Shown here piece after piece: positions 1 to 64,000 of a stretch of 64,000 nucleotides of DNA; positions within the stretch are counted from its first letter, which is position 1, and every line of letters begins with the position of its first letter. A program made the translations under genes and the position numbers. The notes beneath the pieces were generated by a model that was given only the letters and a program-made list of their open reading frames with translations, was not told the origin of the DNA and ran no database searches. The stretch covers positions 1 through 64,000 of the forward strand of contig OX638340.1 in assembly GCA_951812955.1 (NCBI GenBank). Direction: 5' to 3'. This DNA comes from an uncultured Gemmatimonadota bacterium (GTDB lineage Bacteria > JAAXHH01).

Positions 1-264
1 CCCATATGTTCGGAAAGCCCGGGAATGGAACCGGCGTTGGAAGGTGGCTTATTCGTTGGTCCGATGCTGGTACAGCTCCACTGCGCCACGCAGGGAGCGT
101 CCATCGCCTATACCTTCAATGAGGACGACGACCCCCACTGGCTGTTGTACACCGAACCGCTGCGACTGGAATACGGCGAGCATCGATTGAAGGCAAGGGC
201 GATCCGCATAGGATACCGCGAAAGCCGCGAGATCCAGGTGAGATTCGTGGTGCGGGAGACATGA
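1..264 (+). CDS. 3' end of a gene that starts upstream of the window; hypothetical protein (C-terminal fragment)
   Basis: The open frame runs from window position 1 with no upstream stop. The 79-aa tail has no motif I recognise. It ends 160 nt before the next gene on the same strand. Confidence 0.3.
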   Translation, partial: PICSESPGMEPALEGGLFVGPMLVQLHCATQGASIAYTFNEDDDPHWLLYTEPLRLEYGEHRLKARAIRIGYRESREIQVRFVVRET

Positions 265-424
265 TCGGAGTGGCCGAGACATGATCGATGTGGTGGTGTA
301 CAGGCGTTCGGAGAAATGGGGCGCCGGGTCCAGTCTCCAAATGGATTGACCGGCGGATCGGGATTGGTTAAGGAAATACAGGCATGAATCGTGCAATTCC
401 GCGCACAGAACCCGGGGGACCGCC

Positions 425-1276
425 ATGGATCCTTCCTGCATTGCCCACTGCCTGACGGAAGCAGAGCGGGACCAATTCGATAAGCAGGGCTATTTCATCG
501 TGGAGAACGTCCTGGCGGACGACATGGTCAAGGCCCTGAACCGCATCGCGGACCGTATCGACGAGGAAAACCGGCCGAAAGAGGGCGACGGCGTCTACCG
601 TGTCCTGAACCACTTCGACATCATCGGCCGGGACGACCTGCTGCTGGAACTGCTTGACTGGCCGAAAACCTTCCCCAAGGTCTGGGGTATACTCGGCTGG
701 CACATTCAGCTGTACCATTCCCATTTAATCGTCTCGCCACCGTGGCCGGCCGGACAGAAACCCAGGAAACGGCGCCTGGGCTGGCACCAGGACAGCGGCA
801 GGCTGAACATCGACCTGGAAACCTCGCCCCGCCCGCGGATATCGTTGAAAGTGGCGTTCTTTTTGAGCGACTGCACGGCAACTGACCGCGGGAACTTCCA
901 CGCCGTTCCGGGTAGCCATCGCAGAGACGAAATCGAGTTTCCCGAGGACGACGAGCTGGATCCGGACGGGGCTGTGCCGATCCAGGCGGCGGCCGGCGAC
1001 GCCGTGTTCTTTGATCGCCGCCTCTGGCACGCTTCGGGGATCAACTATTCCGAGATCAGCCGCAAGGTGCTTTTCTACGGATACAGCTACCGGTGGCTGC
1101 GTCCCCGGGACAACATGACGGTGGATCATTACATGAGCCGCTGCGACCCCATCCGGAGACAGCTTCTTGGCGCCGGACCATCGGGTGGTCATGGTTATAC
1201 TTCGCCCCTGCTCGAAGACATCCCCCTGCGCGAGTGGATCGGCAAACACGCGGGCCGGGAGAACGTGGTCGGCTGA
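425..1276 (+). CDS. phytanoyl-CoA dioxygenase (PhyH) family Fe(II)/2-oxoglutarate oxygenase
   Basis: 283-aa ORF. The N-terminal 'QFDKQGYFIVENVLADDMVKAL' and the later 'WHQDSGR...GNFHAVPGSH...LWHASGINYS' (HxD...H facial triad plus 'RRxxxxxYxY') are typical of the PhyH family. Confidence 0.75.
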   Translation: MDPSCIAHCLTEAERDQFDKQGYFIVENVLADDMVKALNRIADRIDEENRPKEGDGVYRVLNHFDIIGRDDLLLELLDWPKTFPKVWGILGWHIQLYHSHLIVSPPWPAGQKPRKRRLGWHQDSGRLNIDLETSPRPRISLKVAFFLSDCTATDRGNFHAVPGSHRRDEIEFPEDDELDPDGAVPIQAAAGDAVFFDRRLWHASGINYSEISRKVLFYGYSYRWLRPRDNMTVDHYMSRCDPIRRQLLGAGPSGGHGYTSPLLEDIPLREWIGKHAGRENVVG

Positions 1277-1310
1277 GACGGTGATATGCTTGGACAGTCC
1301 TCAGATAGTC

Positions 1311-1418
1311 CGGTCCACCCAGGTGGTCGGGTCCTCCCAGGTGGTCGGGTCCTCCCAGGTGGTCGGGTCCACCCAGGTGGTCGGGTCCACCCAGGTGGTC
1401 GGGTCCTCCCAGGTGATT
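1311..1418. repeat. 18-bp tandem repeat, about 6 units (GGGTCC[A/T]CCCAGGTGGTC), directly upstream of the first operon gene
   Basis: Seen directly: units at 1311-1328, 1329-1346, 1347-1364, 1365-1382, 1383-1400 and 1401-1418. Each unit carries an inverted repeat CCACC-N2-GGTGG and an AGGTGG (Shine-Dalgarno-like) core. The last unit supplies the AGGTGA RBS at 1411-1416 for the ATG at 1423. Confidence 0.9.
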
Positions 1419-1422
1419 GGGC

Positions 1423-1716
1423 ATGAGTGAATCAACCGGAAACATGGCGGAACAGCAGGCCCTGCTCGACCGGATCGCCGAGGCCGTGGTCGCGCGCGAA
1501 CTCACCGCGCCCGCGGTGCTCTTCCTTGAATCTATGAAACCCCTCTCGTTTCTGGGTGGTCAGTTCATGGCGTTTCTCAGTCCCTTCATTCACATGGTGG
1601 TCGATGCGTCAGAATACGACCGGATCGCCGAGGCCATCGAGCGCCGCGAGAACGTGGAATTTCTGATACAACGCATTGAGCATCATGCTTCCGGGAACGA
1701 TGACCCGGCCGACTGA
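1423..1716 (+). CDS. small hypothetical protein (97 aa), first gene of the candidate operon
   Basis: ATG at 1423 is preceded by AGGTGA. The ORF track starts at the TTG at 1417. The protein is acidic and helical-looking, with a duplicated 'DRIAEA(V/I)' motif (EYDRIAEAIERRENVEF). I could not assign a family. Confidence 0.5.
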   Translation: MSESTGNMAEQQALLDRIAEAVVARELTAPAVLFLESMKPLSFLGGQFMAFLSPFIHMVVDASEYDRIAEAIERRENVEFLIQRIEHHASGNDDPAD

Positions 1717-1721
1717 TTTCT

Positions 1722-1770
1722 GTCCAACCAGGTTCTGGCCAATCAGGTTCCGGCCAACCAGATTCGTAAG
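1722..1770. repeat. 15-bp tandem repeat x3 (CCAAYCAGGTTCYGG) immediately after the small ORF
   Basis: Seen directly: ccaaccaggttctgg / ccaatcaggttccgg / ccaaccagattcg. Intergenic between the stop at 1716 and the next start at 1836. Confidence 0.8.
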
Positions 1771-1835
1771 TACGCGCAGACGCTCGGCGTACCGCTTCAG
1801 GTAGATGCTTTCCATGTTCACGTAGAAGAATCCCC

Positions 1836-3638
1836 ATGTCCCTTCCATCGGATATTGAAGTCATTCTGGCCACGGACTGCGGCAGCACGACGACCAAGGC
1901 CATCCTGATCGAAAAACGGTCCGGCGCCTACCGTCTCCTTGTTCGCGGCGAGGCGCCGACGACCGTGGAGGCGCCCTTCGAGGATGTCACGCGGGGCGTG
2001 CTCAACGCGGTGCGCGAGGTGGAGGAGCAATCCGGCCGCGCGATCCTCGACGGGGACCGGATCGTCTCGCCGGGGGCCGGGGGCCGGGGGGTTGACCTCT
2101 ACGTCTCGACGAGCAGCGCCGGCGGCGGGCTTCAGATGATGGTGGCCGGGGTGGTCAAGAGCATGACCGCCGAGAGCGCCGAACGGGCGGCCCTCGGCGC
2201 GGGCGCCATCGTCATGGAAACACTGGCGTCCAACGACGGGCGCCTGCCCCACGAACGCATCGAACGCATCCGGCAACTTCGACCGGACATGATCCTGCTT
2301 TCGGGCGGCGTGGACGGCGGTACAAAGTCCCACGTGGTCGAGATGGCAGAACTAATCTCCGCCGCCGACCCGAGACCCCGTCTGGGAAGCGGATACGATC
2401 TGCCGGTCATATTTGCCGGAAATACAGAGGCCGGCGAGGACGTCAGGCGGATCCTGGACGACAGGACGGAACTCAGCCAGGTGGAGAACCTGCGGCCCGT
2501 GCTCGAGGCGGAGAACCTGGGCCCCGCGCGGGAACGGATCCATACACTGTTCATGGAACACGTGATGGCCCAGGCGCCCGGTTACCGGGCCCTGATGGCG
2601 TGGACCCACGTGCCCATCATGCCCACCCCCGGCGCCGTGGGCAGGATGGTGCGGGTCGTCGCCGACCGCGACGGTATCGACGTGGCGGGCGTGGACATCG
2701 GCGGCGCGACCACCGATGTGTTCTCGGTCTTCGGCGGCGCCTTCAACCGGACCGTGAGTGCCAATCTCGGCATGAGTTACAGCATTTCCAACGTGTTGAC
2801 GGAAGCGGGACTGGAGGCCATTGCGCGGTGGCTGCCGTTCGATATGACCGACGCCGATCTGAAGGACCGCCTCGGCAACAAGATGATCCGTCCCACCAGC
2901 ATCCCCCAGACCATGGAGGAACTGATCATCGAGCAGGCCGTGGCCCGCGAAGCCCTGAGGTTGGCCTTCGAGCAGCACAGGAACTTTGCCGTGACGTTGA
3001 AGGGCGTGCAACAGCTTCGAACGATATCGGACACCTTTGACCAGCAGACGGGCGGACAGACCCTGGTCGACCTGATGAACCTGGACCTGATCATCGGCAG
3101 CGGCGGCGTGCTTTCCCATGCGCCGAACCGGTCACAGGCCGCGTTGATGCTGGTGGACGCCTTTCAGCCGGTAGGCATCACGAACCTGGCGGTGGACAGC
3201 ATATTCATGATGCCCCACCTGGGGGTGCTTTCCACCGTGCATGAGACCGCGGCGCTGGAGGTTTTCGACCGAGACTGCCTCGTATATCTCGGACCCTGCG
3301 TCGCCCCGGCCGGAAGGGGTAACGCGGGTTCGCACAGCGTGACGGTGAAGGCCAGGGCCGATGGCGTGGAAACCGTGTGCGAGGCCGTCGTGGGAGAACT
3401 GGCCGCGATCCCGACAGGGGAAGCGGAGGAAGTCGTACTGGAGGTCATTCCATCCCGCGGTTTTGACGTCGGCGCCGGCAGAGGCACGCCGGTCACCCGT
3501 ACCGTCCGCAATGGCCCGCTGGGCGTGATTATCGATACGCGCGGCAGACCGCTTCAACTGCCGGCCGACGCGGCCGAAAGGGTGGAGGTCCTGAAGCGAA
3601 GTTACCGCGCACTCGAAGTCTATCCGGAGTCCAGTTGA
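1836..3638 (+). CDS. GlmL/MutL(EutA)-like actin-fold ATPase (600 aa); the 'methylaspartate mutase accessory' type, here without mutase subunits
   Basis: N-terminal 'VILATDCGSTTTKAILIE' phosphate-1 motif, a second 'GVDIGGATTDVFSV' motif and 'DLIIGSGGVLSHAP' match the actin/ASKHA fold as seen in GlmL/EutA-like proteins. It is much longer than the roughly 460-aa GlmL. The stop TGA at 3636-3638 overlaps the next ATG. Confidence 0.65.
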   Translation: MSLPSDIEVILATDCGSTTTKAILIEKRSGAYRLLVRGEAPTTVEAPFEDVTRGVLNAVREVEEQSGRAILDGDRIVSPGAGGRGVDLYVSTSSAGGGLQMMVAGVVKSMTAESAERAALGAGAIVMETLASNDGRLPHERIERIRQLRPDMILLSGGVDGGTKSHVVEMAELISAADPRPRLGSGYDLPVIFAGNTEAGEDVRRILDDRTELSQVENLRPVLEAENLGPARERIHTLFMEHVMAQAPGYRALMAWTHVPIMPTPGAVGRMVRVVADRDGIDVAGVDIGGATTDVFSVFGGAFNRTVSANLGMSYSISNVLTEAGLEAIARWLPFDMTDADLKDRLGNKMIRPTSIPQTMEELIIEQAVAREALRLAFEQHRNFAVTLKGVQQLRTISDTFDQQTGGQTLVDLMNLDLIIGSGGVLSHAPNRSQAALMLVDAFQPVGITNLAVDSIFMMPHLGVLSTVHETAALEVFDRDCLVYLGPCVAPAGRGNAGSHSVTVKARADGVETVCEAVVGELAAIPTGEAEEVVLEVIPSRGFDVGAGRGTPVTRTVRNGPLGVIIDTRGRPLQLPADAAERVEVLKRSYRALEVYPESS

Positions 3639-4762
3639 TGGCCCACGCCTATACATCGGGCCTGCGCGTATCGCCCCGGACCGTTGTCGCCCGGACACGG
3701 CGCCTTCCACTGAGTGGACAGGTGGTGGTGCAGGTGGATGACCGGGTACGGCCCGATACGGTGGTCGCAGAGACGTATCTGCCCGGACCGGTGCACAACG
3801 TCAACGTCGCCAATGCCCTGGCCATTGCGCCCGAGGACGTACCAGGCTGTATGCTGAAGCAACGGAACGATTCGGTGGAAAAAGGGGAGTTGATCGCCGA
3901 ATCAAAGGGGATTTTCGGGCTGTTCAAGTCCGCTGTCCGGTGCCCAGAGCGCGGAACAGTCGAAATGGTGTCGGATGTGACCGGCCAGGTGCTTATTCGG
4001 GAACCGTCGACCCCGGTACGGATCAACGCCTATCTCGATGGCAGGATAACCGAACTCCTTCCTGGAGAGGGTGTCATGGTGGAAACAGTCGGAGCCTTCA
4101 TCCAGGGCATCTTCGGCATAGGGGGCGAAGTGCACGCGCCGATAAATCAGATCGTCCAGTCGCCCGATGAGGAGGTCACCGAGGAGATGGTCGATGCGCG
4201 GTGCGCGGGACAGATCGTCTGCGGCGGATCCATGATCACCCTTGACGCGCTGCGTAAGTTGATAAGGGTCGGCGCGTCGGGTGTGGTGGTAGGGGGCATG
4301 CAGTACCACGACATCGGCGACCTCCTGGGTTACCAGATCGGCGTCGCGGTGACCGGCGGGGAAGACATCGGCCTGACCGTGGTGGTCACCGAAGGCTTCG
4401 GGCGGCTGCCCATGGCCGAGCGCACGTTCGACCTGATCGGGTCCATGGAGGGCCGGGAAGCCTCTATGAGCGGCGCCACGCAGATCCGGGCCGGTGTGAT
4501 TCGCCCCGAAATCATCATTAAGACCGACGGCTTCGAAGAACCGCAGGCACGATCGGATCCGGCGGCCCGCGGCCTGGTATCCGGGTCCCTGGTGCGCCTG
4601 ATCCGCAAGCCATGGTTTGGAGAAATCGCCACGGTGGCGTCGTTGCCGGAACAACCCGTCAGGCTTCCGACAGGCGCCCTGGCCCGGGTGCTGGAAGTTC
4701 GCAGGACGAACGGAGAGATCGTGACCGTGCCCCGAGCCAACGTGGAGATCGTGGAGTCCTGA
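3638..4762 (+). CDS. hypothetical protein (375 aa), translationally coupled partner of the actin-fold ATPase
   Basis: ATGA overlap with the upstream gene. Gly-rich central region ('GIFGIGGEVHAP', 'GGSMITLD...GASGVVVGGMQYHDIGD'). No TM segments obvious and no family recognised. Confidence 0.5.
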   Translation: MAHAYTSGLRVSPRTVVARTRRLPLSGQVVVQVDDRVRPDTVVAETYLPGPVHNVNVANALAIAPEDVPGCMLKQRNDSVEKGELIAESKGIFGLFKSAVRCPERGTVEMVSDVTGQVLIREPSTPVRINAYLDGRITELLPGEGVMVETVGAFIQGIFGIGGEVHAPINQIVQSPDEEVTEEMVDARCAGQIVCGGSMITLDALRKLIRVGASGVVVGGMQYHDIGDLLGYQIGVAVTGGEDIGLTVVVTEGFGRLPMAERTFDLIGSMEGREASMSGATQIRAGVIRPEIIIKTDGFEEPQARSDPAARGLVSGSLVRLIRKPWFGEIATVASLPEQPVRLPTGALARVLEVRRTNGEIVTVPRANVEIVES

Positions 4763-5700
4763 TGCGTCTATCCCCGTCACGCCGCAAGCCACACCCTGAT
4801 TCCTTCGCGATCGCGCTGCTGCGTGCTGTCCTCGCGTGTACGGTGTTCGTCGCCATGGCGCAGACGGATCTCCTTTTCGCACAGACTGACACCGAATCCG
4901 GCTGGTTCAACGCGGACCGGACCCAGGCCCTGGTACTCGGGATCGTCCTGACGGGCGCCATTCTGCTTTACGTTGTGCTGGCCGCCTCGGGCCGGCCCCT
5001 TTTCATTCGTAAAATCGCCGGCCTGGAAACGGTCGAGGAAGCCGTGGGCAGGGCGACGGAGATGGGCAAGCCCATCCTCTACGTCCCCGGCCTGAACGAC
5101 ATGGACGAGGTGCAGACCATCGCGTCCATGAACCTGCTGGGTCATCTCGCCACCATCATCGCGGGATACGACTCCAGGCTGCACGTACCCGTACGCAAGT
5201 CCCTCGTCATGAGCGTGGCGCGCGAGACCGTGCAGCAGTCCTACCTGTCCGCGGGGCGCCCCGACGCTTACCAGGAGGACGACATTCACTACGTGTCGGA
5301 CGCCCAATTCGCCTACGCGGCGGCCGTCGATGGCATCATCGTACGTGAACGGCCGGCCGCATGCTTCTACCTGGGCGGATTCTACGCCGAATCCCTTATC
5401 CTGGCGGAAACGGGCAACTCCATCGGGGCCATACAGATCGCGGGAACGGCCAGGCCTCCTCAACTGCCATTCTTCGTGGCGGCATGCGACTATACGCTGA
5501 TCGGCGAGGAACTTTTCGCCGCCAGCGCGTACCTGTCCAAGGAGCCGCGCATGCTCGGCAGCCTGAAGGGCCAGGACGCCGGCAAGGGCATCGCCATCGT
5601 GTTCATCCTGGCCGGCAGCGCGCTGGCCACACTGGAGTCCGTCACCGGAAACGAGACCGTCCGCGAAGTGTCGCAAATCGTCCTCTGGCTTTTCAGGTAG
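4762..5700 (+). CDS. membrane protein (312 aa): N-terminal signal/TM, a second TM, then a soluble domain and a C-terminal hydrophobic segment
   Basis: ATG at 4762 overlaps the TGA of the upstream gene (TGATG). Hydrophobic stretches 'FAIALLRAVLACTVFVAMA', 'LVLGIVLTGAILLYVVLAA' and a C-terminal 'GIAIVFILAGSALATL'. The longer ORF-track start at 4612 lies inside the upstream gene and is unlikely. Confidence 0.5.
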   Translation: MRLSPSRRKPHPDSFAIALLRAVLACTVFVAMAQTDLLFAQTDTESGWFNADRTQALVLGIVLTGAILLYVVLAASGRPLFIRKIAGLETVEEAVGRATEMGKPILYVPGLNDMDEVQTIASMNLLGHLATIIAGYDSRLHVPVRKSLVMSVARETVQQSYLSAGRPDAYQEDDIHYVSDAQFAYAAAVDGIIVRERPAACFYLGGFYAESLILAETGNSIGAIQIAGTARPPQLPFFVAACDYTLIGEELFAASAYLSKEPRMLGSLKGQDAGKGIAIVFILAGSALATLESVTGNETVREVSQIVLWLFR

Positions 5701-5705
5701 ATCCC

Positions 5706-6386
5706 ATGCGTCGTAAAATACCGCTCATCATCACATTCATCATCGGCGTTGTCCTGGTCACAGGGTATTTCGTGACAAGGGGACCGTTCAACACGCTGTA
5801 TGAGAGTTTCTCCGATTATTTCGCCATCATTACGGTCTTCGCCTTCATCCTCGGCGGCGGCAGTCTGCTAAAGATTCATTTGAAACGCGTTTCCAACCGA
5901 TCCACGGACTGGCCCTACAGTGTGGTAACCCTGGCGGGGTTCCTCGTCACCCTGGTGATCGGACTGTTCAAGGTGGGCAATCCGGATGGGATGGGCGGGG
6001 AGATCCTGGCTGCCGGTTCCTGGCTGCGCTTCCTGTTCGACGGGGTCTACAATCCGCTGTCGGCGACCATGTTCTCCCTGCTGGCCTTCTTTGTCGCCTC
6101 GGCGTCCTACCGGGCCTTCAGAGCGCGTACGAAGGAGGCCACCATCCTCCTTTCCGCCGCCATGGTCATCCTGCTGGGCAGAACCCCCGTGGGCGCCTGG
6201 CTGACGGCCTGGATGCCGGAAATCCTGGGATTTCTCGAACTGCCGAACCTGGCCAACTGGATCATGGCCTGGCCGAACACGGCCGGCCAGCGTGCGATAA
6301 TGATCGGCATCGCCCTGGGGGTCATCGCGACCTCACTGCGCATCATCCTGGGGATCGAGCGCAACTACCTGGGCAGGAGGGAGTGA
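5706..6386 (+). CDS. polytopic integral membrane protein (226 aa)
   Basis: ATG at 5706 lies 5 nt after the upstream stop. There are 5-6 hydrophobic helices ('IPLIITFIIGVVLVTGYFV', 'FAIITVFAFILGGGSLL', 'VVTLAGFLVTLVIGLF', ...). The track's longer N-terminus (from 5361) is an Arg/Gly-rich readthrough inside the previous gene. Confidence 0.5.
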   Translation: MRRKIPLIITFIIGVVLVTGYFVTRGPFNTLYESFSDYFAIITVFAFILGGGSLLKIHLKRVSNRSTDWPYSVVTLAGFLVTLVIGLFKVGNPDGMGGEILAAGSWLRFLFDGVYNPLSATMFSLLAFFVASASYRAFRARTKEATILLSAAMVILLGRTPVGAWLTAWMPEILGFLELPNLANWIMAWPNTAGQRAIMIGIALGVIATSLRIILGIERNYLGRRE

Positions 6387-6388
6387 GC

Positions 6389-7288
6389 ATGCGGATTCCC
6401 GATTCCATCCTGCATATCGACCGGCGGATCATCTTCCTGCTCATCGGGGCGGCCGTCTGCATACCCCTGATCCTGCAGCCCCGCTTCCAGGACAGTCCCA
6501 CGCCTATCGTCCAGTCGATTTTCGACACGGTGGAGCGGCTGCCGTCCGGGTCGCGCGTATTCCTTTCCTTCGATTACGGTCCGGACACGGCGCCCGAACT
6601 GGATCCCATGGCCAAGGCCCTCGTGCGGCACACGATGACCCGGGGCCACGAGGTGTCCTTCTTCACCCTGTTCCCCGAAGGGCTGGGACAGATCAAGAAG
6701 ATCACGGACAACCTGCTGCCTGTGGAGTTCCCGGAGAAAGCCTATGGCAGGGATTTCGTGAACCTGGGTTACAAGGCCGGCCTGGGTGGCGCGATTAATA
6801 CGATGGTCGTCAACTTCCGAACGCTGATCAATGCCGACGCGGAGGGCACGCCGCTCGACGATCTGCCCATGACCGCGGATGTCGACGAGATGGTGGACTA
6901 TGCCATTATCCTCAGCCTGACCGCGGGCGACCCGGGACTGAAGGAGTGGATTCAGTTCGCGGGCGATATCGCGGGGATTCCCGTCATGGGCGGGGGCACC
7001 GCCGTGGTGGCGCCGGAACTGTATCCCTACTATCCTCAGCAACTGGTCGGCCTGATGGGCGGCCTCAAGGGCGCTTCCGAGTACGAGTCCGCCCTTGTGG
7101 ACCGGTATCCGGCCTACCGTAACGCCACCATGGACGCCACCATGCGCATGGGGCCCCAGGTCGTCACCCACGTGCTGATCGTCCTGCTGATCCTGCTGGG
7201 CAATCTGGCTTACTTCTTCGGCCGATCTGGCCGACCGGGCCGGAATGACCGGACGGACCGGGCGGACCAGGCGGACCGCAGGCGTTAA
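6389..7288 (+). CDS. bitopic membrane-anchored protein (about 300 aa) with N- and C-terminal TM helices; the C-terminal tail is encoded by a 9-bp repeat
   Basis: GGAGG at 6377-6381 precedes the ATG at 6389; GTG at 6383 is an alternative that overlaps the upstream TGA. TM 'IIFLLIGAAVCIPLIL' near the N-terminus and 'VVTHVLIVLLILLGNLAYFF' near the C-terminus. Terminal 'GRSGRPGRNDRTDRADQADRRR' is low complexity. Confidence 0.5.
   Translation: MRIPDSILHIDRRIIFLLIGAAVCIPLILQPRFQDSPTPIVQSIFDTVERLPSGSRVFLSFDYGPDTAPELDPMAKALVRHTMTRGHEVSFFTLFPEGLGQIKKITDNLLPVEFPEKAYGRDFVNLGYKAGLGGAINTMVVNFRTLINADAEGTPLDDLPMTADVDEMVDYAIILSLTAGDPGLKEWIQFAGDIAGIPVMGGGTAVVAPELYPYYPQQLVGLMGGLKGASEYESALVDRYPAYRNATMDATMRMGPQVVTHVLIVLLILLGNLAYFFGRSGRPGRNDRTDRADQADRRR
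7243..7280. repeat. 9-bp tandem repeat (RGGCGGACC) x3-4 inside the 3' end of the 6389-7288 CDS
   Basis: Seen directly: ggacggacc / gggcggacc / aggcggacc (7251-7277). It belongs to the same family as the arrays at 18810-18935 and 21110-21175. Confidence 0.7.
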
Positions 7289-7299
7289 AGGAACGGCGT

Positions 7300-7974
7300 A
7301 TGGATGTTACACTGCAGCTTTGGATCGACGCGGCCCTGACGCTGATGATCCTCAGCTTCCTGTACCGTGACAATCCTTTCTACAAATTCGCCGAACATCT
7401 CTTTGTCGGCGTGTCCGCCGCGTACCTCATGGCAATCGGATTCTGGGACCACCTGGTCCCGAACCTGCTGGGCAAACTGTTCCCCTCGCTCATGTCGGGG
7501 GTCGTGCCCGGCGCCGTCGGCCGGTCGCCGGATTACTACTACATCATCCCCGCCGTCTTCGGCCTGCTGCTTCTTACCCGCCTGGTCGACCGCTGGGCCT
7601 GGCTCAGCCGGTGGGCGCTGGCGTTCATCGTCGGCGGCTCGGCGGGATTCAACCTGCCCCGCTTCCTGGATTCGGACTTCATCATTCAGGTCCAAAGCAC
7701 CATGGTTCCGCTCGTGGTGCTCGACCCGGCTGGCAATCTGCTCTGGGGCGCGAGTTTTTCCCACATTGTACTCGTTCTGGGCGTGATCTGCGGACTGGTG
7801 TACTTCTTCTTCTCCGTAGAACACAAGGGGATACTGGGACACGTGTCTCGTGCTGGGATCTGGGTGTTGATGGTGACCTTCGGCGCCGCCTTCGGATACA
7901 CGGTCATGGCGCGCATCTCCCTCCTCACCGGCAGGATGGAAGCCCTGGGCGCCTGGCTCGCCACCATGTTCTGA
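7300..7974 (+). CDS. polytopic integral membrane protein (224 aa), last gene of the candidate operon
   Basis: AGGAA RBS before the ATG at 7300. At least 5 hydrophobic helices ('AALTLMILSFLY', 'LFVGVSAAYLMAIGFW', 'YYYIIPAVFGLLLL', 'IVLVLGVICGLVYFFF', 'IWVLMVTFGAAFGYTV'). Confidence 0.5.
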   Translation: MDVTLQLWIDAALTLMILSFLYRDNPFYKFAEHLFVGVSAAYLMAIGFWDHLVPNLLGKLFPSLMSGVVPGAVGRSPDYYYIIPAVFGLLLLTRLVDRWAWLSRWALAFIVGGSAGFNLPRFLDSDFIIQVQSTMVPLVVLDPAGNLLWGASFSHIVLVLGVICGLVYFFFSVEHKGILGHVSRAGIWVLMVTFGAAFGYTVMARISLLTGRMEALGAWLATMF

Positions 7975-7992
7975 TTGGAGACCGTCGCGCGG

Positions 7993-8040
7993 CCCGGTCC
8001 GATGTCCGGGCGACCCGGTCCGATGTCCGGGCGACCCGGT
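7993..8040. repeat. 21-bp direct tandem repeat x2.3 (CCCGGTCCGATGTCCGGGCGA) just downstream of the operon
   Basis: Seen directly at 7993-8013 and 8014-8034 plus a partial third copy. It contains the CGGACCGGG core shared with the 9-bp repeat family (reverse orientation). Confidence 0.8.
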
Positions 8041-8156
8041 ACCGGCACCCATGATTTCTGTTGCGCATTGCCATGGCCCGCTGTTATTTACTGAACCGTT
8101 CATTTCGGTCCCGGCCCGTGACGTCGGGACAGGGCGTACACGCGTAATGGAGTCCC

Positions 8157-9134
8157 ATGCAAGCCATCATCCCCGTTGCGGGCAGCGGAAGCCGGTTGCG
8201 CCCGATCACGCCAGGAACCCCCAAGGCCCTGGTTCCCGTCGCGGGGAAGCCGGTGCTCGAGTACATCCTCGAACAGATTGCCGGCCTGGGCATCCGCGAG
8301 GTCATACTGGTCATCTCCCCCTCGGGGGACGCCATCCGCGGCTTTGTCGATCAACGTGATGAGCTCGAGGCCCGGTACGTCGTACAACGCGAGCCGCTCG
8401 GGATCGGTCACGCCGTGTATCAGTGCCGCGGCCTGCTGAATGACGGCCCCGTCCTGGTCGTACTGGGCGATATAATCTACCTGTCGGACTATTCCTTCCT
8501 GGGCAAAGAACCGCCGGGCCACGCTATCGGCGTAAAGCGCGTATCAGGCGATCTTACCGGGTACGGGCTGGTAGAAGTCTTGGACGGGCGGATCACCCGG
8601 CTGGTGGAGAAACCCGATCATCCCATCTCCAATACGGCGATCGCCGGGATCTACTATTTTTCCAGGTCCGGTCCGCTCATGGATGGACTGGAGAACCTTG
8701 TCAAGTCAGATCGAAGGACCCGAAACGAGTATCAGCTAACGGACGCGCTGCAGTGGATGGTGGAAAAGGGCGAGCATCTGTCTCCCTTCGACGTCGACCA
8801 CTTGTACGACTGCGGCACGCCGGACCGTCTGCTGGAGGCCAACCGGCGGCTTCTGGACCTGAACGGGGGGAACTGCAGCATACCGGGCAGCGTCATCATA
8901 CCGCCCGTCGACATCGCCTCCGGCGCCCGGGTGCACCGATCCGTCGTCGGTCCCCACGTCGCCATCTCGTCCCGGGCCTCCGTCGTGCGCACCGTCGTAC
9001 GCGACGCCACCATCGGAACCTGCGCCCGGATCGAAAACTGTGATCTCAGGCGTTCCGTCGTTACGCCGCACGCCGTGTTGGCCGACACCGTAGAACGTGC
9101 ATCGACCGGCGCGCGTTGCGCGGTTTATGTCTGA
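8157..9134 (+). CDS. sugar-phosphate nucleotidyltransferase (NTP_transferase domain plus C-terminal left-handed beta-helix)
   Basis: N-terminal 'MQAIIPVAGSGSRLRPITPGTPKALVPVAGKPVLEY' is the canonical G-x-G-x-R-L nucleotidyltransferase signature (RmlA/GlmU/ManC-like). The C-terminal hexapeptide-like region is 'SVIIPPVDIASGARVHRSVVGPHVAIS'. Sugar specificity cannot be called. Confidence 0.75.
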   Translation: MQAIIPVAGSGSRLRPITPGTPKALVPVAGKPVLEYILEQIAGLGIREVILVISPSGDAIRGFVDQRDELEARYVVQREPLGIGHAVYQCRGLLNDGPVLVVLGDIIYLSDYSFLGKEPPGHAIGVKRVSGDLTGYGLVEVLDGRITRLVEKPDHPISNTAIAGIYYFSRSGPLMDGLENLVKSDRRTRNEYQLTDALQWMVEKGEHLSPFDVDHLYDCGTPDRLLEANRRLLDLNGGNCSIPGSVIIPPVDIASGARVHRSVVGPHVAISSRASVVRTVVRDATIGTCARIENCDLRRSVVTPHAVLADTVERASTGARCAVYV

Positions 9135-9192
9135 CCATGTACCGATAACCGATCGTCCCCGATCCTCAGGCAGTTCATTAGGAGCATGACAC

Positions 9193-10335
9193 ATGACACC
9201 TGGTTACCTCTTTACTTCCGAATCCGTTACCGAAGGCCATCCCGATAAAGTCGCAGACCAGATCTCCGACGCCGTATTGGACTCCGTCATCGAGCAGGAC
9301 CCCTATTCCCGGGTGGCCTGCGAGACCTTCGTCACTACGGGCCTGGTGCTTGTCGGAGGGGAGATCACGACAGACGGCTACGTGGACGTGCAACGCGTGG
9401 CGCGCGAGACCGTCAAGTCCATCGGTTATACGGACTCGGGATTCGGGCTGGACTGGGAGTCCTGCGGCGTGGTCGTTTCCCTCGACCAGCAATCGGCCGA
9501 TATCGCCATGGGGGTGGACCGGGAGGGCGCCGGCGACCAGGGCATGATGTTCGGCTACGCGACCAACGAGACCCCTGAAATGATGCCTCTGCCCATTACC
9601 CTCGCCCACCGGCTGACCCGCAACCTCGCGTCGATCCGGAAGGACGGCGTTGCGCCTTACCTGCGTCCCGACGGAAAGTCACAGGTCACGGTGGAATACG
9701 TGGACGGCAGTCCCCGGCGGATCGACTCTGTGGTCATCGCCGCCCAGCACGACCCGGACGTCTCCGGCGAGAAGATCAGGGAGGACATCGTCAACGAGGT
9801 AATCGGTCCCGCGCTGCCGGCCGAGTTGGTTGACCCGGGCCGGATCAAGTACCACGTCAACGCGACCGGCCGTTTCGTTACGGGGGGACCGCAGGGCGAC
9901 GCCGGCCTGACAGGCCGGAAGATCATCGTGGACACGTACGGCGGCTACTGCCGCCACGGCGGCGGAGCCTATTCGGGCAAGGACCCGACCAAGGTGGACC
10001 GCTCGGCTTCCTATGCCGCGCGCTACGTCGCCAAGAACGTCGTCGCGGCGGGTCTGGCGGAGAAGTGCGAGATCCAGCTCGCCTACGTCATCGGCGTGGC
10101 CGAACCGGTTTCGGTCAATGTAGATACCTTCGGCACGGGGACCGTCGACGACCTGGAGATCACGCGCCTGATCCGCAAGCACTTCGACCTGACGCCGCAG
10201 GGCATCATTGAGCGTCTCGACCTGAGGCGGCCGATATACCGTCCCACGGCTTCCTACGGCCACTTCGGACGGAACGAGGCGGGTTTCACCTGGGAGCAAT
10301 GCGACAAGGTGGAGGAACTCAGGAACCACGCCTGA
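9193..10335 (+). CDS. metK: S-adenosylmethionine synthetase
   Basis: '[24 protein letters not shown]', '[12 protein letters not shown]', '[27 protein letters not shown]' are hallmark MetK motifs. An AGGAGC RBS lies upstream. Confidence 0.95.
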
Positions 10336-10352
10336 GCAGGAAGGGGCTTGGT

Positions 10353-10388
10353 CCGTGAACGCGTTACTGCGGGTGACCGCGTTCACGG
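10353..10388. terminator. candidate bidirectional stem-loop terminator between convergent metK and lptG
   Basis: 11-bp perfect inverted repeat CCGTGAACGCG (10353-10363) / CGCGTTCACGG (10378-10388) with a 14-nt loop. There is no U-tract, so it is only hairpin-type. Confidence 0.4.
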
Positions 10389-10401
10389 TGTCACGGGGGT
10401 C

Positions 10402-11484
10402 TCATTTCGGCGCCCTGACCAGCAGAATCAGGGCGAGTAGTCCGAAGAGCGCGTTGGCGCCCCATGCCGCCGCCATGGGCGGGAGCAATCCGGCGTGACC
10501 GAAGGCCTGGGCAAATCGGAGCAGTCCCCAGTAGACGAAACAGATCCCGATACTCAGGGCAAATCCCACCGCGACGCCGCCCCGTCTCAGATGGGAGGCC
10601 AGCGCGCCGCCCAGCAGCACGATGATCAGACCCGCGCCCGGAAATGCGATCTTCAGGTTGAGGTCTACCAGGTAGCCCTGCACGTCTCCTCCTCCCCGCC
10701 GTACGTTCTGAATCAACTGGTCGAGTTCGCCGTAACTCATCTCCTCGGGGCGTTTCTGCCCTCGCAGGAAGTCCTCCGGCGTCTCGGACCATCCGTCGGG
10801 TTCCAACTCGGCGAACGAGGTGTATTCGGACAGTCCGCCTCCAACCAGAAACTGTCGTTTAACCCCGTTGAAAAGCAACCAGCGCCCATCCATCCAGACG
10901 GCGCGTTCCGCCGTGAGGACGCTGGTGACGGAGCCGTCGCGGAACTCGGTGACGTGTATCCCCGTGCCCTCCTCGATGCGTCCGTTGAAAACGCGGATAT
11001 AGATCTGGCGCCCTCCATCTCCCCTGAAATACACATCGTACCGGATGTGTTGCCCTGCGCCGCCTTGCATGTCCACGTGTTCCGATTTGATTTCGGCACG
11101 TTTCATGCTCGTGTGGGGAACAAGCCATTCACCGGCCCAGAACAGGCATGCGCATACCACCACGCTGACGAGGAGCATCGGCCGCAGCAACCGGTACAGG
11201 CTGAGCCCCGATGCTTTCATGGCGGTCAGTTCTCCCAGCCTGGTCAGCTGGCCGAAGGTATAAAGACTGGCGAGCAGCAGACTGACAGGAATCGTGAGCA
11301 CGAAGATGTAGGGCATGTAATAGACGTAGTAGAGCGCGATATAACCCGGTGCCACGTTGCGGTCCAGGAATCGGTCCAATTGCTCGATGAGATCGACCAC
11401 GAAGAAGATGCTGACGAAGGCGACCAGGCTGACGGCGATGGCGGTAATGAACAGGCGGAGTACGTACCGGGTGATCAGGGACAT
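10402..11484 (-). CDS. lptG: LPS export ABC permease, LptG (YjgP/YjgQ family)
   Basis: 360 aa; N-terminal 'ITRYVLRLFITAIAVSLVAFVSIFFVVDLIEQLDRFL', 'AMKASGLSLYRLLRP', a periplasmic beta-jellyroll segment, then 3 C-terminal TM helices. This is the LptF/LptG architecture. It is second in the gene pair, so called lptG. Confidence 0.8.
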   Translation of the reverse strand: MSLITRYVLRLFITAIAVSLVAFVSIFFVVDLIEQLDRFLDRNVAPGYIALYYVYYMPYIFVLTIPVSLLLASLYTFGQLTRLGELTAMKASGLSLYRLLRPMLLVSVVVCACLFWAGEWLVPHTSMKRAEIKSEHVDMQGGAGQHIRYDVYFRGDGGRQIYIRVFNGRIEEGTGIHVTEFRDGSVTSVLTAERAVWMDGRWLLFNGVKRQFLVGGGLSEYTSFAELEPDGWSETPEDFLRGQKRPEEMSYGELDQLIQNVRRGGGDVQGYLVDLNLKIAFPGAGLIIVLLGGALASHLRRGGVAVGFALSIGICFVYWGLLRFAQAFGHAGLLPPMAAAWGANALFGLLALILLVRAPK

Positions 11485-11521
11485 GAAGTAGCGTTCCTCT
11501 GGTGATTTCGACGCAATGACG

Positions 11522-12748
11522 TCAGATGCGATCCCTGCCGCTGACCCAGACCAGGACGGCTCCGGGTACGCCTATGACGATGTTCGCGGCCCACATCGCC
11601 CAGACTGGATCGATCAGATCGCGGTCCGCCAGTTCTTCGCCGCCGAGCAGGCAGGCCCAGTACAGGAGGAAGAAGCAGAGGCTGACGCCGACGCTCACGC
11701 CCATGCCGCTCCGGCGGATACGCACACCCAGCGGCGCGCCGATCAGCACGAAGACGAGACACGCCGCCGAAATGGCGTACTTTTTGTGGATTTCGACGAC
11801 GTAGCTGTTCTTCTGCCGCTGCCTCAACGAGATCGTCCGCTGCGCTTTGGCCCTGGCCGCTTCGATGGAATCTGTCTTCGCCTGCGAGTGAACCGGCCCG
11901 GGTACAAGACTTGCCGCGACCTCGTCGATCTCCAGTTGCCATTCATCGATTTTCGCCTGCATCATTTCAATGTTCAATTCGCGGTCGCCCCGGGTTCCCG
12001 CCTCCGACCGCTGGACGCCGCTGGGCGCGGTGCGAATCGAAAACCGCTGCCGCTCGAAGACCTCTTTGAAATACCGCCCCGTAGACTCGTCCTGTTGAAG
12101 GAGCTCTCCGTCATAGAGCATCAGGTTGATCCTGCTGCCCGTCTCGTTGACGTGAAACTCGCCCGACCTGGCCGTCATGATGCGCGGGTAGCGCAGGTTC
12201 TCCGTTTCGTAGATGGTGATGCTTTCAATCTCATTGTTCCTCGGATTGACCCGGTCGATCAATATGCTGTATCCCGGAATGTCCTTCATGAATATGCCTG
12301 CGGTGAAAAGCAGCGTGGGACGGGCGCGGTGGATATCGTTCATGAGCGAACGGGCCCGGTAATTGGCTTCGGGCAGGATGACGTCCATAAAGTACAGGTG
12401 ACTGCCGCCAAGGAGTATTCCCAGAACCAGCACGGGTGAGACCATCTGGTAGAAACTGACGCCGCCCGCCTTGAACGCCGTGACTTCGTTATCGGCCGAA
12501 AGCCGGCCGAAAGCCATGAGACTGGCGACCAGTACGGACATGGGAATCGATACGGCGACGATCCAGGCAAGGTTGAGAAAGAAAACCTCGAGCACGGTAA
12601 GCAGTTCGAGGTTCTTGCCTATGATGAGGTCGGCAATCTGAAATATGATGTCCATCACGAGGATGAACGTGATGATCACGAATGAAAACAGAAAGGGCCC
12701 GACGTGCGCTTTAAGAACGTATCGGTAGAGGTGAACCGGGAGGGTCAT
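11522..12748 (-). CDS. lptF: LPS export ABC permease, LptF (YjgP/YjgQ family)
   Basis: 408 aa; 'LYRYVLKAHVGPFLFSFVIITFILVMD', 'AFKAGGVSFYQMVSPVL'; same architecture as the adjacent paralogue. Confidence 0.8.
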   Translation of the reverse strand: MTLPVHLYRYVLKAHVGPFLFSFVIITFILVMDIIFQIADLIIGKNLELLTVLEVFFLNLAWIVAVSIPMSVLVASLMAFGRLSADNEVTAFKAGGVSFYQMVSPVLVLGILLGGSHLYFMDVILPEANYRARSLMNDIHRARPTLLFTAGIFMKDIPGYSILIDRVNPRNNEIESITIYETENLRYPRIMTARSGEFHVNETGSRINLMLYDGELLQQDESTGRYFKEVFERQRFSIRTAPSGVQRSEAGTRGDRELNIEMMQAKIDEWQLEIDEVAASLVPGPVHSQAKTDSIEAARAKAQRTISLRQRQKNSYVVEIHKKYAISAACLVFVLIGAPLGVRIRRSGMGVSVGVSLCFFLLYWACLLGGEELADRDLIDPVWAMWAANIVIGVPGAVLVWVSGRDRI

Positions 12749-12929
12749 GGGCCAATCCGGTGGAATACGGACCGGGGCAGGGTGTTCCGACGAGTTCGGT
12801 GCCGGGCATCGTCGACGATAGTTTCGATGTTATTGATGGTCCCTCGACTATATGAATATACCGCGTGGTATCGAGGGGAAGCAAGCTGTTTTATACTGAG
12901 CGACGCTCCCGATTTGCCGGGAATTTCGC

Positions 12930-12958
12930 TTGACTTGCCGTACGTGCCGCGCTATACT
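12930..12958 (+). promoter_or_regulatory. near-consensus sigma70-type promoter for ssb
   Basis: TTGACT (12930-12935), a 17-nt spacer, then TATACT (12953-12958). An AAGGAG RBS sits at 12979-12984, 8 nt before the ATG at 12993. Confidence 0.55.
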
Positions 12959-12992
12959 CATTTCATTCATTTACAGATAAGGAGCATCCTTG

Positions 12993-13430
12993 ATGGCCAG
13001 TTTAAACAAAGTCATTCTGATCGGTAATCTCGGCGCTGATCCCGAAATGAGGTACACGCCTTCCGGCCGGGCCGTGGTCAATTTCCGCATGGCCACTACG
13101 CGCCAGTGGAACACGCAGGACGGAGAACGGCGGGAAGAAACGGAATGGCACCGGATCGTAGCCTTTTCCAAACTCGCGGAGATCTGTGGCCAATATCTCA
13201 AGAAAGGCGCTCCGGTGTATGTTGAAGGACGGCTGCAAACCCGTTCCTGGGAGGATCAGAACGGGATGAAGCGATATATGACGGAGATCGTAGCGAACGA
13301 GATGCAAATGCTGAGTGCCCGCCAGCAGAGCGAGGTTTCATCGGACGCGCCCGGTGGAATCGGAAATACCGCGACGGAAGAGCCGCCTTCTTCGCCAGGG
13401 ACCGATTCCGACGACGACCTTCCGTTTTGA
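12993..13430 (+). CDS. ssb: single-stranded DNA-binding protein
   Basis: '[36 protein letters not shown]...[41 protein letters not shown]' is the OB-fold. The acidic C-terminal tail ends 'DSDDDLPF', the canonical SSB tip. Confidence 0.95.
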
Positions 13431-13499
13431 CGTCATTCGAGGGATAGTCCGTTTTCGCAGCCGGTTGATCCATACATCGTGGGCCAGTAGTGAGAACCC

Positions 13500-14198
13500 A
13501 TGACCGTTAGACTTAGCGGCAACGGACTTCCTCGAATAACGATCCTTATCGCCCGGCAGGAACCCGTCGATTCGCTGATCAGGTGGCTTCGCGGCGCGGG
13601 TTACCCTTTGACGGAACTGCGTTACACCGTCGTCGAAGACCTCCACGCCCGAATTCCCGATTCGGACATCCTGCTCTTCCATACGGATCGTCCAAGTTCG
13701 GACCTCCCCATTGTGATGGATGAATTGAAGTCTCGGCAGATACTGCGGGCTCCCGCGGTCATTGTGCTGACCGGCTGCGATGCCATCGGTGACTTGGACG
13801 TAACCCGTGGAATCGACGATTTCATTTGCGCGCCATACGATATCCGCGAGTTCGACCTGCGCATCAAGAACGTCCTCTGGCGCCGGCACAGCGTGCGGAT
13901 TCAGGATATGATCGTCTGGGGCGACCTGCTAATCAACCTGGGCAACTACGAAGTCACGATCCGGGGCAAGTCGATCGACCTGACGCTCAAGGAATACGAG
14001 TTGCTCAAGCACCTGGCCAGGCACCGGGGGAGGGTGTTCACCCGGGATGAACTGCTGACGGCCGTATGGGGATATGATTACTTCAGCGGTACGAGGACGG
14101 TGGACGTGCACGTGAGGCGGCTGCGGATGAAGATAGAACGCCACGGCGTTCATATCATCACGACCGTCCGGGGGGTCGGGTACAAGTTCGGAGACTGA
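13500..14198 (+). CDS. OmpR/PhoB-family winged-helix transcriptional regulator with an atypical (probably phosphorylation-independent) receiver domain
   Basis: C-terminal 'LTLKEYELLKHLARHRGRVFTRDELLTAVWGYDYFSGTRTVDVHVRRLRMKIE...VRGVGYKF' is a clear Trans_reg_C domain. The N-terminal half is receiver-like but lacks the acidic DD pair and the conserved Lys ('ICAPYD' where K-P is expected). Confidence 0.75.
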   Translation: MTVRLSGNGLPRITILIARQEPVDSLIRWLRGAGYPLTELRYTVVEDLHARIPDSDILLFHTDRPSSDLPIVMDELKSRQILRAPAVIVLTGCDAIGDLDVTRGIDDFICAPYDIREFDLRIKNVLWRRHSVRIQDMIVWGDLLINLGNYEVTIRGKSIDLTLKEYELLKHLARHRGRVFTRDELLTAVWGYDYFSGTRTVDVHVRRLRMKIERHGVHIITTVRGVGYKFGD

Positions 14199-14199
14199 A

Positions 14200-15942
14200 A
14201 TGCGCAGGACCGCGTTGATCATACTTACATCCGCGTGCGTGATTTTCGGGTGCGCGTACTACAATACCTTCTACAACGCCAGGAAAGCGTTCAAAGAAGG
14301 GGAGCGCATTCGGCTCAGTCAGCAGACGCCCGACGGCGGCTTGCCTCCACAGGCCATTGCCTCCTACGAACTCGCGATCGAAAACGCGGGTCTTGTCCTG
14401 CGGGACCATGCGGGAAGTTCCCTGGTCGACGACGCATTGGTCCTGATCGGCGACGCACTGGCGATCCAGGGGCGGCACGAACAGGCCGTTAAGAGATATC
14501 AACAAGTCCTGAGGTTGTTCCCGGACAGCGAATTTACCGGCCACTGCGTTTTTTCACTCGGTCTCGGCTTGCTCAACGCGGGTGATTCCACACGGGCAGA
14601 TGAGCTGCTGGATCGCTTCGTTCGCGAATATCCCGGCAGCGACCGAATCCCGGACGCCTTCATGCTGCGGGGGAAGATCTCCTTCGGCGGCGCCCGCTAC
14701 GAAGAGGCCGTCTCGCGGTTTCAAGATATTCTGGAACAGCATACGAGCCACGATATGAAAGCGGAAGCCAGGTACTACATCGCACGGTCCAAGCTGGAAC
14801 TGAGTCTATACGCCGATGCAAGGGAACACCTGGAACAAGCCATCGAGCAGGCCCGGTCGAACAGGTTGAAATTTCAGGCCAGTTTCATGCTGGGTGAAAG
14901 TATGCGGCGCGAAGGGAGTATTACCGGCGCGCTGGAGGTGTTCGAATCGCTGTTGGATCTGCGCGCCTACCGAGATTACCACCCCGAGGTCATGCTGGCG
15001 ATGGCGGCCTGCCTTGCCGAACTGGACCGGCATGAAGCGGCCGTTTCCAGGTACGAGTCCGTCATTTCGTTATACGAATCAGACCGAAATCACGCGGAGG
15101 AAGTCTCGCGTGCCATGTTCGAACTGGGGGAATTGTACCGGATCGCAGGCGACCTGGAGTTGGCGGAACAAAGGTACGCCGACGCGCGGCGCGCGAGTCC
15201 GCGTTCGTTCTGGGTCGGTGACGAGTCCGATCGCAAGTTCCGAGCCATCGGTGAACTGCGTCGTCTGAGCCAGAACCTTGGAAACATGCAGGTCGCGTTG
15301 GAATCGGTCAGACCTTCCGGCGATACCGAATCGACAAGCCCATCGAACTTCGCGAAGTTGATGGATAGCGTGATCGGGCTTCGATTCCAACTGGCTGAAC
15401 TTTATCTGTTCAGATTGGAGATGGCCGACTCGACATTGAGCCAGTATCGTGCCATAGAAAAGGAGTCGGCCGATCCCTCCATGGCCGCCAAGGCGGCCTT
15501 CGCGAGGGCCTGGGTACTCGAGGAAATATTGAAGGACAGGGTAAACGCGAGATCGGTCTATGACGCCATCGCCGTGCTGTATCCCGGGACTGCTCACGCC
15601 GTGGAGGCATCCATCGCACTATCGAAACCGATTGAAGGCGAACTTCCTCAGGACCGGCTGTTTGCGGAGGCGGAACGGCTGCTTTTCGAAGCGGACCAGC
15701 CGGACTCCGCGCGTGGCCTGTACGAACTGGTCATTCGCCGGTATCCGGATGGAGCATTCGCGCCGCGTGCGCTCTTTGCCCTTGGATGGCTCGCCGAGAC
15801 GCGTTTCGACGATCCGGAAACGGCCCTCGGACACTTCCATGAAATCGTGGAACGCTATCCCGGGTCGGAACAGGCGGAGTCCGTCCGCGACAAGATTCGC
15901 CTCATGGAAGAACTGCGTCCAGCGGCGGATCCGGACAAATGA
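14200..15942 (+). CDS. tetratricopeptide-repeat (TPR) lipoprotein
   Basis: N-terminal 'MRRTALIILTSACVIFGCAYYN' is a lipobox-type signal with Cys. The rest is multiple TPR-like A/Y/L-rich helical repeats. ATG at 14200 follows the regulator's stop by 1 nt. Confidence 0.7.
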   Translation: MRRTALIILTSACVIFGCAYYNTFYNARKAFKEGERIRLSQQTPDGGLPPQAIASYELAIENAGLVLRDHAGSSLVDDALVLIGDALAIQGRHEQAVKRYQQVLRLFPDSEFTGHCVFSLGLGLLNAGDSTRADELLDRFVREYPGSDRIPDAFMLRGKISFGGARYEEAVSRFQDILEQHTSHDMKAEARYYIARSKLELSLYADAREHLEQAIEQARSNRLKFQASFMLGESMRREGSITGALEVFESLLDLRAYRDYHPEVMLAMAACLAELDRHEAAVSRYESVISLYESDRNHAEEVSRAMFELGELYRIAGDLELAEQRYADARRASPRSFWVGDESDRKFRAIGELRRLSQNLGNMQVALESVRPSGDTESTSPSNFAKLMDSVIGLRFQLAELYLFRLEMADSTLSQYRAIEKESADPSMAAKAAFARAWVLEEILKDRVNARSVYDAIAVLYPGTAHAVEASIALSKPIEGELPQDRLFAEAERLLFEADQPDSARGLYELVIRRYPDGAFAPRALFALGWLAETRFDDPETALGHFHEIVERYPGSEQAESVRDKIRLMEELRPAADPDK

Positions 15943-16090
15943 TGCGTTGACATCCGGCCCGGCCGGCTGTATCGTAGAGGAGCGAAAGCTGGAAGGCCAT
16001 GCGGTCCGGCAATGATGCGAATCCATGGAACTGGACGATCCGCGGTATCCGGATGCGACCTGAATCCCGTCCGCCTCACAGCAAGCGAGC

Positions 16091-16951
16091 ATGTCGACCA
16101 TCCCCATCTGCCAGTATGACGCCGAGATCCTGTCCAACCGTCAAATCGGTCCCGGTCTTTACTGGATCGACCTGCTGGCACCCGAAATCTCACGCCACGC
16201 CCAGCCCGGTCATTTCGTACACCTGATCGCTTCCGACGTCTCGAAGGACAGCAGCAGGCAGACCTGGCTCCGTCACACCCCCCTGCTCAGGCGCCCCTTC
16301 AGCATTGCCGAACGCGATCCAGAAAAAGGCGTTTTCGGACTCATCTACCGGATCGTCGGCGGCGGAACAGAGATCCTCGCCACACGGCGCGAAGGAGAAC
16401 GCGTAGATGTACTCGGTCCGCTGGGAAGGACATTTGAGCCGATACGCGCGGGACGGCCGGTGATCATGGTCGCGGGCGGGGTCGGGGTAGCGCCCTTTCT
16501 CTCCCTGGCACAGGAGACGGTAAGAGATGGGCGGTCGGACCCGGCGGAAATGACGGTGCTGTTCGGCGCGGCGACGGCTGGCCTGTTGAGCGGGGAAGAG
16601 AAATTCCGCCAACTGGGGGTCGACGTCAAGCTGGCAACCGACGATGGCACGACCGGTCACCACGGCCTGGTGACGGATATGCTGGAACGGGAACTTGCCC
16701 GGTCGCCCCGGCAGTGCGCTTATCTCTATGCCTGTGGACCCACGCCCATGATGCGGCGCTGCCAGGCAATCGCCCGGGAGGCCGGTATCGACGGACAGGT
16801 TTCCCTGGAGGGGATCATGCCCTGCGGCGTGGGGGTCTGCATGGCCTGTGTCGTTCCCTGCGTCATCCCCGGCGATCGATCGTCACCCCGCCGCTACGAG
16901 CGGGTTTGCGACACCGGTCCGGTTTTCGATATGGAGGAGGTCGTGTTGTGA
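16091..16951 (+). CDS. pyrK: dihydroorotate dehydrogenase electron-transfer subunit (FAD/2Fe-2S)
   Basis: FNR-like 'RRPFSI' and 'GGVGVAPF' motifs, and the C-terminal Cys cluster 'MPCGVGVCMACVVPC' typical of PyrK. Confidence 0.85.
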   Translation: MSTIPICQYDAEILSNRQIGPGLYWIDLLAPEISRHAQPGHFVHLIASDVSKDSSRQTWLRHTPLLRRPFSIAERDPEKGVFGLIYRIVGGGTEILATRREGERVDVLGPLGRTFEPIRAGRPVIMVAGGVGVAPFLSLAQETVRDGRSDPAEMTVLFGAATAGLLSGEEKFRQLGVDVKLATDDGTTGHHGLVTDMLERELARSPRQCAYLYACGPTPMMRRCQAIAREAGIDGQVSLEGIMPCGVGVCMACVVPCVIPGDRSSPRRYERVCDTGPVFDMEEVVL

Positions 16952-17898
16952 AGGCACAACCCGATTTATCGGTTAGCATCGGAGCGCTGAAACTCAGAAA
17001 CCCCGTCCTCGCCGCGTCGGGTACCTTCGGATACGGATCTGAATACGGCCGGTTCGTGAATCTCTCTGACTTCGGCGGAATCGTCACCAAGACACTCACG
17101 CCGGAACCCTGGCCCGGCAATCCTCCACCGAGGGCCGCGGAAACGGCCGCCGGCATGCTCAATTCCATCGGACTGCAGAACGTGGGCGTAGAGGCTTTTG
17201 TCCGGGACAAGATGCCGTATCTGAGAAAAATGGATACCGCGTTAATCGTCAACGTGGGCGGGGGGCCGGTCGAGGAATTCGTCTACGTGACCGAACGCCT
17301 GTCCGACTGTGAAGGCATCGATGCGCTGGAGATCAACATGTCCTGCCCAAACGTGTCGGGGGGGTTGGACTTCAGCACCGATCCGCGGCGCGCGGGAGAA
17401 CTCGTTTCCGCGCTGCGCAGCATCACGGACCTGCCGGTCATCGCAAAACTCACGCCGAACGTTACGGACGTCGGGGAAATCGCCCGCAGCGTCGAAGATG
17501 CCGGCGCCGACGCGATATCTGCAATCAACACGCTACGTGGCATGGCGGTGGACATCCGCACGCGCCGTCCCGTACTGGGCGCAGTCACGGGCGGTCTTTC
17601 GGGGCCGGCCATCAAGCCCGTGGCAATAGCGGCCGTTTACCGGATCGCAAGCCAGGTGGACGTTCCGGTCATCGGAATCGGCGGTATCATGAGTGGCGAA
17701 GACGCCGTAGAATTCCTCGTGGCCGGCGCCACGGCCGTTCAGGTTGGAACGGCCAACTTCGTCGAGCCCCGCTCAGGCGCGTCCGTCGCGCGGGAGTTGG
17801 CCGGCTGGTGCGCCGCGTCGGACATACACTCGGTCCGCACACTGATTGGAAGCATGCGGATCCCGTCACAAGAGGACGTTCCATGTCACCCTTTGTAG
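16948..17898 (+). CDS. pyrD: dihydroorotate dehydrogenase catalytic subunit (class 1B)
   Basis: GTG start at 16948 overlaps the pyrK stop. 'LKLRNPVLAASGTFGYG', 'IVTKTLTPEPWPGNPPPR', 'NSIGLQNVG', 'NMSCPNV', 'GIGGI' match PyrD. The upstream part of the ORF-track frame (from 16714) lies inside pyrK. Confidence 0.9.
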   Translation: MKAQPDLSVSIGALKLRNPVLAASGTFGYGSEYGRFVNLSDFGGIVTKTLTPEPWPGNPPPRAAETAAGMLNSIGLQNVGVEAFVRDKMPYLRKMDTALIVNVGGGPVEEFVYVTERLSDCEGIDALEINMSCPNVSGGLDFSTDPRRAGELVSALRSITDLPVIAKLTPNVTDVGEIARSVEDAGADAISAINTLRGMAVDIRTRRPVLGAVTGGLSGPAIKPVAIAAVYRIASQVDVPVIGIGGIMSGEDAVEFLVAGATAVQVGTANFVEPRSGASVARELAGWCAASDIHSVRTLIGSMRIPSQEDVPCHPL

Positions 17899-18695
17899 AC
17901 AGTTTGAACCGTGCTCGCGACAGGACGAACAGCCTGGTCTGCGTGGGACTCGATCCGGACGTGGATCGGTTTCCGGAGCACTTGAAATCGGGAAATGATG
18001 CGGTATTCGAGTTCAACCGGTCGATCATCGAGCACACATCGGACCTCGTATCGGCCTATAAGCTGAACATCGCATTTTTCGAAGTCATGGGTGCCCGGGG
18101 CTACGAGGTGCTCGAGCGCACGCTCACGGTGATCCCGGAAGAGGTCGTGGTGATCTGCGATTGCAAGCGGGGCGACATGGGGAATAGCGCGCGCATGTAC
18201 GCGAAGGCGCTGTTCGAGCACTTCGGATTCGACGCGGTGACGGTCAATCCCTACCAGGGGCGGGATTCCGTTCAGCCCTTCCTGAATTACACCGACCGTG
18301 GGGTCTTCATCCTCTGCCTGACTTCCAACGAGAGCTCGCGCGATTTCCAGCACCTGTCCGTCAACGGACATCCACTGTATATCGAGGTGGCCAGTGCGGC
18401 AGAGTCCTGGAACACCGCCCGAAACGCGGGGCTGGTGGTGGGCGCTACGCAGGCGGAGTCACTGGCGGAGATACGTGCCGTCTCCCCCGACATGCCTCTG
18501 CTGATACCGGGGATCGGCGCCCAGGGCGGCGACCTGGAAACCGTCATCCGCGCCGGCGCCGACACCAGCGGCGGTGGACTGCTCATCAATTCCTCCCGGA
18601 GCATACTTTATTCCTCCGGCGGCCTCGATTTCGCCGAGTGCGCCCGGGCGGCGACGCTAAGGCTCAGAGCAGAGATCAACACCCTGCTTCCCTGA
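17883..18695 (+). CDS. pyrF: orotidine 5'-phosphate decarboxylase (long/type-2 form)
   Basis: 'LVCVGLDPD', 'KLNIAFFE', 'ICDCKRGDMGNSA'; ATG at 17883 overlaps the pyrD 3' end. Confidence 0.85.
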   Translation: MSPFVDSLNRARDRTNSLVCVGLDPDVDRFPEHLKSGNDAVFEFNRSIIEHTSDLVSAYKLNIAFFEVMGARGYEVLERTLTVIPEEVVVICDCKRGDMGNSARMYAKALFEHFGFDAVTVNPYQGRDSVQPFLNYTDRGVFILCLTSNESSRDFQHLSVNGHPLYIEVASAAESWNTARNAGLVVGATQAESLAEIRAVSPDMPLLIPGIGAQGGDLETVIRAGADTSGGGLLINSSRSILYSSGGLDFAECARAATLRLRAEINTLLP

Positions 18696-18809
18696 ATACC
18701 ATGCTCGGTCCGGCGTCAGGCCACGCCACGGTTTTTCGGACCCTGCGTAACCGGATGTATCGACACGGGCGTAAATCCCGTGTTTCAAGGAACGTCGACC
18801 GATGCGGAA

Positions 18810-18935
18810 CAGGATCAATCGGACCAATCGGGCCAATCGGACCAGTCCGGCCAGGCGGACCGAGTGGGCAAATCTGGCCAAGCTGGCCAAGCTGACTAGG
18901 CGGACCAGGCGGACCGAGCTGACCAGGCGGACCAG
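18810..18935. repeat. array of 9-bp/hexamer-type tandem repeats (…GGACCAATCGG… and …AGGCGGACC…) upstream of the methyltransferase gene
   Basis: Seen directly: caatcggaccaatcgggccaatcggaccagtccggccaggcggacc ... ctggccaagctggccaagctgactaggcggaccaggcggaccgagctgaccaggcggaccag. It gives Arg/Thr/Asn repeats in the + frame and a PGP/IGP repeat in the - frame. Confidence 0.7.
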
Positions 18936-18939
18936 AGAC

Positions 18940-19479
18940 ATGGAGACCAACTTCGAGGTACGCAGTTTCGATGCGGAGATCACAAAGGAAGCGTACGACA
19001 GGCTGCCCAAGCTGCCGCTGTATTTCGTACTGGACAACCTGCGCAGCGCATTCAACGTGGGTTCCATATTCCGGACCTGCGACATCCTGCGGGTTAAAAG
19101 CCTCTTTCTGTGCGGTTACACGGCCTGTCCGCCCCACGCGAAGCTGGAGAAGACGGCCCTGGGCACCATAGATTACGTCCCCTGGCGTAATTTCGAGTCG
19201 GCCGTCGACGCGGTCGACTACCTGCGAGACAGAAGCGTCGCGGTGTGGGCCGCCGAAACGGCTTCGGGTTCGGTTCCGTATGACGAGGCGGTATTTCCGG
19301 ACGAATTGGCGATCGTCCTGGGTAACGAGGCGCTGGGCGTGAGCCGCGACGTGCTGGAACGGTGTGACGGCCTGGTCGAAATCCCCACGCGGGGCTACAA
19401 GAATTCGCTCAACGTGGCGTCCGCCTGCGCGGTCCTGGGATTCAAGGCGCTGGAGCAAATGGAAGGGAAATCGAACTGA
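18940..19479 (+). CDS. SpoU/TrmH-family RNA 2'-O-methyltransferase
   Basis: 'VLDNLRSAFNVGSIFRTCD', 'IVLGNEALGVS', 'LVEIPTRGYKNSLNVASACAVL' are the SPOUT motifs. Start chosen at 'METNFEV' because the 46-aa upstream extension is repeat-encoded low complexity. Confidence 0.75.
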   Translation: METNFEVRSFDAEITKEAYDRLPKLPLYFVLDNLRSAFNVGSIFRTCDILRVKSLFLCGYTACPPHAKLEKTALGTIDYVPWRNFESAVDAVDYLRDRSVAVWAAETASGSVPYDEAVFPDELAIVLGNEALGVSRDVLERCDGLVEIPTRGYKNSLNVASACAVLGFKALEQMEGKSN

Positions 19480-19505
19480 CCGGGTCGAATGATCCTGCGG
19501 GAAGG

Positions 19506-20285
19506 CTACGGGTCGCTCGACCAGGTCTTCCTGCCCACGAAGAACGGTCCCAGCGAATCGATGTACAGGGCGGTCTGCTGGGTCTTACGCATGTCCTGGA
19601 CGACCCGTGAGAGCGGGTAAAGTTCCTTGCCGAGCAGTCCGATGACGAAGTCGTTGTCCGCCTCGTCCAGCCCGTAGCAAGCCAGGCGGATGTCGTGGGC
19701 GAAGTCGGCCCGGCCGTAGGCTCGGCCGATGTGGGCGTGCTCCATCAGGATCTGGCGCTGCTCCTTGTGTTCAAGGCGGGCGAAGGCGCCGTTCCGTCTC
19801 AGGGGATACCAGATAGCCCAGGGCCAGTCGGGATTGAGCACGGTGTTGCGCGGCCGGTGTATGAGCGATTCCTTCAGGTCCGGTTCGTATCCCATGGAGT
19901 AGGTCCTGCCGAACATCGTCATGTTTCCGCGTAGTTCCATCGCATCGAACGGACTGACAGTCAACAGGTTCCGGACGTCCGTTACGAAGGCATCCGGATC
20001 TTCGGCCAGGAACAGCACGCCGATACCCGTGGGATCGTTGACATCGAGATACACCGCGGAATCCAGACCGGATTTCCGCAGCGCGACGATGCATTCGCCG
20101 GTTATGTCCGGGGCCCGCCGGACGGATTCCCGGCTGGACACGGTGAACACATTGAGCTGCATGTACAGCCGTGTTTCGGCCGTCTGGGCCTGGCCGTTTA
20201 CTGGCGCTCCGCGTTCGAGTATATCTGGGGTCCTGCCGGTGTCTTCGTTCACGTCGCTTCCCTGCCTTCTCTTTGACGATTCCAT
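19506..20285 (-). CDS. hemQ: chlorite-dismutase-family coproheme decarboxylase (HemQ/ChdC-like)
   Basis: Cld-family ferredoxin-like fold motifs 'LYMQLNVFTV', 'IGVLFLAEDPDAF', 'WPWAIWYPLRR', 'LMEHAHIGRAYG'. Start at 'MESSKRR' (20285), because the longer ORF would overlap the divergent hemH start. Confidence 0.7.
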   Translation of the reverse strand: MESSKRRQGSDVNEDTGRTPDILERGAPVNGQAQTAETRLYMQLNVFTVSSRESVRRAPDITGECIVALRKSGLDSAVYLDVNDPTGIGVLFLAEDPDAFVTDVRNLLTVSPFDAMELRGNMTMFGRTYSMGYEPDLKESLIHRPRNTVLNPDWPWAIWYPLRRNGAFARLEHKEQRQILMEHAHIGRAYGRADFAHDIRLACYGLDEADNDFVIGLLGKELYPLSRVVQDMRKTQQTALYIDSLGPFFVGRKTWSSDP

Positions 20286-20380
20286 CCCAAAACCCGTGGC
20301 TGGACGCGGGTAAATTACGGAGGAGACGGCAGCATGGCAAGCAAATCCGGGGTTATGAGATCTGACAGGGAGGAAGCCCG

Positions 20381-21430
20381 TTGAACTACGACGCATTGCT
20401 CCTGGTATCATTCGGGGGCCCGGAAGGCGCCGCCGACGTCCTCCCCTTTCTCGAGCGCGTGCTCAAAGGCCGGCGCGTTCCCAGGGAACGAATGATGGAG
20501 GTCGCGGAACACTACCACCATTTCGGTGGGGTCAGCCCGATAAACAGCCAGAACCGGGCACTGATCTCCGCCCTTGAAAGCGCGTTGGCGAACCGCGACC
20601 TTCCCCTCCCGATCTACTGGGGAAACCGGAACTGGCATCCCTTGCTGGCGGATACGGTCCGGCGGATGGCCGCGGACGGGATCCAACGGGCGCTGGCCCT
20701 CGTTACGTCCGCCTACAGCTCCTATTCGAACTGCAGGCAGTACCTCGAGAACATCGAGGATGCCCGGCGCGAGGTGGGCGGCGGCGCCCCGAAAATCGAC
20801 AAGATCAGGCCCTTTTTCCATCATCCGGGTTATATCGAAACGATGGAGGCACGCGTTCGTTCCGCCCTGGACCGCTTGCCGGAAGCGCGCCGCGCCTCGG
20901 CGCACCTGGTGTATACCGCCCACAGCATACCCCTGGCCATGGCTCGGGGATGCGCGTACGAAGCGCAACTCCGGGAAGCCTCCCGGCTCATCAGCGCGCG
21001 CGCGGGCGCTTCCTCCTGGACGCTGGCATTTCAAAGCCGCAGCGGTCCGCCCGCTCAGCCCTGGCTGGAACCCGATGTCTGTGATTACATCCGGTCGTTC
21101 CACGAGACTGGCGCGGGCCGGGCGGACCGAGCGGACCGAGCGGGCCGGGCGGACCGGGCGGACCGGGATATCGTGTTGATCCCCGTAGGATTCATCTCGG
21201 ACCACATGGAAGTGGCCTACGACCTGGACATTGAAGCGCGGGCGTGTTGCGATGAGCTCGGGGTACGCATGGTCCGGGCGGAAACGGCGGGGACTCATCC
21301 CCGCTTCGTGGAAATGATCGTGGAACTCGTCGAAGAACGCCTGTCCCTGACGACGGCCAGGGCGGCCGTGGGTGTCCTGGAACCGTGGCCCGATCGATGC
21401 CCGCCGGACTGCTGCCCTTCCGGCAGGTAG
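20381..21430 (+). CDS. hemH: ferrochelatase (likely coproporphyrin ferrochelatase CpfC) carrying an in-frame repeat insertion
   Basis: 'LLVSFGGPEG', 'SPINSQNRALISALESAL', 'YWGNRNWHP', 'IPVGFISDHMEVAYDLDIEA' are ferrochelatase signatures. 'GAGRADRADRAGRADRADR' immediately before the 'IVLIPVGF' strand is encoded by the 9-bp repeat. Confidence 0.85.
   Translation: MNYDALLLVSFGGPEGAADVLPFLERVLKGRRVPRERMMEVAEHYHHFGGVSPINSQNRALISALESALANRDLPLPIYWGNRNWHPLLADTVRRMAADGIQRALALVTSAYSSYSNCRQYLENIEDARREVGGGAPKIDKIRPFFHHPGYIETMEARVRSALDRLPEARRASAHLVYTAHSIPLAMARGCAYEAQLREASRLISARAGASSWTLAFQSRSGPPAQPWLEPDVCDYIRSFHETGAGRADRADRAGRADRADRDIVLIPVGFISDHMEVAYDLDIEARACCDELGVRMVRAETAGTHPRFVEMIVELVEERLSLTTARAAVGVLEPWPDRCPPDCCPSGR
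21110..21175. repeat. 9-bp tandem repeat (CGGACCGRG/CGGGCCGGG) x about 6 inside hemH
   Basis: Seen directly: ggccgggcggaccgagcggaccgagcgggccgggcggaccgggcggaccggg. Confidence 0.8.
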
Positions 21431-21455
21431 GTCATGTGGGAAGAACCGGCCATCC

Positions 21456-22490
21456 TCAGACCGGGACCTCCCACCGGTCCATGGGTTCGGTGGAACGTAC
21501 CCGGCGCATGCCCGCGTCGGCGAACCGGCCGAAGGCCTTCTCCGCCTCCCCAGTAAAATCGATCACACCGGGAACGACGACCGGTGAGGTGCAGTCCTCC
21601 AGCAGGCAGACTTTCGCGGTCATGGACGGCTTGCGCGCCTCGAACTCCGTCCGGAGATCTTCCACCGTCCACGCCACGCAATGACTCTTGGCCTGCCCGG
21701 CCACGATGACGGCGTCGAAGGTCATCAAGTGATCGACCAGCGGCGAATTCCTGTCACCCACCGGATGGCCGCCGGCGTCTTCCATTACGTCGGGGCGCAA
21801 CACGGAGTAGTTCTCTGTGAGGGCATGATTCCCTTTGAGTTCGAAGCGGGCCTGACGGACTCGCGCGATGCTGTGAAAGAAAACCGCCTCCTCGACCGCG
21901 GACACCAGGGCGTGGCCGATGCCCCCGAGCATGGCGTGGTACGGCCAGATCATGAGCGGATACTTGCCATCGCGCGCGAGGCGCCGGACGTAATGCAGCG
22001 CGTAGGCGGAAAGATCGATCCGGCCGCCGAACCAGGCCTCCACCGTGGGATTCACACGCCAGGTTCCCTGTTCTACGTCGTCCGGGGTGATGACCGTTTC
22101 GCCGCCTATGGGATGTCCGCCCCCTTCGTCGACCCAGAACATCGGGTGGAAGATCTGCTGGGCCGTGTGGGTGTCCATCGTGGGGATAATCTCCGTAATG
22201 GAATGGAGGTTGCGGTAGATGAAGGTGCATAGGCGGTCGTTGTCCTCCACGGCGCCACGTCCGCTCCGTCCACCGACGAAAAGCTCGAATCCGGGAAGAC
22301 AGAAAGTGTTCTGGCAGTCCACCAGGAGCAGGGCGGTTCGAAAGGCATCCTCGACCGAGGGCCGGATCCCGCGTTCTTCCGCCCAATCTCGGGCATCCGC
22401 GGCCCGTTCTCCGTATGGGACGCGCCAGACCGTCTCGACGGACCCCGACGTGTAGTGGGGCGGAACGTCTCCGAGTGGTTTAAAGTTCAT
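21456..22490 (-). CDS. isochorismatase-family cysteine hydrolase, nicotinamidase(PncA)-like
   Basis: '[15 protein letters not shown]' is the cysteine-hydrolase motif. A catalytic Cys candidate lies in '[12 protein letters not shown]'. It sits immediately downstream of nadE, with an 11-nt overlap. Confidence 0.65.
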
Positions 22491-24549
22491 CGGGGATGCG
22501 ATCTAAATCCGACAGCCAGACCGCCGGAGAAGCATCGGACGGCATCCGCCAGTCGCCACGGGGGGATATACAGGTCATGCCGACCTTGGGCCCTTCCGGC
22601 AGGCAGTTCCGTTTGAACTGGTTCTGGAAGAACCGGACGATAAAGACGCGCAGCCAGGTCTTGATCTCCCGGAGTTCGTACTTTCCCTCGAATGCATGCA
22701 TTGCCATCCGGGCGATACGCGAGGGCGAGAAGCCGAATCGCATGAAGTAGTAGATGAAGAAGTCGTGCAGTTCGTAGGGACCGATTTTCTCTTCGGTTTT
22801 CTGGGCGATCTCCCGCTCGCGCGGTGGCAGCAATTCCGGTGAAATAGGCGTGTCGAGAATGTCCAGCAGCACGTCCCTCACTGCCGACTCCTGTTCGAAG
22901 ACCTCGTCGGCGGTCCAGCGGATCAGGTAGGAAATGAGGGTCTTGGGAATCCCTGCATTGACGCCGTAATGGCTGGCATGGTCGCCGAACATGGTGCACC
23001 ATCCCAGCGCCAGTTCCGAAAGGTCGCCGGTACCGAGTACGATACCCTTGACCTGGGCGGCCGTGGCGAGTTCCTCCAGTTTCCGGGTCCATGCCTGGGT
23101 GTTTTCGTAGACGAGGTCTTTCTTGTCTTCCGAATGCCCGATATCCCCGAAGAACTGCCGCACCGCGGGTTTGATGTCGATCTCCCGGAAAGTGGCGCCG
23201 ACCGCCCGGATCAGCGTACATGCGTTCGAGTAGGTTCGCTCCGTAGTGCCCAGTCCCGGCATGGTCAGGGCCACGATGCGGGACCGCGGCAGGCCGAGCA
23301 GGTCCATGGTGTGTACTGCGACATTCAGGGCGTGGGTCGAATCCTGGCCCCCTGACACCGCCACGACGACCCTCCGGGCATCCTCGGGCAGCGATCTCAG
23401 CTTGGTCGCGAGTCCGGTGGACTGGATCATGAACACTTCGCGGCACCGCTGGCTGCGATCCGCGAGATTTTGCGGTACGAAGGGATGAGAGGGTATATCG
23501 CGCTCGAAGGTCCGATGCGCTACTCCGGGCGCCTTCCCGGCATTCTTCGAACCCTCTTCTCCAGCGTGGCCGGCATCTTTCGAACCCTCTTCTCCATCGT
23601 GGCCGAACCGGAATCCCGGAAGGTAAGCGGACCGCCAGGATGACTTGTAGTCCATGGCGTTCTGACGGAAAGAGCCCTGGACGCCCCGCTCCAGCGTCAG
23701 CGCCTCCACGTCGACGTCCGCGACGATGCAGGCTCCATCAAGCTGGAAGCGTTCGGTTTTCGCCAGCATGTAGCCTCGTTCGGCGATGAACCCGTGGCCG
23801 TCCCAAACCACGTCCATGGTCGACTCCCCGAATCCCGCCGCGGCGTACATGTGGACGGCCTCGTTGCGGCCCGATGAAGCCAGGACGAGGTCCTCCCGGT
23901 ACTGCGCCTTGCCGATGACGATGTTGGAGGCCGACAGGTTCGCCAGAATGCTCGCGCCCGCCAGCGCCGCCCTGCTGCTCGGGGGCACCGGAACCCAGTC
24001 GTCTTCGCAGATCGTCGGATATATCACGACCCTGGGATCATCCGTACGCAACAGCACGTCGGGTCCGAATGGCGCTTCCCGGCCACAAAGAGATACAGAG
24101 TCGGTCTGCGCTTCCGCGGCCCGGGCAAAATACCGCGTCTCATAAAACTCGCGATATTGCGGGAGATAGGTCTTGGGCGCAACGGACAGGATGTCTCCGC
24201 GGCTGCAGGTTACCGCGACGTTGAAGACCGCGTGATCGATCCGCAGGGGCATGCCGAAACTGAAAGCCAGGCCGGTTTCCCTGGTCTGGTCCAGCAGTTC
24301 CTCAAGCGCCTTCAGCGCACCGTCCAGCAGCGCCTGGGAATGGAAGAGGTCGGCGCAGGTATAACCGGTCAGACTCAATTCCGGGAAAAGGACATAGGAA
24401 GCTCCCTTCCCGCCTGCCGCTTCGATCTGCTCCAGGTGATGCGCCACGTTCGCCGCGGGGTCGCCCACGCGAATACGGGGTACGGCGATGGCCAGGCGCA
24501 CGAAGCCGTGGCTGCGCACATCGAGAAACTGTTCGGGGCTGAGTTCCAT
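22480..24549 (-). CDS. nadE: glutamine-dependent NAD+ synthetase (N-terminal nitrilase/CN-hydrolase domain plus C-terminal synthetase)
   Basis: 689 aa. N-terminal '[19 protein letters not shown]...[15 protein letters not shown]' is the CN hydrolase domain. C-terminal '[15 protein letters not shown]' is the PP-loop (SGGxDS) synthetase domain. An internal 33-bp tandem duplication lies in the interdomain region. Confidence 0.9.
23539..23604. repeat. 33-bp direct tandem duplication inside nadE (30/33 identical)
   Basis: Seen directly: ggcattcttcgaaccctcttctccagcgtggcc / ggcatctttcgaaccctcttctccatcgtggcc. It encodes the duplicated peptide '[23 protein letters not shown]'. Confidence 0.85.
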
Positions 24550-24727
24550 GGCCTCTGTATCCCGGACGATAACTAATGGACCGTTGCGAACCGGTGACCG
24601 TTACGATCCTATATCTTTGCAATCGGCTTATACTGGTCGCCGGCTGCCGGGCGTCACGAAAAAGATAAGGGATATGCGATCGGGCAGGCAAGACGCAATT
24701 TCCGGCGCGCCAAAGGGTTTCGGACGG

Positions 24728-25612
24728 TCAGTCTGCCTCGATCAGCCGCCCCTTCACGTCATGGCCGACCTCCACGGCGTCGCGGCCCTGCTGTTTTCTC
24801 CGCATCCGGTCGCGGTACCTCAGGGGCATTTCGCGGCGGCGCCAGGAAAGGAATCCCCGTTCGTGCCGGTCCCGGTTCCGGATCGATGCTGGCGCAGGAA
24901 CGGCGATGATTCCATGGGTAATCGAGGTCATCTTGCGGGACATGGCGATGATTTCCCCTTTGCTCACGATAAGGGTCACGCCGACGTTGGCTTCTACGAT
25001 GGGCACGCCGTTCTCCCTCGCGCGGGCGAGCACGGCCCGGTCCTGTGCGCGGAACCTCGAACCGAAGGAGGGAATGAGCAGGTACCGGGCGCCGTCGAGC
25101 ACCGGTATCCGCGCGATGTCCGGGTTCCACCGGTCGTTGCAGATGACCATGCCGGCCCGGCCGAAGGGGGTGTCGAAGGCGCGACTGTGCCTGCCCAGGC
25201 GGTTGAACCACCAGGAACGGTGATGGCCCTCGGCCAGTTGCATCTTGTGGTACTTGCCACGCAGGCGCCCCCGATGATCGAGGAACACGGCGCAATTGTA
25301 GACTTCGTCGTCGATCCGCTCCGCCAGGCCGAACACGAGGCACATGCTTAACGATCTCGCGAGCTCCCGGAACCGGGCGATGGTTCCGCTGCGCATGGTC
25401 AGCGACACGCGGTTCATTTCTTCCGGCGGGATCTCACCGTCTATGATTTCGTTGACCACATACCCTTCCAGCACGCCCTCCGGCGCGACGGCCAGTTCGG
25501 CACCCCCAGCCGCGGCCTCGCGGAACATCTCTTCCAGCCGTTCCGCATTTCCTTCGAGGTCCAGCTTGACGGGTTTGAACGAGATCGCCGCAACCCGTAC
25601 ATCTCGAAACAT
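24728..25612 (-). CDS. carbon-nitrogen hydrolase (nitrilase superfamily) protein
   Basis: 'VRVAAISFKPVKLDLEGN', 'ELAVAPE' (catalytic Glu), 'HYHKMQL' (Lys) and 'GMVICNDRWNP' (Cys in C-x-D/E-x-W) give the E-K-C triad of the CN hydrolase family. Confidence 0.75.
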   Translation of the reverse strand: MFRDVRVAAISFKPVKLDLEGNAERLEEMFREAAAGGAELAVAPEGVLEGYVVNEIIDGEIPPEEMNRVSLTMRSGTIARFRELARSLSMCLVFGLAERIDDEVYNCAVFLDHRGRLRGKYHKMQLAEGHHRSWWFNRLGRHSRAFDTPFGRAGMVICNDRWNPDIARIPVLDGARYLLIPSFGSRFRAQDRAVLARARENGVPIVEANVGVTLIVSKGEIIAMSRKMTSITHGIIAVPAPASIRNRDRHERGFLSWRRREMPLRYRDRMRRKQQGRDAVEVGHDVKGRLIEAD

Positions 25613-25909
25613 GGTTCGCCTCCAGTTTTATCGGTCACGTCCCGGTTGGCCGGCTGGCCCGTCGGGTCAAAACGGACAACCTTCTCACGGTCTTTTGCAG
25701 GAATCGGTGCTCCGGGCCACGGGCTACAAGCATTGCGGTTTTTAGACTAATGGAATATACTGCCGACATTCACTACCGCGCAACGGTGGCCTGGTCTTCC
25801 CTCGGTCGCAACTCAGGACGGGGGATCGTCTCGCTTACCGGAACGATCTTCAATTCGAAGGCAAGATCGCAGTATACGAAGGCAAGTTCGCGCAAAATAG
25901 AGCCGAAAG

Positions 25910-26638
25910 GTGGTACCCATGCCATCAACGGACACCCGAAACGAATCTGTAACGAAGGTCGCCGTCGTCCTGCTCAGCGGCGGGGTCGATTCGGCGACGG
26001 CGCTCGCCATCGCCCGGCACGACGGTTTCGACTGTCACGCCATCACCTTCGACTATGGACAGCGACACCGGTTTGAACTCGAGTCGGCCAAAAGGGTCGC
26101 CAGATCCATGGGGGTCGGTCGCCACGTAACCATACCTTTTGACCTGCGGGCAATCGGAGGGTCTTCGCTGACGGACGACTTACCCGTGCCCAGGGACCAG
26201 GATCCGGCGTCCATGGCCGCGCAGATACCTTCTACTTATGTCCCGGCCCGCAATACCATATTCCTTTCCTTCGCACTGGGTTGGGCTGAAGTACTTGGCG
26301 CATTCGACCTGTACATCGGCGCCAATGCCATCGATTACAGCGGCTATCCCGATTGCCGCCCCGAGTATATCGCGGCCTACGAGAACCTGGCGAACCTGGC
26401 CACGAGAGCGGGAGTGACCGGAGAGGGCAGGTTCAATATCCACGCGCCGCTCATCGAAATGTCCAAGGCGGATATCCTTCGCACCGGGGTCCGGCTCGGG
26501 GTGGACTACGCGCTCACGACAAGTTGCTACGACCCGGCGAGTGACGGGGCGGCCTGCGGCGGATGCGATGCCTGCATCCTGCGGCGAAACGGTTTTGAAG
26601 AAGCCGGCATCGTGGATCCGACGCGATACGCCTCATGA
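25910..26638 (+). CDS. queC: 7-cyano-7-deazaguanine synthase
   Basis: '[19 protein letters not shown]' PP-loop, 'TFDYGQRH', and the C-terminal zinc-binding '[20 protein letters not shown]' (C-x...-C-x2-C-x2-C) are characteristic of QueC. Confidence 0.9.
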
Positions 26639-29600
26639 GGACTCCGACGCGCGGGAGTCCGCTTCAATCCCGGCCAGCATTTCCCGCAGTCTTTTCGGGG
26701 AGACCGTCCTTGCGGTTCCGAGTTCCTGGGCGAAAACCGACACACGGTACTCTTCGAGCATCCATCTGAATTCACTGAGCAGGGCGGGATTCACGTCTTC
26801 CCGGTTGATCAACGCCCTCAGCGCGTCATCGAAGGGCCGGACCAGCGCGGCTTTTTTAAGGTCCTTCGAACGATCTTCCCGCGCCCGGAGATTCCGCGTT
26901 TCTACTGCCTTCAGAAATCGTACCAGGTTAGGCAATTCCACAGCCGGCGTTTTCAGCAGGAAGTCGCGCGGTATCAACCGCTTCAGATCGTCTTCCATGC
27001 CCGGGTACGCATCGGCCGTTCGCAGTTCTCCCCAGGAAACACTTTCCAGCTCCTGCATCTGTTGCCGAAACCAGTCCGGGAGTTTCTTCAAAAGCAAGCG
27101 CGCTGTCTCCACGTCTTCTTCGAAGCGCCGGGCCGTCAGGGGATACAGGGGCTCGCGGGTAAACAGCGCGCCCAGGAGGTGGCCGTAGGCGTAATCCAGC
27201 AGCGCTTCGAATCCGCCTGCATGTTCCGCCAGCCCGGGAAGATCCCGCAGGAATGCCAGGTCCCGGCGCATCCATGCCAGTTCGTCGCTCATCCGCCGTT
27301 CGAGCAGGCGGATCAGTCCCGTTCTCGTCTGCCGGTATGCCTCGTGCCGGTCCCGGAACAGGCGCAGATCCACCACGTCATCGTCAGCCTGCAGTCCGGG
27401 ATAGGCGTACTTCGGCAACGACCCCGACAGACCGGTTTCAATTTTGTCGGGCAGGTCGCCGGCCGGCCAGTCCCGCAGGTCATATCTTTCCCAGGTCTCC
27501 ACCGCCTTGCTCCAGTCTTCTGATTCGGCGGCGTTGGTACGGACCACGATTTCATTGCGGACCCGTTCCGGGTCGCGGGTCGTAAGGACGGTGCCGCCGT
27601 CCTCGCCGGTCACCAGGACGCGCATCCGGAGGTGATCCGGTATCGTGCCTGCCTCCCAGTCCGACCGGTCTATTTCGATTCCGTTATGTCTTGCGATGTA
27701 CTCCGTAAGCGCGCTGGCCAGGGAAGTATCAGTCGGGGACAGGTCCTCCGCGATCTTCCTGGCCGTATCGGGAATCGGTACGAGTAGCTTGCGTTTCCTT
27801 CCGGGCAATCCCCTCAGCATCGCCTCGATTTTCTCGCACAGCAGGCCCGGCACAAGCCAGTCCAGCGAATCGGGATTCAGCAGGTGTACCTTGTCCTGCG
27901 GCAGCGAAATGGTGACGCCGTCTTCTTCCCGGCCCGGTCGGCAGGCATACCGCAGGGGCAGCTTGTCGCCTTCCAGGTTGAAGTGTTCCGGAAAGTCCTC
28001 CGGCCAGTCTGGCAGGCCCGGACGGTCAATACGGTCCGGTTCATCCCCGGTTCCCGTGAGATCCTGAATCTCCATGCGAAGGAACGAGGCGTTTCCCTTC
28101 CCGCCGGTTTTGATCAACCGGTTGAGATCGTGTACCGAAGAAACCCTGGAAATCCGTTTCTCATAGAACCTGAAGGCGACCTCATCGAGATCGACACGAT
28201 AGGTGTTACGATGTTTCAATTGCCAGGTCTCGGCATCCCGGCGGATTTTGCGGTTGTGGTCCATGAAGCCGTAATGCGACCGCAGCTCGTCGTTGACCAG
28301 GGCCTCCCGGATGAAAATACGTGTCGCGTCATCGGGTTCGACCGCCTTGTAGTCGATCGTCCGGCGGTCGACCATCAGGCCGTGGAGGTGCAGCGTTTCG
28401 GTGACGGTCACCCGCTCGGCGGATCCGTCCCACCCCGGGTCCGTATGCGAGGCCCGGCACAGATGGCGGCCCAGTTCCGCGGCCCATCCAGGTTGTATTC
28501 GCGCCACGGTGCGCGCATAAAGCCGGTTGGTTTCGACCATTTCCGCGGCGACGATCCACGGCGCCGCTCCTACTCCCTCCCTTTGTCCGTCCTCTCCATC
28601 CTTCCCGTTATCGACGTCAAGCTGTCCCGTCGGACGCTTTCCTTGGCGTTTCGCGTCCGGCTTCCTTCGAAAGAGGACGGAACCGGGGAAGATCATGGCC
28701 GTTCGGTTCCGGGATCCGGTGTAGAGATTGCCTTCCCGCTGCTCGGCGACCTGGCTGAGCAGTCCGCTCAGGATCGAACGGTGGATTGCGTCGTAGTGCG
28801 CGCTACCGGATCGTCCCGACCGGCCGCGGAAACCGCCGGTTTCCCGGAGCGAGCGACGAAGTTGCACGTAGATGTCGCGCCATTCCCGCATGCGGTTGTA
28901 GGACAGATAGTGTTGCCGACAGAACCTGCGCATGGCCGCCTGGGTCTGCAGGTGCTCGAAAGTATTGTGAAAGGCATCCCAGATATTGAGCAGGGTCAGG
29001 AAATCCGAGGCCCCGTTCCTGAATTTGCGGTGTTCCCTGTCCGCCTGTTCCTGCTGGTCCAGGGGCCTTACCCGGGGATCTTGAATGCTGATGGCCGATG
29101 CGATCACGAGGATCTCCTGCAGGGCGCCTTCCTCGCGAGCCTGCAGCAGCATGCGCGACACCGTGGGCGACACCGGCAGTCTGGCCATGTCCCGCCCACG
29201 GCCGGTCAGCTTCCGTTCCCGGTCGATGGCGCCCAGTTCGGCAAGCAGCTGGAATCCGTCCCGTATGGCCTGGGGCGTGGGCCGGTCCAGAAAGGGGAAG
29301 GCGTGGACGTCGCCCAGTTTCAACACCAGCATGCGCAGGATGACCTCGGCGAGATTGGCGCGCTGCAACTCGGGCGTGGTATACTCTGCCCGGTTCGCCA
29401 GGTCGGATTCGCTGTAGAGTCTCAGGCAGACGCCTCCGGATACGCGTCCGCAGCGTCCCGCCCGCTGCAGGGCGCTGCTCTGCGCGATGGGCTCGATGGG
29501 CAGCCGCTGGGTGCGGGTCCTCGAGGCGTAGCGGCTTATCCGTGCGAAACCGGTGTCGACGACGTACTTTATGCGGGGTATGGTCAGCGAGGTCTCCGCG

Positions 29601-30676
29601 ACGTTTGTTGCCACCACGATGCGGCGGTTGTTGCCAGGCCGGAAGACACGTTGCTGGTCCGCGTTGGTCAGCCGGCCGAAAAGCGGCAGCACGTCGGTGT
29701 GCCGGTAGGACCTTCCTACGAGCCGCCTGCGTGTCTCGTGTATGTCCTTCTCCGTGGGAAGAAAAACAAGGATGTCGCCCTGGCCCGGTTCTTCCATTAT
29801 CCGGTCGACCGCGTCCACCGCCCCGTCGACATAGGTATAGTCCTCGGTTTCGCCCCGGGTTTCTTCGAGGGGTAGATAGCGTATTTCCACCGGGTACAGG
29901 CGTCCGGAAACCTCGATGACCGGTGCCTGGCCGAAGGCGTCTGAGAACGCGGTCGCATCGATCGTCGCCGAGGTGACCACGATTTTCAGATCCTTCCTGC
30001 GTCGGATCAGCAGCCGCAGGTATCCCAGCAGGAAATCGATGTTCAGGCTGCGCTCGTGGGCCTCGTCGATGATGATCGTGTCGTATTCCAGCAGGTCGGG
30101 ATCGTGCTGTATCTCGGCAAGCAGCATGCCGTCGGTCATCATCTTGACGCGGGTCTCGGCCACGGTCTCGTCCGTGAACCGGATCTTGCACCCGACTTCC
30201 CTTCCCCAGGTCACGTCGAGCTCTTCGGCGATGCGACGCGAGACTGACAGCGCGGCGACCCGGCGGGGCTGCGTGCACGCGATGCGTCCGTACACGCCCC
30301 GGCCCGCTTCGAGACATATTCTGGGCAGTTGCGTCGTCTTGCCCGAGCCGGTCTCTCCCGTTACGATGACGACGGGATGACCGCGCAGGGTTTCGAGTAT
30401 TTCATCCTTCTTTGCCGCAATGGGAAGTTGGGCGTCGATGGAGATGGACGCGTGGGACTGGAGGCGCTGATCCACGAGCGCGGCCGAAGCCTCGGCCCGA
30501 TTCTTCAACCTGGCAAGCCGGTCGTGGTCCCCTCGCCGAGCGCCGCGCAGCTTCTTCAACTGCCGCTCTATTTCGCGGCGGTCGTTCAGCGTGCACCGCG
30601 CGAGAAGTCCCCTTATTTCATCCGGCAAGTGATGACCGGGTGCCGGCATCCTGGAATGCGTAGTCTTGCCGTTCAT
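26633..30676 (-). CDS. hrpA: ATP-dependent RNA helicase HrpA (DEAH-box)
   Basis: 1347 aa; '[22 protein letters not shown]' (Walker A), '[20 protein letters not shown]' (DEAH), '[21 protein letters not shown]', 'QRAGRCGR', followed by the long HrpA-specific C-terminal region. Confidence 0.9.
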
Positions 30677-30829
30677 GAGTATCCGTTTCTTGCACGATTA
30701 AGGTTGACTCCGACCGAACCTGGCTGTTACGCAAGTAGGCCGGTACGACAAGGCTCGCTACGGTACCGCCGCAAAAAGTCACTGATGCGCACCAGTTTCG
30801 AATAGATGCTGATGGACCTGGTGAGCGGG

Positions 30830-31189
30830 GATGGGCGCGAATGCTCGCAGCGCGATAAATGACAGATTACGAATTAAGATCTCGGAATCAAAACCCATTC
30901 TTAACGTGTGTTAGGGAAAAGAAGAGGGGTAAATGCGCGACACGCTGGTTTTTAGGCTACCAAATGAACGCGTATTTTGATTTCTATTCGATCACCAGGA
31001 GCTAAATCAGTCTGCATGGGTTGACGGGAATAACACTTTACTGTAAAAATGGTTTGGTTTAATAACTTACATTACAAATTCTGCTACTAACGTAAGTCTG
31101 ACTCCAATTAGCATTCCACGTAGCCCGAACTCACGTAGCGTATCAGGAGTGCTATTCTTCCACAACCTGCCCGTGAGGAGAACGCAAAG
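30830..31189. promoter_or_regulatory. AT-rich (about 40% GC) 360-bp intergenic island upstream of the substrate-binding-protein gene
   Basis: Sharp compositional drop relative to flanks. Contains a repeated 'cacgtagc' motif and an AGGAGA RBS before the ATG at 31190. Function unassigned; it could hold a promoter, a leader, or an ncRNA. Confidence 0.4.
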
Positions 31190-32464
31190 ATGAATCCGGC
31201 GCAGCGATTGGTTTCTCACTTGATACCCCCTCTTGTGATGATTGCGGGGTTGCTGCCGGCGACCTTTAGCATGGCCTGTCGGGGCGGGCAGGATGCCCCC
31301 GAGCCAGATGCCGGCGGACGAGGAATGAATACGCCGCACCCGGCAACAGCGCAGGGTGAAGGCCGGGAGGACCCCGGGTTTTCCGACGGCCATGTCCTTT
31401 TTGGCCAGTCCGCCGCGTTCACCGGACCTGCACGGGAATTGGGCCAGGCGATGCGCCTTGGTATCGAGGCGGCATTTCTCGAGGCCAATCAGGGTGGAGG
31501 GGTCTATGGCCGCGAACTGCAGCTCAGGGCGTTGGATGACGGATATGAAACCTACTTTGCCGTTTCCAATACGCAACAGTTGATTGAGAATGAAAAGGTC
31601 TTCGCGCTGATCGGCGCGGTGGGCACGCCCACGTCCCGTGCCGCATTGCCGCTGGCCCGATCAGCCGGGGTGCCTTTCCTGGCTCCGTTCACGGGGGCGG
31701 AGTTCCTGCGCGACCGGGAACTGGACAATGTGCTCAACGTCCGGGCTTCGTACTACCAGGAAACCGAAGAGATGGTGTCGAGGCTCACCGAGGACCTGGG
31801 GATCACCCGCGTTGCCGTCCTCTATCAGGACGATTCCTTCGGCATGAACGGGCTGGAGGGCACGCGATTGGCGCTGGAACGCAGGGGACTGGCGCCGGTA
31901 GCGGCCGCGCATTACCCGCGCAATACCCGCGCGGTGAAGGGAGCATCACTCAATATCACGGCGGCCAATCCGGAAGCCGTGATCATGATCGGTTCCTACA
32001 GGCCGGTGGTCAGGACCATAGAGCTGGTGCGGCGGGAGATGGAACCGGTATTCATGACGGTCTCCTTTGTGGGGAGCAACGCCCTGGCGAACGCGTTGGG
32101 GTCCTCCGGGACCGGCGTGTACGTTACGCAAGTAGTCCCTCTCCCCAATGATGAAAACATCCCCGTGGTGGCTCGATATCAACGCGCCCTCTCCGAGTAC
32201 GACCCCAAGGCCGAGCCCGGTTTCGTTTCACTGGAGGGTTACCTGGCCGGACGCCTGGCCGTCGCCGGTCTCAAGGCTTGCGGCCCCGACCTGAGTCGAG
32301 CGTGCCTGCTCCAGTCGGTACGAAATGCCGGCGCCATAGAAATCGACGGCATCCAGCTCGAATACGGGCCGGACGATAACCAGGGTTCCAATGCCGTGTT
32401 CTTGACCGTGATTGGTGCGGACGGCAAGTATCACGGGGTCGAAGACCTGAGAGGCTCGTACTGA
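31190..32464 (+). CDS. ABC-transporter substrate-binding lipoprotein, branched-chain amino acid (LivK/type-I PBP) family
   Basis: Lipobox 'LLPATFSMACRGG'. 'GQSAAFTGPARELGQAMRLGIEAAFLEANQGGGVYGRELQLRALDDGYE' and 'ALIGAVGTPTSRAALPLA' fit the Peripla_BP_6 family. Confidence 0.75.
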   Translation: MNPAQRLVSHLIPPLVMIAGLLPATFSMACRGGQDAPEPDAGGRGMNTPHPATAQGEGREDPGFSDGHVLFGQSAAFTGPARELGQAMRLGIEAAFLEANQGGGVYGRELQLRALDDGYETYFAVSNTQQLIENEKVFALIGAVGTPTSRAALPLARSAGVPFLAPFTGAEFLRDRELDNVLNVRASYYQETEEMVSRLTEDLGITRVAVLYQDDSFGMNGLEGTRLALERRGLAPVAAAHYPRNTRAVKGASLNITAANPEAVIMIGSYRPVVRTIELVRREMEPVFMTVSFVGSNALANALGSSGTGVYVTQVVPLPNDENIPVVARYQRALSEYDPKAEPGFVSLEGYLAGRLAVAGLKACGPDLSRACLLQSVRNAGAIEIDGIQLEYGPDDNQGSNAVFLTVIGADGKYHGVEDLRGSY

Positions 32465-32484
32465 AGTCCCCCTGAACTGCACCA

Positions 32485-34257
32485 GTGGAGAACCACAAGA
32501 TGTCCATGGAAGGCTTCTCGCTCCAAGAGATAGTGGATCTGTTCAGATTAGCTGAGCACACGCCCGAACTGCACCAATCGTTGCTGACGCTCGGTATGCT
32601 CATCATCGTTGCCAAGTTGGCCGAGGGCGCTTTTCGCAGGCTGCGGCTGAACTCCATCATAGCCTATGCAGCGACAGGTATGTTCCTTGGTCCGGTTTTG
32701 GAATTGACCGGTGTCTGGTGGATTGAGTCTACGCTGCACCTCGAGTTGGTTTTGGCGCTGGGCGTGTTCATCTTTTTTTTCCTGATCGGCCTGGACGAAG
32801 TGGATATTTCCAGTTTCATGTCGTCCCTCAAGGGCCATTACTTCCTCGCGGCTATACTGTCCGTGATCGTGTCACTCGGCATATCTATGCTGGTCACCAC
32901 CGAATTGGTTTTCGATTTCGGTCTGAAACTGAATTTCACCGAGTCGCTGGCGCTGGCCGGCGTACTGTCGATGACCAGTCTGGGCATCGTGGCCAAAGTG
33001 CTGACAGATGGTGGATACCTGAAACAGCCGGTCGGACTGCAGATTTTCACCGTGGTGATCATCGCCGAGTTGATTGCCCTGCTGCTGATCGGCTTCAGCA
33101 TCGGTGAGCACGCCCACCAGGTTTCACCTCTCGGCATTCTGGTTTTGCTGTGCAAAGTGGCCGGTTTTTCGGTGGTGACCTGGATATTGTCGTCGCGGGT
33201 GCTGCCGCCGTTGGTGGCGCTGTTGCAGCGGGTGATCCAGGTGCCCCAACTCTCCCTGGGTCTGCTGCTTGGCATGCTCTTCCTGATCGTGTACGGCGCG
33301 GAAGCAGTGGGGCTCCACGGCTCACTCGGCGCTTTACTGTTCGGAGCGTCGCTGTCGAGCCTTCCCTACCAGGTGCAGCGGGAGATTATTCCTGGGATTC
33401 GCAGCGTGGCCGAAGGGTTTTTCGTACCGCTCTTCTTTGCTTCCGTCGGATTGAGCTTCAGCTTTACCTTCGTAACCTTGCCGCTGGCGGCCATGGCGGG
33501 GTTGGCGCTGATCCCTCTAATTGGCAATTTCACCGGCGCCTTCATCGGGGCATACGTGTCGCGCCTCACCGTTCCCTACGCCGTGGCAACCGGGTTGATG
33601 GGCAAAGGAGTGGCTGAAATCGCGCTGTTGCTGGTTATGTGGGGATCTGGAATCATCGACGAGGTGGTATTCTCATTCCTTGTGCTGGTCATGTTCTGCT
33701 ACATCCTGTTCATGCCGGCGGTGATTAACTACGCGGTAGGCCGGGCCAGCCGCAGGACCGACCTGCCAGCGCAACTTGACGACATTCCGATGGGAATAGT
33801 CCGCTTCGCGCTGGAAGACATCAGGATTGATGACATTCTGGACCGCTCGCATGGGTATCCTGCGTCTTCGGTCTCAGTGCGTGATTTCACTGAGCAGTGG
33901 GTCGTTCCGCACCAGTCCCACTATGTCGTGGCAGATAAGGAAGCGCTGGTTGGGATCGTGTCCCTGGAGATGCTCCGCTACCTGCCTAAGGACGATTGGG
34001 GCAAGACCAGGCTAGACACCGTGGTACGCCGCCAAACCCCCAAGGCCTGGCCTGATGAGCAAGTCGAAGACATACTGCACCGAATGTCGGAGAGTTCTCT
34101 TTCCGTCATGCCCGTCGTGGAAAGGGATACGGAAAAGTTCATAGGCGCGGTCACCAGCAGCGACATCATCCAGCTCATGACCATGGATGCCATGGGCGAG
34201 AGCAGACCGCCGCACCGCTCGGTCAACACCTCGACAAGATCCCTGCAGGACCATTGA
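32485..34257 (+). CDS. cation:proton antiporter (CPA/Na+-H+ exchanger family) with C-terminal CBS domain pair
   Basis: About 12 TM helices with the CPA-type 'LFFFLIGLDEVD'. The C-terminal roughly 140 aa has two CBS-like segments ('GYPASSVSVRDFTEQWVVPHQSHYVVADKEALVGIVS', 'VMPVVERDTEKFIGAVTSSDIIQLM'). Start could also be 32500 or 32506. Confidence 0.75.
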   Translation: MENHKMSMEGFSLQEIVDLFRLAEHTPELHQSLLTLGMLIIVAKLAEGAFRRLRLNSIIAYAATGMFLGPVLELTGVWWIESTLHLELVLALGVFIFFFLIGLDEVDISSFMSSLKGHYFLAAILSVIVSLGISMLVTTELVFDFGLKLNFTESLALAGVLSMTSLGIVAKVLTDGGYLKQPVGLQIFTVVIIAELIALLLIGFSIGEHAHQVSPLGILVLLCKVAGFSVVTWILSSRVLPPLVALLQRVIQVPQLSLGLLLGMLFLIVYGAEAVGLHGSLGALLFGASLSSLPYQVQREIIPGIRSVAEGFFVPLFFASVGLSFSFTFVTLPLAAMAGLALIPLIGNFTGAFIGAYVSRLTVPYAVATGLMGKGVAEIALLLVMWGSGIIDEVVFSFLVLVMFCYILFMPAVINYAVGRASRRTDLPAQLDDIPMGIVRFALEDIRIDDILDRSHGYPASSVSVRDFTEQWVVPHQSHYVVADKEALVGIVSLEMLRYLPKDDWGKTRLDTVVRRQTPKAWPDEQVEDILHRMSESSLSVMPVVERDTEKFIGAVTSSDIIQLMTMDAMGESRPPHRSVNTSTRSLQDH

Positions 34258-34296
34258 AGCGGCAGTCTTTCTGCGGCCACCGCGCCAGGGATATTC

Positions 34297-35496
34297 CTAC
34301 ATCAGCAGGCCCGCCACGGTGGCGGTCATGTTGGCGGCCAGGGCGCCGCCGATCATGGACCGTATACCGAACCGGGCGATGTCCTTGCGACGCTCCGGCA
34401 CCAGCCCGCCGATCCCCCCGATCATGATCGCGATGGTACCGAAGTTGGCGAAACTGCACAGCGCGTAGGTGGCGATGACGAATGATCGCTCCGACAACTG
34501 TGCCTCCATCGCGCTGAGGTCCTGGTAGGCAAGAAATTCGTTCAGAATGGTCTTCTTGCCGATCAGCATGCCCACGGCCTGGGCGTCTTCCCACGAAACG
34601 CCCATGAGCAGCGCCAGCGGCGCGCAGACCCATCCCAGGATGCGTTCGAGGGACAGCGGCGCGCCGTCCAGATGGGGGGCGAGTCCCACAGCCCAGTTGA
34701 ACAGGCTGACGAAGGCGATGGCCACGATAAGCATGGCGGCCACGTTCAGTGCCAGTCTCAAACCGTCCGACGCTCCGCTGCAGGCTGCGTCGATAAAGTT
34801 GACGCCCGGTTTCGGCACGTCCACGGTCACCACGCCCAGGGTACGTGACGTTTCGGTCTCGGGCGTCATGATCTTGGCGATGACCAGCGCCGCGGGCGCC
34901 GACATGAGCGATGCGGCCAGGAGATGGCCCGCGTCGGCGCCCAGGGCGACATAGGCGGCGAGCACGGATCCGGCCACGGTCGCCATGCCCGAAGTCATCA
35001 TGGCCATGATCTCGGACCGGGTCATGGTCTTCAGGTAGGGCAGGATGACGAGGGGCGCCGTGGAGGCGCCGAGATAGACGTTCGCCGCCGCAGCCATGGA
35101 TTCCGAGCCGGACGCGCCCATGGCGCGCACCATGACCTTGGCCATCTGCCGGACGACCCACTGAATCCACCCCAGGTAGAACAGGATCGAAGTGATGGAG
35201 GAAACGAAGATGATCATCGGGAGCACGGAGAAGCCGAACAACGCCGTTTCCACCAGGTCGCCGAAGACGAATCGCGCCCCTTCGTTGGAGAAGGCGATTA
35301 CCTTGTTAATGGCCAGCCGGGCCAGGTCGAAGACCAGTTGGCCTGGCGCCGTGTGCAGCAGCAGCAGGGCGAGCAGGGCTTGAAGACCCAGGCCGCTTCC
35401 GATCAGCCGCCAGTTCAATCGCCGCCGGTTCTCCGAGAGAAGCCAGGCTATACCCAGAAGGACCAGCAAGCCTAAAAGGCCAATTACGCGTTCCAT
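34297..35496 (-). CDS. nupC: concentrative nucleoside transporter (NupC/CNT family)
   Basis: 399 aa; 'GARFVFGDL', 'SSITSILFYLGWIQWVVRQMAKVM', 'NEFLAYQDL', 'ALCSFANFGTIAIMIGGIG' are strongly conserved CNT-family blocks. Confidence 0.85.
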   Translation of the reverse strand: MERVIGLLGLLVLLGIAWLLSENRRRLNWRLIGSGLGLQALLALLLLHTAPGQLVFDLARLAINKVIAFSNEGARFVFGDLVETALFGFSVLPMIIFVSSITSILFYLGWIQWVVRQMAKVMVRAMGASGSESMAAAANVYLGASTAPLVILPYLKTMTRSEIMAMMTSGMATVAGSVLAAYVALGADAGHLLAASLMSAPAALVIAKIMTPETETSRTLGVVTVDVPKPGVNFIDAACSGASDGLRLALNVAAMLIVAIAFVSLFNWAVGLAPHLDGAPLSLERILGWVCAPLALLMGVSWEDAQAVGMLIGKKTILNEFLAYQDLSAMEAQLSERSFVIATYALCSFANFGTIAIMIGGIGGLVPERRKDIARFGIRSMIGGALAANMTATVAGLLM

Positions 35497-35499
35497 TGG

Positions 35500-36981
35500 T
35501 TATCCCCGGCTGGCGGTTCGCGGCCACAGGGAGGCCAGGCCGACGTACAGGAATCCGGCGAAAAACAGGCAGAGGAAGGGGATGGAAGGGTAGATGCCGT
35601 TGATGGCCGTGTAGTATATCAACAGGCCGAAGTGCACGGCGAACAGCAGCTCCAGCGCCGGAAGCCAGTTCCGGATCCCCCGGTAGCGCAGCCTGCGCCA
35701 CCGGACCGCCTGCTCCGTCCTGCTTAGGATGCCGTATTTCGGCGTCCGTTGAAAACCCGACTTGAGGTTCAGCAGCGCTTCCATGACGGCCCGCGTGTTG
35801 TTGAGGCAGATGCCAATGCCGATGGACATGAGCACAGGGAGATAAAGGGGACACCAAATCCACCGGGTGCGGTTTATTTCGAACTGCGCAAACAGGTAGA
35901 AGAGCGATACGGATACCGTGGCCGCGCAAAGAAAGGGCAGGTCGATCCAGAAGGAATTGATCCACCCGGCCTGCACCCGGATTACTATTGATGGAAAGAT
36001 CAGGACCGACAGCAGCAGCATGAGCATGTAGGCCATGTTGTTGGTGAGGTGATAGGTCGCCTCAAGCTTGTTGCGGAAGGGCAGCGAGCTGCGCCATACC
36101 GATGGAAGCATTTTCTTCGCGGTCTGGATGGATCCCTTGGACCACCGGTGCTGCTGGGTCTTGAATGCGTTCATTTCCACCGGGAGTTCAGAGGGGGTGG
36201 ATACATCTTCCAGGAACAGGAACCGCTGGCCCTGGAGTTGCGCCCGGTAGCTGAGGTCGAGATCCTCGGTCAGCGTGTCGTGCTGCCAGCCGCCCGCCGC
36301 ATCGATGCAATCCCGCCGCCAGATCCCCGCCGTCCCGTTAAAGTTGAAGAACCTGCCCGACCGGTTTCGCGCGCCGTGCTCCATGACGAAGTGTCCGTCC
36401 AGCATGATCGCTTGGACTCTGGTCAGGATCGAGTAGCCGCGGTTGAGATAGGACCAACGGGTCTGCACCATGCCCACCCGTTCGTCACCGAATCGGTGCA
36501 TCGTGTTCCTCAGGAATCCCGTAGGCGGGATGAAGTCTGCGTCGAAAATGGCGATGAATTCTCCCCTGGCCGCCTGCATTCCCGCCTGCAACGCACCCGC
36601 TTTGTAGCCCGTACGATCCGTCCGGTGCAGGTAGTGGATGTCGAAGCCGGCTTCCCTGTATCTTGTCACGCACCGGGCCGCTATTTCGCGGGTCTCGTCG
36701 GTAGAGTCGTCCAGGACCTGGATTTCCAGGCAATCGCGTGGATAGTCGATCCGGCAGACGGCGTCGATCAGCCTTTCCACCACGTACTGTTCGTTGTAAA
36801 GGGGTAGTTGTACGGTAACCGAGGGGGGCGGATCTGCGAGGGCTTCCGGCTTTACAGGCCGGGCCCGTTTCTTATATTTATAATACAGATACACCATGAG
36901 GTAACGGTGCATGCCGTAGACTGCGAGCAGGAACAGGACGAAGAAGTAGAGGATAATGAAGATCAGCGAAAGATAGCTCAT
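35500..36981 (-). CDS. processive family-2 glycosyltransferase (cellulose/chitin/hyaluronan-synthase-like membrane GT2)
   Basis: 'VTVQLPLYNEQ', 'LDDSTDET', 'AIFDADF' (DxD) and 'QQHRWSKG' (QxxRW) between N- and C-terminal TM bundles. Confidence 0.8.
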   Translation of the reverse strand: MSYLSLIFIILYFFVLFLLAVYGMHRYLMVYLYYKYKKRARPVKPEALADPPPSVTVQLPLYNEQYVVERLIDAVCRIDYPRDCLEIQVLDDSTDETREIAARCVTRYREAGFDIHYLHRTDRTGYKAGALQAGMQAARGEFIAIFDADFIPPTGFLRNTMHRFGDERVGMVQTRWSYLNRGYSILTRVQAIMLDGHFVMEHGARNRSGRFFNFNGTAGIWRRDCIDAAGGWQHDTLTEDLDLSYRAQLQGQRFLFLEDVSTPSELPVEMNAFKTQQHRWSKGSIQTAKKMLPSVWRSSLPFRNKLEATYHLTNNMAYMLMLLLSVLIFPSIVIRVQAGWINSFWIDLPFLCAATVSVSLFYLFAQFEINRTRWIWCPLYLPVLMSIGIGICLNNTRAVMEALLNLKSGFQRTPKYGILSRTEQAVRWRRLRYRGIRNWLPALELLFAVHFGLLIYYTAINGIYPSIPFLCLFFAGFLYVGLASLWPRTASRG

Positions 36982-36983
36982 AC

Positions 36984-38363
36984 ATGTCCGTTTCTGCTTA
37001 CAGATTCCATGCCCGTCTCCCCGGCCGGATCGCGATCCCCGGAATCCTGCTCGTGGCCGCCTGTGTCTGCATAGCGGCCATCGGGGACCTGAGGACCGGA
37101 CTGTTCGATCCCAACGCGTACCTGCCCGGGTTCGCGGCCACCCTGGTAACCCTGCCCGACGCCCTGCTGCTTTTCTGGATTCCCTTTGCCGCTGCTTTCG
37201 TCGTCTATACGATCGCCGTCGTACACCAGGTCCGTGCCGACGCTACGCCGGATCGGAGTCCACTCTGGTTCATCCTGGCCGCGGCCATCCTCTGCCGCAT
37301 CGTCCTGCTGTTCAGTCCACCCACGCTTTCCGACGACATCAACCGGTATTTGTGGGACGCCCGGATGCAGTTCCACGGCGTCAATCCCTATGTATATGCG
37401 CCGGAAAGCGAAGATATCGCCCACCTTCGCGATGAATTCCATGGGGGAATCAACAACAAGGATGTCCCGACGGTCTATCCGCCCCTGATGCAGACGGCTT
37501 TCATGGTCGCCGCGTACCTGTGGTACAGTCCAACTTCCATGAAACTGTTCTTCACCCTGTGCGACGTGGGCGTGATCGTGCTCATGATCCTGGTACTCGG
37601 TCGTCGAAACCGTCCGCCGGAGCGGGTGCTCATCTACGCCTGGAATCCCCTCGTCCTCGTTGAAATCTCCGGTAGCGGGCACAACGATTCGCTGCCCGTA
37701 GTCCTCATGCTCGCCGCGTTGCTGGCGGTAGACGGTCAGCGGTCTTACCGGGCGGTAGCCTGGCTCGCCCTTTCCATGCTCGCCAAATGGTTCACCGTCA
37801 TGCTTGTACCGGCCTTCTACCGCAAATTTCGCAGCCTGAAGCCGTTCTGGATCCTGCCGGCCCTGATCTTCGTCTCCTACCTGCCCTATCTCGACGCCGG
37901 TCCGAGCCTGTTCGGCGGACTCCTGGTCTACGGCGACAAATGGCGGTTCAACGACAGTATCTTCTCGATCTTGTTCTATCTGACGGATTCGCTGAACGTG
38001 TCCAAGATCATCGTGGCCACGCTCTTCGCCGGCCTGGTTGCGTATTGCGCGGCCTGGATACCAGATCCATTCCGTTCGGCTTTCATTCTTCTCGGTGCCT
38101 ATCTCGCGCTTACGCCCACGGTGCAACCCTGGTACCTGGTCTGGATCATCCCGTTCCTCTGCCTCTACCCCAACCCGGCATGGATCCTGCTTTCTGGCCT
38201 GGCCGCCCTTTCATACCATGTCGTGATCGGGTTCGTACTCAGCGGGACCTGGCACGAAGAAACCTGGGTTCGCTACGTGCAGTACGTCCCCTTCTACGGC
38301 CTGTTGATCGCGCAGTTTCTGAGGAACGGTTCGTGGCGGAACGCGCTGAAACCGGTTTCCTGA
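36984..38363 (+). CDS. polytopic membrane protein, GT-C-type glycosyltransferase-like (DUF2029/PMT-like)
   Basis: 459 aa, at least 10 hydrophobic helices, and an early loop with 'LSDDINRYLWDARMQFHGVNPY' (Asp-rich first-loop motif as in GT-C enzymes). Start codon uncertain: the ATG at 36984 is only 2 bp from the divergent GT2 start. Confidence 0.55.
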   Translation: MSVSAYRFHARLPGRIAIPGILLVAACVCIAAIGDLRTGLFDPNAYLPGFAATLVTLPDALLLFWIPFAAAFVVYTIAVVHQVRADATPDRSPLWFILAAAILCRIVLLFSPPTLSDDINRYLWDARMQFHGVNPYVYAPESEDIAHLRDEFHGGINNKDVPTVYPPLMQTAFMVAAYLWYSPTSMKLFFTLCDVGVIVLMILVLGRRNRPPERVLIYAWNPLVLVEISGSGHNDSLPVVLMLAALLAVDGQRSYRAVAWLALSMLAKWFTVMLVPAFYRKFRSLKPFWILPALIFVSYLPYLDAGPSLFGGLLVYGDKWRFNDSIFSILFYLTDSLNVSKIIVATLFAGLVAYCAAWIPDPFRSAFILLGAYLALTPTVQPWYLVWIIPFLCLYPNPAWILLSGLAALSYHVVIGFVLSGTWHEETWVRYVQYVPFYGLLIAQFLRNGSWRNALKPVS

Positions 38364-38592
38364 TTCACGCTGAAACAAGCGGGAAAACCCGGGCTGCGCA
38401 CGCATCCCGGCGCACCGGCGTAAATTAACCGGCACAGGGGTCGGATGCAAGGGCTAACGCGTCGCGCCGTGCGATGGCAACAGCCGATTTCGATTGACGA
38501 AATCCCGCCGTGAATGTACACTTCTCCGCCGAATTCGGCACCTTGACCGTTTCGATTACATGACCCCGACCACGTGCATCCCGGAGGAATCC

Positions 38593-39360
38593 ATGCCCGA
38601 TACATCCCTGTTCTCCCTGGAAGGCAAAACCATGATCGTTACTGGTGCGAGCAAGGGCATCGGCAAGGCCGTCGCGCTTGCGGCCGCCAGCGCCGGCGCC
38701 GACCTGGCGATCGGAAGCCGCACCCGGGCCGACCTGGAACTCGTGGCTACCGAGATCCGGTCGATGGGCCGTAGTTGCGCCGTTCATACGGTGGACGTGG
38801 GCAAGGTAGACTCGATCCGCGCGTTCGCGGACAAGGTGCTCGCTGAAGCAGGGGAAATCGACATCCTGGTCAACAACGCCGGGTGCAACCGGATCATGCC
38901 GGTGCTCGAAGTCACCGAAGAAGTGTACGACGAGATTATTGATGTGAACCTGAAAAGCGTATTCTTCCTCAGCCAGGCTCTCGCAGCCCACATGATCGAA
39001 CGAGGCCGCGGCGGCCGCATCATCAACGTTTCCTCCCAGGTGGGCGTGGTCGGCGGTCCATTGCGCGCGGCCTATACCGCGGCCAAGGGCGGCGTGTGCA
39101 CGCTGACCAAATCCATGGCGGCCGAATGGGCGGAGCACGGAATCACCGTGAATGCCGTGGCGCCGACCATGACGCGGACTCCTATGGTGGAGAAAGCGAT
39201 GGAGAACCCGGGATTCCGGGCCAATATCAAGAAGATTCTGCTGGGCCGGATTGCCGAACCGGAAGAAATCGCCAGTTCGATCATCTACCTCGCGTCCGAC
39301 GCCAGCGCCATGGTAACCGGCCACACCATGGTCGTGGACGGCGGATATACGGCCGTCTAA
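38593..39360 (+). CDS. short-chain dehydrogenase/reductase (SDR) family oxidoreductase
   Basis: 'KTMIVTGASKGIGKAVA' (TGxxxGxG), 'NNAG', the catalytic 'SSQVG...YTAAKGGV' (S...YxxxK) and 'VNAVAPT' C-terminal motif. GGAGGA RBS before the ATG at 38593. Confidence 0.85.
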   Translation: MPDTSLFSLEGKTMIVTGASKGIGKAVALAAASAGADLAIGSRTRADLELVATEIRSMGRSCAVHTVDVGKVDSIRAFADKVLAEAGEIDILVNNAGCNRIMPVLEVTEEVYDEIIDVNLKSVFFLSQALAAHMIERGRGGRIINVSSQVGVVGGPLRAAYTAAKGGVCTLTKSMAAEWAEHGITVNAVAPTMTRTPMVEKAMENPGFRANIKKILLGRIAEPEEIASSIIYLASDASAMVTGHTMVVDGGYTAV

Positions 39361-39465
39361 CGGCGCGCAACGGCCCACACGGCTACTGCGCGGCCGTTTC
39401 CTCACCGCTTCCGGTTCATCCCACATCGAGGCCGGTACCGCATCAAGTTCGGTACCACATCAAGG

Positions 39466-40461
39466 TCAGTTCCGCTGGCTTTTGACCAGGGCCCGGGCCC
39501 GGTTGTGCTCGCGGTTGGTGGTGGAGAAGATGTGCGTGCCGTCGCCTCGGGCTACGAAGAAAAGGTAGGGAACCTCCCGGGGATACAGGGCGGCGTGTAT
39601 GGATGCCATCCCGGGGCTGCAGATCGGTCCCGGCGGCAGCCCGTCATGCACGTAGGTGTTGTAGGGCGACGGGTCCGAAAGGTGCTTCTGGTACAGCCTC
39701 ATGTTGGGTCTTCCGATCCCGTATTGGACCGTTGGATCGGCCTCCAGACGAATGCCCCTTCGCAACCTGTTGTGAAACACCCCCGAAATTACCTCCCTTT
39801 CGTCGTCCACCATCGCTTCCTGTTCAATGATGGATGCCAGAGTAACGATCTCGTGTATGCTGTACCCCAGTTCCTCGGCCCGATTTCGGTACTCCGCCGT
39901 AATGGTTTGCAAATAACGGGACGTCATTTGCTTGAGGATGTCATCGACCGTCATGTCGGGGTACATGTTATAGGTCGCGGGATACAGGTATCCTTCCAGG
40001 GTAGACGCGTCGATCCCCAGCGATCGCACTACAGCCGGATCGGCGGACCGGTGTACGAATGCGGTGGAGTCTATACCTATCTTCGCTCGTAGAGTTCGGG
40101 CCGTTTCCGGTATGGTCAGGCCCTCCGGGACGTTGATACGATTGGCCGCGATCCTGCCCTCGGTGAGCATGCTCAGGATCTGGCCGGGGTCCATGTACGC
40201 CTCGATCTCGTAACGGCCCGCGTTGATCCCATGCTCTACCCCCTTGTAACGCGCCACGAATTCGAACAGGATCGCGTGACGTACGACGCCATGGTCTTCC
40301 AGTCCCCGGGCGACCTCGGACAGGGTCATGCCGGGGTCGACGTTGAAGATCAGGGCGTCTTCGCGGGGTACGGGCGTGGTAATAGACTGGTATGCCGCCG
40401 TGAGCAAGGCCGCTCCGGATAGTACGGCAAGTGCGATGACGCCAGGGATCAGTTTCTTCAA
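39466..40461 (-). CDS. mltG: endolytic murein transglycosylase MltG (YceG family)
   Basis: N-terminal TM 'LIPGVIALAVLSGAALL', 'GMTLSEVARGLEDHGVV', 'ASIIEQEA', 'GGLPPGPICSPG', 'LFFVARGDGTHIFS' are MltG/YceG blocks. Confidence 0.85.
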   Translation of the reverse strand: MKKLIPGVIALAVLSGAALLTAAYQSITTPVPREDALIFNVDPGMTLSEVARGLEDHGVVRHAILFEFVARYKGVEHGINAGRYEIEAYMDPGQILSMLTEGRIAANRINVPEGLTIPETARTLRAKIGIDSTAFVHRSADPAVVRSLGIDASTLEGYLYPATYNMYPDMTVDDILKQMTSRYLQTITAEYRNRAEELGYSIHEIVTLASIIEQEAMVDDEREVISGVFHNRLRRGIRLEADPTVQYGIGRPNMRLYQKHLSDPSPYNTYVHDGLPPGPICSPGMASIHAALYPREVPYLFFVARGDGTHIFSTTNREHNRARALVKSQRN

Positions 40462-41060
40462 TCTAGGGATTCCGTTTCGTCCGCCGTCCGCCGGCGGGCA
40501 TCCAGGTAGTTCTGCAGCATGATCGTGGCGGCGATTCGGTCCAGGCCGCCCTTGTTCCCCCTGACCTCCATGCCCATTTCGTCCATAGCGCGGCGGGCCG
40601 ATATACTGGTCAGTCTTTCATCCCAGGTACGGACTTCACAGGAAACCCGGTCGCGCAGTTGTCTGGCGAAGGCCTCGACCTTTTCGGCCATTCGGCCCGT
40701 GGTCCCGTCCATGTTAACCGGCAGCCCCAGGACGATTTCGAGGACCTGCTCCGCCTCCGCGGCCTCGGCGATGTGCTCGACGGATTCGCCGACACTCCGC
40801 GTAGCCTTCGTTTCCAGGCCGTGGGCGATCAGACCGGCCGGATCGCTCAGGGCGAGACCGATCCGGCGTTCTCCGAAATCGACGCCGAGTATCCTGCCCT
40901 CCGTGACGCGGCCGATCCCGGCGCTCGCGGACGGGTCGGCATAACCGGGATCAACGGGAATCCCGTCCACATGTTGCCGGGACCCTCCGTAACGCCGCTT
41001 GCGCGACGCCCTGCGTCTCCCTTCCGTCGCGGCACTGTTCGTCCTGTTCTTCCTGGGCAT
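40458..41060 (-). CDS. ruvX: Holliday-junction-resolvase-like nuclease RuvX/YqgF (with basic N-terminal extension; start uncertain)
   Basis: 'RILGVDFGERRIGLALSD', 'LPVNMDGTTGRMAEKVEAFARQL', 'VRTWDERLTSISA' match RuvX. The first roughly 55 aa are Arg-rich low complexity. An in-frame GTG at 40970 is an alternative start. Confidence 0.7.
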   Translation of the reverse strand: MPRKNRTNSAATEGRRRASRKRRYGGSRQHVDGIPVDPGYADPSASAGIGRVTEGRILGVDFGERRIGLALSDPAGLIAHGLETKATRSVGESVEHIAEAAEAEQVLEIVLGLPVNMDGTTGRMAEKVEAFARQLRDRVSCEVRTWDERLTSISARRAMDEMGMEVRGNKGGLDRIAATIMLQNYLDARRRTADETESLD

Positions 41061-41096
41061 GTCTTTCTCCCTGTCTCAGCCGGCAGCGGTACCCGT

Positions 41097-41984
41097 TCAG
41101 TGCTTCATAGCCCGTTCCCGCTCGATCATCGGCGGCAGCCCGGTCACGCTGATGCGCCAGAGCAGGCGGCTGTCACGGGGACCGGTGGCGGGTTCCAGCA
41201 CCGTGGCCTTGTGCAGGGTCGAAAAGGTATCCCACGCCCCCGCTTCGCCCACCCTGAAGTCGTACTCCGTCACGTATTCGGGCTTGATGGCGTGGGCGGC
41301 CAGTTCGTCCAGCAGATCGAAGGCCTCGTCATCCGGCATGCCGACGATGCCGAAGGAACTGCCGCAGACGCCGTATAGCGCCTTTCGTCCGGTGACCGGG
41401 TGGCGTTTGACCAGGGGATGATAAACGTTTTCGATCCGGTCCTTCTGGTCCAGCGTCAGTTTTTCCGCGGAGGTCGTTGATTCTTCGTTCAGGTCCGCCC
41501 GGTTGCCATAGTGATGCAGGACGGTCATGCGGTCTATGGCGTCTTTCGTCTTCGCGGGCAAATCGTCGTAGGCGGCCATCTGGTCGGCGAAGTAGGTCGG
41601 GCAGCCCCCATCGGGCCACTGCCTGCCGTACACGACCGTGGAACTGTTGGGCGGGTCCTGGTAGGCCACGTCCGTGTGCCAGAAGGCCGCGCCTTCATAA
41701 ACGCCGATGGGCTGTCCGTCTTCGAAAATGTTGGAGAGGTTGAGTATGGCCGGGTGGTTTTCGTGGCGCAGATGGTCCAGGAAATGAGGCTTCTGCACGC
41801 CGAACTCCCTGGTGAACGCGTCGTAGCGATCGAAGGTCATTTCCTGACGCGGGATCACGATCAGCCCATGGACGTGAAACACCTGGAGGATTTCCCCCAT
41901 GACGGCGGGCTCCAGCGGGCTGGACAGGTCGACCCCGGAGATCTCCATGCCGAATCCGGGCAGAGGTTTAGTGGAAATACGCAT
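41097..41984 (-). CDS. TauD/TfdA-family Fe(II)/2-oxoglutarate dioxygenase
   Basis: 'GMEISGVDLSSPLEPAVMGEILQVFHVHGLIVI', 'WHTDVAYQDPPNSSTV' (HxD), and a C-terminal 'H' in 'LHKATV'. Start at 'MRISTKPL' because the track's longer N-terminus is Arg-rich readthrough. Confidence 0.7.
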   Translation of the reverse strand: MRISTKPLPGFGMEISGVDLSSPLEPAVMGEILQVFHVHGLIVIPRQEMTFDRYDAFTREFGVQKPHFLDHLRHENHPAILNLSNIFEDGQPIGVYEGAAFWHTDVAYQDPPNSSTVVYGRQWPDGGCPTYFADQMAAYDDLPAKTKDAIDRMTVLHHYGNRADLNEESTTSAEKLTLDQKDRIENVYHPLVKRHPVTGRKALYGVCGSSFGIVGMPDDEAFDLLDELAAHAIKPEYVTEYDFRVGEAGAWDTFSTLHKATVLEPATGPRDSRLLWRISVTGLPPMIERERAMKH

Positions 41985-42030
41985 GGCCTTCACCTCCCGT
42001 ACTTCAAGGCGCCATCCGCAATACGCCAAT

Positions 42031-43014
42031 CTATGTCGGCGCGCCGTAGGGACTGTCCTGAAACATCGACTTGAGGTCCTGCGCCCACCCCGTGTCCGGC
42101 AGAAAACGGACACAGTCGTTCCAGCCCGATTCGAGACCCGCGCGGAACAGCGGTTCCGCGGAATCCCGCGGCCATGCGCCTATCAACCGGAACAGCGAAG
42201 GCGAATAAGCGGTGGGTCTCTCCAATTTAACCGCTTCCGGCCGGATCATGCAATGGGCGGCTGCCGGGCTCAACCGGTTTCCGTACCGCGCAAGCAACTC
42301 GTCTACCGGTGTTCCGGTATTCGGCGCCGGTTCGCCTTCCGTTAGGTAAAGCAGTCGCAACAGGGGGAGCATGGCCCCATCGGGCAGCGCGTCGTCCGGA
42401 CATTCGAGCAGGGAGGCATAGACCTCGTCGCCTGCATATTCCGAACCCAGGTCACCCAACCGGCCGTACCGGTCGACGATTTCCGGCGGCGCGGCGCACG
42501 GAACCGGCGCCAGGGTCCTTTCCGGAGGCAGCTCCGTTCCGGCGTCCGATGGGAAAACCTCCCGGTAAGCCGAAAGGGTGGCCCGCTTGACCTCGTACGG
42601 GTACATGTCCGGGTGGAAGTCCTGGACGCGGTCCGCGGCGTACGTGAGCCATCCAGGCGCGTATACGGCCTCGTCGCGGTAAAGACCGGCACGGACAGGA
42701 ACCGTGGCCTCTCCAGCCAGGACCCGCAACTCGCCGGGATCCAGGGGCAGGCCGCGGATGGCCCGGTGCGCCACGTCGAACAGTATCGCCACCCTGGACA
42801 GATCATCGTCCTCTTCGAGCCGCAATGTTGATCTAATGATCTTCTCGGCAGCTCTTCCAAGCCTGCCCAACGGTTCCACCACCGTCCAACTGCCCTTGAT
42901 TTCAGACTGACCCCGGCCGATCCAGCCGCCCCTGTTGAACCAGTTCGCGATCGATCGGACGAGCATGATGGCGACCACTACGAAGAGAGCGACGATGAGT
43001 ATGCGTTGGAACAT
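42031..43014 (-). CDS. hypothetical membrane-anchored protein (single N-terminal TM)
   Basis: 'ILIVALFVVVAIMLV' N-terminal helix, then a roughly 300-aa Pro/Ala/Leu-rich domain with no recognised motif. Confidence 0.4.
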   Translation of the reverse strand: MFQRILIVALFVVVAIMLVRSIANWFNRGGWIGRGQSEIKGSWTVVEPLGRLGRAAEKIIRSTLRLEEDDDLSRVAILFDVAHRAIRGLPLDPGELRVLAGEATVPVRAGLYRDEAVYAPGWLTYAADRVQDFHPDMYPYEVKRATLSAYREVFPSDAGTELPPERTLAPVPCAAPPEIVDRYGRLGDLGSEYAGDEVYASLLECPDDALPDGAMLPLLRLLYLTEGEPAPNTGTPVDELLARYGNRLSPAAAHCMIRPEAVKLERPTAYSPSLFRLIGAWPRDSAEPLFRAGLESGWNDCVRFLPDTGWAQDLKSMFQDSPYGAPT

Positions 43015-43020
43015 GATGTT

Positions 43021-44196
43021 CTACGGGGCGATTCCCAGCATGTCGACGACGATCCCGCAGTAGGCCCGGGCGACGCGGAGCGTGGATTCGATACTGACGA
43101 ATTCGTTGGCCTGGCAGGTGTTCCCCCCTTCGGGTCCGTACACCAGCGTCGGGATGCCTCCGGTCACGGCAAAATGATTCGTGTCGGCCACGCTTCGCGC
43201 CAGGGCGTAACGCACCGGCCGGCCGAGCTGCTCTTCGACCCGCTTCCTGGCGGACCGGACGAACTTCGAACCGGGATCCACGATATACGGCGCCGGAGCG
43301 GGTGTGGGACGGTCATCCCACGAGACGCGCCACTTCGACTCGATCGACAGGGATTGGATCAGTGCCTCGATATTCTCCACGGCCTGGCCGACCGACTGGC
43401 CGGGCAGAATGTGCCGGTCGAGGACGATCTGCGCGTGTTCCGGTACGAGGATGATGTTCCTCCCACCGCTGATTTCGATTACACAGATCGTACCGCCCAG
43501 GTCGTACTCGTCATTCCATCCCAATTCGATCCGATCCAGCGCGGCAATGATCATGGCCGCGTCATGGACCGCGTTGACGCCTTCGCCCGTGTATGCGGCG
43601 TGCGCCGTCTTGCCCGACAGGTCGATCTTGATCACGTGCCGTCCCCGCGAACCGATGCGGAGTCGGCCGGGCGGCGTGGGTTCGGGTATGAGGCAGCCCT
43701 CGCATCCTTCCAGCAGTCCGCTCTCGATCAGCGCGTGGGCGCCCCGCGACCAGTTCTCCTCGTCCGTCGTGGCGGAGACGATCAGGTCGCCGGAGAGTTC
43801 CGCACCGGACCGCACGATGGCCTCCACCGCGGCGAGCACGGCCGCCGCGCCGGCCTTCATGTCGTGGGCGCCGAGTCCGTATAGACATCCGTCCTTCACC
43901 ACCGGAGACCACGGGTCCGTCTCCCACCCGTCACACGCGTCGAAGGTGTCCTGGTGGAAATTCAGCATGAACGCGCGGCCGTTGCCGCGGCCGGTTATCC
44001 GCGCCGCCAGGCTGTCTCCCGATTCGGCAACCGGAATCCGGCGCACGTCGGCAAGCCCGATCTCCTCCAGGTGTCCGTGGATCATGTCGCCCAGGGCCTT
44101 TTCGTTTCCCGTGACCGATGGCACGGAAACCAGCGCCTCAATCAGTTCCGTAATCCGTTCCGCGGTAATGGTGTTGTAGATGGCGCCTGGGGTCAT
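43021..44196 (-). CDS. M20/M25/M40-family metallopeptidase (ArgE/DapE/ACY1-like)
   Basis: 'GNEKALGDMIHGHL', 'FHQDTFDA' (H-x-D), 'GLGAHDMKAGAA' (D-metal/E), 'SATTDEENWS' (EE), 'VIEISGG'. Start at 'MTPGAIY'. Confidence 0.75.
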   Translation of the reverse strand: MTPGAIYNTITAERITELIEALVSVPSVTGNEKALGDMIHGHLEEIGLADVRRIPVAESGDSLAARITGRGNGRAFMLNFHQDTFDACDGWETDPWSPVVKDGCLYGLGAHDMKAGAAAVLAAVEAIVRSGAELSGDLIVSATTDEENWSRGAHALIESGLLEGCEGCLIPEPTPPGRLRIGSRGRHVIKIDLSGKTAHAAYTGEGVNAVHDAAMIIAALDRIELGWNDEYDLGGTICVIEISGGRNIILVPEHAQIVLDRHILPGQSVGQAVENIEALIQSLSIESKWRVSWDDRPTPAPAPYIVDPGSKFVRSARKRVEEQLGRPVRYALARSVADTNHFAVTGGIPTLVYGPEGGNTCQANEFVSIESTLRVARAYCGIVVDMLGIAP

Positions 44197-44374
44197 GTCC
44201 CGTAGTATCGTCTCTGTAGAATTTCGTCCGTATCTGCAGGTCTTTCGCTCATTTTCATGATACAACGTAACGTCCTGTCAGACAAGAGAATTATCTTGAC
44301 ATTCAGGGCCCCGATCGTTAGTTATACCAGCGCTTTCAAGGCATTTCGGGTTCATCTATTTTATGGAGTAAGAC

Positions 44375-45769
44375 ATGGCATCAGCGCACTATGACGTGGC
44401 GGTGGTCGGCGGCGGTCCCGGCGGGTATGTTTCGGCGATTCGCGCCGCCCAGCTCGGATTGAAATCGGTTGTGATTGAAAAGGACAAACCCGGCGGCGTG
44501 TGCCTGAACTGGGGATGCATACCCACCAAGGCGTTGCTCAAGAACGCCGAACTCGTCCTTACCATGCGTCACGGGGAAGACTACGGCATCTCCTGCGACA
44601 ACCTCCGGTTCGACATGGGCAAGGCCGTGCAGCGAAGCCGGAAGGCCGCCAACACGCTCGCCGGCGGCATCAAGTTCCTACTCAAGAAGAACAATGTGGA
44701 TCTCGTCAGCGGCCACGGCCGGCTGGCATCGGCCGATTCCGTCGTAGTAACCGATGCTGGGGGTGAAACGCAGACCTTAAAGGCCCGTTCGGTCATTCTC
44801 GCGACGGGTTCGCGGTCCAAGGCCATCCCCGCCGTCCCCGTGGACGGAGAGCGTATCATCACCAGTACGGAAGCCATGCTGATCGAAGAACCGCCCGTTT
44901 CGATGACCATTATCGGAGGCGGCGCGATCGGCGTGGAGTTCGCCTACTATTACGCTGCCTACGGGACGAAGGTCACCATCGTCGAAATGCTGCCCCACCT
45001 CCTGCCCGTGGAAGACGAAGAGATCAGTGAAACGCTGGAGAAGAGCTTCGCGAAGCTGGGTATCGAAATCAAGACCGGGGCGCGTGTCGAAACGGCCGAA
45101 TCGGGTCCGGACGGAACGGCCGTGACCGTTACCGTCAACGGGGAACAGGAGACCCTGAAGGCCGACGTTACGCTGCTGGCCATAGGACGCGACGCGAACG
45201 TCGAGGATATAGGGCTGCAGGAACTCGGCGTGGAGACCGACAGAGGTTTCATCAAGGTGGATGAAAACTGTCAGACGTCGGTATCCGGTGTATACGCCAT
45301 CGGCGACGTCACGGGACCGCCCCTCCTCGCCCACAAGGCCTCTGCGGAAGGGATCAACCTGGTGGAACGGCTCGCGGGCCATTCAGCCCCGCCCATCGAT
45401 CGGGGAAACATCCCCGCGTGCACCTATTGCCAACCCCAGGTAGCCAGTGTCGGACTTACCGAAGCCCAGGCCGCAGAAGAACGCGAAATCCAGGTGTTCC
45501 GCATGCCCTACCGCTCCAGCGGCAAGGCCGTGGCCGTCGGGCAGACGGACGGCATGGTCAAGCTGATCGCTGACGCAAAGTACGGCGAGATACTCGGCGC
45601 GCACATCATCGGCGCGGACGCCACCGAACTGATCGCGGAGATCTGCACCGCGCGCACGTTGGAATCGACCACCCGGGAACTGCACAAGACCATACACGCC
45701 CACCCCACGCTGTCGGAACTGGTCATGGAAGCCGCCGCCGGGATGGAAGGCGCCGCGATCCACATCTAG
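44375..45769 (+). CDS. lpdA: dihydrolipoyl dehydrogenase (E3)
   Basis: 'YDVAVVGGGPGGYVSAIRAAQLGLKSVVIEK...GGVCLNWGCIPTKALL' (FAD plus redox disulfide CLNWGC), 'TIIGGGAIGVEFA' (NAD), and a C-terminal 'HAHPTLSE' His-Glu dyad. Confidence 0.9.
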   Translation: MASAHYDVAVVGGGPGGYVSAIRAAQLGLKSVVIEKDKPGGVCLNWGCIPTKALLKNAELVLTMRHGEDYGISCDNLRFDMGKAVQRSRKAANTLAGGIKFLLKKNNVDLVSGHGRLASADSVVVTDAGGETQTLKARSVILATGSRSKAIPAVPVDGERIITSTEAMLIEEPPVSMTIIGGGAIGVEFAYYYAAYGTKVTIVEMLPHLLPVEDEEISETLEKSFAKLGIEIKTGARVETAESGPDGTAVTVTVNGEQETLKADVTLLAIGRDANVEDIGLQELGVETDRGFIKVDENCQTSVSGVYAIGDVTGPPLLAHKASAEGINLVERLAGHSAPPIDRGNIPACTYCQPQVASVGLTEAQAAEEREIQVFRMPYRSSGKAVAVGQTDGMVKLIADAKYGEILGAHIIGADATELIAEICTARTLESTTRELHKTIHAHPTLSELVMEAAAGMEGAAIHI

Positions 45770-45899
45770 GATACCCGCGGTCAACCCGCGCTTCGATCCG
45801 TTCCGTTTCCGCGGGGGCTGGCGCGTCGCCCGATGACGGCCTCCACAGGCCAGGGCGGGTTCGACCATGATACTCGGAAAACCGCCATACGCGGCCCGG

Positions 45900-48398
45900 A
45901 TGCGTAGCAAATCCCCTTTCCTGGCCGGCGTGTTGTTCTCCGCCTGCGTCTTCATCTCCGGAGTCGCGGGACAGGGGTGCGATTCCGGTTCCGAGCCTCA
46001 CCTGAACAGACTGGCCGGAGAAGCAAGCCCCTATCTGCGCGGCCATGCCCGGAACCCGGTGGATTGGTATCCGTGGGGCGCGGAAGCGATCGGACGCGCC
46101 CGCCGGGAGGGGAGGCCCATCTTCCTTTCCATCGGTTACTCGACCTGCCACTGGTGCCACGTCATGGAACGCAGGGTGTTTTCCGACCCCGGTATCGCCG
46201 CTTTCATGAATGCCCATTTCGTGAACATTAAGGTGGACCGCGAAGAACGCCCCGATGTAGATGAGATCTACATGGCGGCCACCCAGCTCATCACGGGCGG
46301 CGGCGGCTGGCCCAATTCGGTGTTCCTTACACCGGAACTCGAACCGTTTTTCGCCGGTACGTATTTCCCGCCGGAGGACCTGCCCGGCCGGCCCGGTTTC
46401 CCCCGGGTGCTGAACCTGTTGAAGGAGGCGTGGGACGCCCGCAGGGATGACCTGGTCGGACAGGCAGGCCGAGTGGCGGAAGCGATCCGGTCGCTTCAGC
46501 GCGACCAGGTCGCAGGAGACGGGACGGCGGTCCTGGACGAAGGAATACTCTCCGGTGCCCAATCGCACCTGAAAACGCGATACGATGCCGAAAACGGAGG
46601 ATTCGGCCCTGCGCCCAAGTTCCCGGCCCCTTTGCGAATTGAACTGGCGCTGAAAGAATACGAACGCACCGGCGACGGATCCCTGCTGTCCATGGCCACC
46701 CATACGCTGGACGTCATGATGAACGGCGGACTGTACGACCACGTGGGCGGCGGATTTCACCGGTATGCTACAGATTCCGGGTGGCGCATTCCCCACTTCG
46801 AAAAGATGTTGTATAACCAGGCAGACCTGGCCCGTGTCTACCTGCTGGCCTTCGAAATTACCGGCGAAACAGCCTACCGGGCCGTAGCCGAAGACGTGCT
46901 CGCCTTCGTCCAACGGGAGATGCGGGACCCCGGGAGCGCTTTCTATACCGCTGTGGATTCCGAGACCGACACCGTTGAAGGGCGTTACTACCTCTGGTCC
47001 GAGGAGGATATCAGGAAAACGCTTGGCGCAGACGCGGACGTCTTTCTGACACACTACGGCCTGGCGCCCATTTCCGGGACGGTCGCCGGAATCCCTGCCG
47101 TGGGTGACGTGGAAGGTGACGCGGTGGGCGTCGTGGATGGAGGCACGATAGGAGACGCGGAAGGAGATGCAGATGGTGACGCGGATGGTATCACCGGCGC
47201 GGGTGTCCTGTACGTAAGAACGGATAGGGATTCGGTCGGACCGCCCGACGGCCTGGATGAGCTGCGTGAAACGCTCCGATCGGCGCGTTCGAACCGAAAG
47301 CCTCCCGTGGTGGACACCAAGGTAATCACGGCCTGGAACGGCCAGATGATCGACGCCTTCGCCTACGCGGGGCTCGTGACGGACAACGGGCGTTACGTCG
47401 ACACAGCGGCGCGGGCCGCGGACTTCATCCTCGACCGCCTCTGGGACGACGGGTCCGGCCTCCACCGGATCTACCTGGAAGGAGCGGTTCATCGGGAAGC
47501 ATTTCAGGAGGACTACGCCTGCCTGATCCAGGGCCTGCAGAGACTGCATGAGGTCAGTGCGGAGCCGCGTTGGCTCGCCGCGGCCGAAATGCTCACGAAC
47601 CGGATGAACGAACGCTTCTGGGATACCGAGCGGGGCGGGTACTTCTTCGCGGAAGGCGGAGAATACCAGATCGTTCGCACGCGAAACGCCTTTGATGGCG
47701 CACGGGCATCCGGGAACGGCATGGCCGCCCGGTCACTGGTCTCAATGGCGCGCCTCACCGGCGACTATCGGTACCGGGCGCGAGCCGCACGCCTGTTCAA
47801 CGCATATGCTTCGTCGATGCATGAGATCCCCGGCCGGTTTACCTCCATGATCCTTGCGCTGCGGGACTATCTACACGACGAACGGATTCCGGTACAAATG
47901 GCTGGCGCGGATGGAGGGTCCCCCGCCGGGGAGCACGGGCGGAACGGAAGGACAGGCCCGGGAGAGGGGACGGACCCTTCGGGTGCGGGATTCGGCGGCG
48001 AACCAAAGGTCGTGGCCCGGCTGAGCGTCGTGGCGGGCCCGCGCGAGGAATCCTTCAACGCGACCGTATCGATCTCCATCGAGGACGGTTGGCACATTAA
48101 TGGCAATACGACTTCTGTCCCGGGACTGGTTCCCACGGCCCTTACTTTCAACGCGGATATCCCCATCGAGGCCGCCGCGATTTCTTACCCACCGGCTGAG
48201 ACGATGCGGTTCGCATTTGCCGACGCCCCGCTGGAGGTCTATCGTGGCGACGTCCGGCTGGGTGCCGATATCGATGTGGATCCCGGGTCCCTGGCGGAAG
48301 GCATGCTACTCTACGCGACCCTCTACTACCAGCCCTGCGACGACGCCGTGTGCCTCGAGCCGGCGGAGATCACGATGTCGGCCCCGATGCATCCGTGA
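45900..48398 (+). CDS. DUF255/YyaL-type thioredoxin-domain protein with (alpha/alpha)6 'N-acylglucosamine-epimerase-like' domain, a Gly/Asp repeat insertion and a long C-terminal extension; lipoprotein
   Basis: Lipobox '[11 protein letters not shown]'. '[46 protein letters not shown]' is the thioredoxin-like CxxC part. '[26 protein letters not shown]' and the downstream region are YyaL-like. The ORF-track start at 45867 is 11 aa longer. Confidence 0.7.
47104..47195. repeat. imperfect GGTGACGCGG-type repeats encoding a (V/E)GDA(D/E)G Gly-Asp tract inside the DUF255 protein
   Basis: Seen directly: gtgacgtggaaggtgacgcggtgggcgtcgtggatggaggcacgataggagacgcggaaggagatgcagatggtgacgcggatggtatc. It gives '[35 protein letters not shown]'. 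Confidence 0.7.
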
Positions 48399-48623
48399 TC
48401 GGGTTGAAGTGATCCGCAAGGAGAGTCCGGCACCGGGAGCGCGGGAGGATCGAGCGCGCCGGGAGCGCGGGAAAGAAGTTGCCGGATCCCCATGTACCGG
48501 TGTACAGTACAGGGATAACCGGGCGCGCATGAGGTTTTGGAACATCGCGATCCACGACCCGCGCCAGAGGTATATACCGTCACGTGGCCCCTTCCGGTCA
48601 CTTCGCCTTACGTACGAACCGCC

Positions 48624-50330
48624 ATGTCTGAAACGAACTTTGATCCCGATCCGCGGCTGAGCGCGCCGATGCGCCGGCATCTCCGTACCCTCGATCTGGA
48701 TACGGTGGATGCCTACAGGAACTGGTGCCGTGAAAACGGATTCAACGCCCGCCTGAACAAGACTCTGCCACAGCGCCGAAAGGAACTGGCCTCGGCGCGG
48801 AGGACCACGAAACAGCATCGGATCGATTCCGAACTCGAGGCGCATATCCGTGCGCTGGCTCTCGGCACGATCGCGGAGTACCAGGCCTGGTGCCGGACGC
48901 ATGGCGTGGGAGACGGCCTTCAGAAGAGCAAGGCCCAGCGGCGCCAGGAGATCACGCTTGCGCGGCAGTCGCGAAACCGCGAGTTCGCCGAGCGGTCGAC
49001 CACCAGCCAGCACAGGCGTCGCCGAAAGGACATGTTGAAACGGATCGCCGCCGGTGAGATCGGCGACATGGAGCTCACCAGCCCCGTTCTGCTCAGGGTG
49101 CATCACCTCTTTCACAACGCGCCGTTCGATCCGGAGGCCAGGACGGCCTTCCTGTCGCTTCTTCTGCACGTCGAAAAACATGGAAGACTTTTTCATATCA
49201 AACCCGCCGTGCCTCAATACGGGCCGCAGCCGTACAACAATTTCGTGGACGGACTCGCGTCGCTGGCCGCCTGGCATGACCGCTGGATCCGGAAGGTCGA
49301 GGACTGGAAACCGGATAGCCACAACGGAAGGCGGCAGTTCGGCGCGTTGGCGCGCCATCTCCTGGCCGAATACGACGTGCCGTCGTGCATGGATACGGCG
49401 TACTTCACCGGATTGGATCCAGGCGCGAGAATCCGGCAGGGTTGGTTCGTTCACGTCGGTGGAGGCAAGAACATCAGGAAGGCTTCCATTCCGTTGCGAT
49501 TTACGAAGCGCATGGCCCACGAATTCATCGTTTCCGCCCCGTCTCAATACACGGTGGACGCGGCCCTTCGCTGGGCACAGGTGATCGGGATGGGAGGAGA
49601 CGACCTGTTAGCGGAGGCGGTCTGCGACTCGATGCTTGGGGAAGCGGTCGGGGAGGAGCCTTTCTGGGAGACCGTCCTGCACTTTTTCGTGAACAATCCC
49701 ATGCTCGACGTGGCGCATGTCGGTCCGATCATCGATTATGTCCATCACCAGCGGCATGTCGGTCAGGAGCGGCGGAATCCGGACGGAAGCGTTCGTCTCA
49801 TCGATCCCCCCGATCCGGATTTCACCATGAAGGGCCGTACGCCCGAATCCATGTTGCGGCGGGTGGAAGCCTGGCACGCCTCGATATCCAAGGCCTCGGT
49901 GAAGACGCCCAGAACCTGGCCGTCGTCCGGGATCCAGGGATTCGAGTGGGTGGATGAGGACGAAAGGGCGGGCGAGATCCGCAATTGGGCGATCGAGGAG
50001 GTTCTCAACGAACGGGCCCTATCGGAAGAGGGCAAGGCCATGCGGCATTGCGTGGCCACCTACAGGACCTCGTGCGCCAACGGCCACCGGTCCATCTGGT
50101 CATTGAAGGTGAGTTACACGAGTTCCGGCACCGTTCGCCGCGTCCTGACCATAGAACTGATCAATAACAGGAGGTACATCCGGCAGGTGCGCGGCAAAAG
50201 CAATTCCCGGCCCCTGGACGCCCACAGCGGTCGCGCCCAGGAAGGGTGGGACGTATTGCTCCGGTGGGCAAACCAGGAAGGCCTGACGCTACCTAGGGAA
50301 GGGTCGCCGTTCATGAGGAGATTGCATTAG
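48624..50330 (+). CDS. hypothetical protein (568 aa) with an N-terminal tandem 'Y-x2-WCR-x2-G-x8-K-x3-QRR-x-E-x3-AR' repeat and a C-terminal Cys/His-containing domain
   Basis: Repeats are 'DTVDAYRNWCRENGFNARLNKTLPQRRKELASARR' and 'GTIAEYQAWCRTHGVGDGLQKSKAQRRQEITLARQ'. The C-terminus has 'AMRHCVATYRTSCANGHRSIWSL'. No confident family; it vaguely resembles PcfJ-like/plasmid-borne proteins, but this is a guess. Confidence 0.45.
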   Translation: MSETNFDPDPRLSAPMRRHLRTLDLDTVDAYRNWCRENGFNARLNKTLPQRRKELASARRTTKQHRIDSELEAHIRALALGTIAEYQAWCRTHGVGDGLQKSKAQRRQEITLARQSRNREFAERSTTSQHRRRRKDMLKRIAAGEIGDMELTSPVLLRVHHLFHNAPFDPEARTAFLSLLLHVEKHGRLFHIKPAVPQYGPQPYNNFVDGLASLAAWHDRWIRKVEDWKPDSHNGRRQFGALARHLLAEYDVPSCMDTAYFTGLDPGARIRQGWFVHVGGGKNIRKASIPLRFTKRMAHEFIVSAPSQYTVDAALRWAQVIGMGGDDLLAEAVCDSMLGEAVGEEPFWETVLHFFVNNPMLDVAHVGPIIDYVHHQRHVGQERRNPDGSVRLIDPPDPDFTMKGRTPESMLRRVEAWHASISKASVKTPRTWPSSGIQGFEWVDEDERAGEIRNWAIEEVLNERALSEEGKAMRHCVATYRTSCANGHRSIWSLKVSYTSSGTVRRVLTIELINNRRYIRQVRGKSNSRPLDAHSGRAQEGWDVLLRWANQEGLTLPREGSPFMRRLH

Positions 50331-50337
50331 ACGTGTA

Positions 50338-50392
50338 AAGCGACGGCATATGGGCGGCCGCGTTGGAAGCGGCAAGGTATGCCGTCGCTTTG
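50338..50392 (+). terminator. stem-loop (14-bp perfect inverted repeat) 8 nt after the stop of the 568-aa gene; candidate terminator
   Basis: AAAGCGACGGCATA (50338-50351) / TATGCCGTCGCTTT (50379-50392), with a 27-nt GC-rich loop, followed by TTGTGATT. Confidence 0.5.
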
Positions 50393-50596
50393 TGATTGGG
50401 TATGCTCCCGCGGGGCGCCGGAGTCATACCGAATCCTTTGACCATTGGCAGGCAATCGATCGTGCCCGTGATGCGATCACAGGTCTCGTTTCCTGCCCTG
50501 TACTACACCATTAGACGCCGAAATGCAAAAAAAGATGCACTAAATCGCTCATCGGGCACCTGATCCCGCATGCGCCAATCCAGGGACCTTTCGGGA

Positions 50597-51130
50597 ATGC
50601 CATATATCGAATCAATAACCTTTCTCGCCGCGATCACAGGCTTTGCCGGGTTGACCGCAAATATGGTCCTGGTCGCGGCAAACCGCCACCGGCGATATCA
50701 CATGATTCCGGTCGCTCTGATCGTTTTCGCCCATGTCCTTCTCGTCTGGCACTTCAGGTACGAATGGGAGATCGCCCAGGCCACGAGAAACGGCTACGCG
50801 GGGTTCGTGATATTTCATACCGCCCTGCTGGGCATCCTGTCCGCCCCGCTGGTCGGAAGCCGGCTGGCAAGGCGGCTCGTGGCCTTCTCGTTCTGCGTCG
50901 CCGCCATGGGCGCCAGCGGAGCCGTACTGCGCTACGAAGAAGTGGCGATCTATCGCCTGCCGGTTCTTGTTTTCGACCTCGCGGGACTAACCGCGCTGGC
51001 CTATTGGATGTTCAGGCCATGCGGACCAGCGAACGAGTTTTACAGACGGTATTTTGGCGTGAACCGGTACGAAAGGGAACCGGGCCGCAGCGTAGGGGCT
51101 GAAAACCGGCAAAACGACCGGGGAGACTGA
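50597..51130 (+). CDS. hypothetical small membrane protein (4 predicted TM helices)
   Basis: 'ITFLAAITGFAGLTANMVLVAA', 'MIPVALIVFAHVLLVW', 'GFVIFHTALLGILSAPLV', 'LVAFSFCVAAMGASG', 'LAGLTALAYWMF'. No family recognised. Confidence 0.4.
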   Translation: MPYIESITFLAAITGFAGLTANMVLVAANRHRRYHMIPVALIVFAHVLLVWHFRYEWEIAQATRNGYAGFVIFHTALLGILSAPLVGSRLARRLVAFSFCVAAMGASGAVLRYEEVAIYRLPVLVFDLAGLTALAYWMFRPCGPANEFYRRYFGVNRYEREPGRSVGAENRQNDRGD

Positions 51131-51162
51131 ATCGACCACAGCGATCCGGGAGGGGATGCTAG

Positions 51163-51972
51163 ATGATGAACCTGGCTGAACAGAAGGCCTTTTTCGAGGA
51201 AGAGGGATACCTGATCGTCGAGGACCTGCTGTCGGAAGACGAATTGGCCGGATGCCGCGAGGAAATCGAACGGCTGCACCGGTTTTCCGCGGAACTCGAG
51301 GCCGCCGGCGATCCGAGATCTTCGCGTTTCCAGCGCGAACCCTACGCGAAGGGCGCCAACCGTGCGGACGGCCTGCCCGTGCTTCGGAAAATCGAAAACA
51401 CGCGGGAAACCTCGGCGTTTTTTCGCGATCTCTCCGTCCATCCGAACCTGCTTAGCGTGGTGGGAGGGCTGCTCGGTCCCGACCTGCTGCTGTTCCGAAG
51501 CACCCTGATGCTCAAGCCGGCTTTTCACGGCTCCGCACACGCGCCGCACCAGGATTCGGCCTACTGGCCGATAGAACCACCCGTGCTCGTAACCGTCAGC
51601 ATTGCCCTGAACGATGCCACGACCGAGAACGGCTGTTTCTACGTCATCCCCCGAAGCCATACCTGGGGCATGAAAGACTGGGGACATATCGCACAGGCGC
51701 AGGATACGGAGCCGGCGCATGGGCACGACTTGAAGGAGGCGCCCCAGCTCGAGGTGCCGCTGAAGGCTGGAAGCGCGCTGTTTTTCCACAGCCTGATGGT
51801 GCACGGATCCGGTCCCAACAGGTCTCCCGATCCACGCAATACGGCGCTTTACGCCTACTTTCCGCCCGGCGTCCGCTACGTTCCGGGGGAAGGCAGCCCC
51901 AGGGTGAAAACCTATCCGGTGGCGTGCGGTCTGGACGGAAAGAAGACCTTCACGCTTGAGGCCGCGGGTTAG
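51163..51972 (+). CDS. phytanoyl-CoA dioxygenase (PhyH) family Fe(II)/2OG oxygenase (second copy in the window)
   Basis: 'FFEEEGYLIVEDLLSEDEL', 'PHQDSAYWP' (HxD), 'HSLMVHGSGPNRS' (distal His, Arg). GGGAGG RBS upstream. Confidence 0.75.
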   Translation: MMNLAEQKAFFEEEGYLIVEDLLSEDELAGCREEIERLHRFSAELEAAGDPRSSRFQREPYAKGANRADGLPVLRKIENTRETSAFFRDLSVHPNLLSVVGGLLGPDLLLFRSTLMLKPAFHGSAHAPHQDSAYWPIEPPVLVTVSIALNDATTENGCFYVIPRSHTWGMKDWGHIAQAQDTEPAHGHDLKEAPQLEVPLKAGSALFFHSLMVHGSGPNRSPDPRNTALYAYFPPGVRYVPGEGSPRVKTYPVACGLDGKKTFTLEAAG

Positions 51973-52216
51973 GGTCGTATTCCGGTTCCGTTACGGCCAT
52001 GCTTGCCTACAAACACACATTTATCGATTTATAGTTCCGGTTACAATAAAAATAAACTATATTATAATTATAAATCACATTTAATGATGGCATCCCGGGT
52101 CCGAAGCGGAACGCCATGGCGAGGGCGATTGGCAGGCAAACCAAGCTCCCGCAATGGATGCCGTCCTTATCGGTTCGTTTTCCTGAGACCAGTCAGCACC
52201 GAGTCGGGGAGATTTC

Positions 52217-52396
52217 ATGCGAAACACAGAAGCGCAACAGATCAACGCGGCACTGAATGAATTGCGTGGAGAACTACGCGAGGTAGTCATCCTGTTGTCG
52301 ACGATAGCCAGGTACATAGACGATTTCCGGTACGAGACGCACAAGTTGAACCGGTACTTGCGGAGAATCCCCCGCGAAGATCAGTCCGGGGCCTGA
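52217..52396 (+). CDS. possible small ORF (59 aa), below the ORF-track cutoff
   Basis: ATG at 52217 is preceded by GGGGAG. It encodes 'MRNTEAQQINAALNELRGELREVVILLSTIARYIDDFRYETHKLNRYLRRIPREDQSGA', an amphipathic/coiled-coil-like peptide. It sits right after an AT-rich island. Confidence 0.3.
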   Translation: MRNTEAQQINAALNELRGELREVVILLSTIARYIDDFRYETHKLNRYLRRIPREDQSGA

Positions 52397-52519
52397 CCCG
52401 CGGTTCCAAGCTGTCCGCGCTGCAGGTGCGCCCCCGTGCTGACCGTGCGATCCATGGAACCCTTGCCGTCCTTGCCCGTCCTTGCCGTCCAGACGATACG
52501 CACCTTCCGTGAGCTTCCT

Positions 52520-53530
52520 ATGTACTATGACCAGGGTTCGTTCGATATTCGATGCGAGTGGGGTGAGGAAGGGCTTCAGGAACTGCTGTCCGGCAGCAGG
52601 GCCGTGGTCATCGTCGACGTCCTGTCGTTTTCCACCAGCGTAGACATCGCGGCGGGCAATGGCGCCCTGGTCTACCCGTGCCGAACGAGGGACCATACGG
52701 CGGCTGCCTATGCCCGGTCGCGTGACGCGCTGTTGGCCAACACCACCCGGGAATTCGAAGGAGGCGGATATTCTCTGTCCCCTTCGTCCCTGGTGAACAT
52801 TCCCGCCGGTACCGCCCTGGTCCTGCCCTCTCCCAACGGGTCGACGCTCTCCCTGTCGACCGGCGATACGCCGACATTCGCGGGTTGCCTAAGGAACGCA
52901 ACGGCCCTTGCGGGCATTTTGCGGCGATACGGAACCGGCATCAGTATAATCCCCGCGGGAGAACGGTGGAAGGAACAACAGACGCTCAGACCGGCGATCG
53001 AAGACCTGGTCGGCGCGGGGGCCGTCATTCACGCGCTGGAGGGCTCCCGTTCACCGGAGGCCGAAACCGCCGCCAGCGCATTTGCGGCGTTCAAGGATGA
53101 CCTGCCGTCGGTCATTGGCGCATCGGGGTCCGGCAAAGAACTGATAGGCAGGGGTTTCGAGGAAGACGTGCGGCTGGCAGCGGCCCTGGACGCGAGCGAC
53201 AGTGTTCCGGTTCTGAAGGATGGGCCTACCGGTCGTCCCGCGAATCCGGCGTCGTGGAGTTGTGACTGCAATGCGGTCTTTGCGGCGGATTCCTTACACT
53301 TCGTAAGCCTTCCACGCACCCAGGCAACCGTGCCCTCGACGGACGTGAAGAAGCCGTTTTCCGGGCTCGGCGATGTACCCGGAAATCGAGTGCATCCCGA
53401 CCGCGCCGTGCCGGCAGATCCCGCTCGGGTCGTTCTCGTGATCGGCCAGAATCTCCTTGATCGTGTCCACGTTGATCGTCCCCCAACGCGACCGGACAAG
53501 CTGCCGGATGCGGTCCAGGCGCGGACATGA
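52520..53530 (+). CDS. 2-phosphosulfolactate phosphatase (ComB) family protein; the 3' roughly 240 nt of the ORF overlap the convergent C45 gene
   Basis: 'AVVIVDVLSFSTSVDIAAGNGALVYP', 'GGGYSLSPSSL', 'ALVLPSPNGST', 'ISIIPAGERW' fit the ComB fold. ComB is usually about 240 aa, so the true stop may be missing (frameshift?) or the tail is a readthrough artefact. Confidence 0.55.
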   Translation: MYYDQGSFDIRCEWGEEGLQELLSGSRAVVIVDVLSFSTSVDIAAGNGALVYPCRTRDHTAAAYARSRDALLANTTREFEGGGYSLSPSSLVNIPAGTALVLPSPNGSTLSLSTGDTPTFAGCLRNATALAGILRRYGTGISIIPAGERWKEQQTLRPAIEDLVGAGAVIHALEGSRSPEAETAASAFAAFKDDLPSVIGASGSGKELIGRGFEEDVRLAAALDASDSVPVLKDGPTGRPANPASWSCDCNAVFAADSLHFVSLPRTQATVPSTDVKKPFSGLGDVPGNRVHPDRAVPADPARVVLVIGQNLLDRVHVDRPPTRPDKLPDAVQART

Positions 53531-54325
53531 GTCGGGCAGGTGTCCGGATTCGTGATCGGCGAACTCGGAAGTCAGGTAATGGTTGGTATGCAGGCAGGCG
53601 TCCGGATGGGCGTCCTGGTACCGGGCAATCCCTTCGGGCCGTATTTCCACGGTATCGATGCTTCCCTGTCCGTCGCACAGTACCAGGTTGGCGGCCGAGC
53701 AGGTGCGGTGCCTGGCAAGAAGTCCCACGCAGTCCCCGACCGTCCGCTGTTCCAGGACCAGACGCTTGATCGGGTAGTGGGGCAATCCCATCCGCCACGT
53801 ACATCCGTAGAGGGCATTGGCGAAATGGGCTACGCCGTACTCGTTCATTCCTGAATAACCCAGCTGCCCGGCGAATGTGAACATCAGCGCACGGGGCCGG
53901 CCATCGCAGGGTTTTACCCGCAACAGGATCGCGACATCGGCGTATTCCGGCTCTAGATCCTGGTTTTGTCCGGCCAGCGTGTTCCCATCCGCTGTTGCCG
54001 ACCGCGTGAGCGCGAAGGCGGTACAGGCCCCGACCGCCATTTGCGCGGCTTCGGCGCGGGCCTGGCACAGCACGGCTTCCTCCAGGCTGATGCCCGCGCC
54101 AGCCGCCAGTCCTCGCACCTCTTCGGCGAAGGCAGGACTCAGTTGCTCGAACAGCGGCCAGAAACCCATGGCGTTCCGGCACAGCGCATCCCGGGGCCTC
54201 CCGGTCAGCCGCTCGATCCAGAGCAGGTACCGCTGGACGGGACCGGCTGCCTGCGCGCCATGCTGGTAACCCATTTCGTAGCCGCTGCCTTCGACTTCAA
54301 TCAGGGGGAAAGTATGATCGTTCAT
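53294..54325 (-). CDS. peptidase C45 family protein (acyl-CoA:6-aminopenicillanic-acid acyltransferase-like Ntn hydrolase)
   Basis: 'GSGYEMGYQHG' near the N-terminus, 'VGACTAFAL' (the Ntn-type Cys after autoproteolysis is typically in 'xGCT/S') and 'LAGQNQDLEP' are C45-like. Confidence 0.65.
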   Translation of the reverse strand: MNDHTFPLIEVEGSGYEMGYQHGAQAAGPVQRYLLWIERLTGRPRDALCRNAMGFWPLFEQLSPAFAEEVRGLAAGAGISLEEAVLCQARAEAAQMAVGACTAFALTRSATADGNTLAGQNQDLEPEYADVAILLRVKPCDGRPRALMFTFAGQLGYSGMNEYGVAHFANALYGCTWRMGLPHYPIKRLVLEQRTVGDCVGLLARHRTCSAANLVLCDGQGSIDTVEIRPEGIARYQDAHPDACLHTNHYLTSEFADHESGHLPDSCPRLDRIRQLVRSRWGTINVDTIKEILADHENDPSGICRHGAVGMHSISGYIAEPGKRLLHVRRGHGCLGAWKAYEV

Positions 54326-54379
54326 GGTGCTCTCCTCCGGTTTTGTCCGGGCCCGGTCTGACTGCCGAGCAAAGTGCCT

Positions 54380-57300
54380 TCAACGCGGGTTCCCGGTGTA
54401 CGTCCAAGCCCTCCATCCTTGCAGCATCGGGAAATAAAGACCCAGGTTTACCGGTCCGGAATACATTGACTGCAAGACGCTCGCATAGCCCTCCAACTGG
54501 TCGCGGTACCGCCGCTGTTCATTGTCCAGGAACCCTTCGAGGTCCCCGCCGGTATGGGCGCTGGTCTTGTAGTCGATGATCCAGCGCCTGCCCTCGGACA
54601 CGAAAGTCCGGTCCACGACGTATCGTTGGATCCTTCCGTCTAGAAACGTGGTAAGGGCAAGCTCTCTTTCGTCGCTCGGGTGCCGCGTCAGGATCCAGCG
54701 GCCTCGTTCGTCAGCGACGGTATTGCCGAGGGCGGACGTCGCCCTAGCAACCGCCTCGTCCAGCTTCTCACCGGCCAGTCCTTCCTGCCTGAGCGCAATG
54801 CGGAGCGTGTCCTCCCGGAAGTTCAGAAGATCCGGTGCGTACATGCGCTGAAGCATCCGATGCACGACAACCCCGACCCGGCGCTGAAGTTCGGTTACCC
54901 ACTCGAAGGTGGGATGCGCCGATTCGTGGCCTACCGGATCCGAGGGGTCAAGCCGCGGTTTAAGGTCGACGTTTTCAGGTAAAGGTCCGGGCGTCCAGCC
55001 CGCAACCAGGCGGCGGAGCGGCACGCCCCGGGGCTTCGCGTCGGCCAGATCTTCCTCCGGTTCCTGCTCTCCGCGGTCCTTCATCATCGACTGGAATTCA
55101 GGCTCTACCGCGTTCCAGATTCTTGCCAGCAGCGTTCGTGAGCCCGGCGTTTTCAGCGTTCCGCGCTCTGGATCGGTTTCGGCGTGACCGAGCAGATGCA
55201 GGCATTTCCGCGCCCTGGTGGCAGCTACATAGAGCAGGCGGGTCCGTTCGTGGTCGCGCTTTCGAGATTCAATGCCACCCAGGTAGGCGTAAAGCGGGTC
55301 CTTATCGCCGCCAGTCGCGCGAATAGGCGCCAGCAGAAGCCGGGACCGATCGCCGCGGGCATATTCGTGCCACAGGAGTAATTTCGGATCCTCCGCCCGG
55401 GGAAGCCGGCCCAGCCCCGGAAGGATGACGGTATCGAATTCCAGCCCCTTGGCCCGGTGAATCGTCAGCAATTGCACGTCCCCGCCGGCTTCGACGTCTG
55501 AAGGAGCGAAAAGGCGCTCGACGTCATCGGCGAATTCCTTCTCGTCCGGGATGCCCAGTCCGTCCTGGGCCCGTTCCAGGAGATCGAGAAAAGCGGAAGC
55601 GTCTTCACGTTCCGTCCGCGTTTCCAGACACTCCGGTCCGCCCAGCGCGGTCCAGGCGCCTTCCACCAGCCGTCGTGGCGGCAACCTGCCCCGCAGGGTG
55701 AACGCGTCGGCGAAAATGGGTATCAGGCGGCCGATCCTGGATACGGCGTCAGGAGACAGCCGCTCCCGTCTCTCGCGGTCCTGCAGAAGGTCCCATACGG
55801 CGGATGCGGCGTTGCCTCCAACCAGGATTTCCAAATCCTTCAACGTGAGGCCGCACCACGGAGCGCGCAATATCGCCAGCCAGGCCAACCGGTCGCCGGG
55901 ATGCAGGAGCGCCTGTGTCAGTGACATCAAGTCCCGCACCACCGGACGGTCCCCCAGGGCGTCGATCTCCACGGCCCGGAATCTCTTGCCGTTTTCTCGC
56001 AGGGCGGAAACGATACCGGTCAGATGACTGCGGGCGGAGACCAGGACGGCGATGGTCTCGCCCGGTCGCTCCGCCTGCGCCTCGGAGATAACTTCGACCA
56101 CCCGTTCGGCTTCGGCGTCCTGGTCACGGACCAGGAAGGGGTGGAAGCGCACGCAACTGTCCGCTTTCTCGGACTTGAAGGCCACGGAAGGCTCGTAAGT
56201 TACCGCGCCCGACAGGATGTCCTCGTCAGGGGGGAACGCGTCACGCAGCGCGCGGTTCACCCAGACCACGACCCGAGGATACGAGCGGAAGTTCACCGAC
56301 AGCGCGAGGGGGATCGGCCGGATGGCGCCGACCCCGTTTTTCCGGGCCTGAAGAAAGAGCCCCACCTCCGCTTCGCGGAAACCGTATATCGACTGCATGG
56401 GATCGCCCACCAGGAACAGCGTCCGGCCGTCTCCGGGGCGCCAGTCCCTGATCAGGCTGGTGAGCAGGCCGTACTGGCTCTGGGAGGTATCCTGAAACTC
56501 GTCGATGAGCAGGTGCCGGATGTGAAAGTCCAGGCTGCGGGCCAGGTCGGTGGGCACCTTGTCGGGACCCAGCGCGGCCCGCGCCCCGATGCCGATCTCC
56601 GTGAAGTCGACGCACCCTTCTTCCCGGAACACGAGCCTGAGCTGCGCCACGGCCACGGGCAGCAGGAGCATCAGCGCGTTCAGGACGTCCCACTGTCCAT
56701 CTTCGAAACGCGGAGCGGGCAGCGACCGCAGCTCATGCAACGACTCGGCGAATACCGGGTCCAGGTCGATGCGGGCGAGCCTTTCTTTGGCGGCGCGTCC
56801 GGCATCGGTGGGGGGGAATCCATGGTTCCTGTTGACCGCCCTGCGCCGGGTTCCCTGAGCGGTCAGGAACAATTCCGCGAAACCGATCCAGCAGGGAAGG
56901 GATTCGGCATCGGAACCTGGAAATCCGGAAAGTCCGATGCATGCATCTATCGCGCTCGCCCGGTTCTCCGCACGCAGATTCTCTGCCGCGAAACCGGCGA
57001 GTTCAACGGTTTCGTTTCGGTGCTGTTCCGCGAATGCGCTGCGGACATGCTCCAGGGCGCTTTCGATAACCAGCCTGAGGGATGACTCCAGGTCCCTGCG
57101 CAATGCTTCGTGCTTTCGAGGCGCCGCGGATTCGCTCATCGCACCGGGATTCGCAGGATCGGACAGGTGCCGCATCCACTGGTCCCGGGTGCCCAGCATG
57201 ATACTCAGCAGACGCTCGACTCTACCGAAGTGGTTGTCCAGGTGGGAAAGCAGTCTGGACAAAGCCCCCGTCACGTCTGGCGGTGTCTCATCTGCGTCCA

Positions 57301-57787
57301 GCATGGCCACTGTGCGGCGTGCCGCACGGGCGTACAGGTGTCCTGCATTGTCCACCGGCCGAGGCGCCGCGCCCATGCGTGAAACCCAGGGCATCCGCCG
57401 TACCAGCATGGCACAGAGCGAATCGATCGTTTGTATTCGAAGGCGCGCGGGATGCTCGGCCAGCCGCCAGTCCAGCGCGTCGTTGCGGGCAACGGCATCC
57501 CTCGCAAGCTGCCAGGTATGGATTTCGTGAGGCGTCGCAGGGCGCGGTCCCGCGGCGCTTCTCAGGGCCGCGACGATCCGATGGCGCATCTCCGCGGCCG
57601 CCTTCCTGGTAAAGGTAATGGCCACGACGGCCTCCGGACGGTCCACCTGTGCCAGCAAGGCCAGGTATCGCTGTATAAGCAATTCGGTCTTGCCGGACCC
57701 CGCGGGCGCCTGGACGATGAACGACCGGGTATGGTCGAGCGCTTGTAGGCGTTGCGCCTGGTCTGCCACGCGTTCAGCCACGGTCAT
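54380..57787 (-). CDS. addA: UvrD-type helicase plus C-terminal PD-(D/E)xK nuclease: double-strand-break repair helicase AddA
   Basis: 'FIVQAPAGSGKTELLIQRYLALL' (Walker A), 'LLIDEFQDTSQSQ', 'LLTIHRAKGLEFDTV', 'LLYVAATRARKCL', then a C-terminal 'IDYKT' nuclease motif. Start at 'MTVAERV' (57787). Confidence 0.85.
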   Translation of the reverse strand: MTVAERVADQAQRLQALDHTRSFIVQAPAGSGKTELLIQRYLALLAQVDRPEAVVAITFTRKAAAEMRHRIVAALRSAAGPRPATPHEIHTWQLARDAVARNDALDWRLAEHPARLRIQTIDSLCAMLVRRMPWVSRMGAAPRPVDNAGHLYARAARRTVAMLDADETPPDVTGALSRLLSHLDNHFGRVERLLSIMLGTRDQWMRHLSDPANPGAMSESAAPRKHEALRRDLESSLRLVIESALEHVRSAFAEQHRNETVELAGFAAENLRAENRASAIDACIGLSGFPGSDAESLPCWIGFAELFLTAQGTRRRAVNRNHGFPPTDAGRAAKERLARIDLDPVFAESLHELRSLPAPRFEDGQWDVLNALMLLLPVAVAQLRLVFREEGCVDFTEIGIGARAALGPDKVPTDLARSLDFHIRHLLIDEFQDTSQSQYGLLTSLIRDWRPGDGRTLFLVGDPMQSIYGFREAEVGLFLQARKNGVGAIRPIPLALSVNFRSYPRVVVWVNRALRDAFPPDEDILSGAVTYEPSVAFKSEKADSCVRFHPFLVRDQDAEAERVVEVISEAQAERPGETIAVLVSARSHLTGIVSALRENGKRFRAVEIDALGDRPVVRDLMSLTQALLHPGDRLAWLAILRAPWCGLTLKDLEILVGGNAASAVWDLLQDRERRERLSPDAVSRIGRLIPIFADAFTLRGRLPPRRLVEGAWTALGGPECLETRTEREDASAFLDLLERAQDGLGIPDEKEFADDVERLFAPSDVEAGGDVQLLTIHRAKGLEFDTVILPGLGRLPRAEDPKLLLWHEYARGDRSRLLLAPIRATGGDKDPLYAYLGGIESRKRDHERTRLLYVAATRARKCLHLLGHAETDPERGTLKTPGSRTLLARIWNAVEPEFQSMMKDRGEQEPEEDLADAKPRGVPLRRLVAGWTPGPLPENVDLKPRLDPSDPVGHESAHPTFEWVTELQRRVGVVVHRMLQRMYAPDLLNFREDTLRIALRQEGLAGEKLDEAVARATSALGNTVADERGRWILTRHPSDERELALTTFLDGRIQRYVVDRTFVSEGRRWIIDYKTSAHTGGDLEGFLDNEQRRYRDQLEGYASVLQSMYSGPVNLGLYFPMLQGWRAWTYTGNPR

Positions 57788-60452
57788 CCTCCGGTTCCTC
57801 CGTCCCCTGTCCAATTCGGCACAGCGACGGCAGCGCGCAGTGCCTGCAGGTCTGAGCCGGGTCTTTGGGATCCACATGGGCCCGGCCCTCCCGGAAGTCG
57901 CGGCCGAGGCGGTCCAGCACCGTCCTCCAGTCGCCTATGGTCTGTTCCATCGGCGGCTGCTCCTCGGGTACCCGGACCCCCGGCACGATGCCCGGGGACT
58001 CGGCCAACCCCCTGAATCCGGCTTCTCCCGTCCTCAGCCTGGCGAACACGACACCCGCTACCGGCGCATCCGCGCAAACGGCGTATATGGGCAGCTGGGG
58101 ATCATCCGGTCTCGCGCCTTTCCAGTCTGATGGCCCGCATTCGCCGGTCTTGTAATCGAGGATGACCAGTTTCCCGTCCTCCAGGCGATCCACCCGGTCC
58201 GCCCGTATATTCACCTCGATGCCGCCGACTTCAACCGTCCGTCTTTCCTCCTGGTCGACGACCGTGAAGGGCTGCCGAAGGCGTTCCAGGCGCAGCCAGT
58301 CTCCGATGACGGAAATCAACCTGGCCTGCTCGATTTCCGCGAACCGGGGATTTCGCAGGATCCGGCCGCCCAGCATGCCCCGGACTTCGGGTTCGACGTG
58401 CGAACGCACGATTTCCGTCAGCTCCTCTTCAGTCACTTCGAGCAGCCCCCCGTGAGACTTGAGCCGTCCCCACACCCGTTCGAGAACGCGATGGACGAGC
58501 AGTCCCCGCTCGAGTGCGTTCAGTCCGGATTCAGGTTCCTCCAGCGCCCTGGCGCCAAGGCGCATTTCTGCAAATGCCTTGAATGGACAGGCCGCCTGGA
58601 GCTTGAACAGGAAGGTCCCGCCCCCGAGCGCCATATCGTCGCACGGCGGTCCGTAGTGGTCGTCCACCATCTCCAGCACGGAAGCGCTTCGGAGTCGTTC
58701 CCCGTCACCGGGCGACAGCTGGATCCCCAGTTCAGCAGCCGAGGTTTCGGGCAACATGCTTACGAGCGGGCTGACGCGCAGGTCCGTGTCCTCTTCCCGC
58801 TCCGGATAGCTGACGACGACGGAACGCGCGGCCGAAAGAAGGCGTCCTGTGAGCGTCCGGGTGAGTTCGAGTTCCCGTTCAGGCGACGATCCGGGGAGGT
58901 CGTAACGGCGTTGAAGACGAAGTGGAATGAACGGATCCGGTGCGGGATCGGCCGGCCACGCGCCGTCATGCATGCCCATCATCCAGAGCCGGTCGAAACG
59001 CAGGCCCGAGCTTTCTAAAACACCCAGAATCTGCACGGGGGCCGGCGTGGATTCCGGTTGAAACAACCTGGCCGAAGCGAGATTTCTCAGCATGGACACC
59101 GCCGCGTGGCGTGTTACGCGGCCGGACACGGCGTCCAGACCGGCCAGCTCGGAGAGCAACTCGTGCCAGACTTCCAGGGTCTGGTATTCGATACTGTCGA
59201 GCGTGCGGTCACCGGGCCATCCAATGTCGCGTAGGAACCCCGACAGGACCGGAGCCCAGTCGCTTGGCAGCCGCGGGGCCTGAATCGCCTTGTACTTCTC
59301 TGCCCATGTCCCACACAGGGACGTGAATACGGGACACCCGTCGGCGTCCCCTCGTCTGCCGGCCAACCCGATCAACTCCGATATGGAGACATCCGGTGCT
59401 CCTCGGGCGCGCAGAGCGGCGTCCAGCATGGCCCGGCGGGTCATTTCCTCCGCGGCCCCGGGTAGAAACGGAGACCGGAGTACACGGCCCGCAAGCTCGA
59501 CGGCGATATCCCCGGGGTCGATACCGAGGAACAGCAACGCCGTCTCGATTACGGGGTATTCATCGAGAGGCAGCCCCAGGGAGATGTTGAAGCATCGCGC
59601 CGGGTCGAGGTCAGGCCGGAGCCGGTCGCGGGGATGAAACACCTCGCCGAATACGCGCTCGATCTCACTTCTACGCCGTTCCAGTCCGGGCACGATGATG
59701 CCGATTCGGTACGCCGGGTCATGGGCGTCCGGATCGATTTCCACACACCCGCGGGCCCATTCTGCGGCGGCACGGAGCTCGCGGCCGGCGTCGGCAAGGC
59801 CCAGGCGCGCGGCGTCGCCGGCTTCATCAGGGCGCGCGCTTTCCCGGATCTCCACGCCGCGCCTTGCGAGGGCGTCGATCAGGCTCTGTTGGACAGGCGA
59901 GAGTTCCAGGAATCCCGCGAATTCGACTTCTTCGGGAACGGGAAACGCTTCCTGGTCGATGAGGTCACCCACAGCCGCGGTCAGTTCGGCGTTCGAAATC
60001 CAGTCGTTGCGGCGGCAACGATCGCGAAACGCTTCGGCCCAAGACAGAAAGGTCCGGGCGTCCGCGGATTCATTCCACGCCTCGTCGTCGACCGGCAGCG
60101 CCCAGCCGCACAGATGGTCCCAGGACCTGGTGGCGGCCTCAACGGTCGAAGGGACGTCCAGCAGGCTTTCAGATTCTACAGGCCCATCAGGCCCGGATCG
60201 AATGATGTTTTCCCAAATCAACCGTTCTTCAGCCGGCCGGAGCAGGCGTGCCAGCGTGGCCGGGTGATCGTAGAACAGCCCGTTCTGCCAGGTCTCCGAA
60301 AGCCATGCGGAGAGCGGCAGGATCTGTGCGGTTGGCCACGTGGTTTGCCCCGCCGTCTCCTGGTCCCGGTCATGGCTCAGGCGGAGATCGCGTGCGAGGC
60401 GCGTGGTCGCAGTGATAACGGTCATGGAGGCAATATCCGGATTACACGGCAA
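57774..60452 (-). CDS. addB: AddB-type PD-(D/E)xK nuclease subunit (alphaproteobacterial-style AddB, no active helicase) with C-terminal Cys cluster
   Basis: About 890 aa upstream of addA on the same strand, with a 14-nt overlap. 'LVILDYKTG' is the nuclease motif. 'CRHCALPSLC' near the C-terminus is consistent with the AddB Fe-S staple. An alternative start lies at 'MTVITAT' (60425). Confidence 0.7.
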   Translation of the reverse strand: MPCNPDIASMTVITATTRLARDLRLSHDRDQETAGQTTWPTAQILPLSAWLSETWQNGLFYDHPATLARLLRPAEERLIWENIIRSGPDGPVESESLLDVPSTVEAATRSWDHLCGWALPVDDEAWNESADARTFLSWAEAFRDRCRRNDWISNAELTAAVGDLIDQEAFPVPEEVEFAGFLELSPVQQSLIDALARRGVEIRESARPDEAGDAARLGLADAGRELRAAAEWARGCVEIDPDAHDPAYRIGIIVPGLERRRSEIERVFGEVFHPRDRLRPDLDPARCFNISLGLPLDEYPVIETALLFLGIDPGDIAVELAGRVLRSPFLPGAAEEMTRRAMLDAALRARGAPDVSISELIGLAGRRGDADGCPVFTSLCGTWAEKYKAIQAPRLPSDWAPVLSGFLRDIGWPGDRTLDSIEYQTLEVWHELLSELAGLDAVSGRVTRHAAVSMLRNLASARLFQPESTPAPVQILGVLESSGLRFDRLWMMGMHDGAWPADPAPDPFIPLRLQRRYDLPGSSPERELELTRTLTGRLLSAARSVVVSYPEREEDTDLRVSPLVSMLPETSAAELGIQLSPGDGERLRSASVLEMVDDHYGPPCDDMALGGGTFLFKLQAACPFKAFAEMRLGARALEEPESGLNALERGLLVHRVLERVWGRLKSHGGLLEVTEEELTEIVRSHVEPEVRGMLGGRILRNPRFAEIEQARLISVIGDWLRLERLRQPFTVVDQEERRTVEVGGIEVNIRADRVDRLEDGKLVILDYKTGECGPSDWKGARPDDPQLPIYAVCADAPVAGVVFARLRTGEAGFRGLAESPGIVPGVRVPEEQPPMEQTIGDWRTVLDRLGRDFREGRAHVDPKDPAQTCRHCALPSLCRIGQGTEEPEDDRG

Positions 60453-60539
60453 GCGGTCTCAGGAATAGATTGGGCGGCGGTGCTGGCAGTCCGCTCGATT
60501 GTGCAGAAAATGCGGGGATAGACGCGCTTGAGGAAAGCA

Positions 60540-60860
60540 GTTTTTGACCTGGCCGGAATTTGGGGTTGTAATCGAAAGCATTCGCAGATCAAGAATCTCA
60601 TTACGGACCATGTTTGAAATAGATGCGTTACGTCGAGTATAACCGTACAGAAGCTATCTTGCGCAAAAAATTAAATAAAATACATCTAAGTTAAAAATAT
60701 TTGTTACGTATTATTCATTTATCGGATATATTGCTTGACATAGCCTAATTGTCACCGGCATAAGTATATATGAAACCCATGCATGTCGTGTTCCGGTCCG
60801 CTCCGCGCTGCGGTACAGACCGGATTTCGGAACTGCAAGAGATCTAATATCCTGTGGTTG
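60540..60860. promoter_or_regulatory. AT-rich (about 35% GC) intergenic island upstream of the MarR gene, with a TTGACA -35-like hexamer at 60735-60740
   Basis: Strong compositional drop. TTGACA is followed about 17-24 nt later by A/T-rich 'cataagtatatat'. The exact -10 is ambiguous. Confidence 0.35.
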
Positions 60861-60895
60861 GCGTGACGGGACATGAGCAGCGCGAGCGAGTCATC

Positions 60896-61369
60896 ATGAA
60901 TAAACATCAGAGAAGGAAGTTAACGGACAGGTTCGTGTTTGCCGTGGAACAGCTGAATCGCCAGATGTCCGGCGGGCATTGGGTAAAACTGCGGACAATG
61001 AACCTGAATGTTCACCAGGTCAACACGCTTCTGGTACTGAACCATTACGGTCCGCTGTGCATGAGCGCGATTGCCGGGCTGTTGGGCAGTACGCAGTCAC
61101 ACACCACGAACGTTGTGCGTAAACTGGTCGGCAAGAAGTACATGAAGCGAAAATCGGACCCGAATGATCGAAGAGTCGTGATCGGTGAAATCACAGACCT
61201 GGGTAAGCAAGCCGCGAATCGGTACCAGGATATCATCAGGCAACGAGCGACCATGGTGTCCGAAAGATGGGACGTGGAGCAATTGGAATCCGTTGTCACC
61301 TCATTGGAGTTACTGGGGCGCGGCGATGGGGAATCACAGTACAAGCCCGATTCCGGCCAATCCGGATGA
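60896..61369 (+). CDS. MarR-family transcriptional regulator
   Basis: 'LNVHQVNTLLVLNHYGPLCMSAIAGLLGSTQSHTTNVVRKLVGKKYMKRKSDPNDRRVVIGEITDLGK' is a winged HTH with the MarR 'DxR' wing. Start at 'MNKHQRR'. Confidence 0.8.
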   Translation: MNKHQRRKLTDRFVFAVEQLNRQMSGGHWVKLRTMNLNVHQVNTLLVLNHYGPLCMSAIAGLLGSTQSHTTNVVRKLVGKKYMKRKSDPNDRRVVIGEITDLGKQAANRYQDIIRQRATMVSERWDVEQLESVVTSLELLGRGDGESQYKPDSGQSG

Positions 61370-61437
61370 GCACGAAGCATGTCGAGGCCGACTGGTCATC
61401 CGGTTAGGTGAACGTGAACATAGCTCCGGGATTACTT

Positions 61438-62574
61438 TCAGGCCGTCTCGCCGGCCAGGGTCGTGATTGCCTCCACCAGCGTATTCAACTCGGAATCACT
61501 GGTGTAGAACGCCACCGAAATCCGTACACCGGTCGGTTTGTTGATGTGGGTAGCCCGCTGGGTGATTTGCCAGCGGTTGCGGAGCGCTTCCGAGACCTCG
61601 TTTCCCTCCATGCCCTCGATTGCGAAAGCGACGATGCCGGACTGGGTTTCGGCGTGGCGTGAGCTGGTGACCCGCACGCCGGGAATGGCGTCGAAGCGCG
61701 AGCGCAGTGATTCCGCCTTTCGTCCCGCCTCCGCGGCGATGGCTTCCGGCCCGCCGATGCCGGTCATGAAGTCAAGGCTGGCGGCAAGACCCTGGTAGAG
61801 CATGCAGGCCGGGGTTCCTGTCTCGTACTGACGGGCCGTGCCATCGGGCTCGTGCGGCCGCCGCAGCGGTTTTAGTACTTGCTGCGCGCCTTTCCGAACA
61901 AATAGAAACCCGGTGCCCATCGGCGAGAGCATCCACTTGTAGCAGTTGGTGGCGTAGAAATCGCAACCCATATCGTGCAGATCCACCGGAAACTGTCCAA
62001 TGGCCTGGCAACCGTCCCAGAGCGTGAGAATGCCGCGTTCTCGAGCCAGTGCGCAGATCTCCCTGGCGGGCAGCCGGGTCCCGGTATCCGTCGTGACGTG
62101 GCTGAAACAGAATAGCCGGGTACGGGGGGTGATGGCCTGTTCCAGCCGATCCAGGATCAGGTCCGTATCCTGGTCGATATCGACCACCTTGATGACCGCC
62201 CCTTCCCGGTCTGCCAGACCCTCGGCGGCCTGCAGGGGGACCGGATGTTCTTCGTTGGTAATAATCACTTCGTCGCCCGGTTGCCAGCGAAGCCCGCCGA
62301 GAACCATGCCGTAACCCTCGCCGGTGCTCATCGACAACGCGATCTCCTCTGTTTCGGCGCCGAAGAAGCCGGCGATCGTGGCCGGCATTTCGGAAGCCGC
62401 CCGCTCCATCTCGGTGTACCAGTCGAACGTGCTCACACTGCCGCTGAGCAACTGCTGATAGCTATCGGCTATCGCTCCGTTCACGCTGACAGGGGGCTGA
62501 CCGAATCCTCCAGTGTTGAAATAAACACCGTGTTGCAGGCCCGGAATCTGATCTCGTATCCGTGCGACATCCAT
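61438..62574 (-). CDS. class-V aminotransferase-fold PLP enzyme (cysteine desulfurase/isopenicillin-N-epimerase-like)
   Basis: 'VYFNTGGFGQPP', 'LFCFSHVTTDTG', 'LWDGCQAIGQFPVDLHDMGCDFYATNCYKWMLSPMGTGFLFV' (the PLP Lys in 'CYKW') are typical. Start at 'MDVARIRD'. Confidence 0.8.
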   Translation of the reverse strand: MDVARIRDQIPGLQHGVYFNTGGFGQPPVSVNGAIADSYQQLLSGSVSTFDWYTEMERAASEMPATIAGFFGAETEEIALSMSTGEGYGMVLGGLRWQPGDEVIITNEEHPVPLQAAEGLADREGAVIKVVDIDQDTDLILDRLEQAITPRTRLFCFSHVTTDTGTRLPAREICALARERGILTLWDGCQAIGQFPVDLHDMGCDFYATNCYKWMLSPMGTGFLFVRKGAQQVLKPLRRPHEPDGTARQYETGTPACMLYQGLAASLDFMTGIGGPEAIAAEAGRKAESLRSRFDAIPGVRVTSSRHAETQSGIVAFAIEGMEGNEVSEALRNRWQITQRATHINKPTGVRISVAFYTSDSELNTLVEAITTLAGETA

Positions 62575-62591
62575 GGGCTTCCCTCTCCTCG

Positions 62592-63479
62592 TTAAATCGC
62601 CAGATGTTTCCTGAAGAATCCGACGGTGCGGTTCCACGCCAGCGCGGCCGCCGTCTCGTTGTACCGGGGTGTCGAGTTGTTGTGGAAACCGTGCAGCGTC
62701 CCCTCGAACATGTGCATTTCGTAGGTCACGCCGTTCGCTTCGAGTGCCGCTTCGTACTCGGGCCACATGGCGTTGATACGCGGATCGGTTCCCGCGTAGA
62801 TGATCATCAAGGCCGCCTCGATCTTCGGCACGTCCTCGCTCGCGGCCGTGGCACCGTAGTACGGCACGCCGGCGTTCAGTTCGCTGCCGAGGGCGACCGC
62901 CAGGCGATTGGTCATCCCCCCTCCCCAGCAGAATCCCGTGGCGCCGAGGCGCCCGTTCGACAGTTCGTGCGCCTTAAGATACCGGGCACTGTTGATCATG
63001 TCCTGATCCAGCTTCGCCGGGTCGAGACTCCGCTGCAAGGTACGGCCATCGTCATCGTTACCGGGGTACCCGCCGACCGGAGCCAGTCCATCCGGTGCCA
63101 GCGCGAGGAATCCGGCCACGGCCGCGCGCCGCGCCACGTCCTCGATGTAGGGATTGAGGCCGCGATTCTCGTGGAAAACCACGACGGATGGAAAGGGCCC
63201 GTCGCCGGTGGGTTGCACGAGGTATCCGCGCATAGTCCCGGACGTGCCTCCGGGAGACGGGTACTCGACGTACCTGCCCTTGATCCGCCGGTCGGTGAAG
63301 GAGATCGTCTGGGCCTCGGCGTAGCGCGGCAGGAGCGATTCGGCCATCCAGAGCGCGGAGGCGCCGCCGATCGTGATCGCCGAGGCGCGCTTGAAAAACG
63401 TGCGCCGGTCGATATGGCCGTGACAATATTCGTCATACAGGACGAAGATGCGCGGGTCGATCTTTTTTTCAGAAGACAT
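62592..63479 (-). CDS. dienelactone hydrolase family protein with twin-arginine signal peptide
   Basis: 'RRTFFKRASAITIGGASALWMAE' is a Tat motif. 'VVVFHENRGLNPYIEDVARRAA', 'GATGFCWGG' (nucleophile Cys in G-x-C-x-G) and 'HGFHN' match the DLH fold. Confidence 0.8.
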   Translation of the reverse strand: MSSEKKIDPRIFVLYDEYCHGHIDRRTFFKRASAITIGGASALWMAESLLPRYAEAQTISFTDRRIKGRYVEYPSPGGTSGTMRGYLVQPTGDGPFPSVVVFHENRGLNPYIEDVARRAAVAGFLALAPDGLAPVGGYPGNDDDGRTLQRSLDPAKLDQDMINSARYLKAHELSNGRLGATGFCWGGGMTNRLAVALGSELNAGVPYYGATAASEDVPKIEAALMIIYAGTDPRINAMWPEYEAALEANGVTYEMHMFEGTLHGFHNNSTPRYNETAAALAWNRTVGFFRKHLAI

Positions 63480-63799
63480 GGGTCTTTGCTCCTTAAGGCT
63501 GGCGATTTGCTCACTTGCTCACTCGTTCGCGCCGCACGGCCGAGATTCGCACCGGATGAGGTTCTGCACCGGGCTAGGTCCTTCCAGGACTATTGCCTAC
63601 TCCAATAGTGACTAACCGGCATTTTAGTGACGAATAACGGCATGCCCAACGGATCACCAGTATAAAATACAATCTGGACCCGCGATTTCAAGGAGGATGC
63701 AGGGGACTTGCCAGAATGGATAGTGCTTGATGTTGGCATTGTCCGCTGTAATTTGCATGACCGTTCACCTGTTATACTAGTGGATACTGGTAGAGGAGT

Positions 63800-64000
63800 A
63801 TTGTGTATGACAAGCACGCTTCCGGATCTCACGGCAAAACTCGTTTCGATTGACTCGACGAACCCCTCGCTGGTCTCGTCCGGAGCGGGCGAAGCGGAAA
63901 TTGCCGCCTTCGTAGCGGACTGGTGCCGGGATCAGGCCCTCGATGTTCGAATCATAGAGGCCGATGGGCGTCCGAACGTGGTTGCTGTCGCGAAGGGTAC
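63800..64000 (+). CDS. 5' end of an M20-family peptidase/deacylase gene (runs off the window)
   Basis: ATG at 63800 is preceded by GGAGTA. 'LVSIDSTNPSLVSSGAGEAEIAAFVADW' resembles ArgE/DapE N-termini. Truncated by the window edge. Confidence 0.45.

Follow-up and report, generated by a model that had tools for sequence, protein, structure and literature searches.

The closest described relatives of the ATPase reported here are GlmL/MutL and Or-4, and the MutL family groups within the hydantoinase branch of the ASKHA superfamily; members of this branch with known structures are kinases that use ATP to act on small substrates, and signature motifs have been defined for hydantoinase-type subunits (PMC5214803). 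Source databases label homologues of this ATPase "glutamate mutase L" or "methylaspartate mutase", names that are misleading and that can insert a false glutamate-fermentation step in metabolic reconstructions of uncultured phyla. Here we describe a seven-gene cluster from an uncultured Gemmatimonadota bacterium, in which this ATPase is encoded together with a soluble partner, a small protein and four membrane proteins. The cluster lies near the start of the 64,000-nucleotide stretch of DNA that was analysed (the window). Both the ATPase, although highly conserved, and its six partners are without an assigned function.

Layout of the seven-gene cluster

All seven open reading frames (A–G, + strand) were found where the original prediction of a compact same-strand cluster had placed them, apart from small corrections. 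Gene A (1423..1716) encodes a small protein of 97 aa, and a 119-nt spacer separates it from B (1836..3638), which encodes the 600-aa GlmL/MutL-family ATPase; from B to G, the genes are packed throughout with 1-nt overlaps or gaps of at most 11 nt. The junction of B with C (3638..4762), the soluble partner, reads directly as TGATG at 3636–3640, a 1-nt overlap rather than the ATGA overlap first described. C had also been given 375 aa, from a TTG at 3635; since all homologues begin with the invariant peptide MAHAYTPGL, we assign its start to the ATG at 3638 (374 aa), while the coordinates given for the other genes stand. A second TGATG (4760–4764) forms the stop/start overlap with D (4762..5700, 312 aa), a DUF6754 membrane protein, which is followed after 5 nt by E (5706..6386, 226 aa), an integral membrane protein. 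F (6389..7288, 299 aa) either begins 2 nt beyond E or overlaps it at GTGA, depending on whether the alternative GTG start at 6383 is chosen. G (7300..7974, 224 aa), also an integral membrane protein, lies 11 nt after F.

The tandem repeat arrays said to flank the genes are real (1308–1415, 1718–1765 and 7989–8040), but the same positions in two relatives (L006 and L007) carry no arrays; we therefore rejected them as a component of the system and regard them as a lineage trait outside it. Neighbouring genes in the window encode PhyH, a sugar-1-P nucleotidyltransferase, LptF/G, pyrimidine genes, NAD synthase and, presumably, MetK, which we identified by reading the ORF sequence. As predicted, mutase, eut and pdu genes are missing from position 1 to ~24.5 kb. 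Rfam searches of the window as far as 12 kb, and of seven related loci that included some linked to glycine cleavage (gcv) genes, detected neither riboswitches nor other RNA elements, and the anti-phage defence models of PADLOC gave zero matches for all seven proteins. Comparison of all components against each other with hhalign found no internal paralogy, and E and G are thus not detectably related.

The ATPase, its soluble partner and the small protein

B scored 425.5 bits with the Pfam MutL model (PF13941; gathering cut-off 27), with residues 10–481 aligned on model positions 1–450 of 450, and on this sequence evidence it is a MutL/GlmL family member, in agreement with the original prediction. 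Its nucleotide-binding motifs are D14-C-G-S-T-T-T-K, D287-I-G-G-A-T-T-D and G421-S-G-G-x-L-S, the Phosphate-1, Phosphate-2 and Adenosine motifs, respectively, and they correspond to the published ASKHA signatures. Across 27 aligned sequences, the three motifs as written above are invariant; of the longer segments around them, ATDCGSTTTKA is invariant throughout and GVDIGGATTD and GSGGVLSHAP are invariant at most positions. Weak, sub-cut-off Pfam matches to Hydant_A_N and Hydantoinase_A cover the Phosphate-1 and Phosphate-2 regions and, together with the MutL match, lend indirect support to a putative actin fold of two RNase-H-like domains in B; single-sequence and profile searches of the PDB returned no relative. 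Hydropathy indicates no transmembrane (TM) segment. B had been described as oversized, and this did not hold: homologues are 555–628 aa long in the best 120 matches, nearly all of them 591–628 aa, so that ~600 aa is normal for its subfamily and B is not a length outlier. More than 8000 homologues were found. The 27 aligned sequences, which carry at least seven phylum-level labels, have a mean column identity of 73%, and B retains roughly 250 invariant columns; its identity across phyla, ~65%, is of the order common for proteins of the core cell machinery.

The strong Pfam match and the mutase names attached to homologues would both be expected if B were a true GlmL-type accessory or reactivase protein for a B12-dependent mutase encoded elsewhere, with neighbours unrelated to it. 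We consider this extremely improbable. B scores under the curated NCBIfam cut-offs for the GlmL equivalog NF040745 (235 bits vs. 475), Or-4 (219 bits vs. 600) and TIGR01319 (173.4 bits vs. 204.05), and the core at residues 10–481 is followed by a 120-aa C-terminal extension outside the GlmL model. Moreover, the window contains no mutase genes up to 24.5 kb, examination of recurrent gene clusters from 82 loci revealed no glmS/glmE, ora or kam genes, and the conserved neighbours of B are instead C and D–G.

C is a protein with 11% Gly and no TM segment by hydropathy, and searches of Pfam, NCBIfam, PADLOC and PDB sequences gave no family match. Its predicted structure comprises an N-terminal barrel-sandwich hybrid, which is lipoyl/biotinyl-like, a central swivelling β/β/α domain with the fold of the mobile domain of PEP-utilising enzymes, and a C-terminal KOW/SH3-like barrel. 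No His outside residue 3 is invariant or nearly invariant among C homologues, the swivel domain having GATQIRAGVIRPE in a segment that presumably corresponds to the TSH motif, and no invariant Lys occupies the hairpin tip of the barrel-sandwich hybrid. A role for C as a lipoyl, biotinyl or phosphohistidine carrier was therefore rejected. C has more than 8000 homologues and is present in at least 589 GTDB species; in WOR-3, a C paralogue adjoins a TMEM260-like glycosyltransferase instead.

A has a conserved core with a hydrophobic helix-break-helix (..PAVLFLESMKPLSFLGGQFMAFLSPF..), and, in line with its description as repeat-containing, the gene contains a perfect direct repeat of 19 nt whose copies each encode DRIAEA. 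It has no TM segment by hydropathy and no match in Pfam or NCBIfam. Orthologues occur on the same strand in 33 of the 82 loci, in most cases immediately before B but in some between C and D, and A is an accessory member of the cluster.

The four-protein membrane module and its spread

Hydropathy analysis supports the assignment of D, E, F and G as membrane proteins. D matched DUF6754 (Pfam PF20539) at 394.9 bits against a cut-off of 27 (residues 45–295 on model positions 2–252 of 257) and has a signal or N-terminal helix plus two TM helices, the second of them C-terminal, between which lies a ~200-aa, highly conserved domain predicted to be cytoplasmic. The D family alignment contains 98 invariant columns; its structure prediction was poor (pLDDT 56) and the model is unreliable, and PDB sequence and profile searches matched only the Fn3 domain that longer homologues carry at the N-terminus, after the signal peptide. 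E, which directly follows D wherever both are found, has ~6 TM helices and is N-in and C-in by the positive-inside rule. F has a TM helix at each end, a ~225-aa predicted extracytoplasmic domain between them and a basic C-terminal tail encoded by 9-bp repeats; its family numbers 3315 representatives, including homologues with CARDB insertions and cytoplasmic Zn-ribbon N-termini. The topologies of D and F are supported by the Fn3 domain after the D signal peptide, by the CARDB insertions and Zn-ribbon N-termini of F, and by the positive-inside pattern. G has ~6 TM helices and the conserved motifs FLYKDNPFYKFAEH and FFFSKEHKG, and is found naturally fused to F in three proteins (P0373, P0374 and P0377).

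Among 30–36 members each of E, F and G, Pfam gave no match above cut-off and only scattered chance matches, which for G amounted to a sub-threshold AveC_like match in 2 of 30 members; NCBIfam gave none, and profile searches of the PDB found no relative. Conserved acidic residues inside the membrane, which would hint at ion coupling, are absent from both E and G. None of the components matches a curated model of a transporter or secretion system (ABC, ECF, Rnf/Nqr, Lpt, Mla, Tol and others in Pfam and NCBIfam), which agrees with the original reading of a system outside the well-characterised transporter families: C, E, F and G have no family match and D has only DUF6754. The further claim of an undescribed system also fits what was found, as no described family beyond MutL and DUF6754 accommodates the proteins and the literature searched contains no mention of these families or of the system.

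The gene order recurs in other genomes, as anticipated. B is directly upstream of C in 53 of 72 informative loci. The genes D–E–F–G are contiguous and in the same order wherever all four are found; among the 40 loci with full flanks, they adjoin B–C in 14 and lie within 10 kb in 5 more (19/40 together), either downstream of C or upstream of A–B–C, while B–C occurs without D–E–F–G within 10 kb in 11 and C occurs alone in 9. Labels of the carriers include Gemmatimonadota, Zixibacteria, Eisenbacteria, Fermentibacteria, Ignavibacteria, WOR-3, Planctomycetota, Lentisphaeria, Synergistia, Bacillota and Armatimonadota, and one MAG is labelled Bathyarchaeota. Recurrence of the same genes together in dozens of loci and many phyla is far beyond chance and marks the seven genes as a conserved module. 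Given this recurrence in hundreds of bacterial species and the lack of a match to any described system, the cluster looks like a widespread cellular machine.

The membrane genes also multiply as a set. Two or three tandem D–E–F–G modules stand beside a single B–C pair in five loci (L087, L032, L063, L012 and L034), and a second, stand-alone module is present in the same assembly as L013. Paralogous modules within a genome are 31–56% identical, and most share 50–74% identity with the nearest counterpart in other genomes, one of which is labelled as another phylum; each four-gene set thus evolves as a unit.

The loci in which B–C stands apart from the membrane genes (11/40) raise a different explanation, in which B and C are a pair of soluble proteins with a metabolic or chaperone role (for instance a kinase/hydrolase that is hydantoinase-like and uses ATP, or a chaperone of the reactivase type linked to glycine cleavage or lipoylation) and D–E–F–G is a distinct complex in the membrane, for example a permease for a substrate, and only co-regulated with the pair. 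Genes for glycine cleavage are neighbours in some loci: gcvT-gcvH-gcvPA-gcvPB is directly upstream in about 10 loci, 13 loci of the survey have gcvPB directly upstream (Eisenbacteria, Fermentibacteria, one WOR-3 and unclassified MAGs), gcvPB-A-B-C occurs without D–G in L086 (WOR-3) and L090, and an LplA-like ligase follows G in 8 loci. The hydantoinase affiliation of the MutL family, with its small-substrate kinases, and the lipoyl/biotinyl-like hybrid and PEP-enzyme-like swivel domains of C would also suit such a pair. However, C lacks the invariant swivel His and hairpin Lys and hence is no phospho-, lipoyl- or biotinyl-carrier, and no gcv linkage is seen in the window or in loci of Zixibacteria, Ignavibacteria and Gemmatimonadota. 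Stop/start overlap links C to D in the window, and several D–E–F–G sets around one B–C pair are better fitted by a shared module; we thus regard a separate metabolic pair as rather unlikely.

The same multiplicity is not expected of a cytoskeletal anchor, and it bears on the proposal that B is a polymerising actin-like protein whose filaments C and the membrane proteins would anchor to the membrane, with a function in cell shape, in division or in the organisation of the envelope. Membership of the ASKHA superfamily and the unusual conservation of B would be in keeping with such a role, as would the envelope genes tolQ and tolB that follow C in Ignavibacteria loci. The invariant N-terminal peptide of C, moreover, is reminiscent of how peptides of PilN and FtsN bind PilM and FtsA, respectively. 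Polymerisation of B is a proposal only, however, and by Pfam matches the MutL/GlmL family groups with hydantoinases and not with MreB, ParM or FtsA, which makes a cytoskeletal function, in our judgement, most improbable.

Proposed mechanism and comparison with known systems

The analysis establishes the structure of the genes, their conservation and synteny, the multiplicity of the modules, the domains they encode and indicators of topology. On this basis, we tentatively favour the reading that the seven genes encode one conserved membrane-associated ATPase system, in which ATP turnover drives a membrane module, most likely for transport or translocation, and we rate this reading as a little short of probable. 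The physical complex, its coupling to ATP and transport itself are what we infer. B, with its intact nucleotide-binding motifs, would work with the three-domain adaptor C in the cytoplasm, and this soluble pair would dock on the four-protein module D–E–F–G in the cytoplasmic membrane. There, D would present its conserved cytoplasmic DUF6754 domain between TM helices, E and G would be the six-helix integral proteins, and F would provide an extracytoplasmic domain tethered by one helix per end. ATP turnover may then impose a conformational cycle on the membrane module, the likeliest outcome being that a substrate is moved across the cytoplasmic membrane or that something is delivered to its outer face. 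A single B–C pair could serve several ancient paralogous D–E–F–G modules, as in ECF transporters, where one energising module is shared by several membrane modules. We know of no ASKHA-driven transporter as a precedent. The loci in which B–C or C stands apart from D–E–F–G, the WOR-3 paralogue of C, the gcvPB neighbours and the lack of conserved acidic residues within the membrane parts of E and G also weigh against this reading.

A broader reading, possible but rather unlikely, is that these systems constitute a new class of membrane machine in which a GlmL-type ASKHA ATPase and a swivel-domain adaptor power interchangeable four-subunit membrane modules. Such a principle of primary-active transport or translocation would be unrelated to ABC, P-type, V/F-type and AAA+ machines, and would be ancient, spanning more than 10 bacterial phyla and possibly archaea. 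Should B–C indeed energise membrane modules, ASKHA ATPases would become one of the few kinds of engine known to power membrane processes, which would be a new type of energy coupling. The cluster offers a lead on the mechanism of the GlmL/EutA family and, with its seven or sometimes eight genes, a defined target to which genetics and cryo-EM could be applied in bacteria of the FCB group, PVC and related lineages.

Compared with GlmL/MutL and Or-4 (PF13941, TIGR01319), B belongs to the same Pfam family, aligns over the full model and has the same nucleotide-binding motifs, but it falls under every curated NCBIfam cut-off, carries an extra C-terminal domain of ~120 aa and, in the loci examined, sits not beside mutase subunits but with C and four membrane proteins. 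The diol/glycerol dehydratase reactivase DdrA/DdrB (PduG/PduH), a nucleotide-switch chaperone, shares with B–C a make-up of ASKHA ATPase plus swivel domain, a likeness at the fold level only; here B and the swivel domain of C are on separate polypeptides, there is no B12 enzyme, and a membrane complex would be the client. The α subunits of hydantoinase, oxoprolinase and acetone/acetophenone carboxylase likewise combine an ASKHA unit with an extra C-terminal domain (PMC5214803) and give weak Pfam matches to B. These matches are under the Pfam cut-offs, however, and B has membrane proteins as partners and no HyuB-like β subunit.

On the membrane side, group II ECF transporters and ABC importers with tethered binding domains may offer an analogy, in that one cytoplasmic ATPase unit would serve several paralogous membrane modules and two ~6-TM subunits (E and G) would be accompanied by a membrane-tethered extracytoplasmic domain (F); yet no component belongs to an ABC or ECF sequence family, and B is of another fold class. 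The likeness to NqrA and RnfC, peripheral subunits of the ion-translocating Nqr and Rnf complexes, is restricted to the ~100-residue hybrid domain of C, which lacks flavin or Fe-S domains, and D–G have no Rnf or Nqr family matches. Finally, PilM–PilN–PilO and FtsA–FtsN also pair an ASKHA protein with membrane proteins, and by analogy the N-terminal peptide of C could bind B as the N-terminus of PilN binds PilM. There is no sequence relationship to these systems, however, and the D–G partners are polytopic proteins encoded by a block of four genes in fixed order.

Gene layout and flanking repeats

Seven co-directional ORFs are present on the forward strand, as originally predicted: A (1423-1716, 97 aa), B (1836-3638, 600 aa), C (3638-4762, 374 aa), D (4762-5700), E (5706-6386), F (6389-7288) and G (7300-7974). 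Read directly from the sequence, a 119-nt spacer separates A from B, and B and C overlap by 1 nt at TGATG (3636-3640), which upholds the predicted stop/start overlap and replaces its ATGA spelling. C and D meet at TGATG (4760-4764), as predicted, and are followed by a 5-nt gap between D and E, a GTGA overlap or 2-nt gap between E and F, and an 11-nt gap between F and G. Hydropathy analysis assigned no TM helix to A, B or C and placed such helices in all four predicted membrane proteins: two flanking a ~200-aa domain in D, which also has a signal or N-terminal helix, approximately six each in E and G, and a ~225-aa domain with one helix per end in F. Gene A also contains a perfect 19-nt direct repeat (1467-1485 and 1617-1635, 150 nt apart) that encodes DRIAEA twice; the duplication is absent from the one homologue compared, in the related locus L036.

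The tandem arrays predicted to flank the operon exist at 1308-1415 (stopping 8 nt short of the start codon of A), 1718-1765 and 7989-8040. The intergenic arrays of the window have 9-, 15-, 18- and 21-bp units with a common CGG(A/T)CC core, and similar ones lie at 18812-18935 and 21113-21167. The same repeat type extends into a gene, as a 9-bp repeat (GACCGGGCG, 3.6 copies, 7247-7278) inside F encodes its basic low-complexity C-terminal tail (…PGRNDRTDRADQADRRR). Since the arrays are missing at homologous intergenic positions in the relatives L006 and L007 (proteins 77-94% identical), which have other short arrays (9- and 19-bp), they are not part of the system and look like an apparently genome-wide lineage trait.

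Family assignments of the ATPase and its partners

B matches Pfam MutL (PF13941) with 425 bits over the entire model, bearing out the proposed GlmL/MutL kinship, and falls under the curated NCBIfam cut-offs for GlmL (235 vs 475), Or-4 (219 vs 600) and TIGR01319 (173 vs 204), with ~120 residues outside the GlmL model. Its length, previously called oversized, is the rule in this subfamily (555-628 aa, nearly all 591-628, among the 120 best matches). Judged from the alignment, conservation of B is exceptional, with a mean column identity of 73% and roughly 250 invariant columns across 27 sequences that carry the labels of at least seven phyla. In these sequences the Phosphate 1 motif (ATDCGSTTTKA) is invariant, and the Phosphate 2 (GVDIGGATTD) and Adenosine (GSGGVLSHAP) motifs are invariant at most positions; all three match the signatures that PMC5214803 describes for ASKHA ATPases of the hydantoinase type. 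Weak Pfam matches to Hydant_A_N and Hydantoinase_A cover both phosphate motifs. The sequence supports an actin fold only indirectly, and a cytoskeletal role is one way of reading it, which we consider improbable.

Source databases name the proteins of the cluster ‘hypothetical’, ‘KOW domain-containing’, ‘glutamate mutase L’ or ‘methylaspartate mutase’, the last two names being unsupported by gene context. As predicted, the first 24.5 kb of the window lack mutase, eut and pdu genes; the neighbours there are a PhyH dioxygenase, a sugar-1-P nucleotidyltransferase, LptF/LptG, a response regulator, pyrimidine genes, NAD synthase and an ORF that, from its sequence, we take to be MetK. MutL-family membership notwithstanding, a true B12-mutase reactivase role is extremely improbable.

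C carries a KOW/SH3-like barrel at its C-terminal end. Most striking is its invariant start, MAHAYTPGL (Y5, T6, G8 and L9 among the invariant residues); this stretch, disordered in the predicted model, is a good docking-peptide candidate. A carrier function was considered for C and rejected: it lacks an invariant His in the swivel domain, and the lysines considered as hairpin candidates vary. D belongs to DUF6754 (395 bits), and no Pfam or NCBIfam family was found for A, C, E, F or G; among the 30-36 diverse members scanned per family for E, F and G, only scattered chance matches appeared. Profile searches of all PDB sequences returned no match for B, C, E, F or G and, for D, solely an Fn3 domain that is N-terminal in longer homologues. 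PADLOC did not match the cluster, and the searched literature held no paper mentioning DUF6754, PF13941 or TIGR01319 and none describing the cluster. As a whole the system matches no known kind, in agreement with its being called undescribed; its component families are in part catalogued (MutL, DUF6754).

Distribution, synteny and the glycine-cleavage neighbourhood

C has >8000 homologues (~50% identity across phyla; nearly uniform in length, with 371-386 aa in the 120 best matches) and is encoded in at least 589 species when one genome per GTDB species is scanned. The closest named homologues (83-87%) are from Gemmatimonadota, the window's own lineage; other labels are Zixibacteria, Eisenbacteria, Fermentibacteria, Ignavibacteria, WOR-3, Latescibacterota, Marinimicrobia, Fidelibacterota, Planctomycetota, Lentisphaeria, Synergistia, Bacillota, Riflebacteria, Armatimonadota and one MAG labelled Bathyarchaeota. 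The contig labelled Candidatus Bathyarchaeota (L039) encodes a pair of divergent B-C units along with two sets of D-E-F(-G), its D having neither signal peptide nor Fn3; should the contig prove to be archaeal, the system would occur in both prokaryotic domains.

To check for conserved synteny, we queried 82 loci by tblastn with all seven proteins of the window. Of the 72 loci with sufficient flank, 53 have B immediately before C; D comes immediately after C in 22 of 60, and D, E, F and G keep their order and adjacency wherever all four are found. The 40 loci flanked by 8 kb or more on either side comprise 14 with B-C-D-E-F-G, five in which the D-E-F-G block is separated from B-C but within 10 kb of it (mostly on the upstream side of A-B-C), 11 with B-C only, nine with C only, and one with C and D without adjacent B. 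A was found in 33 loci, and an eighth gene, H (~160 aa, two TM helices and a soluble tail), precedes A in 20 and is missing from the window.

Several lineages vary this arrangement. An additional secreted protein of ~265 aa, whose C-terminus carries a TM helix, lies between B and C in four Ignavibacteria-type loci and two labelled Zixibacteria (L010, L015, L017, L034, L040, L050), and in Ignavibacteria-type loci C is followed by TolQ/ExbB-like and TolB-like genes. In one genome a HepT/MNT-type toxin-antitoxin pair is inserted between B and C (L087, 4259-4878). Nine WOR-3 loci (L001-L004, L016, L023, L029, L037, L071) have a stand-alone C paralogue outside the usual cluster arrangement, immediately preceded by a TPR-repeat-containing, TMEM260-like (GT-C type) membrane protein of ~940 aa and, in L001-L004, followed by an aminotransferase. 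In another WOR-3 contig, L086, A, B and C are arranged as usual; there and in L090 the order is gcvPB-A-B-C without D-G.

The frequent occurrence of B-C without D-G nearby favours the main rival explanation, that B and C are a soluble enzyme or chaperone pair and D-G a co-regulated permease. So does the presence of gcvPB immediately before (H-)A-B-C in 13 of the surveyed loci (from Eisenbacteria, Fermentibacteria, one WOR-3 and unclassified MAGs) and in L086 and L090, of gcvT-gcvH-gcvPA-gcvPB directly upstream of the cluster in about ten (L013, L020, L036, L038, L042, L043, L053, L060, L065, L082), and of an LplA-like (lipoate) ligase gene directly after G in eight. However, the gcv linkage is missing in the window and in several phyla, and an Rfam search of the window to 12 kb and of seven related loci found no glycine riboswitch. 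We consider this explanation unlikely; the gcv neighbourhood may tie the cluster functionally to glycine cleavage or lipoylation, or may be inherited gene order.

Membrane modules and a proposed machine

Two or three tandem D-E-F-G modules accompany a single B-C pair in L087 (6458-17809), L032, L063, L012 and L034, and in one other assembly, that of L013, a separate contig (L088) carries an additional stand-alone module. Copies within a genome are 31-56% identical, whereas most share 50-74% identity with their nearest counterpart in other genomes, one of them labelled as another phylum, which indicates that the module types are old and that each four-gene set evolves as a unit. F has 3315 relatives in a library of 50%-identity representatives, and natural F-G fusions (family representatives P0373, P0374 and P0377) argue for physical contact between F and G.

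Of the readings considered, we infer as the most likely, though tentatively, a single machine, with a physical complex, ATP coupling and transport. B and C would form a cytoplasmic nucleotide-switch unit targeting the conserved cytoplasmic DUF6754 domain of D, which would sit in the cytoplasmic membrane together with E, F and G; F, and the Fn3 domain of D where present, would face outward. Lineage-specific decorations fit this topology: Fn3 after the signal peptide of D in some lineages, a CARDB insertion in the central domain of F (P0443), Zn-ribbons at its cytoplasmic N-terminus (P0510, P0456), and a ~210-aa FHA-like insertion in the TM3-TM4 loop of E in a Planctomycetota locus (L089, 4594-5856).

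The ASKHA and swivel-domain make-up of B and C combined is also that of DdrA-type reactivases. One B-C pair serving several ancient membrane modules would resemble a shared energising module with exchangeable membrane units, and by this analogy a role in transport or translocation is favoured.

Follow-up and report, generated by a model that had tools for sequence, protein, structure and literature searches.

Tandem arrays of variable copy number at both boundaries of a small conserved ORF upstream of a MutL-like ATPase gene in an uncultured Gemmatimonadota bacterium

Genes and arrays at the locus

The stretch of DNA analysed here, 64 kb in length and referred to as the window, carries near its start a gene for a PhyH-family dioxygenase, followed by a small conserved ORF and the gene of a MutL-like ATPase, with one tandem array at each of the two boundaries of the small ORF (Table 1). 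Downstream of the ATPase gene lie the genes of a 375-aa protein, a DUF6754 protein and membrane proteins, as far as position 7974. The PhyH-family neighbour is kept in all close relatives examined. A Pfam search assigned the 97-aa product of the small ORF to no family; its homologues always adjoin a MutL-like ATPase in the loci of relatives examined, and the ATPase itself has 591 relatives distributed over many phyla. An exact-protein look-up of three window proteins returned no match on record, and no 16S rRNA or tRNA genes were found in the window. The small ORF and the ATPase gene are 119 nt apart in the window, whereas in a relative from the Zixibacteria the two overlap by 14 nt.

Table 1 Features at the start of the window, with their positions and the basis of each assignment.
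Feature	Position	Strand	Basis or remark
18/20-mer intergenic array, GGTGCGGGAGACATGATC-like, about 2 copies	241..293	+	TRF
PhyH-family dioxygenase	425..1276	+	Pfam PF05721, E = 3e-24
Candidate antisense ORF	1056-1505	antisense	Frame open in window, L081 and L093
Leader without repeats	1277..1310	+	Fast-evolving by alignment with relatives
Candidate uORF	ATG 1286 to TGA 1424-1426	+	Overlaps small-ORF ATG as ATGA; PGGRV[L/H] repeats
18-mer minisatellite, six units GGGTCC[A/T]CCCAGGTGGTC	1311..1418	+	TRF and motif search
AGGTGAT, working Shine-Dalgarno candidate of small ORF	1411..1417	+	Inside last unit, 5 nt before ATG 1423
97-aa ORF, conserved, operon gene 1	1423..1716	+	Homologues 60-96% identity
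15-mer minisatellite, 4 units in register	1709..1768	+	TRF and register from L081/L093 comparison
MutL-like ATPase (PF13941), operon gene 2	1836..3638	+	Pfam E = 3e-127

The first array starts 34 nt after the stop codon TGA of the PhyH-family gene. TRF reported it at 1308-1415 (period 18, 6.0 copies, 95% matches, score 188), and a search with the motif GGGTCCWCCCAGGTGGTC gave six consecutive matches spanning 1311-1418, against 0.16 expected in shuffles; elsewhere in the 64 kb the motif had a single match with three mismatches, at 39028, which is unrelated. The A and T variants follow each other along the array in the order A-T-T-A-A-T, and the mean Hamming distance between units is 1.27 out of 18. 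As an earlier note on this DNA had stated, the six units end at the ribosome-binding site (RBS) and start codon of the small ORF: the last one, GGGTCCTCCCAGGTGATT, grades into unique sequence and supplies the Shine-Dalgarno (SD) candidate, with the ATG 5 nt on. The SD-like core AGGTGG described in the same note was confirmed in units 1-5. The palindrome CCACC-N2-GGTGG, said to be held by each unit, occurs in three of the six only, those of the A type, as T-type units read CCTCC, and the hairpin that it was supposed to form, with a loop of 2 nt, is sterically impossible. The array is not part of any ORF; it is placed between the stop codon of the PhyH gene (1276) and the SD (1411), and its unit is stop-free in all six frames. 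Because the frame of the 97-aa ORF is shut by a TGA at 1414-1416, upstream of its ATG, the array is not an N-terminal extension of that ORF.

The second array lies in the gap before the ATPase gene, where three copies of a 15-bp unit had been noticed before. TRF reported it at 1718-1765 (period 15, 3.2 copies, score 68), and with the register set by comparison with two sister genomes it comprises four units, which read in order CCGACTGATTTCTGT, CCAACCAGGTTCTGG, CCAATCAGGTTCCGG and CCAACCAGATTCGTA. The first of these is degenerate and holds the stop codon of the small ORF (TGA 1714-1716).

Sister genomes and relatives without arrays

The sisters compared, L081 (a metagenome contig) and L093 (an ENA contig), are 95-98% identical to the window in the PhyH gene, the small ORF and the 5' end of the ATPase gene, the identity being about 92% in intergenic DNA outside the repeats; their arrays occupy the same two sites. 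The differences in length that the earlier note had anticipated were found at both sites in these assembled contigs, with 6 leader 18-mer units in the window, 7.1 in L081 and 8.1 in L093, and 4, 3 and 5 spacer 15-mer units in register, respectively. The unit itself differs as well. In both sisters the 18-mer array consists of GGTCCAACCGGGCGATCG alternating with GGTTCAACCAGGCGCTTT, which forms a 36-nt higher-order repeat, and the units differ from those of the window at 5.3-6.0 of 18 positions (~30%), with one difference fixed. Such homogeneity within arrays, combined with divergence between them, is the pattern of concerted evolution. The AGGTGGTC core of the window becomes AGGCGAT, GGGCGAT or AGGCGCT in the upstream units of the sisters, with a central mismatch to the anti-SD, and the CCACC/GGTGG palindrome is lost, which leaves the sister alleles without either of the features, decoy SD sites and palindrome, that the earlier note had stressed. 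The sister 18-mer and the 15-mer have CAACCAGG in common. BLAST of the repeat-free part of the leader (1277-1310) found no match in L081 or L093.

Other relatives carry other arrays. In L099, whose small protein is 93% identical to that of the window, the leader contains GCGGACCAG x5, that is 9-mers, and ends in CCAGGTGATTGGCATG; in L095-L098, with a small protein identical in all four contigs and 95% identical to that of the window, it contains GCTGACCAT x2.2. A 27-mer is present in the spacer in two copies in L095, L096 and L098 and in one copy in L097, and this variation among near-identical contigs is a polymorphism in copy number. The spacer of L094 (small protein 91% identical) is just 17 nt long. 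A scan of metagenome contigs with an exact pattern of 1.5 units gave 0 matches.

Both arrays are absent from a group of relatives that are 84-89% identical to the window in the genes of this locus, as judged by locus comparison. These are L001-L004, the four closest ATPase relatives in the genome collection (84-86% amino acid identity; closed or large MAG contigs), and L100 and L101, with small proteins 87-89% identical to that of the window, all of which have the gene order PhyH, small ORF, ATPase seen in the window. The leader measures ~56-65 nt in these array-less relatives, as compared with 146 nt in the window, and in L001-L004, where the leader is ~58-65 nt long, the spacer is ~55 nt, with 0 to 1 tandem repeats in 13.8 kb. 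At the site of the window's array the array-less relatives have a single GGTTCTTCCAGGTGA[T/C]AG just before the start codon, and the SD segment CCAGGTGAT/CCAGGTGAC is kept as a single copy in L002, L004 and L100. As the array-less relatives have one copy of GGTTCTTCCAGGTGA at the array site, the repeat unit can be recognised, by alignment, as a duplicated SD-bearing segment, and an SD-like site would be present in every window unit because the duplicated segment carried the SD.

Tandem repeats are abundant in the window as a whole. TRF gave 18 rows with a score of at least 50 and 5 with a score of at least 80, against means of 0.45 and 0 rows, respectively, in twenty dinucleotide shuffles, and the arrays are mostly intergenic or in frame within coding DNA. 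The unit of the array upstream of the PhyH gene (241-293) holds the stop codon of ORF 25-264, and its orthologous site in L081 has 5.1 copies. Elsewhere, 9-mers extend the C-terminal tail of a 301-aa membrane protein, an extension absent from five orthologues. A run of 9-mers ends 4 nt upstream of where a SpoU methylase gene probably starts. The ferrochelatase of the window carries an in-frame array of six 9-mers, and in an alignment of 22 homologues, those of the window protein being labelled Gemmatimonadota, the corresponding tripeptide array has anywhere between 0 and about 17 units; proteins at least 91% identical have 2 to about 11. In the sister loci, some array is found in almost every intergenic spacer. 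Among distant relatives of the operon, 7 of 77 (9%) have repeats within 500 nt upstream of the ATPase gene, compared with a background of 6.2%. Because repeats are generic in the window and its sisters and near background in distant operon relatives, the arrays are a property of the lineage and not of the operon. The data indicate that hypervariable arrays of 9-36 nt, located at the edges of genes and within protein loops, form with unusual ease in this lineage and not in relatives at 84-86% ATPase identity. A literature search on tandem repeats in Gemmatimonadota found nothing relevant.

Structure and expression signals in the leader

The earlier note had envisaged stacked hairpins in the leader, and a translational or attenuator-type control element built on them. 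Fold z-scores were measured against dinucleotide shuffles. The RNA of the window leader scored z = +1.39, with 188 of 200 shuffles folding equally well or better, a fold worse than that of shuffles; the array as single-stranded DNA (z = +0.61), the leader RNAs of L081 (z = +0.20) and L093 (z = +0.09) and the RNA of the 15-mer region (z = +1.07) did not fold better than shuffles either. The stacked hairpins are thus unsupported. Rfam had no match at gathering threshold in the whole window, and a search of 1100-2000 at a permissive E-value gave a best E of 0.19, far below gathering scores. A riboswitch or other structured cis-regulatory RNA was rejected, given that no Rfam family and no excess fold were found and that the array is absent from orthologous leaders. 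No terminator-like site was found in the leader (1277-1422), and a transcription attenuator or leader peptide was rejected on this ground together with the lack of excess structure and a uORF frame that differs between L081 and L093. The control element proposed earlier fares no better, as the leader has no terminator, conserved uORF, excess structure or Rfam family and the arrays are absent from relatives at 84-89% identity.

A search of 1100-1900 found no sigma-70-like promoter, hence none in or across the 18-mer unit, with the proviso that the lineage's own promoters may differ. In a thermodynamic model, the energy required to open the RBS was 8.5 kcal/mol for a single unit and stayed at 9.0-9.5 kcal/mol when 2-11 units were present, a predicted profile so flat over 1-11 units that masking of the RBS dependent on copy number was discarded. 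On/off phase variation was likewise rejected: the period is 18, no sigma-70-like promoter is spanned, and, because the array lies outside ORFs and recognisable promoters and leaves the RBS-proximal unit intact, a change in copy number cannot act as an on/off switch. Of the slippage-prone switch suggested in the earlier note, the variability in copy number at both arrays was borne out and the switching was not, being at odds with the anatomy of the locus.

Origin of the arrays and their possible effects

What characterises bacterial VNTRs or minisatellites was found at this locus, namely tandem units above chance, a difference in copy number between relatives, and recent origin with homogenisation. 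We consider it likely that both arrays are young, hypervariable and near-neutral minisatellites, which are at most modest modulators of expression. Their source would be sequence at either end of the small ORF that was duplicated in tandem: the 18-mer would derive from a segment of ~18 nt directly upstream of the start codon that carried the SD, and the 15-mer from the segment around the stop codon. Slipped-strand mispairing and/or unequal recombination, as generally assumed for VNTRs, would most probably drive the subsequent gain, loss and homogenisation of units, while selection presumably removes arrays that disrupt ORFs and spares those that are intergenic or that lie in frame with a period divisible by 3. 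Both are probably transcribed, as leader or intercistronic RNA, and their growth would have lengthened the leader from ~60 to 146 nt and the spacer from ~17-55 to 119 nt. The true RBS would always be the terminal unit, anchored in unique sequence. Because the SD lay in the duplicated unit, the window allele would have acquired five extra sites complementary to the anti-SD, as a by-product of the source of the unit and not as a selected device. We infer near-neutrality from the lack of conservation; a graded tuning effect on expression may nevertheless exist.

A counterpoint to near-neutrality is that several sister lineages have arrays, with units of differing sequence, at precisely the same two gene boundaries; this recurrence may mean that a variable leader is selected for and not just tolerated. 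An alternative that we regard as rather unlikely builds on this: the arrays may form a tuning locus, akin to rheostat-type contingency loci, in which changes in leader or spacer copy number modulate transcription or translation of the operon of small ORF and ATPase, and variability is kept because it is useful, much as with VNTRs of promoters or 5'-UTRs in pathogens. Besides the recurrence, it draws on the variation in copy number at both sites between close relatives, on the polymorphism of the spacer 27-mer within a sister species, and on the promoter-proximal VNTRs with copy-number variation reported in M. tuberculosis (PMC12817950). However, arrays in almost every spacer of the sister loci make operon-specific selection unnecessary, and relatives of the operon in other lineages do without them. 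Furthermore, the unit neither contains a promoter-like element nor is spanned by one, the RBS-proximal unit is always kept, RBS accessibility is independent of copy number in the model, and the sequence of the unit is unconserved.

A second alternative, which we deem very unlikely, is that the five upstream AGGTGGTC copies serve as ribosome standby sites or as decoys that alter initiation at ATG 1423. Complementarity of the SD to the canonical 16S 3' tail is well established, and units 1-5 each pair with this tail, GAUCACCU, through AGGUGGUC, with one G-U pair; moreover, no SD in the window is stronger than the true one, AGGTGAT. In all upstream units of the sisters, however, the central mismatch interrupts the pairing, so that the feature is specific to one allele and follows from duplication of the SD segment, and the genome makes little use of SDs. 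An SD match of at least 5 nt was found for 11 of 47 window genes, and one of at least 6 nt for none, with crude start calls, and SD use in the genome thus appears weak. The window array is itself very homogeneous and has 8 nt of anti-SD complementarity, with one G-U, in every unit. Because a homogeneous array keeps this complementarity where strong SDs are rare, some effect of the window array on ribosome recruitment is plausible from its sequence, which also counts against near-neutrality.

It is still less probable that the arrays are iteron-like, offering binding sites to a DNA- or RNA-binding regulator, as has been proposed for TAACTGA heptamers. Regular direct repeats adjoin the start codon, and CAACCAGG is common to the 15-mer and the sister 18-mer, as such a reading would have it. 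Nevertheless, the units have diverged by ~30% between genomes that are 95-98% identical, the 18-mer is at no other site in 64 kb, and the site is missing from orthologous operons. Nor do the shared-core motifs form an enriched set of dispersed sites: for GGNCCAAYCRG, CCAAYCAGG and GACCRGGCG, enrichment in the 64-kb window was nil or weak and driven by the arrays themselves.

Least credible of all is a peptide encoded by the repeats, in which the candidate uORF or antisense ORF would be translated and coupled to the small ORF or regulate it. In its favour, both the window and L081 have an uninterrupted uORF with ATGA at its end, the leader of L093 was given a 44-aa ORF by a gene caller, and no stop interrupts the antisense frame in the window, L081 or L093. 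Against it, a 1-nt indel shifts the frame of the L093 ATG, whose ORF stops inside the array, open frames are uninformative in a unit that is stop-free in six frames, the peptide sequences are not kept, the uORF ATG is missing in L001-L004 and the antisense ORF overlaps two real genes.

Among known systems, VNTR or minisatellite loci near gene starts are the best functional and formal match. The contingency loci of Haemophilus, Neisseria and Moraxella include repeats in 5'-UTRs and promoters, such as the AGAT repeats of uspA2 and the 7-mers of hmw. Their tracts have units of 1-8 nt and are placed within ORFs or between promoter elements, where a change in length flips expression, and some of these loci are graded rheostats, not on/off switches. 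They resemble the window in having, upstream of a gene, a repeat tract whose length changes by slippage; they differ from it in that the window array has 18-nt units, lies outside all ORFs and any recognisable promoter and leaves the RBS unit intact, and in that the window does not come from a host-adapted pathogen. The heptamers known as STRR in cyanobacteria are a case related to the TAACTGA repeats. A genome-wide repeat of this TAACTGA/STRR type was rejected for the window, as the 18-mer is found at 1311-1418 only within the 64 kb. TAACTGA repeats overlap ribosome-binding regions just upstream of start codons in Beggiatoaceae, Cyanobacteria and Bacteroidetes, one heptamer being used at more than 100 loci per genome and across phyla (PMC4679880). 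The likeness, direct repeats at the ribosome-binding region in environmental bacteria with many intergenic regions per genome affected, is one of position only, whereas the loci of the window each have a unit of their own and units turn over between sister genomes. In M. tuberculosis, promoter tandem repeats have 54-58-bp units placed 12-29 bp upstream of genes, with copy number varying among strains and within populations (PMC12817950). The window shares with these promoter repeats and with MIRU-VNTRs the head-to-tail units just upstream of a gene, the difference in copy number between close relatives and a presumed origin of this difference in slippage or recombination. Units there are 54-58 bp long and here 15-18 nt; in addition, the window unit carries an SD and no recognisable promoter of sigma-70 consensus (the promoters of this lineage may differ), and its host belongs to an uncultivated environmental lineage.

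The window arrays are thus intergenic VNTRs rather than a novel kind of regulatory device. One candidate for a regulatory RNA or switch can be struck off, and the eye-catching SD-like cores and palindromes follow from the segment that was duplicated. The arrays are usable as strain-level markers for an uncultivated lineage. They also carry a warning for annotation, as gene callers ran ORFs through arrays or called ORFs inside them (P0005, of 124 aa, and the 44-aa call in L093).

A broader proposal, which we put forward as speculative and on balance unlikely, is that of a hypervariability regime extending over the whole clade, in which arrays of 9-36 nt, whether placed at gene boundaries or in frame within protein loops, act as evolutionary tuning knobs. 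Arrays would accumulate preferentially at gene boundaries, copying stop codons and ribosome-binding sites, and at this locus they would tune a widely conserved operon (small ORF, MutL-like ATPase, DUF6754). Because relatives at 84-86% ATPase identity have the same gene order without arrays, a change in replication or repair particular to this lineage may be the cause. We found no published description of such a regime. If instability of this kind exists across the clade and has a genetic cause, it would provide a natural system for minisatellite dynamics in free-living bacteria, and it would show how tightly coupled genes, overlapping by 14 nt in one lineage and 119 nt apart in another, tolerate being separated.

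Repeat arrays inside and at the ends of genes

Tandem repeats lie inside coding sequences of the window as well as between genes (see table). The array in the ferrochelatase gene (20381-21430) occupies a loop that precedes the conserved DRDIV..GFISDHMEV segment, and among the 22 homologues that we compared, some of which carry the NCBI label Gemmatimonadota, the corresponding tripeptide array ranges from 0 to approximately 17 units. In three of these 22 proteins a second variable insert is found close to the C-terminus.

The C-terminal tail of ORF 6383-7288 is extended by 9-mers and ends in ..YFFGRSGRPGRNDRTDRADQADRRR*; the orthologous tail is short in L001-L004 and L100, relatives which share the gene order and lack the leader arrays, where it reads ..YFI[SDG]RR[SN]R[QK]R(Q)*, for example ..YFISRRSRQR* in L002 and L003. 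The array that includes the stop codon of ORF 25-264 has 5.1 copies in the sister contig L081 (positions 2755-2848), as opposed to approximately two in the window, with an in-frame TGA in every L081 unit; in L093, the other sister contig, 2.4 copies are found at the cut end of the contig. Upstream of the SpoU-family methylase, the run of nine-mers stops 4 nt before the ATG at 18940, although it may alternatively represent an N-terminal extension of the methylase starting from the ATG at 18802. The GACCAGGCG unit of this run is identical to the leader-array unit of L099, a further sister contig.

Features in the window and gene calls at leader arrays of related contigs
Sequence	Positions	Feature	Location or content
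Window	241-293	18/20-mer array, ~2 copies	unit includes stop codon of ORF 25-264
Window	1423-7974	operon	97-aa protein, MutL-like PF13941 ATPase, 375-aa protein, DUF6754, three membrane proteins
Window	1771-1793	GC-rich hairpin (GTACGC..GCGTAC)	directly 3' of 15-mer array
Window	7220-7278	9-mers GACCGGGCG / GACCAGGCG	C-terminus of ORF 6383-7288
Window	7989-8040	21-mer x2.5	intergenic, 3' of ORF 7300-7974
Window	18812-18935	~14 nine-mers (GGACCAATC ... GACCAGGCG)	upstream of SpoU-family methylase
Window	21113-21167	9-mer x6 (AGRADRADRAGRADRADR)	in frame, inside ferrochelatase
Window	23537-23605	33-mer x2.1	within NAD synthase gene
Window	39424-39475	17-mer x3.1	between 3' ends of two convergent genes
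Window	47103-47189	12-mer x7.2	within DUF255/thioredoxin-like gene
L099	851-1225	124-aa call	N-terminus ATQATQAGQADQADQ
L093	1040-1174	44-aa ORF call	leader array
L095	3001-3303	100-aa call	starts at repeated ATG

Hairpin, Shine-Dalgarno use and RNA genes

The hairpin stem is unchanged across the window, L081 and L093, with no T-run following it, and the hairpin is absent in L001-L004. Shine-Dalgarno use looks weak throughout the window: with crude start calls, an anti-SD match of at least 5 nt at -20 to -4 was present in 11 of 47 genes, and one of at least 6 nt in none. No rRNA, tRNA or Rfam family was found within the 64 kb.

Operon relatives and gene calls in leader arrays

The operon, whose 375-aa protein has a weak RnfC_N-like match, is conserved across MAGs (L001-L080, L082) whose labels include Zixibacteria, Latescibacterota, Eisenbacteria, WOR-3, Brocadia, Nitrospirota and Ignavibacteria. 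The small ORF overlaps the ATPase gene by 14 nt in L082, where the small protein is labelled Zixibacteria; 119 nt separate the two genes in the window. L021, a Brocadiaceae operon relative, carries TTTCGGA x13.7 (3126-3233) approximately 30-40 nt upstream of the ATPase gene, an independent leader repeat of a kind different from the window arrays.

Public gene calls cross the leader arrays or begin within them in L099, L093 and L095, and therefore the leader-array repeats are a source of annotation artefacts in these contigs.

Follow-up and report, generated by a model that had tools for sequence, protein, structure and literature searches.

The product of nucleotides 3638..4762, a 374 amino acid protein which we call P374, is probably a dedicated non-ATPase subunit of a subfamily of MutL proteins of about 600 amino acids, where it would couple the ATPase cycle to a conserved membrane module. 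We place the probability of this reading at roughly 0.6. The gene lies near the start of the window, by which we mean the whole 64,000-nucleotide stretch of Gemmatimonadota DNA that was analysed, and it forms part of the following gene set.

1417..1716, + strand: g99, a small module protein of 99 amino acids here and 130–145 amino acids in many lineages (conservation)
1836..3638, + strand: MutL600, a 600 amino acid actin-fold (ASKHA) ATPase of the GlmL/MutL family, extended at its C-terminus by a beta-rich part of about 120 amino acids (PF13941)
3638..4762, + strand: P374, the last three bases being the stop codon (open reading frame, upstream GGAG, homologs, AF2 model)
4762..5700, + strand: DUF6754 membrane protein, which has TM helices, an N-terminus resembling a signal sequence and about 200 amino acids of soluble domain (residues about 75-272) predicted to be cytoplasmic (PF20539, TM scan)
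5706..6386, + strand: TM226, a polytopic membrane protein with about five TM helices (TM scan; no Pfam match)
6383..7288, + strand: p301, a bitopic protein anchored by TM segments at both termini, whose soluble domain (about 225 amino acids) is predicted to be periplasmic (TM scan)
7300..7974, + strand: TM224, a polytopic membrane protein and the last gene of the module (TM scan, conserved, colinear)

The P374 gene and family

P374 is a real gene and not a chance open reading frame. The reading frame was listed as 3635..4762 on the + strand, where TTG (3635) is followed directly by an ATG in the same frame (3638); since all homologs start MAHAYTPGL, the start is fixed at ATG 3638, and an SD-like GGAG stands 8 nt 5' of it. 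Its GC3 of 76%, against 62% for the window, is coding-like. The product has 374 residues rather than the 375 given in the first-pass annotation, a figure which is reached by counting the stop codon. The same annotation correctly had the start codon share the A of the upstream stop, but the overlap is TGATG and not ATGA: the MutL600 gene ends with TGA at 3636-3638, and its final A is the first base of the P374 ATG. MutL600 and P374 are translationally coupled in the Gemmatimonadota window. A second TGATG overlap (4760-4764) joins P374 to the DUF6754 gene, and a GTGA overlap at 6383-6386 joins the end of TM226 to the start of p301. The glycine content of P374 (11.2%, versus 10.0% in the MutL600 ATPase) represents a mild enrichment only.

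P374 had been called an orphan that could not be placed in a family. It is indeed without a curated family, name or paper, but it is no rarity, its family being very large and spread over many phyla. Profile searches of Pfam and NCBIfam gave no family above cut-off; the sole Pfam match of the window protein is a sub-threshold one to RnfC_N (E-value=0.0056, 17.1 bits versus a cut-off of 25.6) and NCBIfam returned nothing meaningful. Sequence and profile searches of PDB sequences with P374 and with its central domain gave no significant match, and a literature search on the module of P374, the ATPase and DUF6754 found no paper. Clustering at 90% identity, on the other hand, leaves more than 8000 groups of homologs, which occur in at least 594 GTDB species. 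The homologs are approximately 50% identical across phyla, and an alignment of 58 sequences contains 77 invariant columns. None of the four cysteines of the window protein is invariant among homologs, and the TM scan of P374 revealed no TM helix. A divergent subfamily of 457 amino acids also exists, the gene for which is start/stop-overlapped with that for a 626 amino acid MutL.

Domain anatomy of P374

Structure prediction, which the first-pass annotation had proposed as a check, gave a three-domain fold (AF2, mean pLDDT 85.4) preceded by a short conserved peptide.

3638..3664, + strand: residues 1-9, N-terminal peptide MAHAYTSGL (consensus MAHAYTPGL), a proposed docking peptide recognized by its conservation
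3665..4036, + strand: residues about 10-133, barrel-sandwich-hybrid (BSH, lipoyl/biotinyl-like) domain
4037..4525, + strand: residues about 134-296, swivelling beta/beta/alpha domain, in which every Gly-rich motif lies
4577..4759, + strand: residues about 314-374, KOW/SH3-like C-terminal domain

The BSH and KOW domains are backed by Pfam matches across family members, and the linker between the swivel and KOW domains (residues 297-313) is variable and modelled at low confidence. No other segment of the protein is as well conserved as the N-terminal peptide, whose majority frequency averages 0.96 and in which Y5, T6, G8 and L9 are invariant. The peptide is disordered in the model of P374 alone (pLDDT about 40) and reaches about 69 in the model of a natural fusion with MutL. 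Most natural fusions retain it internally as (K)AHAYTPGL, following a linker of 20-35 amino acids.

The BSH domain appears similar to the N-termini of RnfC and NqrA (PF13375/PF05896), which are attached peripherally to the Rnf and Nqr complexes in the membrane. However, the Pfam scan of 58 family members showed neither the Complex1_51K/NQRA Rossmann domain nor the SLBB domain of these proteins, P374 lacks their Fe-S cysteine motifs, and no rnf or nqr genes are found near P374, its neighbors being MutL, DUF6754 and membrane proteins without a family. Biotin_lipoyl weakly matches 37 of the 58 members, yet a biotinyl or lipoyl carrier was rejected because the lysines of the BSH hairpin are not conserved: homologs have R or A in place of K90, and R or H where the window protein has K97.

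The swivel domain carries the motifs QGIFGxGGE, GGS, VVGG, LGYxxGVAxTGxE, TEGFG and GATQIRAGVIRPE. All of the motifs that had been quoted as candidate nucleotide- or cofactor-binding loops were found in P374, namely GIFGIGGEVHAP at residue 157, GGSMITLD at 196, GASGVVVGGMQYHDIGD at 212 and GVAVTGGEDIG at 235, and their predicted setting is a swivel fold, as opposed to a Rossmann fold or a P-loop. The domain is dense in invariant polar residues (E164, E242, E252, E291, R284, R289, Q156, Q282, T239, T251, T281 and Y232), which would fit an active site and an interface equally well.

In fold the domain comes closest to the phosphohistidine domains of PEP-utilising enzymes such as Enzyme I, PPDK/PEP synthase and rifampin phosphotransferase, and perhaps to the RraA-like proteins (SCOP c.8.7; RraA, HMG/CHA aldolase). 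The swivel might work as such phosphohistidine domains do: the ATPase would transfer a phosphoryl group to a residue of P374, or to a ligand bound by its Gly-rich loops, and the swivel would deliver the phosphoryl group to DUF6754 or to a small molecule. The resemblance of the GGS/VVGG beta-alpha-beta stretch to a phosphate-binding motif, and the invariant Thr, Glu and Arg of the domain, would agree with such a carrier, which we nevertheless consider unlikely. Residues 134-296 contain no invariant or nearly invariant histidine, such as the phospho-acceptor of the G-G-x-T-S-H motif, and the phosphohistidine version of the idea is weakened because no histidine is conserved there; of the four histidines in the window protein only H3, in the N-terminal peptide, is conserved, and even this is replaced in some fusions. 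In addition, the Pfam domain of the PEP-utilizers (PF00391) and that of RraA match none of the 58 members, the flanking domains differ from those of PEP-utilising enzymes and RraA, and proteins of the same fold which are not phosphocarriers (RraA, aconitase and GroEL apical domains) score equally well.

A 42-residue beta-alpha-beta stretch is weakly similar to the phosphate-binding end of TIM barrels, the match to GGGP synthase having E-values of 0.0026 (whole sequence) and 0.089 (domain). We regard this as a hint of an anion site in P374 and not as evidence of one.

The C-terminal domain matches the KOW domains of Spt5, NusG and the ribosomal proteins eL27 and eL14, and two family members are named 'KOW domain-containing protein' in UniRef. 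Taken literally, this label would make P374 a nucleic-acid or ribosome-associated factor, a reading to which we assign almost no credence. P374 possesses neither the NGN domain of NusG and Spt5 nor any other nucleic-acid-binding domain, its N-terminal two thirds consisting of the BSH and swivel domains, and it is surrounded by genes for an ATPase and membrane proteins rather than for transcription or translation. Barrels of the KOW/SH3 type are used for docking between proteins as well, as in PsaE and NdhS.

Partnership with the MutL600 ATPase

MutL600 belongs to PF13941, the MutL/GlmL family (E-value=3e-127), and scores below all three NCBIfam cut-offs for GlmL-type proteins (accessory_GlmL, 235 versus 475; Or-4, 219 versus 600; TIGR01319, 173 versus 204). 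Its ATPase motifs are intact, with DCGSTTTKA, VDIGGATTD and SGGVLSHAP invariant among 69 MutL sequences, and the protein is thus expected to possess ATPase activity. In contrast to GlmL/MutL proper, which is encoded between glmS and glmE, it has no mutase genes nearby and carries its additional C-terminal domain of about 120 amino acids.

A 600 amino acid MutL gene lies directly upstream of P374, on the same strand, in 52 of the 71 loci with sufficient upstream sequence, and look-ups centred on MutL returned a gene for a 375 amino acid protein directly downstream. Approximately 43 protein clusters, mostly from marine Marinimicrobia, are natural MutL-P374 fusions (51-87% identity) which occupy the same operon context as the separate pair. 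The AF2 model of one such fusion gave a pTM of 0.74 over 995 residues, above the expectation for independent halves. Together with the pairing of the 457 amino acid subfamily, these observations strongly support P374 as the partner of MutL600, as far as gene sequences can indicate. The description of P374 as the obligate partner of a GlmL-like ATPase goes too far in one respect, in that adjacency is not universal: in 16 of the 71 loci, mostly of WOR-3 type, no MutL was present within the 10 kb fetched. Here the neighbors are variable housekeeping genes, and no alternative conserved partner emerged, although five WOR-3-type loci have a TMEM260-like TPR protein of 930-980 amino acids directly upstream of P374.

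These sixteen loci could be cited in favor of P374 as a stand-alone enzyme or cofactor binder, with nucleotide or cofactor held in its Gly-rich loops and the ATPase reduced to a neighbor or regulator. The great density of invariant polar and glycine positions in the swivel domain would suit such a protein, as would the weak likeness to the beta-alpha-beta units with which GGGP synthase, NanE and KDPG aldolase bind phosphate. We think it quite improbable: Pfam, NCBIfam and PDB sequences hold no significant enzyme-family match, the predicted fold is not a Rossmann, P-loop or TIM barrel fold, homologs do not conserve the RD motif found in aldolases of the RraA type, and the fusions and conserved coupling argue that P374 works with the ATPase. 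A confident match to an unrelated enzyme, in a protein lacking conserved adjacency to the ATPase, was looked for and did not occur.

The placement of the ATPase in the GlmL family also brings to mind the B12-enzyme reactivating chaperones of the DdrAB, GlmL and EutA type. MutL600 and P374 might form a two-chain version of these, with P374 giving the swivelling domain, and exchange damaged cofactor in a client encoded elsewhere. This is very improbable in our estimation. No gene for a client adenosylcobalamin enzyme, whether mutase or dehydratase, occurs in the window neighborhood or among the conserved neighbor clusters of 87 loci, where the conserved neighbors are membrane proteins. In DdrA-DdrB (PDB accession number 2d0o) and the GlmL/EutA chaperones the swivel domain is inserted, whereas here it is on a separate chain or fused C-terminally; the P374 system further differs by its BSH domain, its KOW domain and its membrane module, and the model of the MutL-P374 fusion did not superpose on DdrA, which was not among the top 60. 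The scores of MutL600 below the GlmL-type cut-offs also count against a reactivase.

A further likeness may be to PilM-PilN and to FtsA with its peptide partners, in which an actin-fold protein holds the conserved terminal peptide of its partner on a membrane platform. Docking of the P374 peptide in this manner is what we infer. The likeness does not extend to descent: P374 shows no sequence relationship to PilN or FtsN and is a soluble three-domain protein with no TM helix, MutL600 is in the GlmL/hydantoinase branch, and the module contains no pilus or divisome genes.

The membrane module and a proposed mechanism

The P374 genes are linked to a conserved set of membrane protein genes. Of 83 loci, 36 contain the gene for the DUF6754 protein (PF20539, E-value=1.6e-118), and in 22 of 59 it follows P374 within 2 kb on the downstream side. 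g99, for which the Pfam scan gave no match, was found in about 40 of the 83 loci; it usually stands immediately before MutL, and in some loci it separates P374 from DUF6754. The 1564 homologs of p301 are all 'hypothetical' and without Pfam domains, and the sole Pfam match of TM224 is to AveC_like, below threshold. Neither DUF6754 nor p301 has a relative among PDB sequences. Scans of the seven module proteins with Pfam, NCBIfam and PADLOC revealed only PF13941, DUF6754 and sub-threshold matches. Paralogy was considered for DUF6754 and p301, and for TM226 and TM224, and was rejected, neither pair showing similarity.

All six larger genes occur together in 27 loci, and in 26 of these the four membrane genes are colinear. 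Since the soluble trio and the membrane quartet are found in both orders, they behave as two linked sub-modules; in about half of the P374 loci with full flanks the membrane genes are absent nearby. A TM hairpin-bPH protein accompanies the module in many lineages. Median identities to the window proteins across phyla are 64% for MutL, 50% for P374 and 56% for DUF6754. The module is chromosomal, and neither mobile nor a defence system: no plasmid or phage copies were found, and the PADLOC defence models gave no matches to the seven proteins.

For the subunit reading preferred here, we propose the following mechanism. P374 and MutL600 would act as a single cytoplasmic unit, as the single chain in Marinimicrobia suggests, and would belong with g99 and four inner-membrane proteins, DUF6754, TM226, p301 and TM224. 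The invariant AHAYTPGL peptide and the BSH domain may hold P374 on the ATPase. The swivel domain, which holds nearly all of the invariant polar and glycine residues, is taken as the working element; it could be a mobile latch or an anion- or ligand-binding site. The KOW/SH3-like domain would dock on a partner, for which the cytoplasmic domain of DUF6754 is the most plausible candidate. In this way the binding and hydrolysis of ATP would drive a conformational cycle of the membrane complex, perhaps for transport or assembly across the inner membrane. To our knowledge ASKHA ATPases do not power any transporter or assembly machine, and the mechanism is without precedent.

More tentatively, and at less than even odds, the module of seven to eight genes (g99, MutL600, P374, DUF6754, TM226, p301, TM224 and often the TM hairpin-bPH protein) may constitute a machine of the inner membrane that has not been described before and serves either transport or envelope assembly. 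Its energy would come from an actin-fold (ASKHA) protein and not from an ATPase of the P-loop, ABC or rotary kind, and the P374 swivel would pass the nucleotide cycle on to the membrane complex.

If these proposals are correct, an ATP-driven, membrane-associated complex that is under strong constraint and has gone unstudied is present in much of the bacterial tree. The carriers include Gemmatimonadota, most candidate phyla of the FCB group, marine Marinimicrobia, Planctomycetota and some Bacillota, and identities across phyla of about 64% for the ATPase and 50-56% for P374 and DUF6754 are at a level typical of core machinery. P374 offers a handle on this system: it belongs to no named family, is recognizable by its diagnostic N-terminal peptide and by four invariant motifs, and has natural fusions that establish its functional link to the ATPase. 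The finding would also correct a widespread mis-annotation, in which the ATPase is called 'glutamate mutase L' or 'methylaspartate mutase' despite its linkage to membrane proteins and not to a B12 mutase, and it would widen the known uses of the actin fold and of the swivelling-domain fold.

The P374 gene and its operon

The plus-strand ORF at 3635..4762 contains an in-frame ATG at 3638, preceded by a GGAG with an 8 nt spacer. Since the peptide MAHAYTPGL opens all homologs, we place the P374 gene at 3638..4762 with a product of 374 aa, one residue fewer than the 375 reported in the first-pass annotation. The latter also described an ATGA overlap with the upstream gene, which encodes the actin-fold (ASKHA) ATPase MutL600; the TGA stop of that ORF occupies 3636-3638, so that the A at 3638 is common to both genes and the junction reads TGATG. 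Glycine makes up 11.2% of P374, slightly more than the 10.0% of the neighboring ATPase. The region around P374 is a tightly packed operon:

1417-1716: g99, a small module protein, first gene of the operon
1836-3638: MutL600, 600 aa, after a 120-nt gap following g99
3638-4762, plus strand: P374, overlapping MutL600 at TGATG
4762-5700: DUF6754, membrane protein, TGATG junction with P374
5706-6386: TM226, membrane protein
6383-7288: p301, membrane protein, GTGA overlap with TM226
7300-7974: TM224, membrane protein

Three intergenic tandem repeats bracket genes of the operon: 1308-1415 (18-nt unit x 6.0, 95% matches), ending 2 nt 5' of the g99 start; 1718-1765 (15-nt unit x 3.2), in the gap between g99 and MutL600; and 7989-8040 (21-nt unit x 2.5), just 3' of TM224. 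The flanks carry a PhyH-family dioxygenase upstream (425-1276) and, downstream (8157-12748), a nucleotidyl transferase, metK and a convergent lptG/lptF pair. These genes appear unrelated to the module, and the lptG/lptF pair indicates a diderm envelope.

Distribution and domain anatomy of P374

P374 had been described as an orphan, which does not hold for its distribution. The first protein search returned at least 8000 matches, with full-length relatives at 50-55% identity in WOR-3, TA06, Armatimonadetes, Zixibacteria, Eisenbacteria and others. When 1.84 billion 50%-identity representatives were searched with a profile, 3522 proteins matched at E<=1e-3, 1129 of them at E<=1e-30, and scanning one genome for each GTDB species confirmed at least 594 loci; no copies were found in plasmid or phage collections. 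P374 is still without a family: the matches listed were all unnamed, "hypothetical protein" or "KOW domain-containing protein", the sole Pfam match was a sub-threshold one to RnfC_N, NCBIfam gave none, and no paper was found on P374, DUF6754, PF13941 or TIGR01319.

An alignment of 58 sequences contained 77 invariant columns, clustered in MAHAYTPGL, QGIFGxGGE, LGYxxGVAxTGxE, TEGFG, GATQIRAGVIRPE, RxIRxPxFG and PRANVE. With this alignment as input, AlphaFold2 gave a model with mean pLDDT 85.4 and pTM 0.70, of low confidence at residues 1-7, 284-286 and 299-311. Three domains were assigned:

Residues about 10-133: barrel-sandwich hybrid (BSH), by sequence matches to RnfC_N, Biotin_lipoyl and NQRA_N
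Residues about 134-296: swivelling beta/beta/alpha domain, by fold matches
Residues about 314-374: KOW/SH3-like barrel, by matches to Spt5, NusG, eL27, PsaE and NdhS

The BSH assignment recurs among the 58 members (RnfC_N in 53, Biotin_lipoyl in 37 and NQRA_N in 26). Its hairpin lysines vary across the alignment, and we therefore regard it as of the docking rather than the carrier type. The swivel domain holds 32 invariant columns and all of the Gly-rich motifs singled out in the first-pass annotation, which were located at residues 157, 196, 212 and 235. No Pfam model matched this domain in any of the 58 members. Its matches, which at lower rank include the thermosome apical domain, PA domains, CPS small subunit, LdcA, IlvD/EDD and a putative cyclase, span almost every superfamily of SCOP fold c.8; the assignment is consequently firm, at fold level only. 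This fold would suit a phosphoryl carrier, as in PEP-utilising swivel domains, but the domain has no conserved His.

One stretch, kiivGGS...eALkkA..vGakGivvGG, resembles the terminal phosphate-binding beta-alpha-beta unit of GGGP synthase (sequence E 0.0026, domain E 0.089); its alignments with NanE and KDPG aldolase are weaker. The resemblance hints at an anion-binding geometry, compatible with, rather than proof of, the nucleotide- or cofactor-binding loops proposed earlier. The density of invariant polar residues would also fit an autonomous ligand-binding enzyme; against this stand the lack of any family match and the existence of natural fusions with the ATPase, described below. The C-terminal barrel and its Spt5 and NusG matches raise a further alternative, a KOW-type nucleic-acid factor, for which the NGN domain is absent and the gene context is wrong.

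Pairing with the MutL-type ATPase

MutL600 belongs to PF13941 (E 3e-127). Its scores against three NCBIfam models, those for GlmL, TIGR01319 and the Or-4 protein of the ornithine pathway, were under the respective cut-offs. These profiles span 448-459 positions and leave out its C-terminal extension, which is beta-rich and about 120 aa long. The ASKHA nucleotide motifs DCGSTTTKA, VDIGGATTD and SGGVLSHAP were invariant in 69 sequences.

Of 83 fetched loci, 71 extended 2.5 kb or more beyond the 5' end of P374. MutL lay directly upstream on the same strand in 52/71, usually with a gap of 12-130 nt, and farther off within the locus in three; it was not found in the fetched stretch of the other 16. 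Searches with two MutL queries (one labelled Planctomycetes) recovered the same order: a small protein, MutL, a 375-aa protein, DUF6754 and three more genes. Five of the loci without a nearby MutL, of WOR-3 type (L002:5163-7991, L011, L018, L030 and L060), carry a 930-980-aa TMEM260/TPR membrane protein directly upstream of P374, about 10 nt away in L002, and their P374 copies retain the invariant N-terminal peptide.

The search of 50%-identity representatives also yielded proteins of about 1000 aa in which P374 follows MutL in one chain. A dedicated search found 44 such fusion clusters (51-87% identity, including the suspect P0312), mostly from marine Marinimicrobia and Tara Oceans. The fusion genes occupy the identical operon context, and (K)AHAYTPGL is kept after a linker of 20-35 residues. 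In P0312 (1005 aa, labelled Planctomycetota) an intact MAHAYTPGL comes after a low-complexity stretch rich in Pro, Ser and Arg, which suggests an artefact of frameshift or read-through and not a true fusion. A divergent P374 subfamily (P0170, P0227 and others; about 450-457 aa), with a duplicated N-terminal BSH and QGVFGLGFE and without AHAYTPGL, starts in overlap with the stop of a 626-aa MutL (L087:172-3425); at that locus two ABC exporter genes follow in the place of DUF6754.

The AlphaFold2 model of a natural fusion reached a pTM of 0.74 over 995 residues (96 aligned sequences), a value that would be difficult to attain with two independently placed halves and that is supportive, not decisive. 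In the solo model the AHAYTPGL region had a pLDDT of about 40, against about 69 in the fusion model. MutL600 and P374 might instead form a split B12-enzyme reactivase, the parts of which are present; no client enzyme was found encoded in the neighborhood, however, and DdrA is not resembled by the model of the fusion. We consider P374 to be the dedicated partner subunit of the MutL600-type subfamily, with a probability of roughly 0.85. The earlier view of an obligate partner was largely right, given the adjacency, the fusions and the overlapping divergent pair, with the 16 loci lacking MutL in the fetched stretch set against it.

The membrane module and a proposed mechanism

The four membrane genes occur together with MutL and P374 in 27 loci, and the quartet is colinear in 26 of these. 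It follows P374 in 22 loci and precedes g99-MutL-P374 in five, and the module thus behaves as two linked sub-modules. Median identities to the window proteins across phyla were 64% for MutL, 56% for DUF6754, 50% for P374, 44% for TM224, 43% for g99, 42% for TM226 and 37% for p301. By hydropathy scan, g99, MutL and P374 are soluble proteins. In DUF6754 the scan shows TM helices and a signal-like N-terminus, together with a ~200-aa soluble domain between positive charges, predicted to be cytoplasmic; in p301, N- and C-terminal anchors enclose a ~225-aa domain, probably periplasmic. The membrane proteins had no relative in Pfam (the DUF aside), NCBIfam, PADLOC or PDB sequences, and all 120 of the p301 homologs listed were unnamed or "hypothetical".

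In 21 loci (L008, L015, L026, L084 at 8046-8525, L085 at 8016-8444 and 16 others) from many lineages, an eighth gene directly precedes g99. Its product, of about 140-180 aa, combines a TM hairpin with a weak match to a bacterial PH domain (bPH_6, E 2.5e-4); no homolog was found in the window. The DUF6868 protein of 114 aa (E 6.9e-07) between MutL and P374 in an Armatimonadetes locus (L003:632-973), and the position of g99 between P374 and DUF6754 in L040, L047 and L067, indicate that the small module genes are positionally mobile. Glycine-cleavage genes lie immediately upstream of g99/MutL in 15 loci (L008, L015, L024, L029, L031, L034, L035, L043, L049, L054, L059, L071, L079, L082 and L084; gcvPA/PB in 15/15, gcvT in eight, gcvH-like in six) from MAGs labelled Eisenbacteria, Fermentibacteria, WOR-3, Dormibacterota and Planctomycetes, the genes in L084 being divergently oriented. 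No gcv genes occur in the 64-kb window, and the adjacency may reflect either ancestral synteny or a link in function.

We propose that the N-terminal peptide and BSH domain hold P374 on the ATPase, an anchoring that may resemble that of PilN(1-12) on PilM, one of the ATPase's best structural matches. The working element would be the swivel domain. The KOW/SH3 barrel would dock on a partner, for which the cytoplasmic domain of DUF6754 is the most plausible candidate, and ATP turnover would drive a conformational cycle of the membrane complex.

The fold of each P374 domain and the ATPase superfamily are already known. For the protein family, the peptide-BSH-swivel-KOW combination, its pairing with a MutL that carries an extension, and the four membrane proteins linked to the pair, no curated or published counterpart was found. 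We file the system among actin-fold ATPase assemblies of several subunits, one of them accessory, and stop short of calling it categorically new, since the novelty of its mechanism rests on absent annotation, not on demonstrated activity; that it represents a membrane machine of a new class, driven by an ASKHA ATPase, is a tentative suggestion, with the odds somewhat against it. The module is deeply conserved, widespread and wholly uncharacterised, and offers a clear experimental entry point.

Follow-up and report, generated by a model that had tools for sequence, protein, structure and literature searches.

Tandem repeats are scarce in most bacterial genomes. Among the families known from them, the STRR of heterocystous cyanobacteria are heptamers which form mainly intergenic tandem arrays, with a motif preference of unexplained origin, and the PGRS/MPTR repeats of Mycobacterium tuberculosis have a 9-bp CGGCGGCAA consensus inside PE_PGRS genes. 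Contingency loci are represented by the phase-variable SSRs of Haemophilus, Neisseria and Bartonella (PMC2651432, PMC11466379). Long SSRs or VNTRs of bacteria have units of 5-11 bp according to a passage of PMC4060949 that refers to Mrazek, Guo and Shah (2007), and the SSRs of B. pseudomallei are an example of them (PMC12699852).

In the window, which is the whole 64,000-nucleotide stretch of Gemmatimonadota DNA that was analysed, a 9-bp unit made of a CGGACC core and RRG was common to three arrays on the + strand. Array 1 (7240..7278) consisted of about 4 units, 9-mers of the GACCGGGCG type, in the frame D-R/Q-A, array 2 (18811..18936) of 14 degenerate units in the frame R-T-x, and array 3 (21113..21166) of 6 units GCGGACCGR / GCGGGCCGG in the frame A-D-R / A-G-R. 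TRF placed them at 7247-7278 (period 9, 3.6 copies), 18812-18935 (period 9/18, about 14 units) and 21113-21167 (period 9, 6.1 copies), and higher-order periods of 27 and 45 bp were seen in arrays. The spaced motif CGGACCNNNCGGACC, with at most one mismatch, was matched 14 times in the window against 1.46 expected, a number reached by none of 100 shuffles. The preliminary description had reported the same 9-bp motif at three places, and the TRF arrays and this excess bear it out. Isolated CGGACCRRG copies were neither depleted nor in excess (9 against 8.5 expected), and expansion of them was found in none of the strains examined.

All three arrays were coding and in frame, and the frames differed among the arrays of the family as a whole (D-R/Q-A, R-T-R or G-P-G), so the shared denominator is the DNA motif and not an Arg/Asp/Ala peptide. 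Inserts of Arg/Asp/Ala low complexity, as proposed earlier, are indeed made, with Gln as well, but this composition is not what unites the family. The unit is hydrophilic in all three sense frames, a property shared by 13% of GC-rich 9-mers and thus not rare.

The first host gene (6389..7288, + strand) encoded a conserved membrane protein of 299 aa from the ATG at 6389 (MRIPDSIL...), without a Pfam match, whose operon partners were a PF13941 MutL-like gene and a DUF6754 gene. Array 1 formed its C-terminal tail, ...GRPGRNDRTDRADQADRRR*; this translation and that of the ferrochelatase insert had been quoted correctly before. Members of the membrane-protein cluster were 296, 299, 302, 305 or 308 aa long, and the tail array had 7.3 and 9.3 units in strains. 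In a relative of about 80% identity the tail had no array and ended with FIDRRSRQR*, and the empty site held the single proto-unit AGCCGACAG.

Array 2, whose units included CGGACCAAT, CGGGCCAAT, CTGGCCAAG and CGGACCAGG, was located in a gene (18802..19479, + strand) for a SpoU/TrmH-family RNA 2'-O-methyltransferase of 225 aa, with PF00588 at residues 73-212 and a product 100% identical to P0303. The preliminary description had assigned this array to an upstream or leader region of the TrmH-like gene; it is N-terminal coding sequence instead, sitting after the conserved start MRNR and before the conserved GDMETNF. Homologues free of the array began with MRNRxGDMETNF and, since some of them had no second Met, the start codon is the upstream ATG. 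A structured RNA or leader element was also considered for array 2 and rejected, with no Rfam match across the whole window and with the region lying downstream of the conserved start codon. The array had 14 units in the window, and 9 and 17 units in strains, while the empty site of the relative of about 80% identity held a single proto-unit, ...AAC CGGGCCGGG GAC.... At the protein level MRNRTGD was the start of many array-free homologues, and its R-T-G would match a unit of the CGGACCGGG type.

The third host gene (20381..21430, + strand) encoded a coproporphyrin-type ferrochelatase (PF00762) of 349 aa with a Cys-rich C-terminus, and adjoined a chlorite-dismutase-like (ChdC) gene. Array 3 made up an insert at roughly residues 245-262, which fell in an alignment gap against the solved structures, all of them without the insert. 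In the AlphaFold model, a good one (pLDDT 86), the only segment below 50 was 246-259, within the insert, which is a disordered surface loop. Among 60 homologues this one loop held from 0 to about 22 tripeptides; 6.7, 5.7 and 3.7 units were counted among strains, and the relative of about 80% identity had an empty site with the single proto-unit GGCGGGAACCGG.

Head-to-tail units of period 9 were found at the same three sites in related strains, with copy numbers that differed between close strains and flanks that were collinear and 95-97% identical. Each copy-number allele seen kept the reading frame, the steps being of 9 bp (3 aa), in agreement with the earlier proposal that the arrays expand and contract without frameshifting. 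Collapsed or chimeric repeats from assembly or sequencing are a highly improbable source of the arrays. Mis-assembly of short tandem repeats in short-read MAGs is a general concern (PMC6868369), but the same sites carried arrays, of different lengths, in independent assemblies of related strains, including Mb-scale single-contig chromosomes; the collinear flanks and the always preserved frame speak against artefact too, and exact repeat-bearing protein alleles recurred in several samples. Degenerate inserts were length-stable, as in cluster 5, where 15 of 17 members had 363 aa, and purer inserts varied. Stability of degenerate repeats and variability of purer ones are the usual life cycle of microsatellites.

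All three sites were empty in the relative of about 80% identity, and each already held one proto-unit, which points to growth in place rather than to insertion from elsewhere and makes the earlier wording of an inserted repeat misleading. The proto-units and the higher-order periods of 27 and 45 bp fit replication slippage or unequal exchange. The empty sites had no target duplication and no terminal inverted repeats. A mobile repeat (MITE/REP/SDR-like) was rejected on the proto-units in empty sites, the unchanged flanks and the folding of the arrays, whose predicted single-strand hairpins did not exceed shuffles in stability (z about -0.9). Nor do these hairpins support a bias of slippage driven by structure.

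The arrays are probably lineage-specific hypervariable long SSRs (VNTRs), which grew in place from native seeds by slippage and passed a filter of selection. Each array would start from one native motif copy, exact or nearly so, and lengthen via slipped-strand mispairing or unequal exchange, at times with whole blocks of several units (27 or 45 bp); point mutations, mostly transitions, would then blur the units. Since the unit is three codons long, a change of copy number never breaks the frame. The arrays left by selection would be those at termini and in surface loops, in 5' leaders and between genes, and those in hydrophilic, disorder-prone frames, D-Q/R-A most often and also G-P-G and R-T-R. 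Of 9 coding loci supported by Pfam or homology, 7 used the D-Q/R-A frame and none the hydrophobic antisense frames L-V-R or W-S-A. Most likely the arrays are neutral or slightly deleterious passengers and no switches, neutrality being an assumption here, and most likely they are why ordinary enzymes come in length variants particular to each strain.

The family was described earlier as genome-specific, but CGGACC+RRG arrays were shared by at least five species-level genomes of the Gemmatimonadota clade, and in five further genomes of the clade the hosts were a sulfatase, an ABC transporter, the GrpE tail, the LpxC-FabZ tail and an aminotransferase. Single occurrences of (CGGACCGGG)n were found in Streptomyces, Kitasatospora, Myxococcota and others. 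The motif is lineage-enriched, and sporadic in other GC-rich bacteria. Extrapolation from about 160 kb would give hundreds of arrays per genome. One clade MAG came from SB0665, a sponge sample (PMC7883664), and the host lineage is probably sponge-associated.

At many unrelated loci of several genomes the very same 9-mer builds perfect arrays, 5-11 units long, which could point to spread or amplification by a dedicated, sequence-directed process in place of generic slippage, in the form of a tiny mobile element, template-directed addition, or R-M/Vsr-type nicking at the overlapping GGWCC/CCWGG sites of the unit followed by local re-synthesis. At least 12 of the at least 119 matches listed fell in the five clade genomes, which made up about 0.003% of the scanned bases; in the unit, as read from the sequence, GGACC overlaps CCAGG, each a classic 5-bp methylase/restriction site, and the variants CCAAG and CTAGG resemble deamination products of CCAGG, though this is anecdotal. 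Such spread is nevertheless improbable: beside the proto-units and the clean empty sites, isolated motif copies were neither depleted nor expanded, the same arrays occurred singly in unrelated phyla, and restriction-modification, Vsr and reverse-transcriptase genes were not seen in the 64-kb window. The same genomes had frequent arrays of other periods too (12, 15, 18, 21 and 33 bp), which likewise varied, so the repeat propensity is general and not exclusive to this motif.

Five of these other repeats were located in the window. An intergenic 21-bp array of 2.5 copies (GCGACCCGGTCCGATGTCCGG; 7989..8040, + strand) contained CCCGGTCCG, the reverse complement of CGGACCGGG; the related 21-bp duplication noted before is a real one, and it was single-copy in strain L004 (95.5% identical). 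Six copies of an 18-bp unit (GTCGGGTCCACCCAGGTG; 1308..1415, + strand), against about 2 in L004, ended 8 bp before the ATG of a 97-aa ORF; this unit shares the GGNCC / CCAGG flavour, but on the opposite strand. Directly after the stop of this ORF began a 15-bp array of 3 copies (TTCTGGCCAACCAGG; 1718..1765, + strand), also present in L004, with differences. A 33-bp in-frame duplication of 2.1 copies (23537..23605, - strand) was found inside the NAD synthetase gene (ORF 22480-24549), whose orthologue has 689 aa with it and 678 aa without; the repeat-prone behaviour is the same, the motif is not. About 7 copies of a 12-bp unit (GGTGACGCGGAT; 47103..47189, + strand) encoded a GDAD-type repeat in frame in a DUF255/thioredoxin-like protein. 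Tandem repeats were about as dense in close strains (2.2 per 10 kb) as in the window (2.3), and much sparser where the far relative is syntenic (0.24).

It is also unlikely that in this lineage a motif-specific process, in place of generic slippage, seeds and expands (CGGACC-RRG)n, through an enzyme acting at the overlapping GGWCC/CCWGG sites or because a function that stabilises repeats, for example a single-strand exonuclease, has been lost. If true, it would have placed arrays at hundreds of sites including essential enzymes, these genomes would be a natural bacterial model of a dispersed, lineage-driven microsatellite family, and a specific molecular cause of motif preference would have a bearing on the question why some bacterial lineages acquire repeat families and others do not.

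Copy number might instead be selected to modulate enzymes, through disordered linkers or tails, or expression where arrays lie in 5' leaders, which would supply the symbiont population with fast-evolving variants in the manner of contingency loci. The same sites were kept over long divergence, the ferrochelatase insert being found in homologues down to about 74% identity, and some arrays stood in 5' leaders directly upstream of Shine-Dalgarno sequences and start codons (L081, L056, L030). The preference for the D-Q/R-A frame, at 7 of the 9 coding loci, has roughly p=0.03 for any one frame. Long SSRs are reported to correlate with dependence on a eukaryotic host (PMC4060949, citing Mrazek 2007), which speaks for the VNTR reading as well. 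Such adaptive tuning is unlikely all the same, as 9-bp units are unable to switch a frame on or off and the hosts (ferrochelatase, SpoU, GrpE, LpxC-FabZ, sulfatase) are cytoplasmic or housekeeping proteins, not surface or host-interaction ones. Many close relatives had a ferrochelatase of 334 aa without the insert and otherwise intact, and the insert was a low-confidence loop at a strand start, facing away from the conserved DH.E catalytic stretch. Several contigs that came from different samples had identical array alleles (P0008 was on 6 of them), so the mutation rate is not that of a phase-variable locus.

One 9-bp motif has colonised many housekeeping genes of an uncultured, probably host-associated lineage without inactivating them, and the tolerance of conserved enzymes for disordered insertion is thereby put to a natural experiment. 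The arrays are ready-made high-resolution strain markers for tracking these bacteria, and they call for caution in annotation and clustering, where variable protein lengths and starts and low-complexity inserts inside enzymes will be met. The family is real and previously undescribed; it belongs to a kind of bacterial repeat that is already known, with no new mechanism.

Contingency loci resemble the arrays as slippage-prone tandem repeats in or beside genes, but use non-multiple-of-three units or promoter spacers for on/off switching of surface or restriction-modification genes, whereas the present arrays have a frame-neutral unit and housekeeping genes as targets. This identity was rejected with a 9-bp unit, coding arrays in frame in all observed alleles, and hosts that include an aminotransferase and an ABC transporter beside the five proteins named above. 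The cyanobacterial STRR likewise have a few specific short units, arrays dispersed over the chromosome and confinement to one coherent lineage; the 9-bp unit, the largely coding arrays and the Gemmatimonadota host rule them out, as STRR units are of 7 bp, not frame-neutral and mainly intergenic. PGRS/MPTR share a GC-rich 9-bp unit, tripeptide repeats, strain polymorphism and many loci, but belong to one paralogous family in which repeats are the protein body, and a PE_PGRS-type repeat protein family was ruled out by short inserts across unrelated Pfam families and conserved enzymes. With the other long SSRs/VNTRs the arrays share a head-to-tail 9-bp unit with copy number variable between close strains, and unusual abundance in one apparently host-associated lineage while bacteria are generally not enriched. 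They differ from these in that one motif family dominates many unrelated loci of several species-level genomes, and most gene-assignable arrays lie in housekeeping coding sequences as in-frame tripeptide repeats.

Tandem 9-bp units with a common CGGACC core were seen by sequence inspection in all three named stretches of the window, as the preliminary description had claimed. Tandem Repeats Finder returned period 9 with 3.6 copies at 7247-7278 (array 1, 7240-7278), period 9/18 with about 14 units at 18812-18935 (array 2, 18811-18936), and period 9 with 6.1 copies and a 27-bp higher order at 21113-21167 (array 3, 21113-21166). A self-similarity scan placed period-9 stretches at exactly these three regions of the window and at no others. 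With at most one mismatch, CGGACCNNNCGGACC was matched 14 times in the window against 1.46 expected, a number reached in 0 of 100 shuffles, and 12 of the 14 matches fell within the three arrays, every one on the + strand. The related 21-bp duplication reported near 7993-8040 was also recovered (7989-8040, 2.5 copies). Isolated copies of CGGACCRRG were not enriched (9 versus 8.5 expected), so that the motif was rejected as a dispersed single-copy element of the HIP1 kind, and none was expanded in the strains examined.

Array 1 closes the ORF at 6383/6389-7288, the translation of which ends in GRPGRNDRTDRADQADRRR and a stop, confirming its place in the tail of a membrane protein. Array 3 lies inside ferrochelatase (20381-21430), whose translation contains HETGAGRADRADRAGRADRADRDIV, again as had been described. 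Array 2 had been assigned to the upstream or leader region of a TrmH-like gene, and this assignment was not upheld. It is located between ATG 18802 and ATG 18940 of a SpoU-family methylase and shares its frame with both. Array-free SpoU homologues over a wide range begin with MRNR(x)GDMETNF, and since the second methionine is missing in several array-free proteins (MPNRTGDTETNF, MPKRGDIETNF, MPRRGDTETNY), the upstream ATG is the true start. The site in an array-free relative reads ATG CGG AAC CGG GCC GGG GAC ATG, and the only stop-free frame through the array is the one common with the SpoU gene. On these homologue starts, the array-free site and the single stop-free frame, array 2 is an in-frame N-terminal insertion in the SpoU coding sequence. 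An RNA element or leader at this place was rejected on the same homologues; in addition no Rfam family was matched anywhere in the 64-kb window and no promoter-like site was present for the supposed leader, the single feature there being a terminator-like hairpin 3' of the gene upstream of SpoU.

The surroundings of arrays 1 and 3 could also be annotated. A conserved gene string on the + strand (1836-7974) comprises PF13941 'MutL' (600 aa, of the glutamate-mutase-associated type and not mismatch repair), a 374-aa protein, DUF6754 and three proteins without Pfam family, two of which look membrane-embedded; synteny of this string held in every relative, the far one included. At 19506-21430, ferrochelatase matched coproporphyrin III ferrochelatases best, carried a Cys-rich C-terminus (CPPDCCPSGR) and was divergently paired with a gene of the chlorite dismutase family (ChdC/HemQ-like). 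The ferrochelatase type and this neighbour point to a putative coproporphyrin-dependent haem pathway in the lineage.

Syntenic DNA was compared in three strains 95-97% identical to the window (L001, L002 and L004) and in one array-poor far relative of about 80% identity. In 9-bp units, the ferrochelatase array measured 6.7 in the window, 5.7 in L001, 3.7 in L002 and 1.7 (no repeat) in the far relative; the SpoU array 14 in the window, 9 in L001 and 17 in L002, with one proto-unit in the far relative by sequence; and the membrane tail array 7.3 in the window, 9.3 in L004 and 2.3 (no repeat) in the far relative. The frame was kept in all alleles, and the membrane proteins of one 90%-identity cluster were 296, 299, 302, 305 and 308 aa long, in exact 3-aa steps, so the arrays do grow and shrink without frameshift as proposed. 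Because independent assemblies show the arrays again, in frame every time, an assembly artefact, which the preliminary description had held against itself, was ruled out. In the SpoU N-terminus of L002 (OY762445.1, 8416-8553) a 45-bp (5-unit) higher-order repeat was observed with 2.6 copies at 95% identity; thus multi-unit blocks are duplicated besides single units.

The far relative encodes FIDRRSRQR and a stop at the tail, HAGGGNRDIV in ferrochelatase and MRNRAGDMETN in SpoU. The DNA of each of these array-free sites already holds one motif-like 9-mer, namely AGCCGACAG (tail), GGGAACCGG (ferrochelatase) and CGGGCCGGG (SpoU), and for this reason the arrays appear to have grown from native seeds, with nothing brought in from elsewhere; the earlier wording of a motif 'inserted' into coding regions does not fit these orthologues. 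In many SpoU genes without an array this site encodes R-T-G, which at the protein level would fit a CGGACCGGG-type unit. A 9-bp array (CCGGACCGT, 3.4 copies) was also found in the SSB gene of the array-poor relative of about 80% identity (L005 16911-16941, L006 3064-3094), where SSB has 152 aa versus 145 aa in the array-rich strains, so the motif family is not wholly absent there.

Proteins identical to those of the window were present in one genome (SpoU P0303; ferrochelatase P0273, 349/349; membrane-protein tail P0263), and the named homologues were Gemmatimonadota MAGs. SB0665_bin_8 is one genome of the clade, and further bins of its sample, SB0665, appear among sponge-associated bacteria (PMC7883664); this single link suggests that the whole clade may be sponge-associated.

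A collection scan with one genome per species gave at least 119 CGGACCRRKCKGRCCRRKCGGACC stretches, at least 12 of them in five clade genomes, which had at least 2-3 loci each although their share of the scanned sequence was about 0.003%. Among the matches listed, every non-clade genome gave one locus, mostly in Streptomyces, Kitasatospora, Myxococcota and other GC-rich taxa. Arrays in the clade comprised up to 11 almost perfect units of CGGACCAGG or CGGACCGGG. With Pfam support, their hosts were a sulfatase, an ABC transporter, a protein of unknown function and an aminotransferase, the last with its array at one shared locus in two genomes; they also occupied the C-terminal tails of GrpE and LpxC-FabZ and positions directly 5' of Shine-Dalgarno and start sites. 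Outside the clade, single loci (L017, L032, L107, L101, L110, L114, L043 and others) in Kitasatospora, Streptomyces, Myxococcota, Actinomycetota, Limisphaerales and a Gemmatimonadaceae MAG also carried 5-10 almost perfect units, (CGGACCGGG)n or (CGGACCAGG)n. GPG/PGP and DRA are among the frames that these arrays seem to use, with coding (collagen-like) or intergenic status judged from codon-position GC alone. The motif family is lineage-enriched and not genome-specific as first described, being carried by at least five clade genomes and occurring singly in unrelated phyla. Tandem-repeat density per 10 kb was 2.3 in the window, 2.2 in the close strains and 0.24 in the far relative's syntenic DNA, the non-clade matches being a poor control since they were chosen by pattern. 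Clade loci outside the pattern matches held about 0.7 more period-9 arrays per 10 kb; by extrapolation and not by count, a 3.8-Mb genome would contain a few hundred such arrays.

The D-Q/R-A frame was used at seven of the nine supported coding loci (ferrochelatase, membrane tail, sulfatase, ABC transporter, GrpE, LpxC-FabZ and the unknown protein). The aminotransferase reads G-P-G and SpoU reads R-T-R. Low-complexity inserts of Arg/Asp/Ala(/Gln) are generated as proposed. P-G-P at L083 was likely antisense, and the hydrophobic antisense frames L-V-R and W-S-A were used at none of the coding loci examined. Because the frames differ between loci, what the arrays have in common is the DNA motif; selection seems to have shaped which frames are used. 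CGGACCGGG is hydrophilic in three sense and two antisense frames, the top class, which takes in 2.2% of GC-rich 9-mers. Frame robustness as the sole explanation of the motif was rejected and is suggestive only, since every sense frame is hydrophilic in 13% of GC-rich 9-mers.

Tolerance by the protein was examined in ferrochelatase. Aligned with solved ferrochelatases, the insert falls exactly at a gap between a helix and the strand leading into the conserved VGF-x-DH-x-E. In the AlphaFold model (62 sequences, mean pLDDT 86, pTM 0.87) the only segment with pLDDT below 50 was the repeat (residues 246-259), modelled as coil flanked by helix 233-246 and strand 264-267. Among 60 homologues (74-97% identity) the insert occupied one loop; it was lacking in 334-aa forms and reached about 22 tripeptides at 400 aa. 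Degenerate inserts were stable in length, 15 of the 17 proteins in one cluster being 363 aa long. In another sub-lineage (cluster 6; P0034, P0291-P0302) the loop changes by 5-aa (15-bp) steps of DAARx-type units and not by 3 aa, and therefore it is a tandem-duplication hotspot whatever the unit size.

Other unit sizes were found in the window. A ~97-aa ORF without Pfam family (1423-1716) is flanked by two unlike arrays, one of 18 bp and 6 copies (1308-1415) stopping 8 bp 5' of its ATG, another of 15 bp and 3 copies (1718-1765) beginning directly 3' of its stop; L004 has both at other copy numbers (5011-5048, 5331-5377). On the minus strand, the glutamine-dependent NAD synthetase gene (ORF 22480-24549) contains a 33-bp in-frame tandem duplication (23537-23605), and the orthologous proteins measure 689 aa where the duplication is present (window, L001) and 678 aa in L002, which lacks it. 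A 12-bp in-frame array of about 7 copies (47103-47189, ORF 45867-48398), unrelated to the 9-bp motif, encodes a GDAD/GDAE-type repeat in an 843-aa DUF255 thioredoxin-like protein. A 597-aa ORF with a C-terminal PcfJ-like domain (48537-50330), a family known from conjugative plasmids, stands amid housekeeping genes, and no other mobile-element genes were seen near it.

Array copy number changes fast, multi-unit blocks included, and units decay mostly by transitions. The arrays lie at termini and in loops, leaders and intergenic DNA, and they are spread lineage-wide. The engine would be replication slippage or unequal exchange, with purifying selection as the filter, and the surviving arrays may be near-neutral. 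Arrays with 12, 15, 18, 21 and 33-bp units are likewise frequent and variable in these genomes, so that repeat-proneness is general and the CGGACC-RRG motif its most successful product. Hairpins or slipped structures were not supported as a cause, the folding of pure motif and real arrays on both strands giving z-scores of -0.95 to +0.9 versus shuffles. The dominance of this 9-mer is left unaccounted for by hairpins, isolated-copy frequency or sense-frame hydrophilicity. The unit consists of GGACC overlapping CCAGG, both classic methylase/restriction sites, and this overlap is a lead to a possible cause of the motif preference.

The repeat family is well supported as real, and it is apparently undescribed, of a kind already known; its significance would grow if a motif-specific cause were found. 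A literature search gave no mention of the 9-bp motif strings, nothing on repeat families in Gemmatimonadota, and nothing on tandem repeats in that phylum or in sponge symbionts. In surveys, short tandem repeats were not enriched in bacteria generally, with host-adapted species among the exceptions (PMC12699852, PMC4060949). The arrays differ from contingency loci in that the 9-bp unit is frame-neutral and targets housekeeping genes, from cyanobacterial STRR, which are heptamers and mainly intergenic, from PE_PGRS, which form a single paralogous family, and from small mobile repeats, since inverted repeats are lacking and the seed is present at empty sites. Head-to-tail 9-bp units and copy numbers that differ between close strains place the arrays among bacterial long SSRs/VNTRs, and the seeds at empty sites and the 27- and 45-bp higher-order periods would fit an origin by slippage or unequal exchange.
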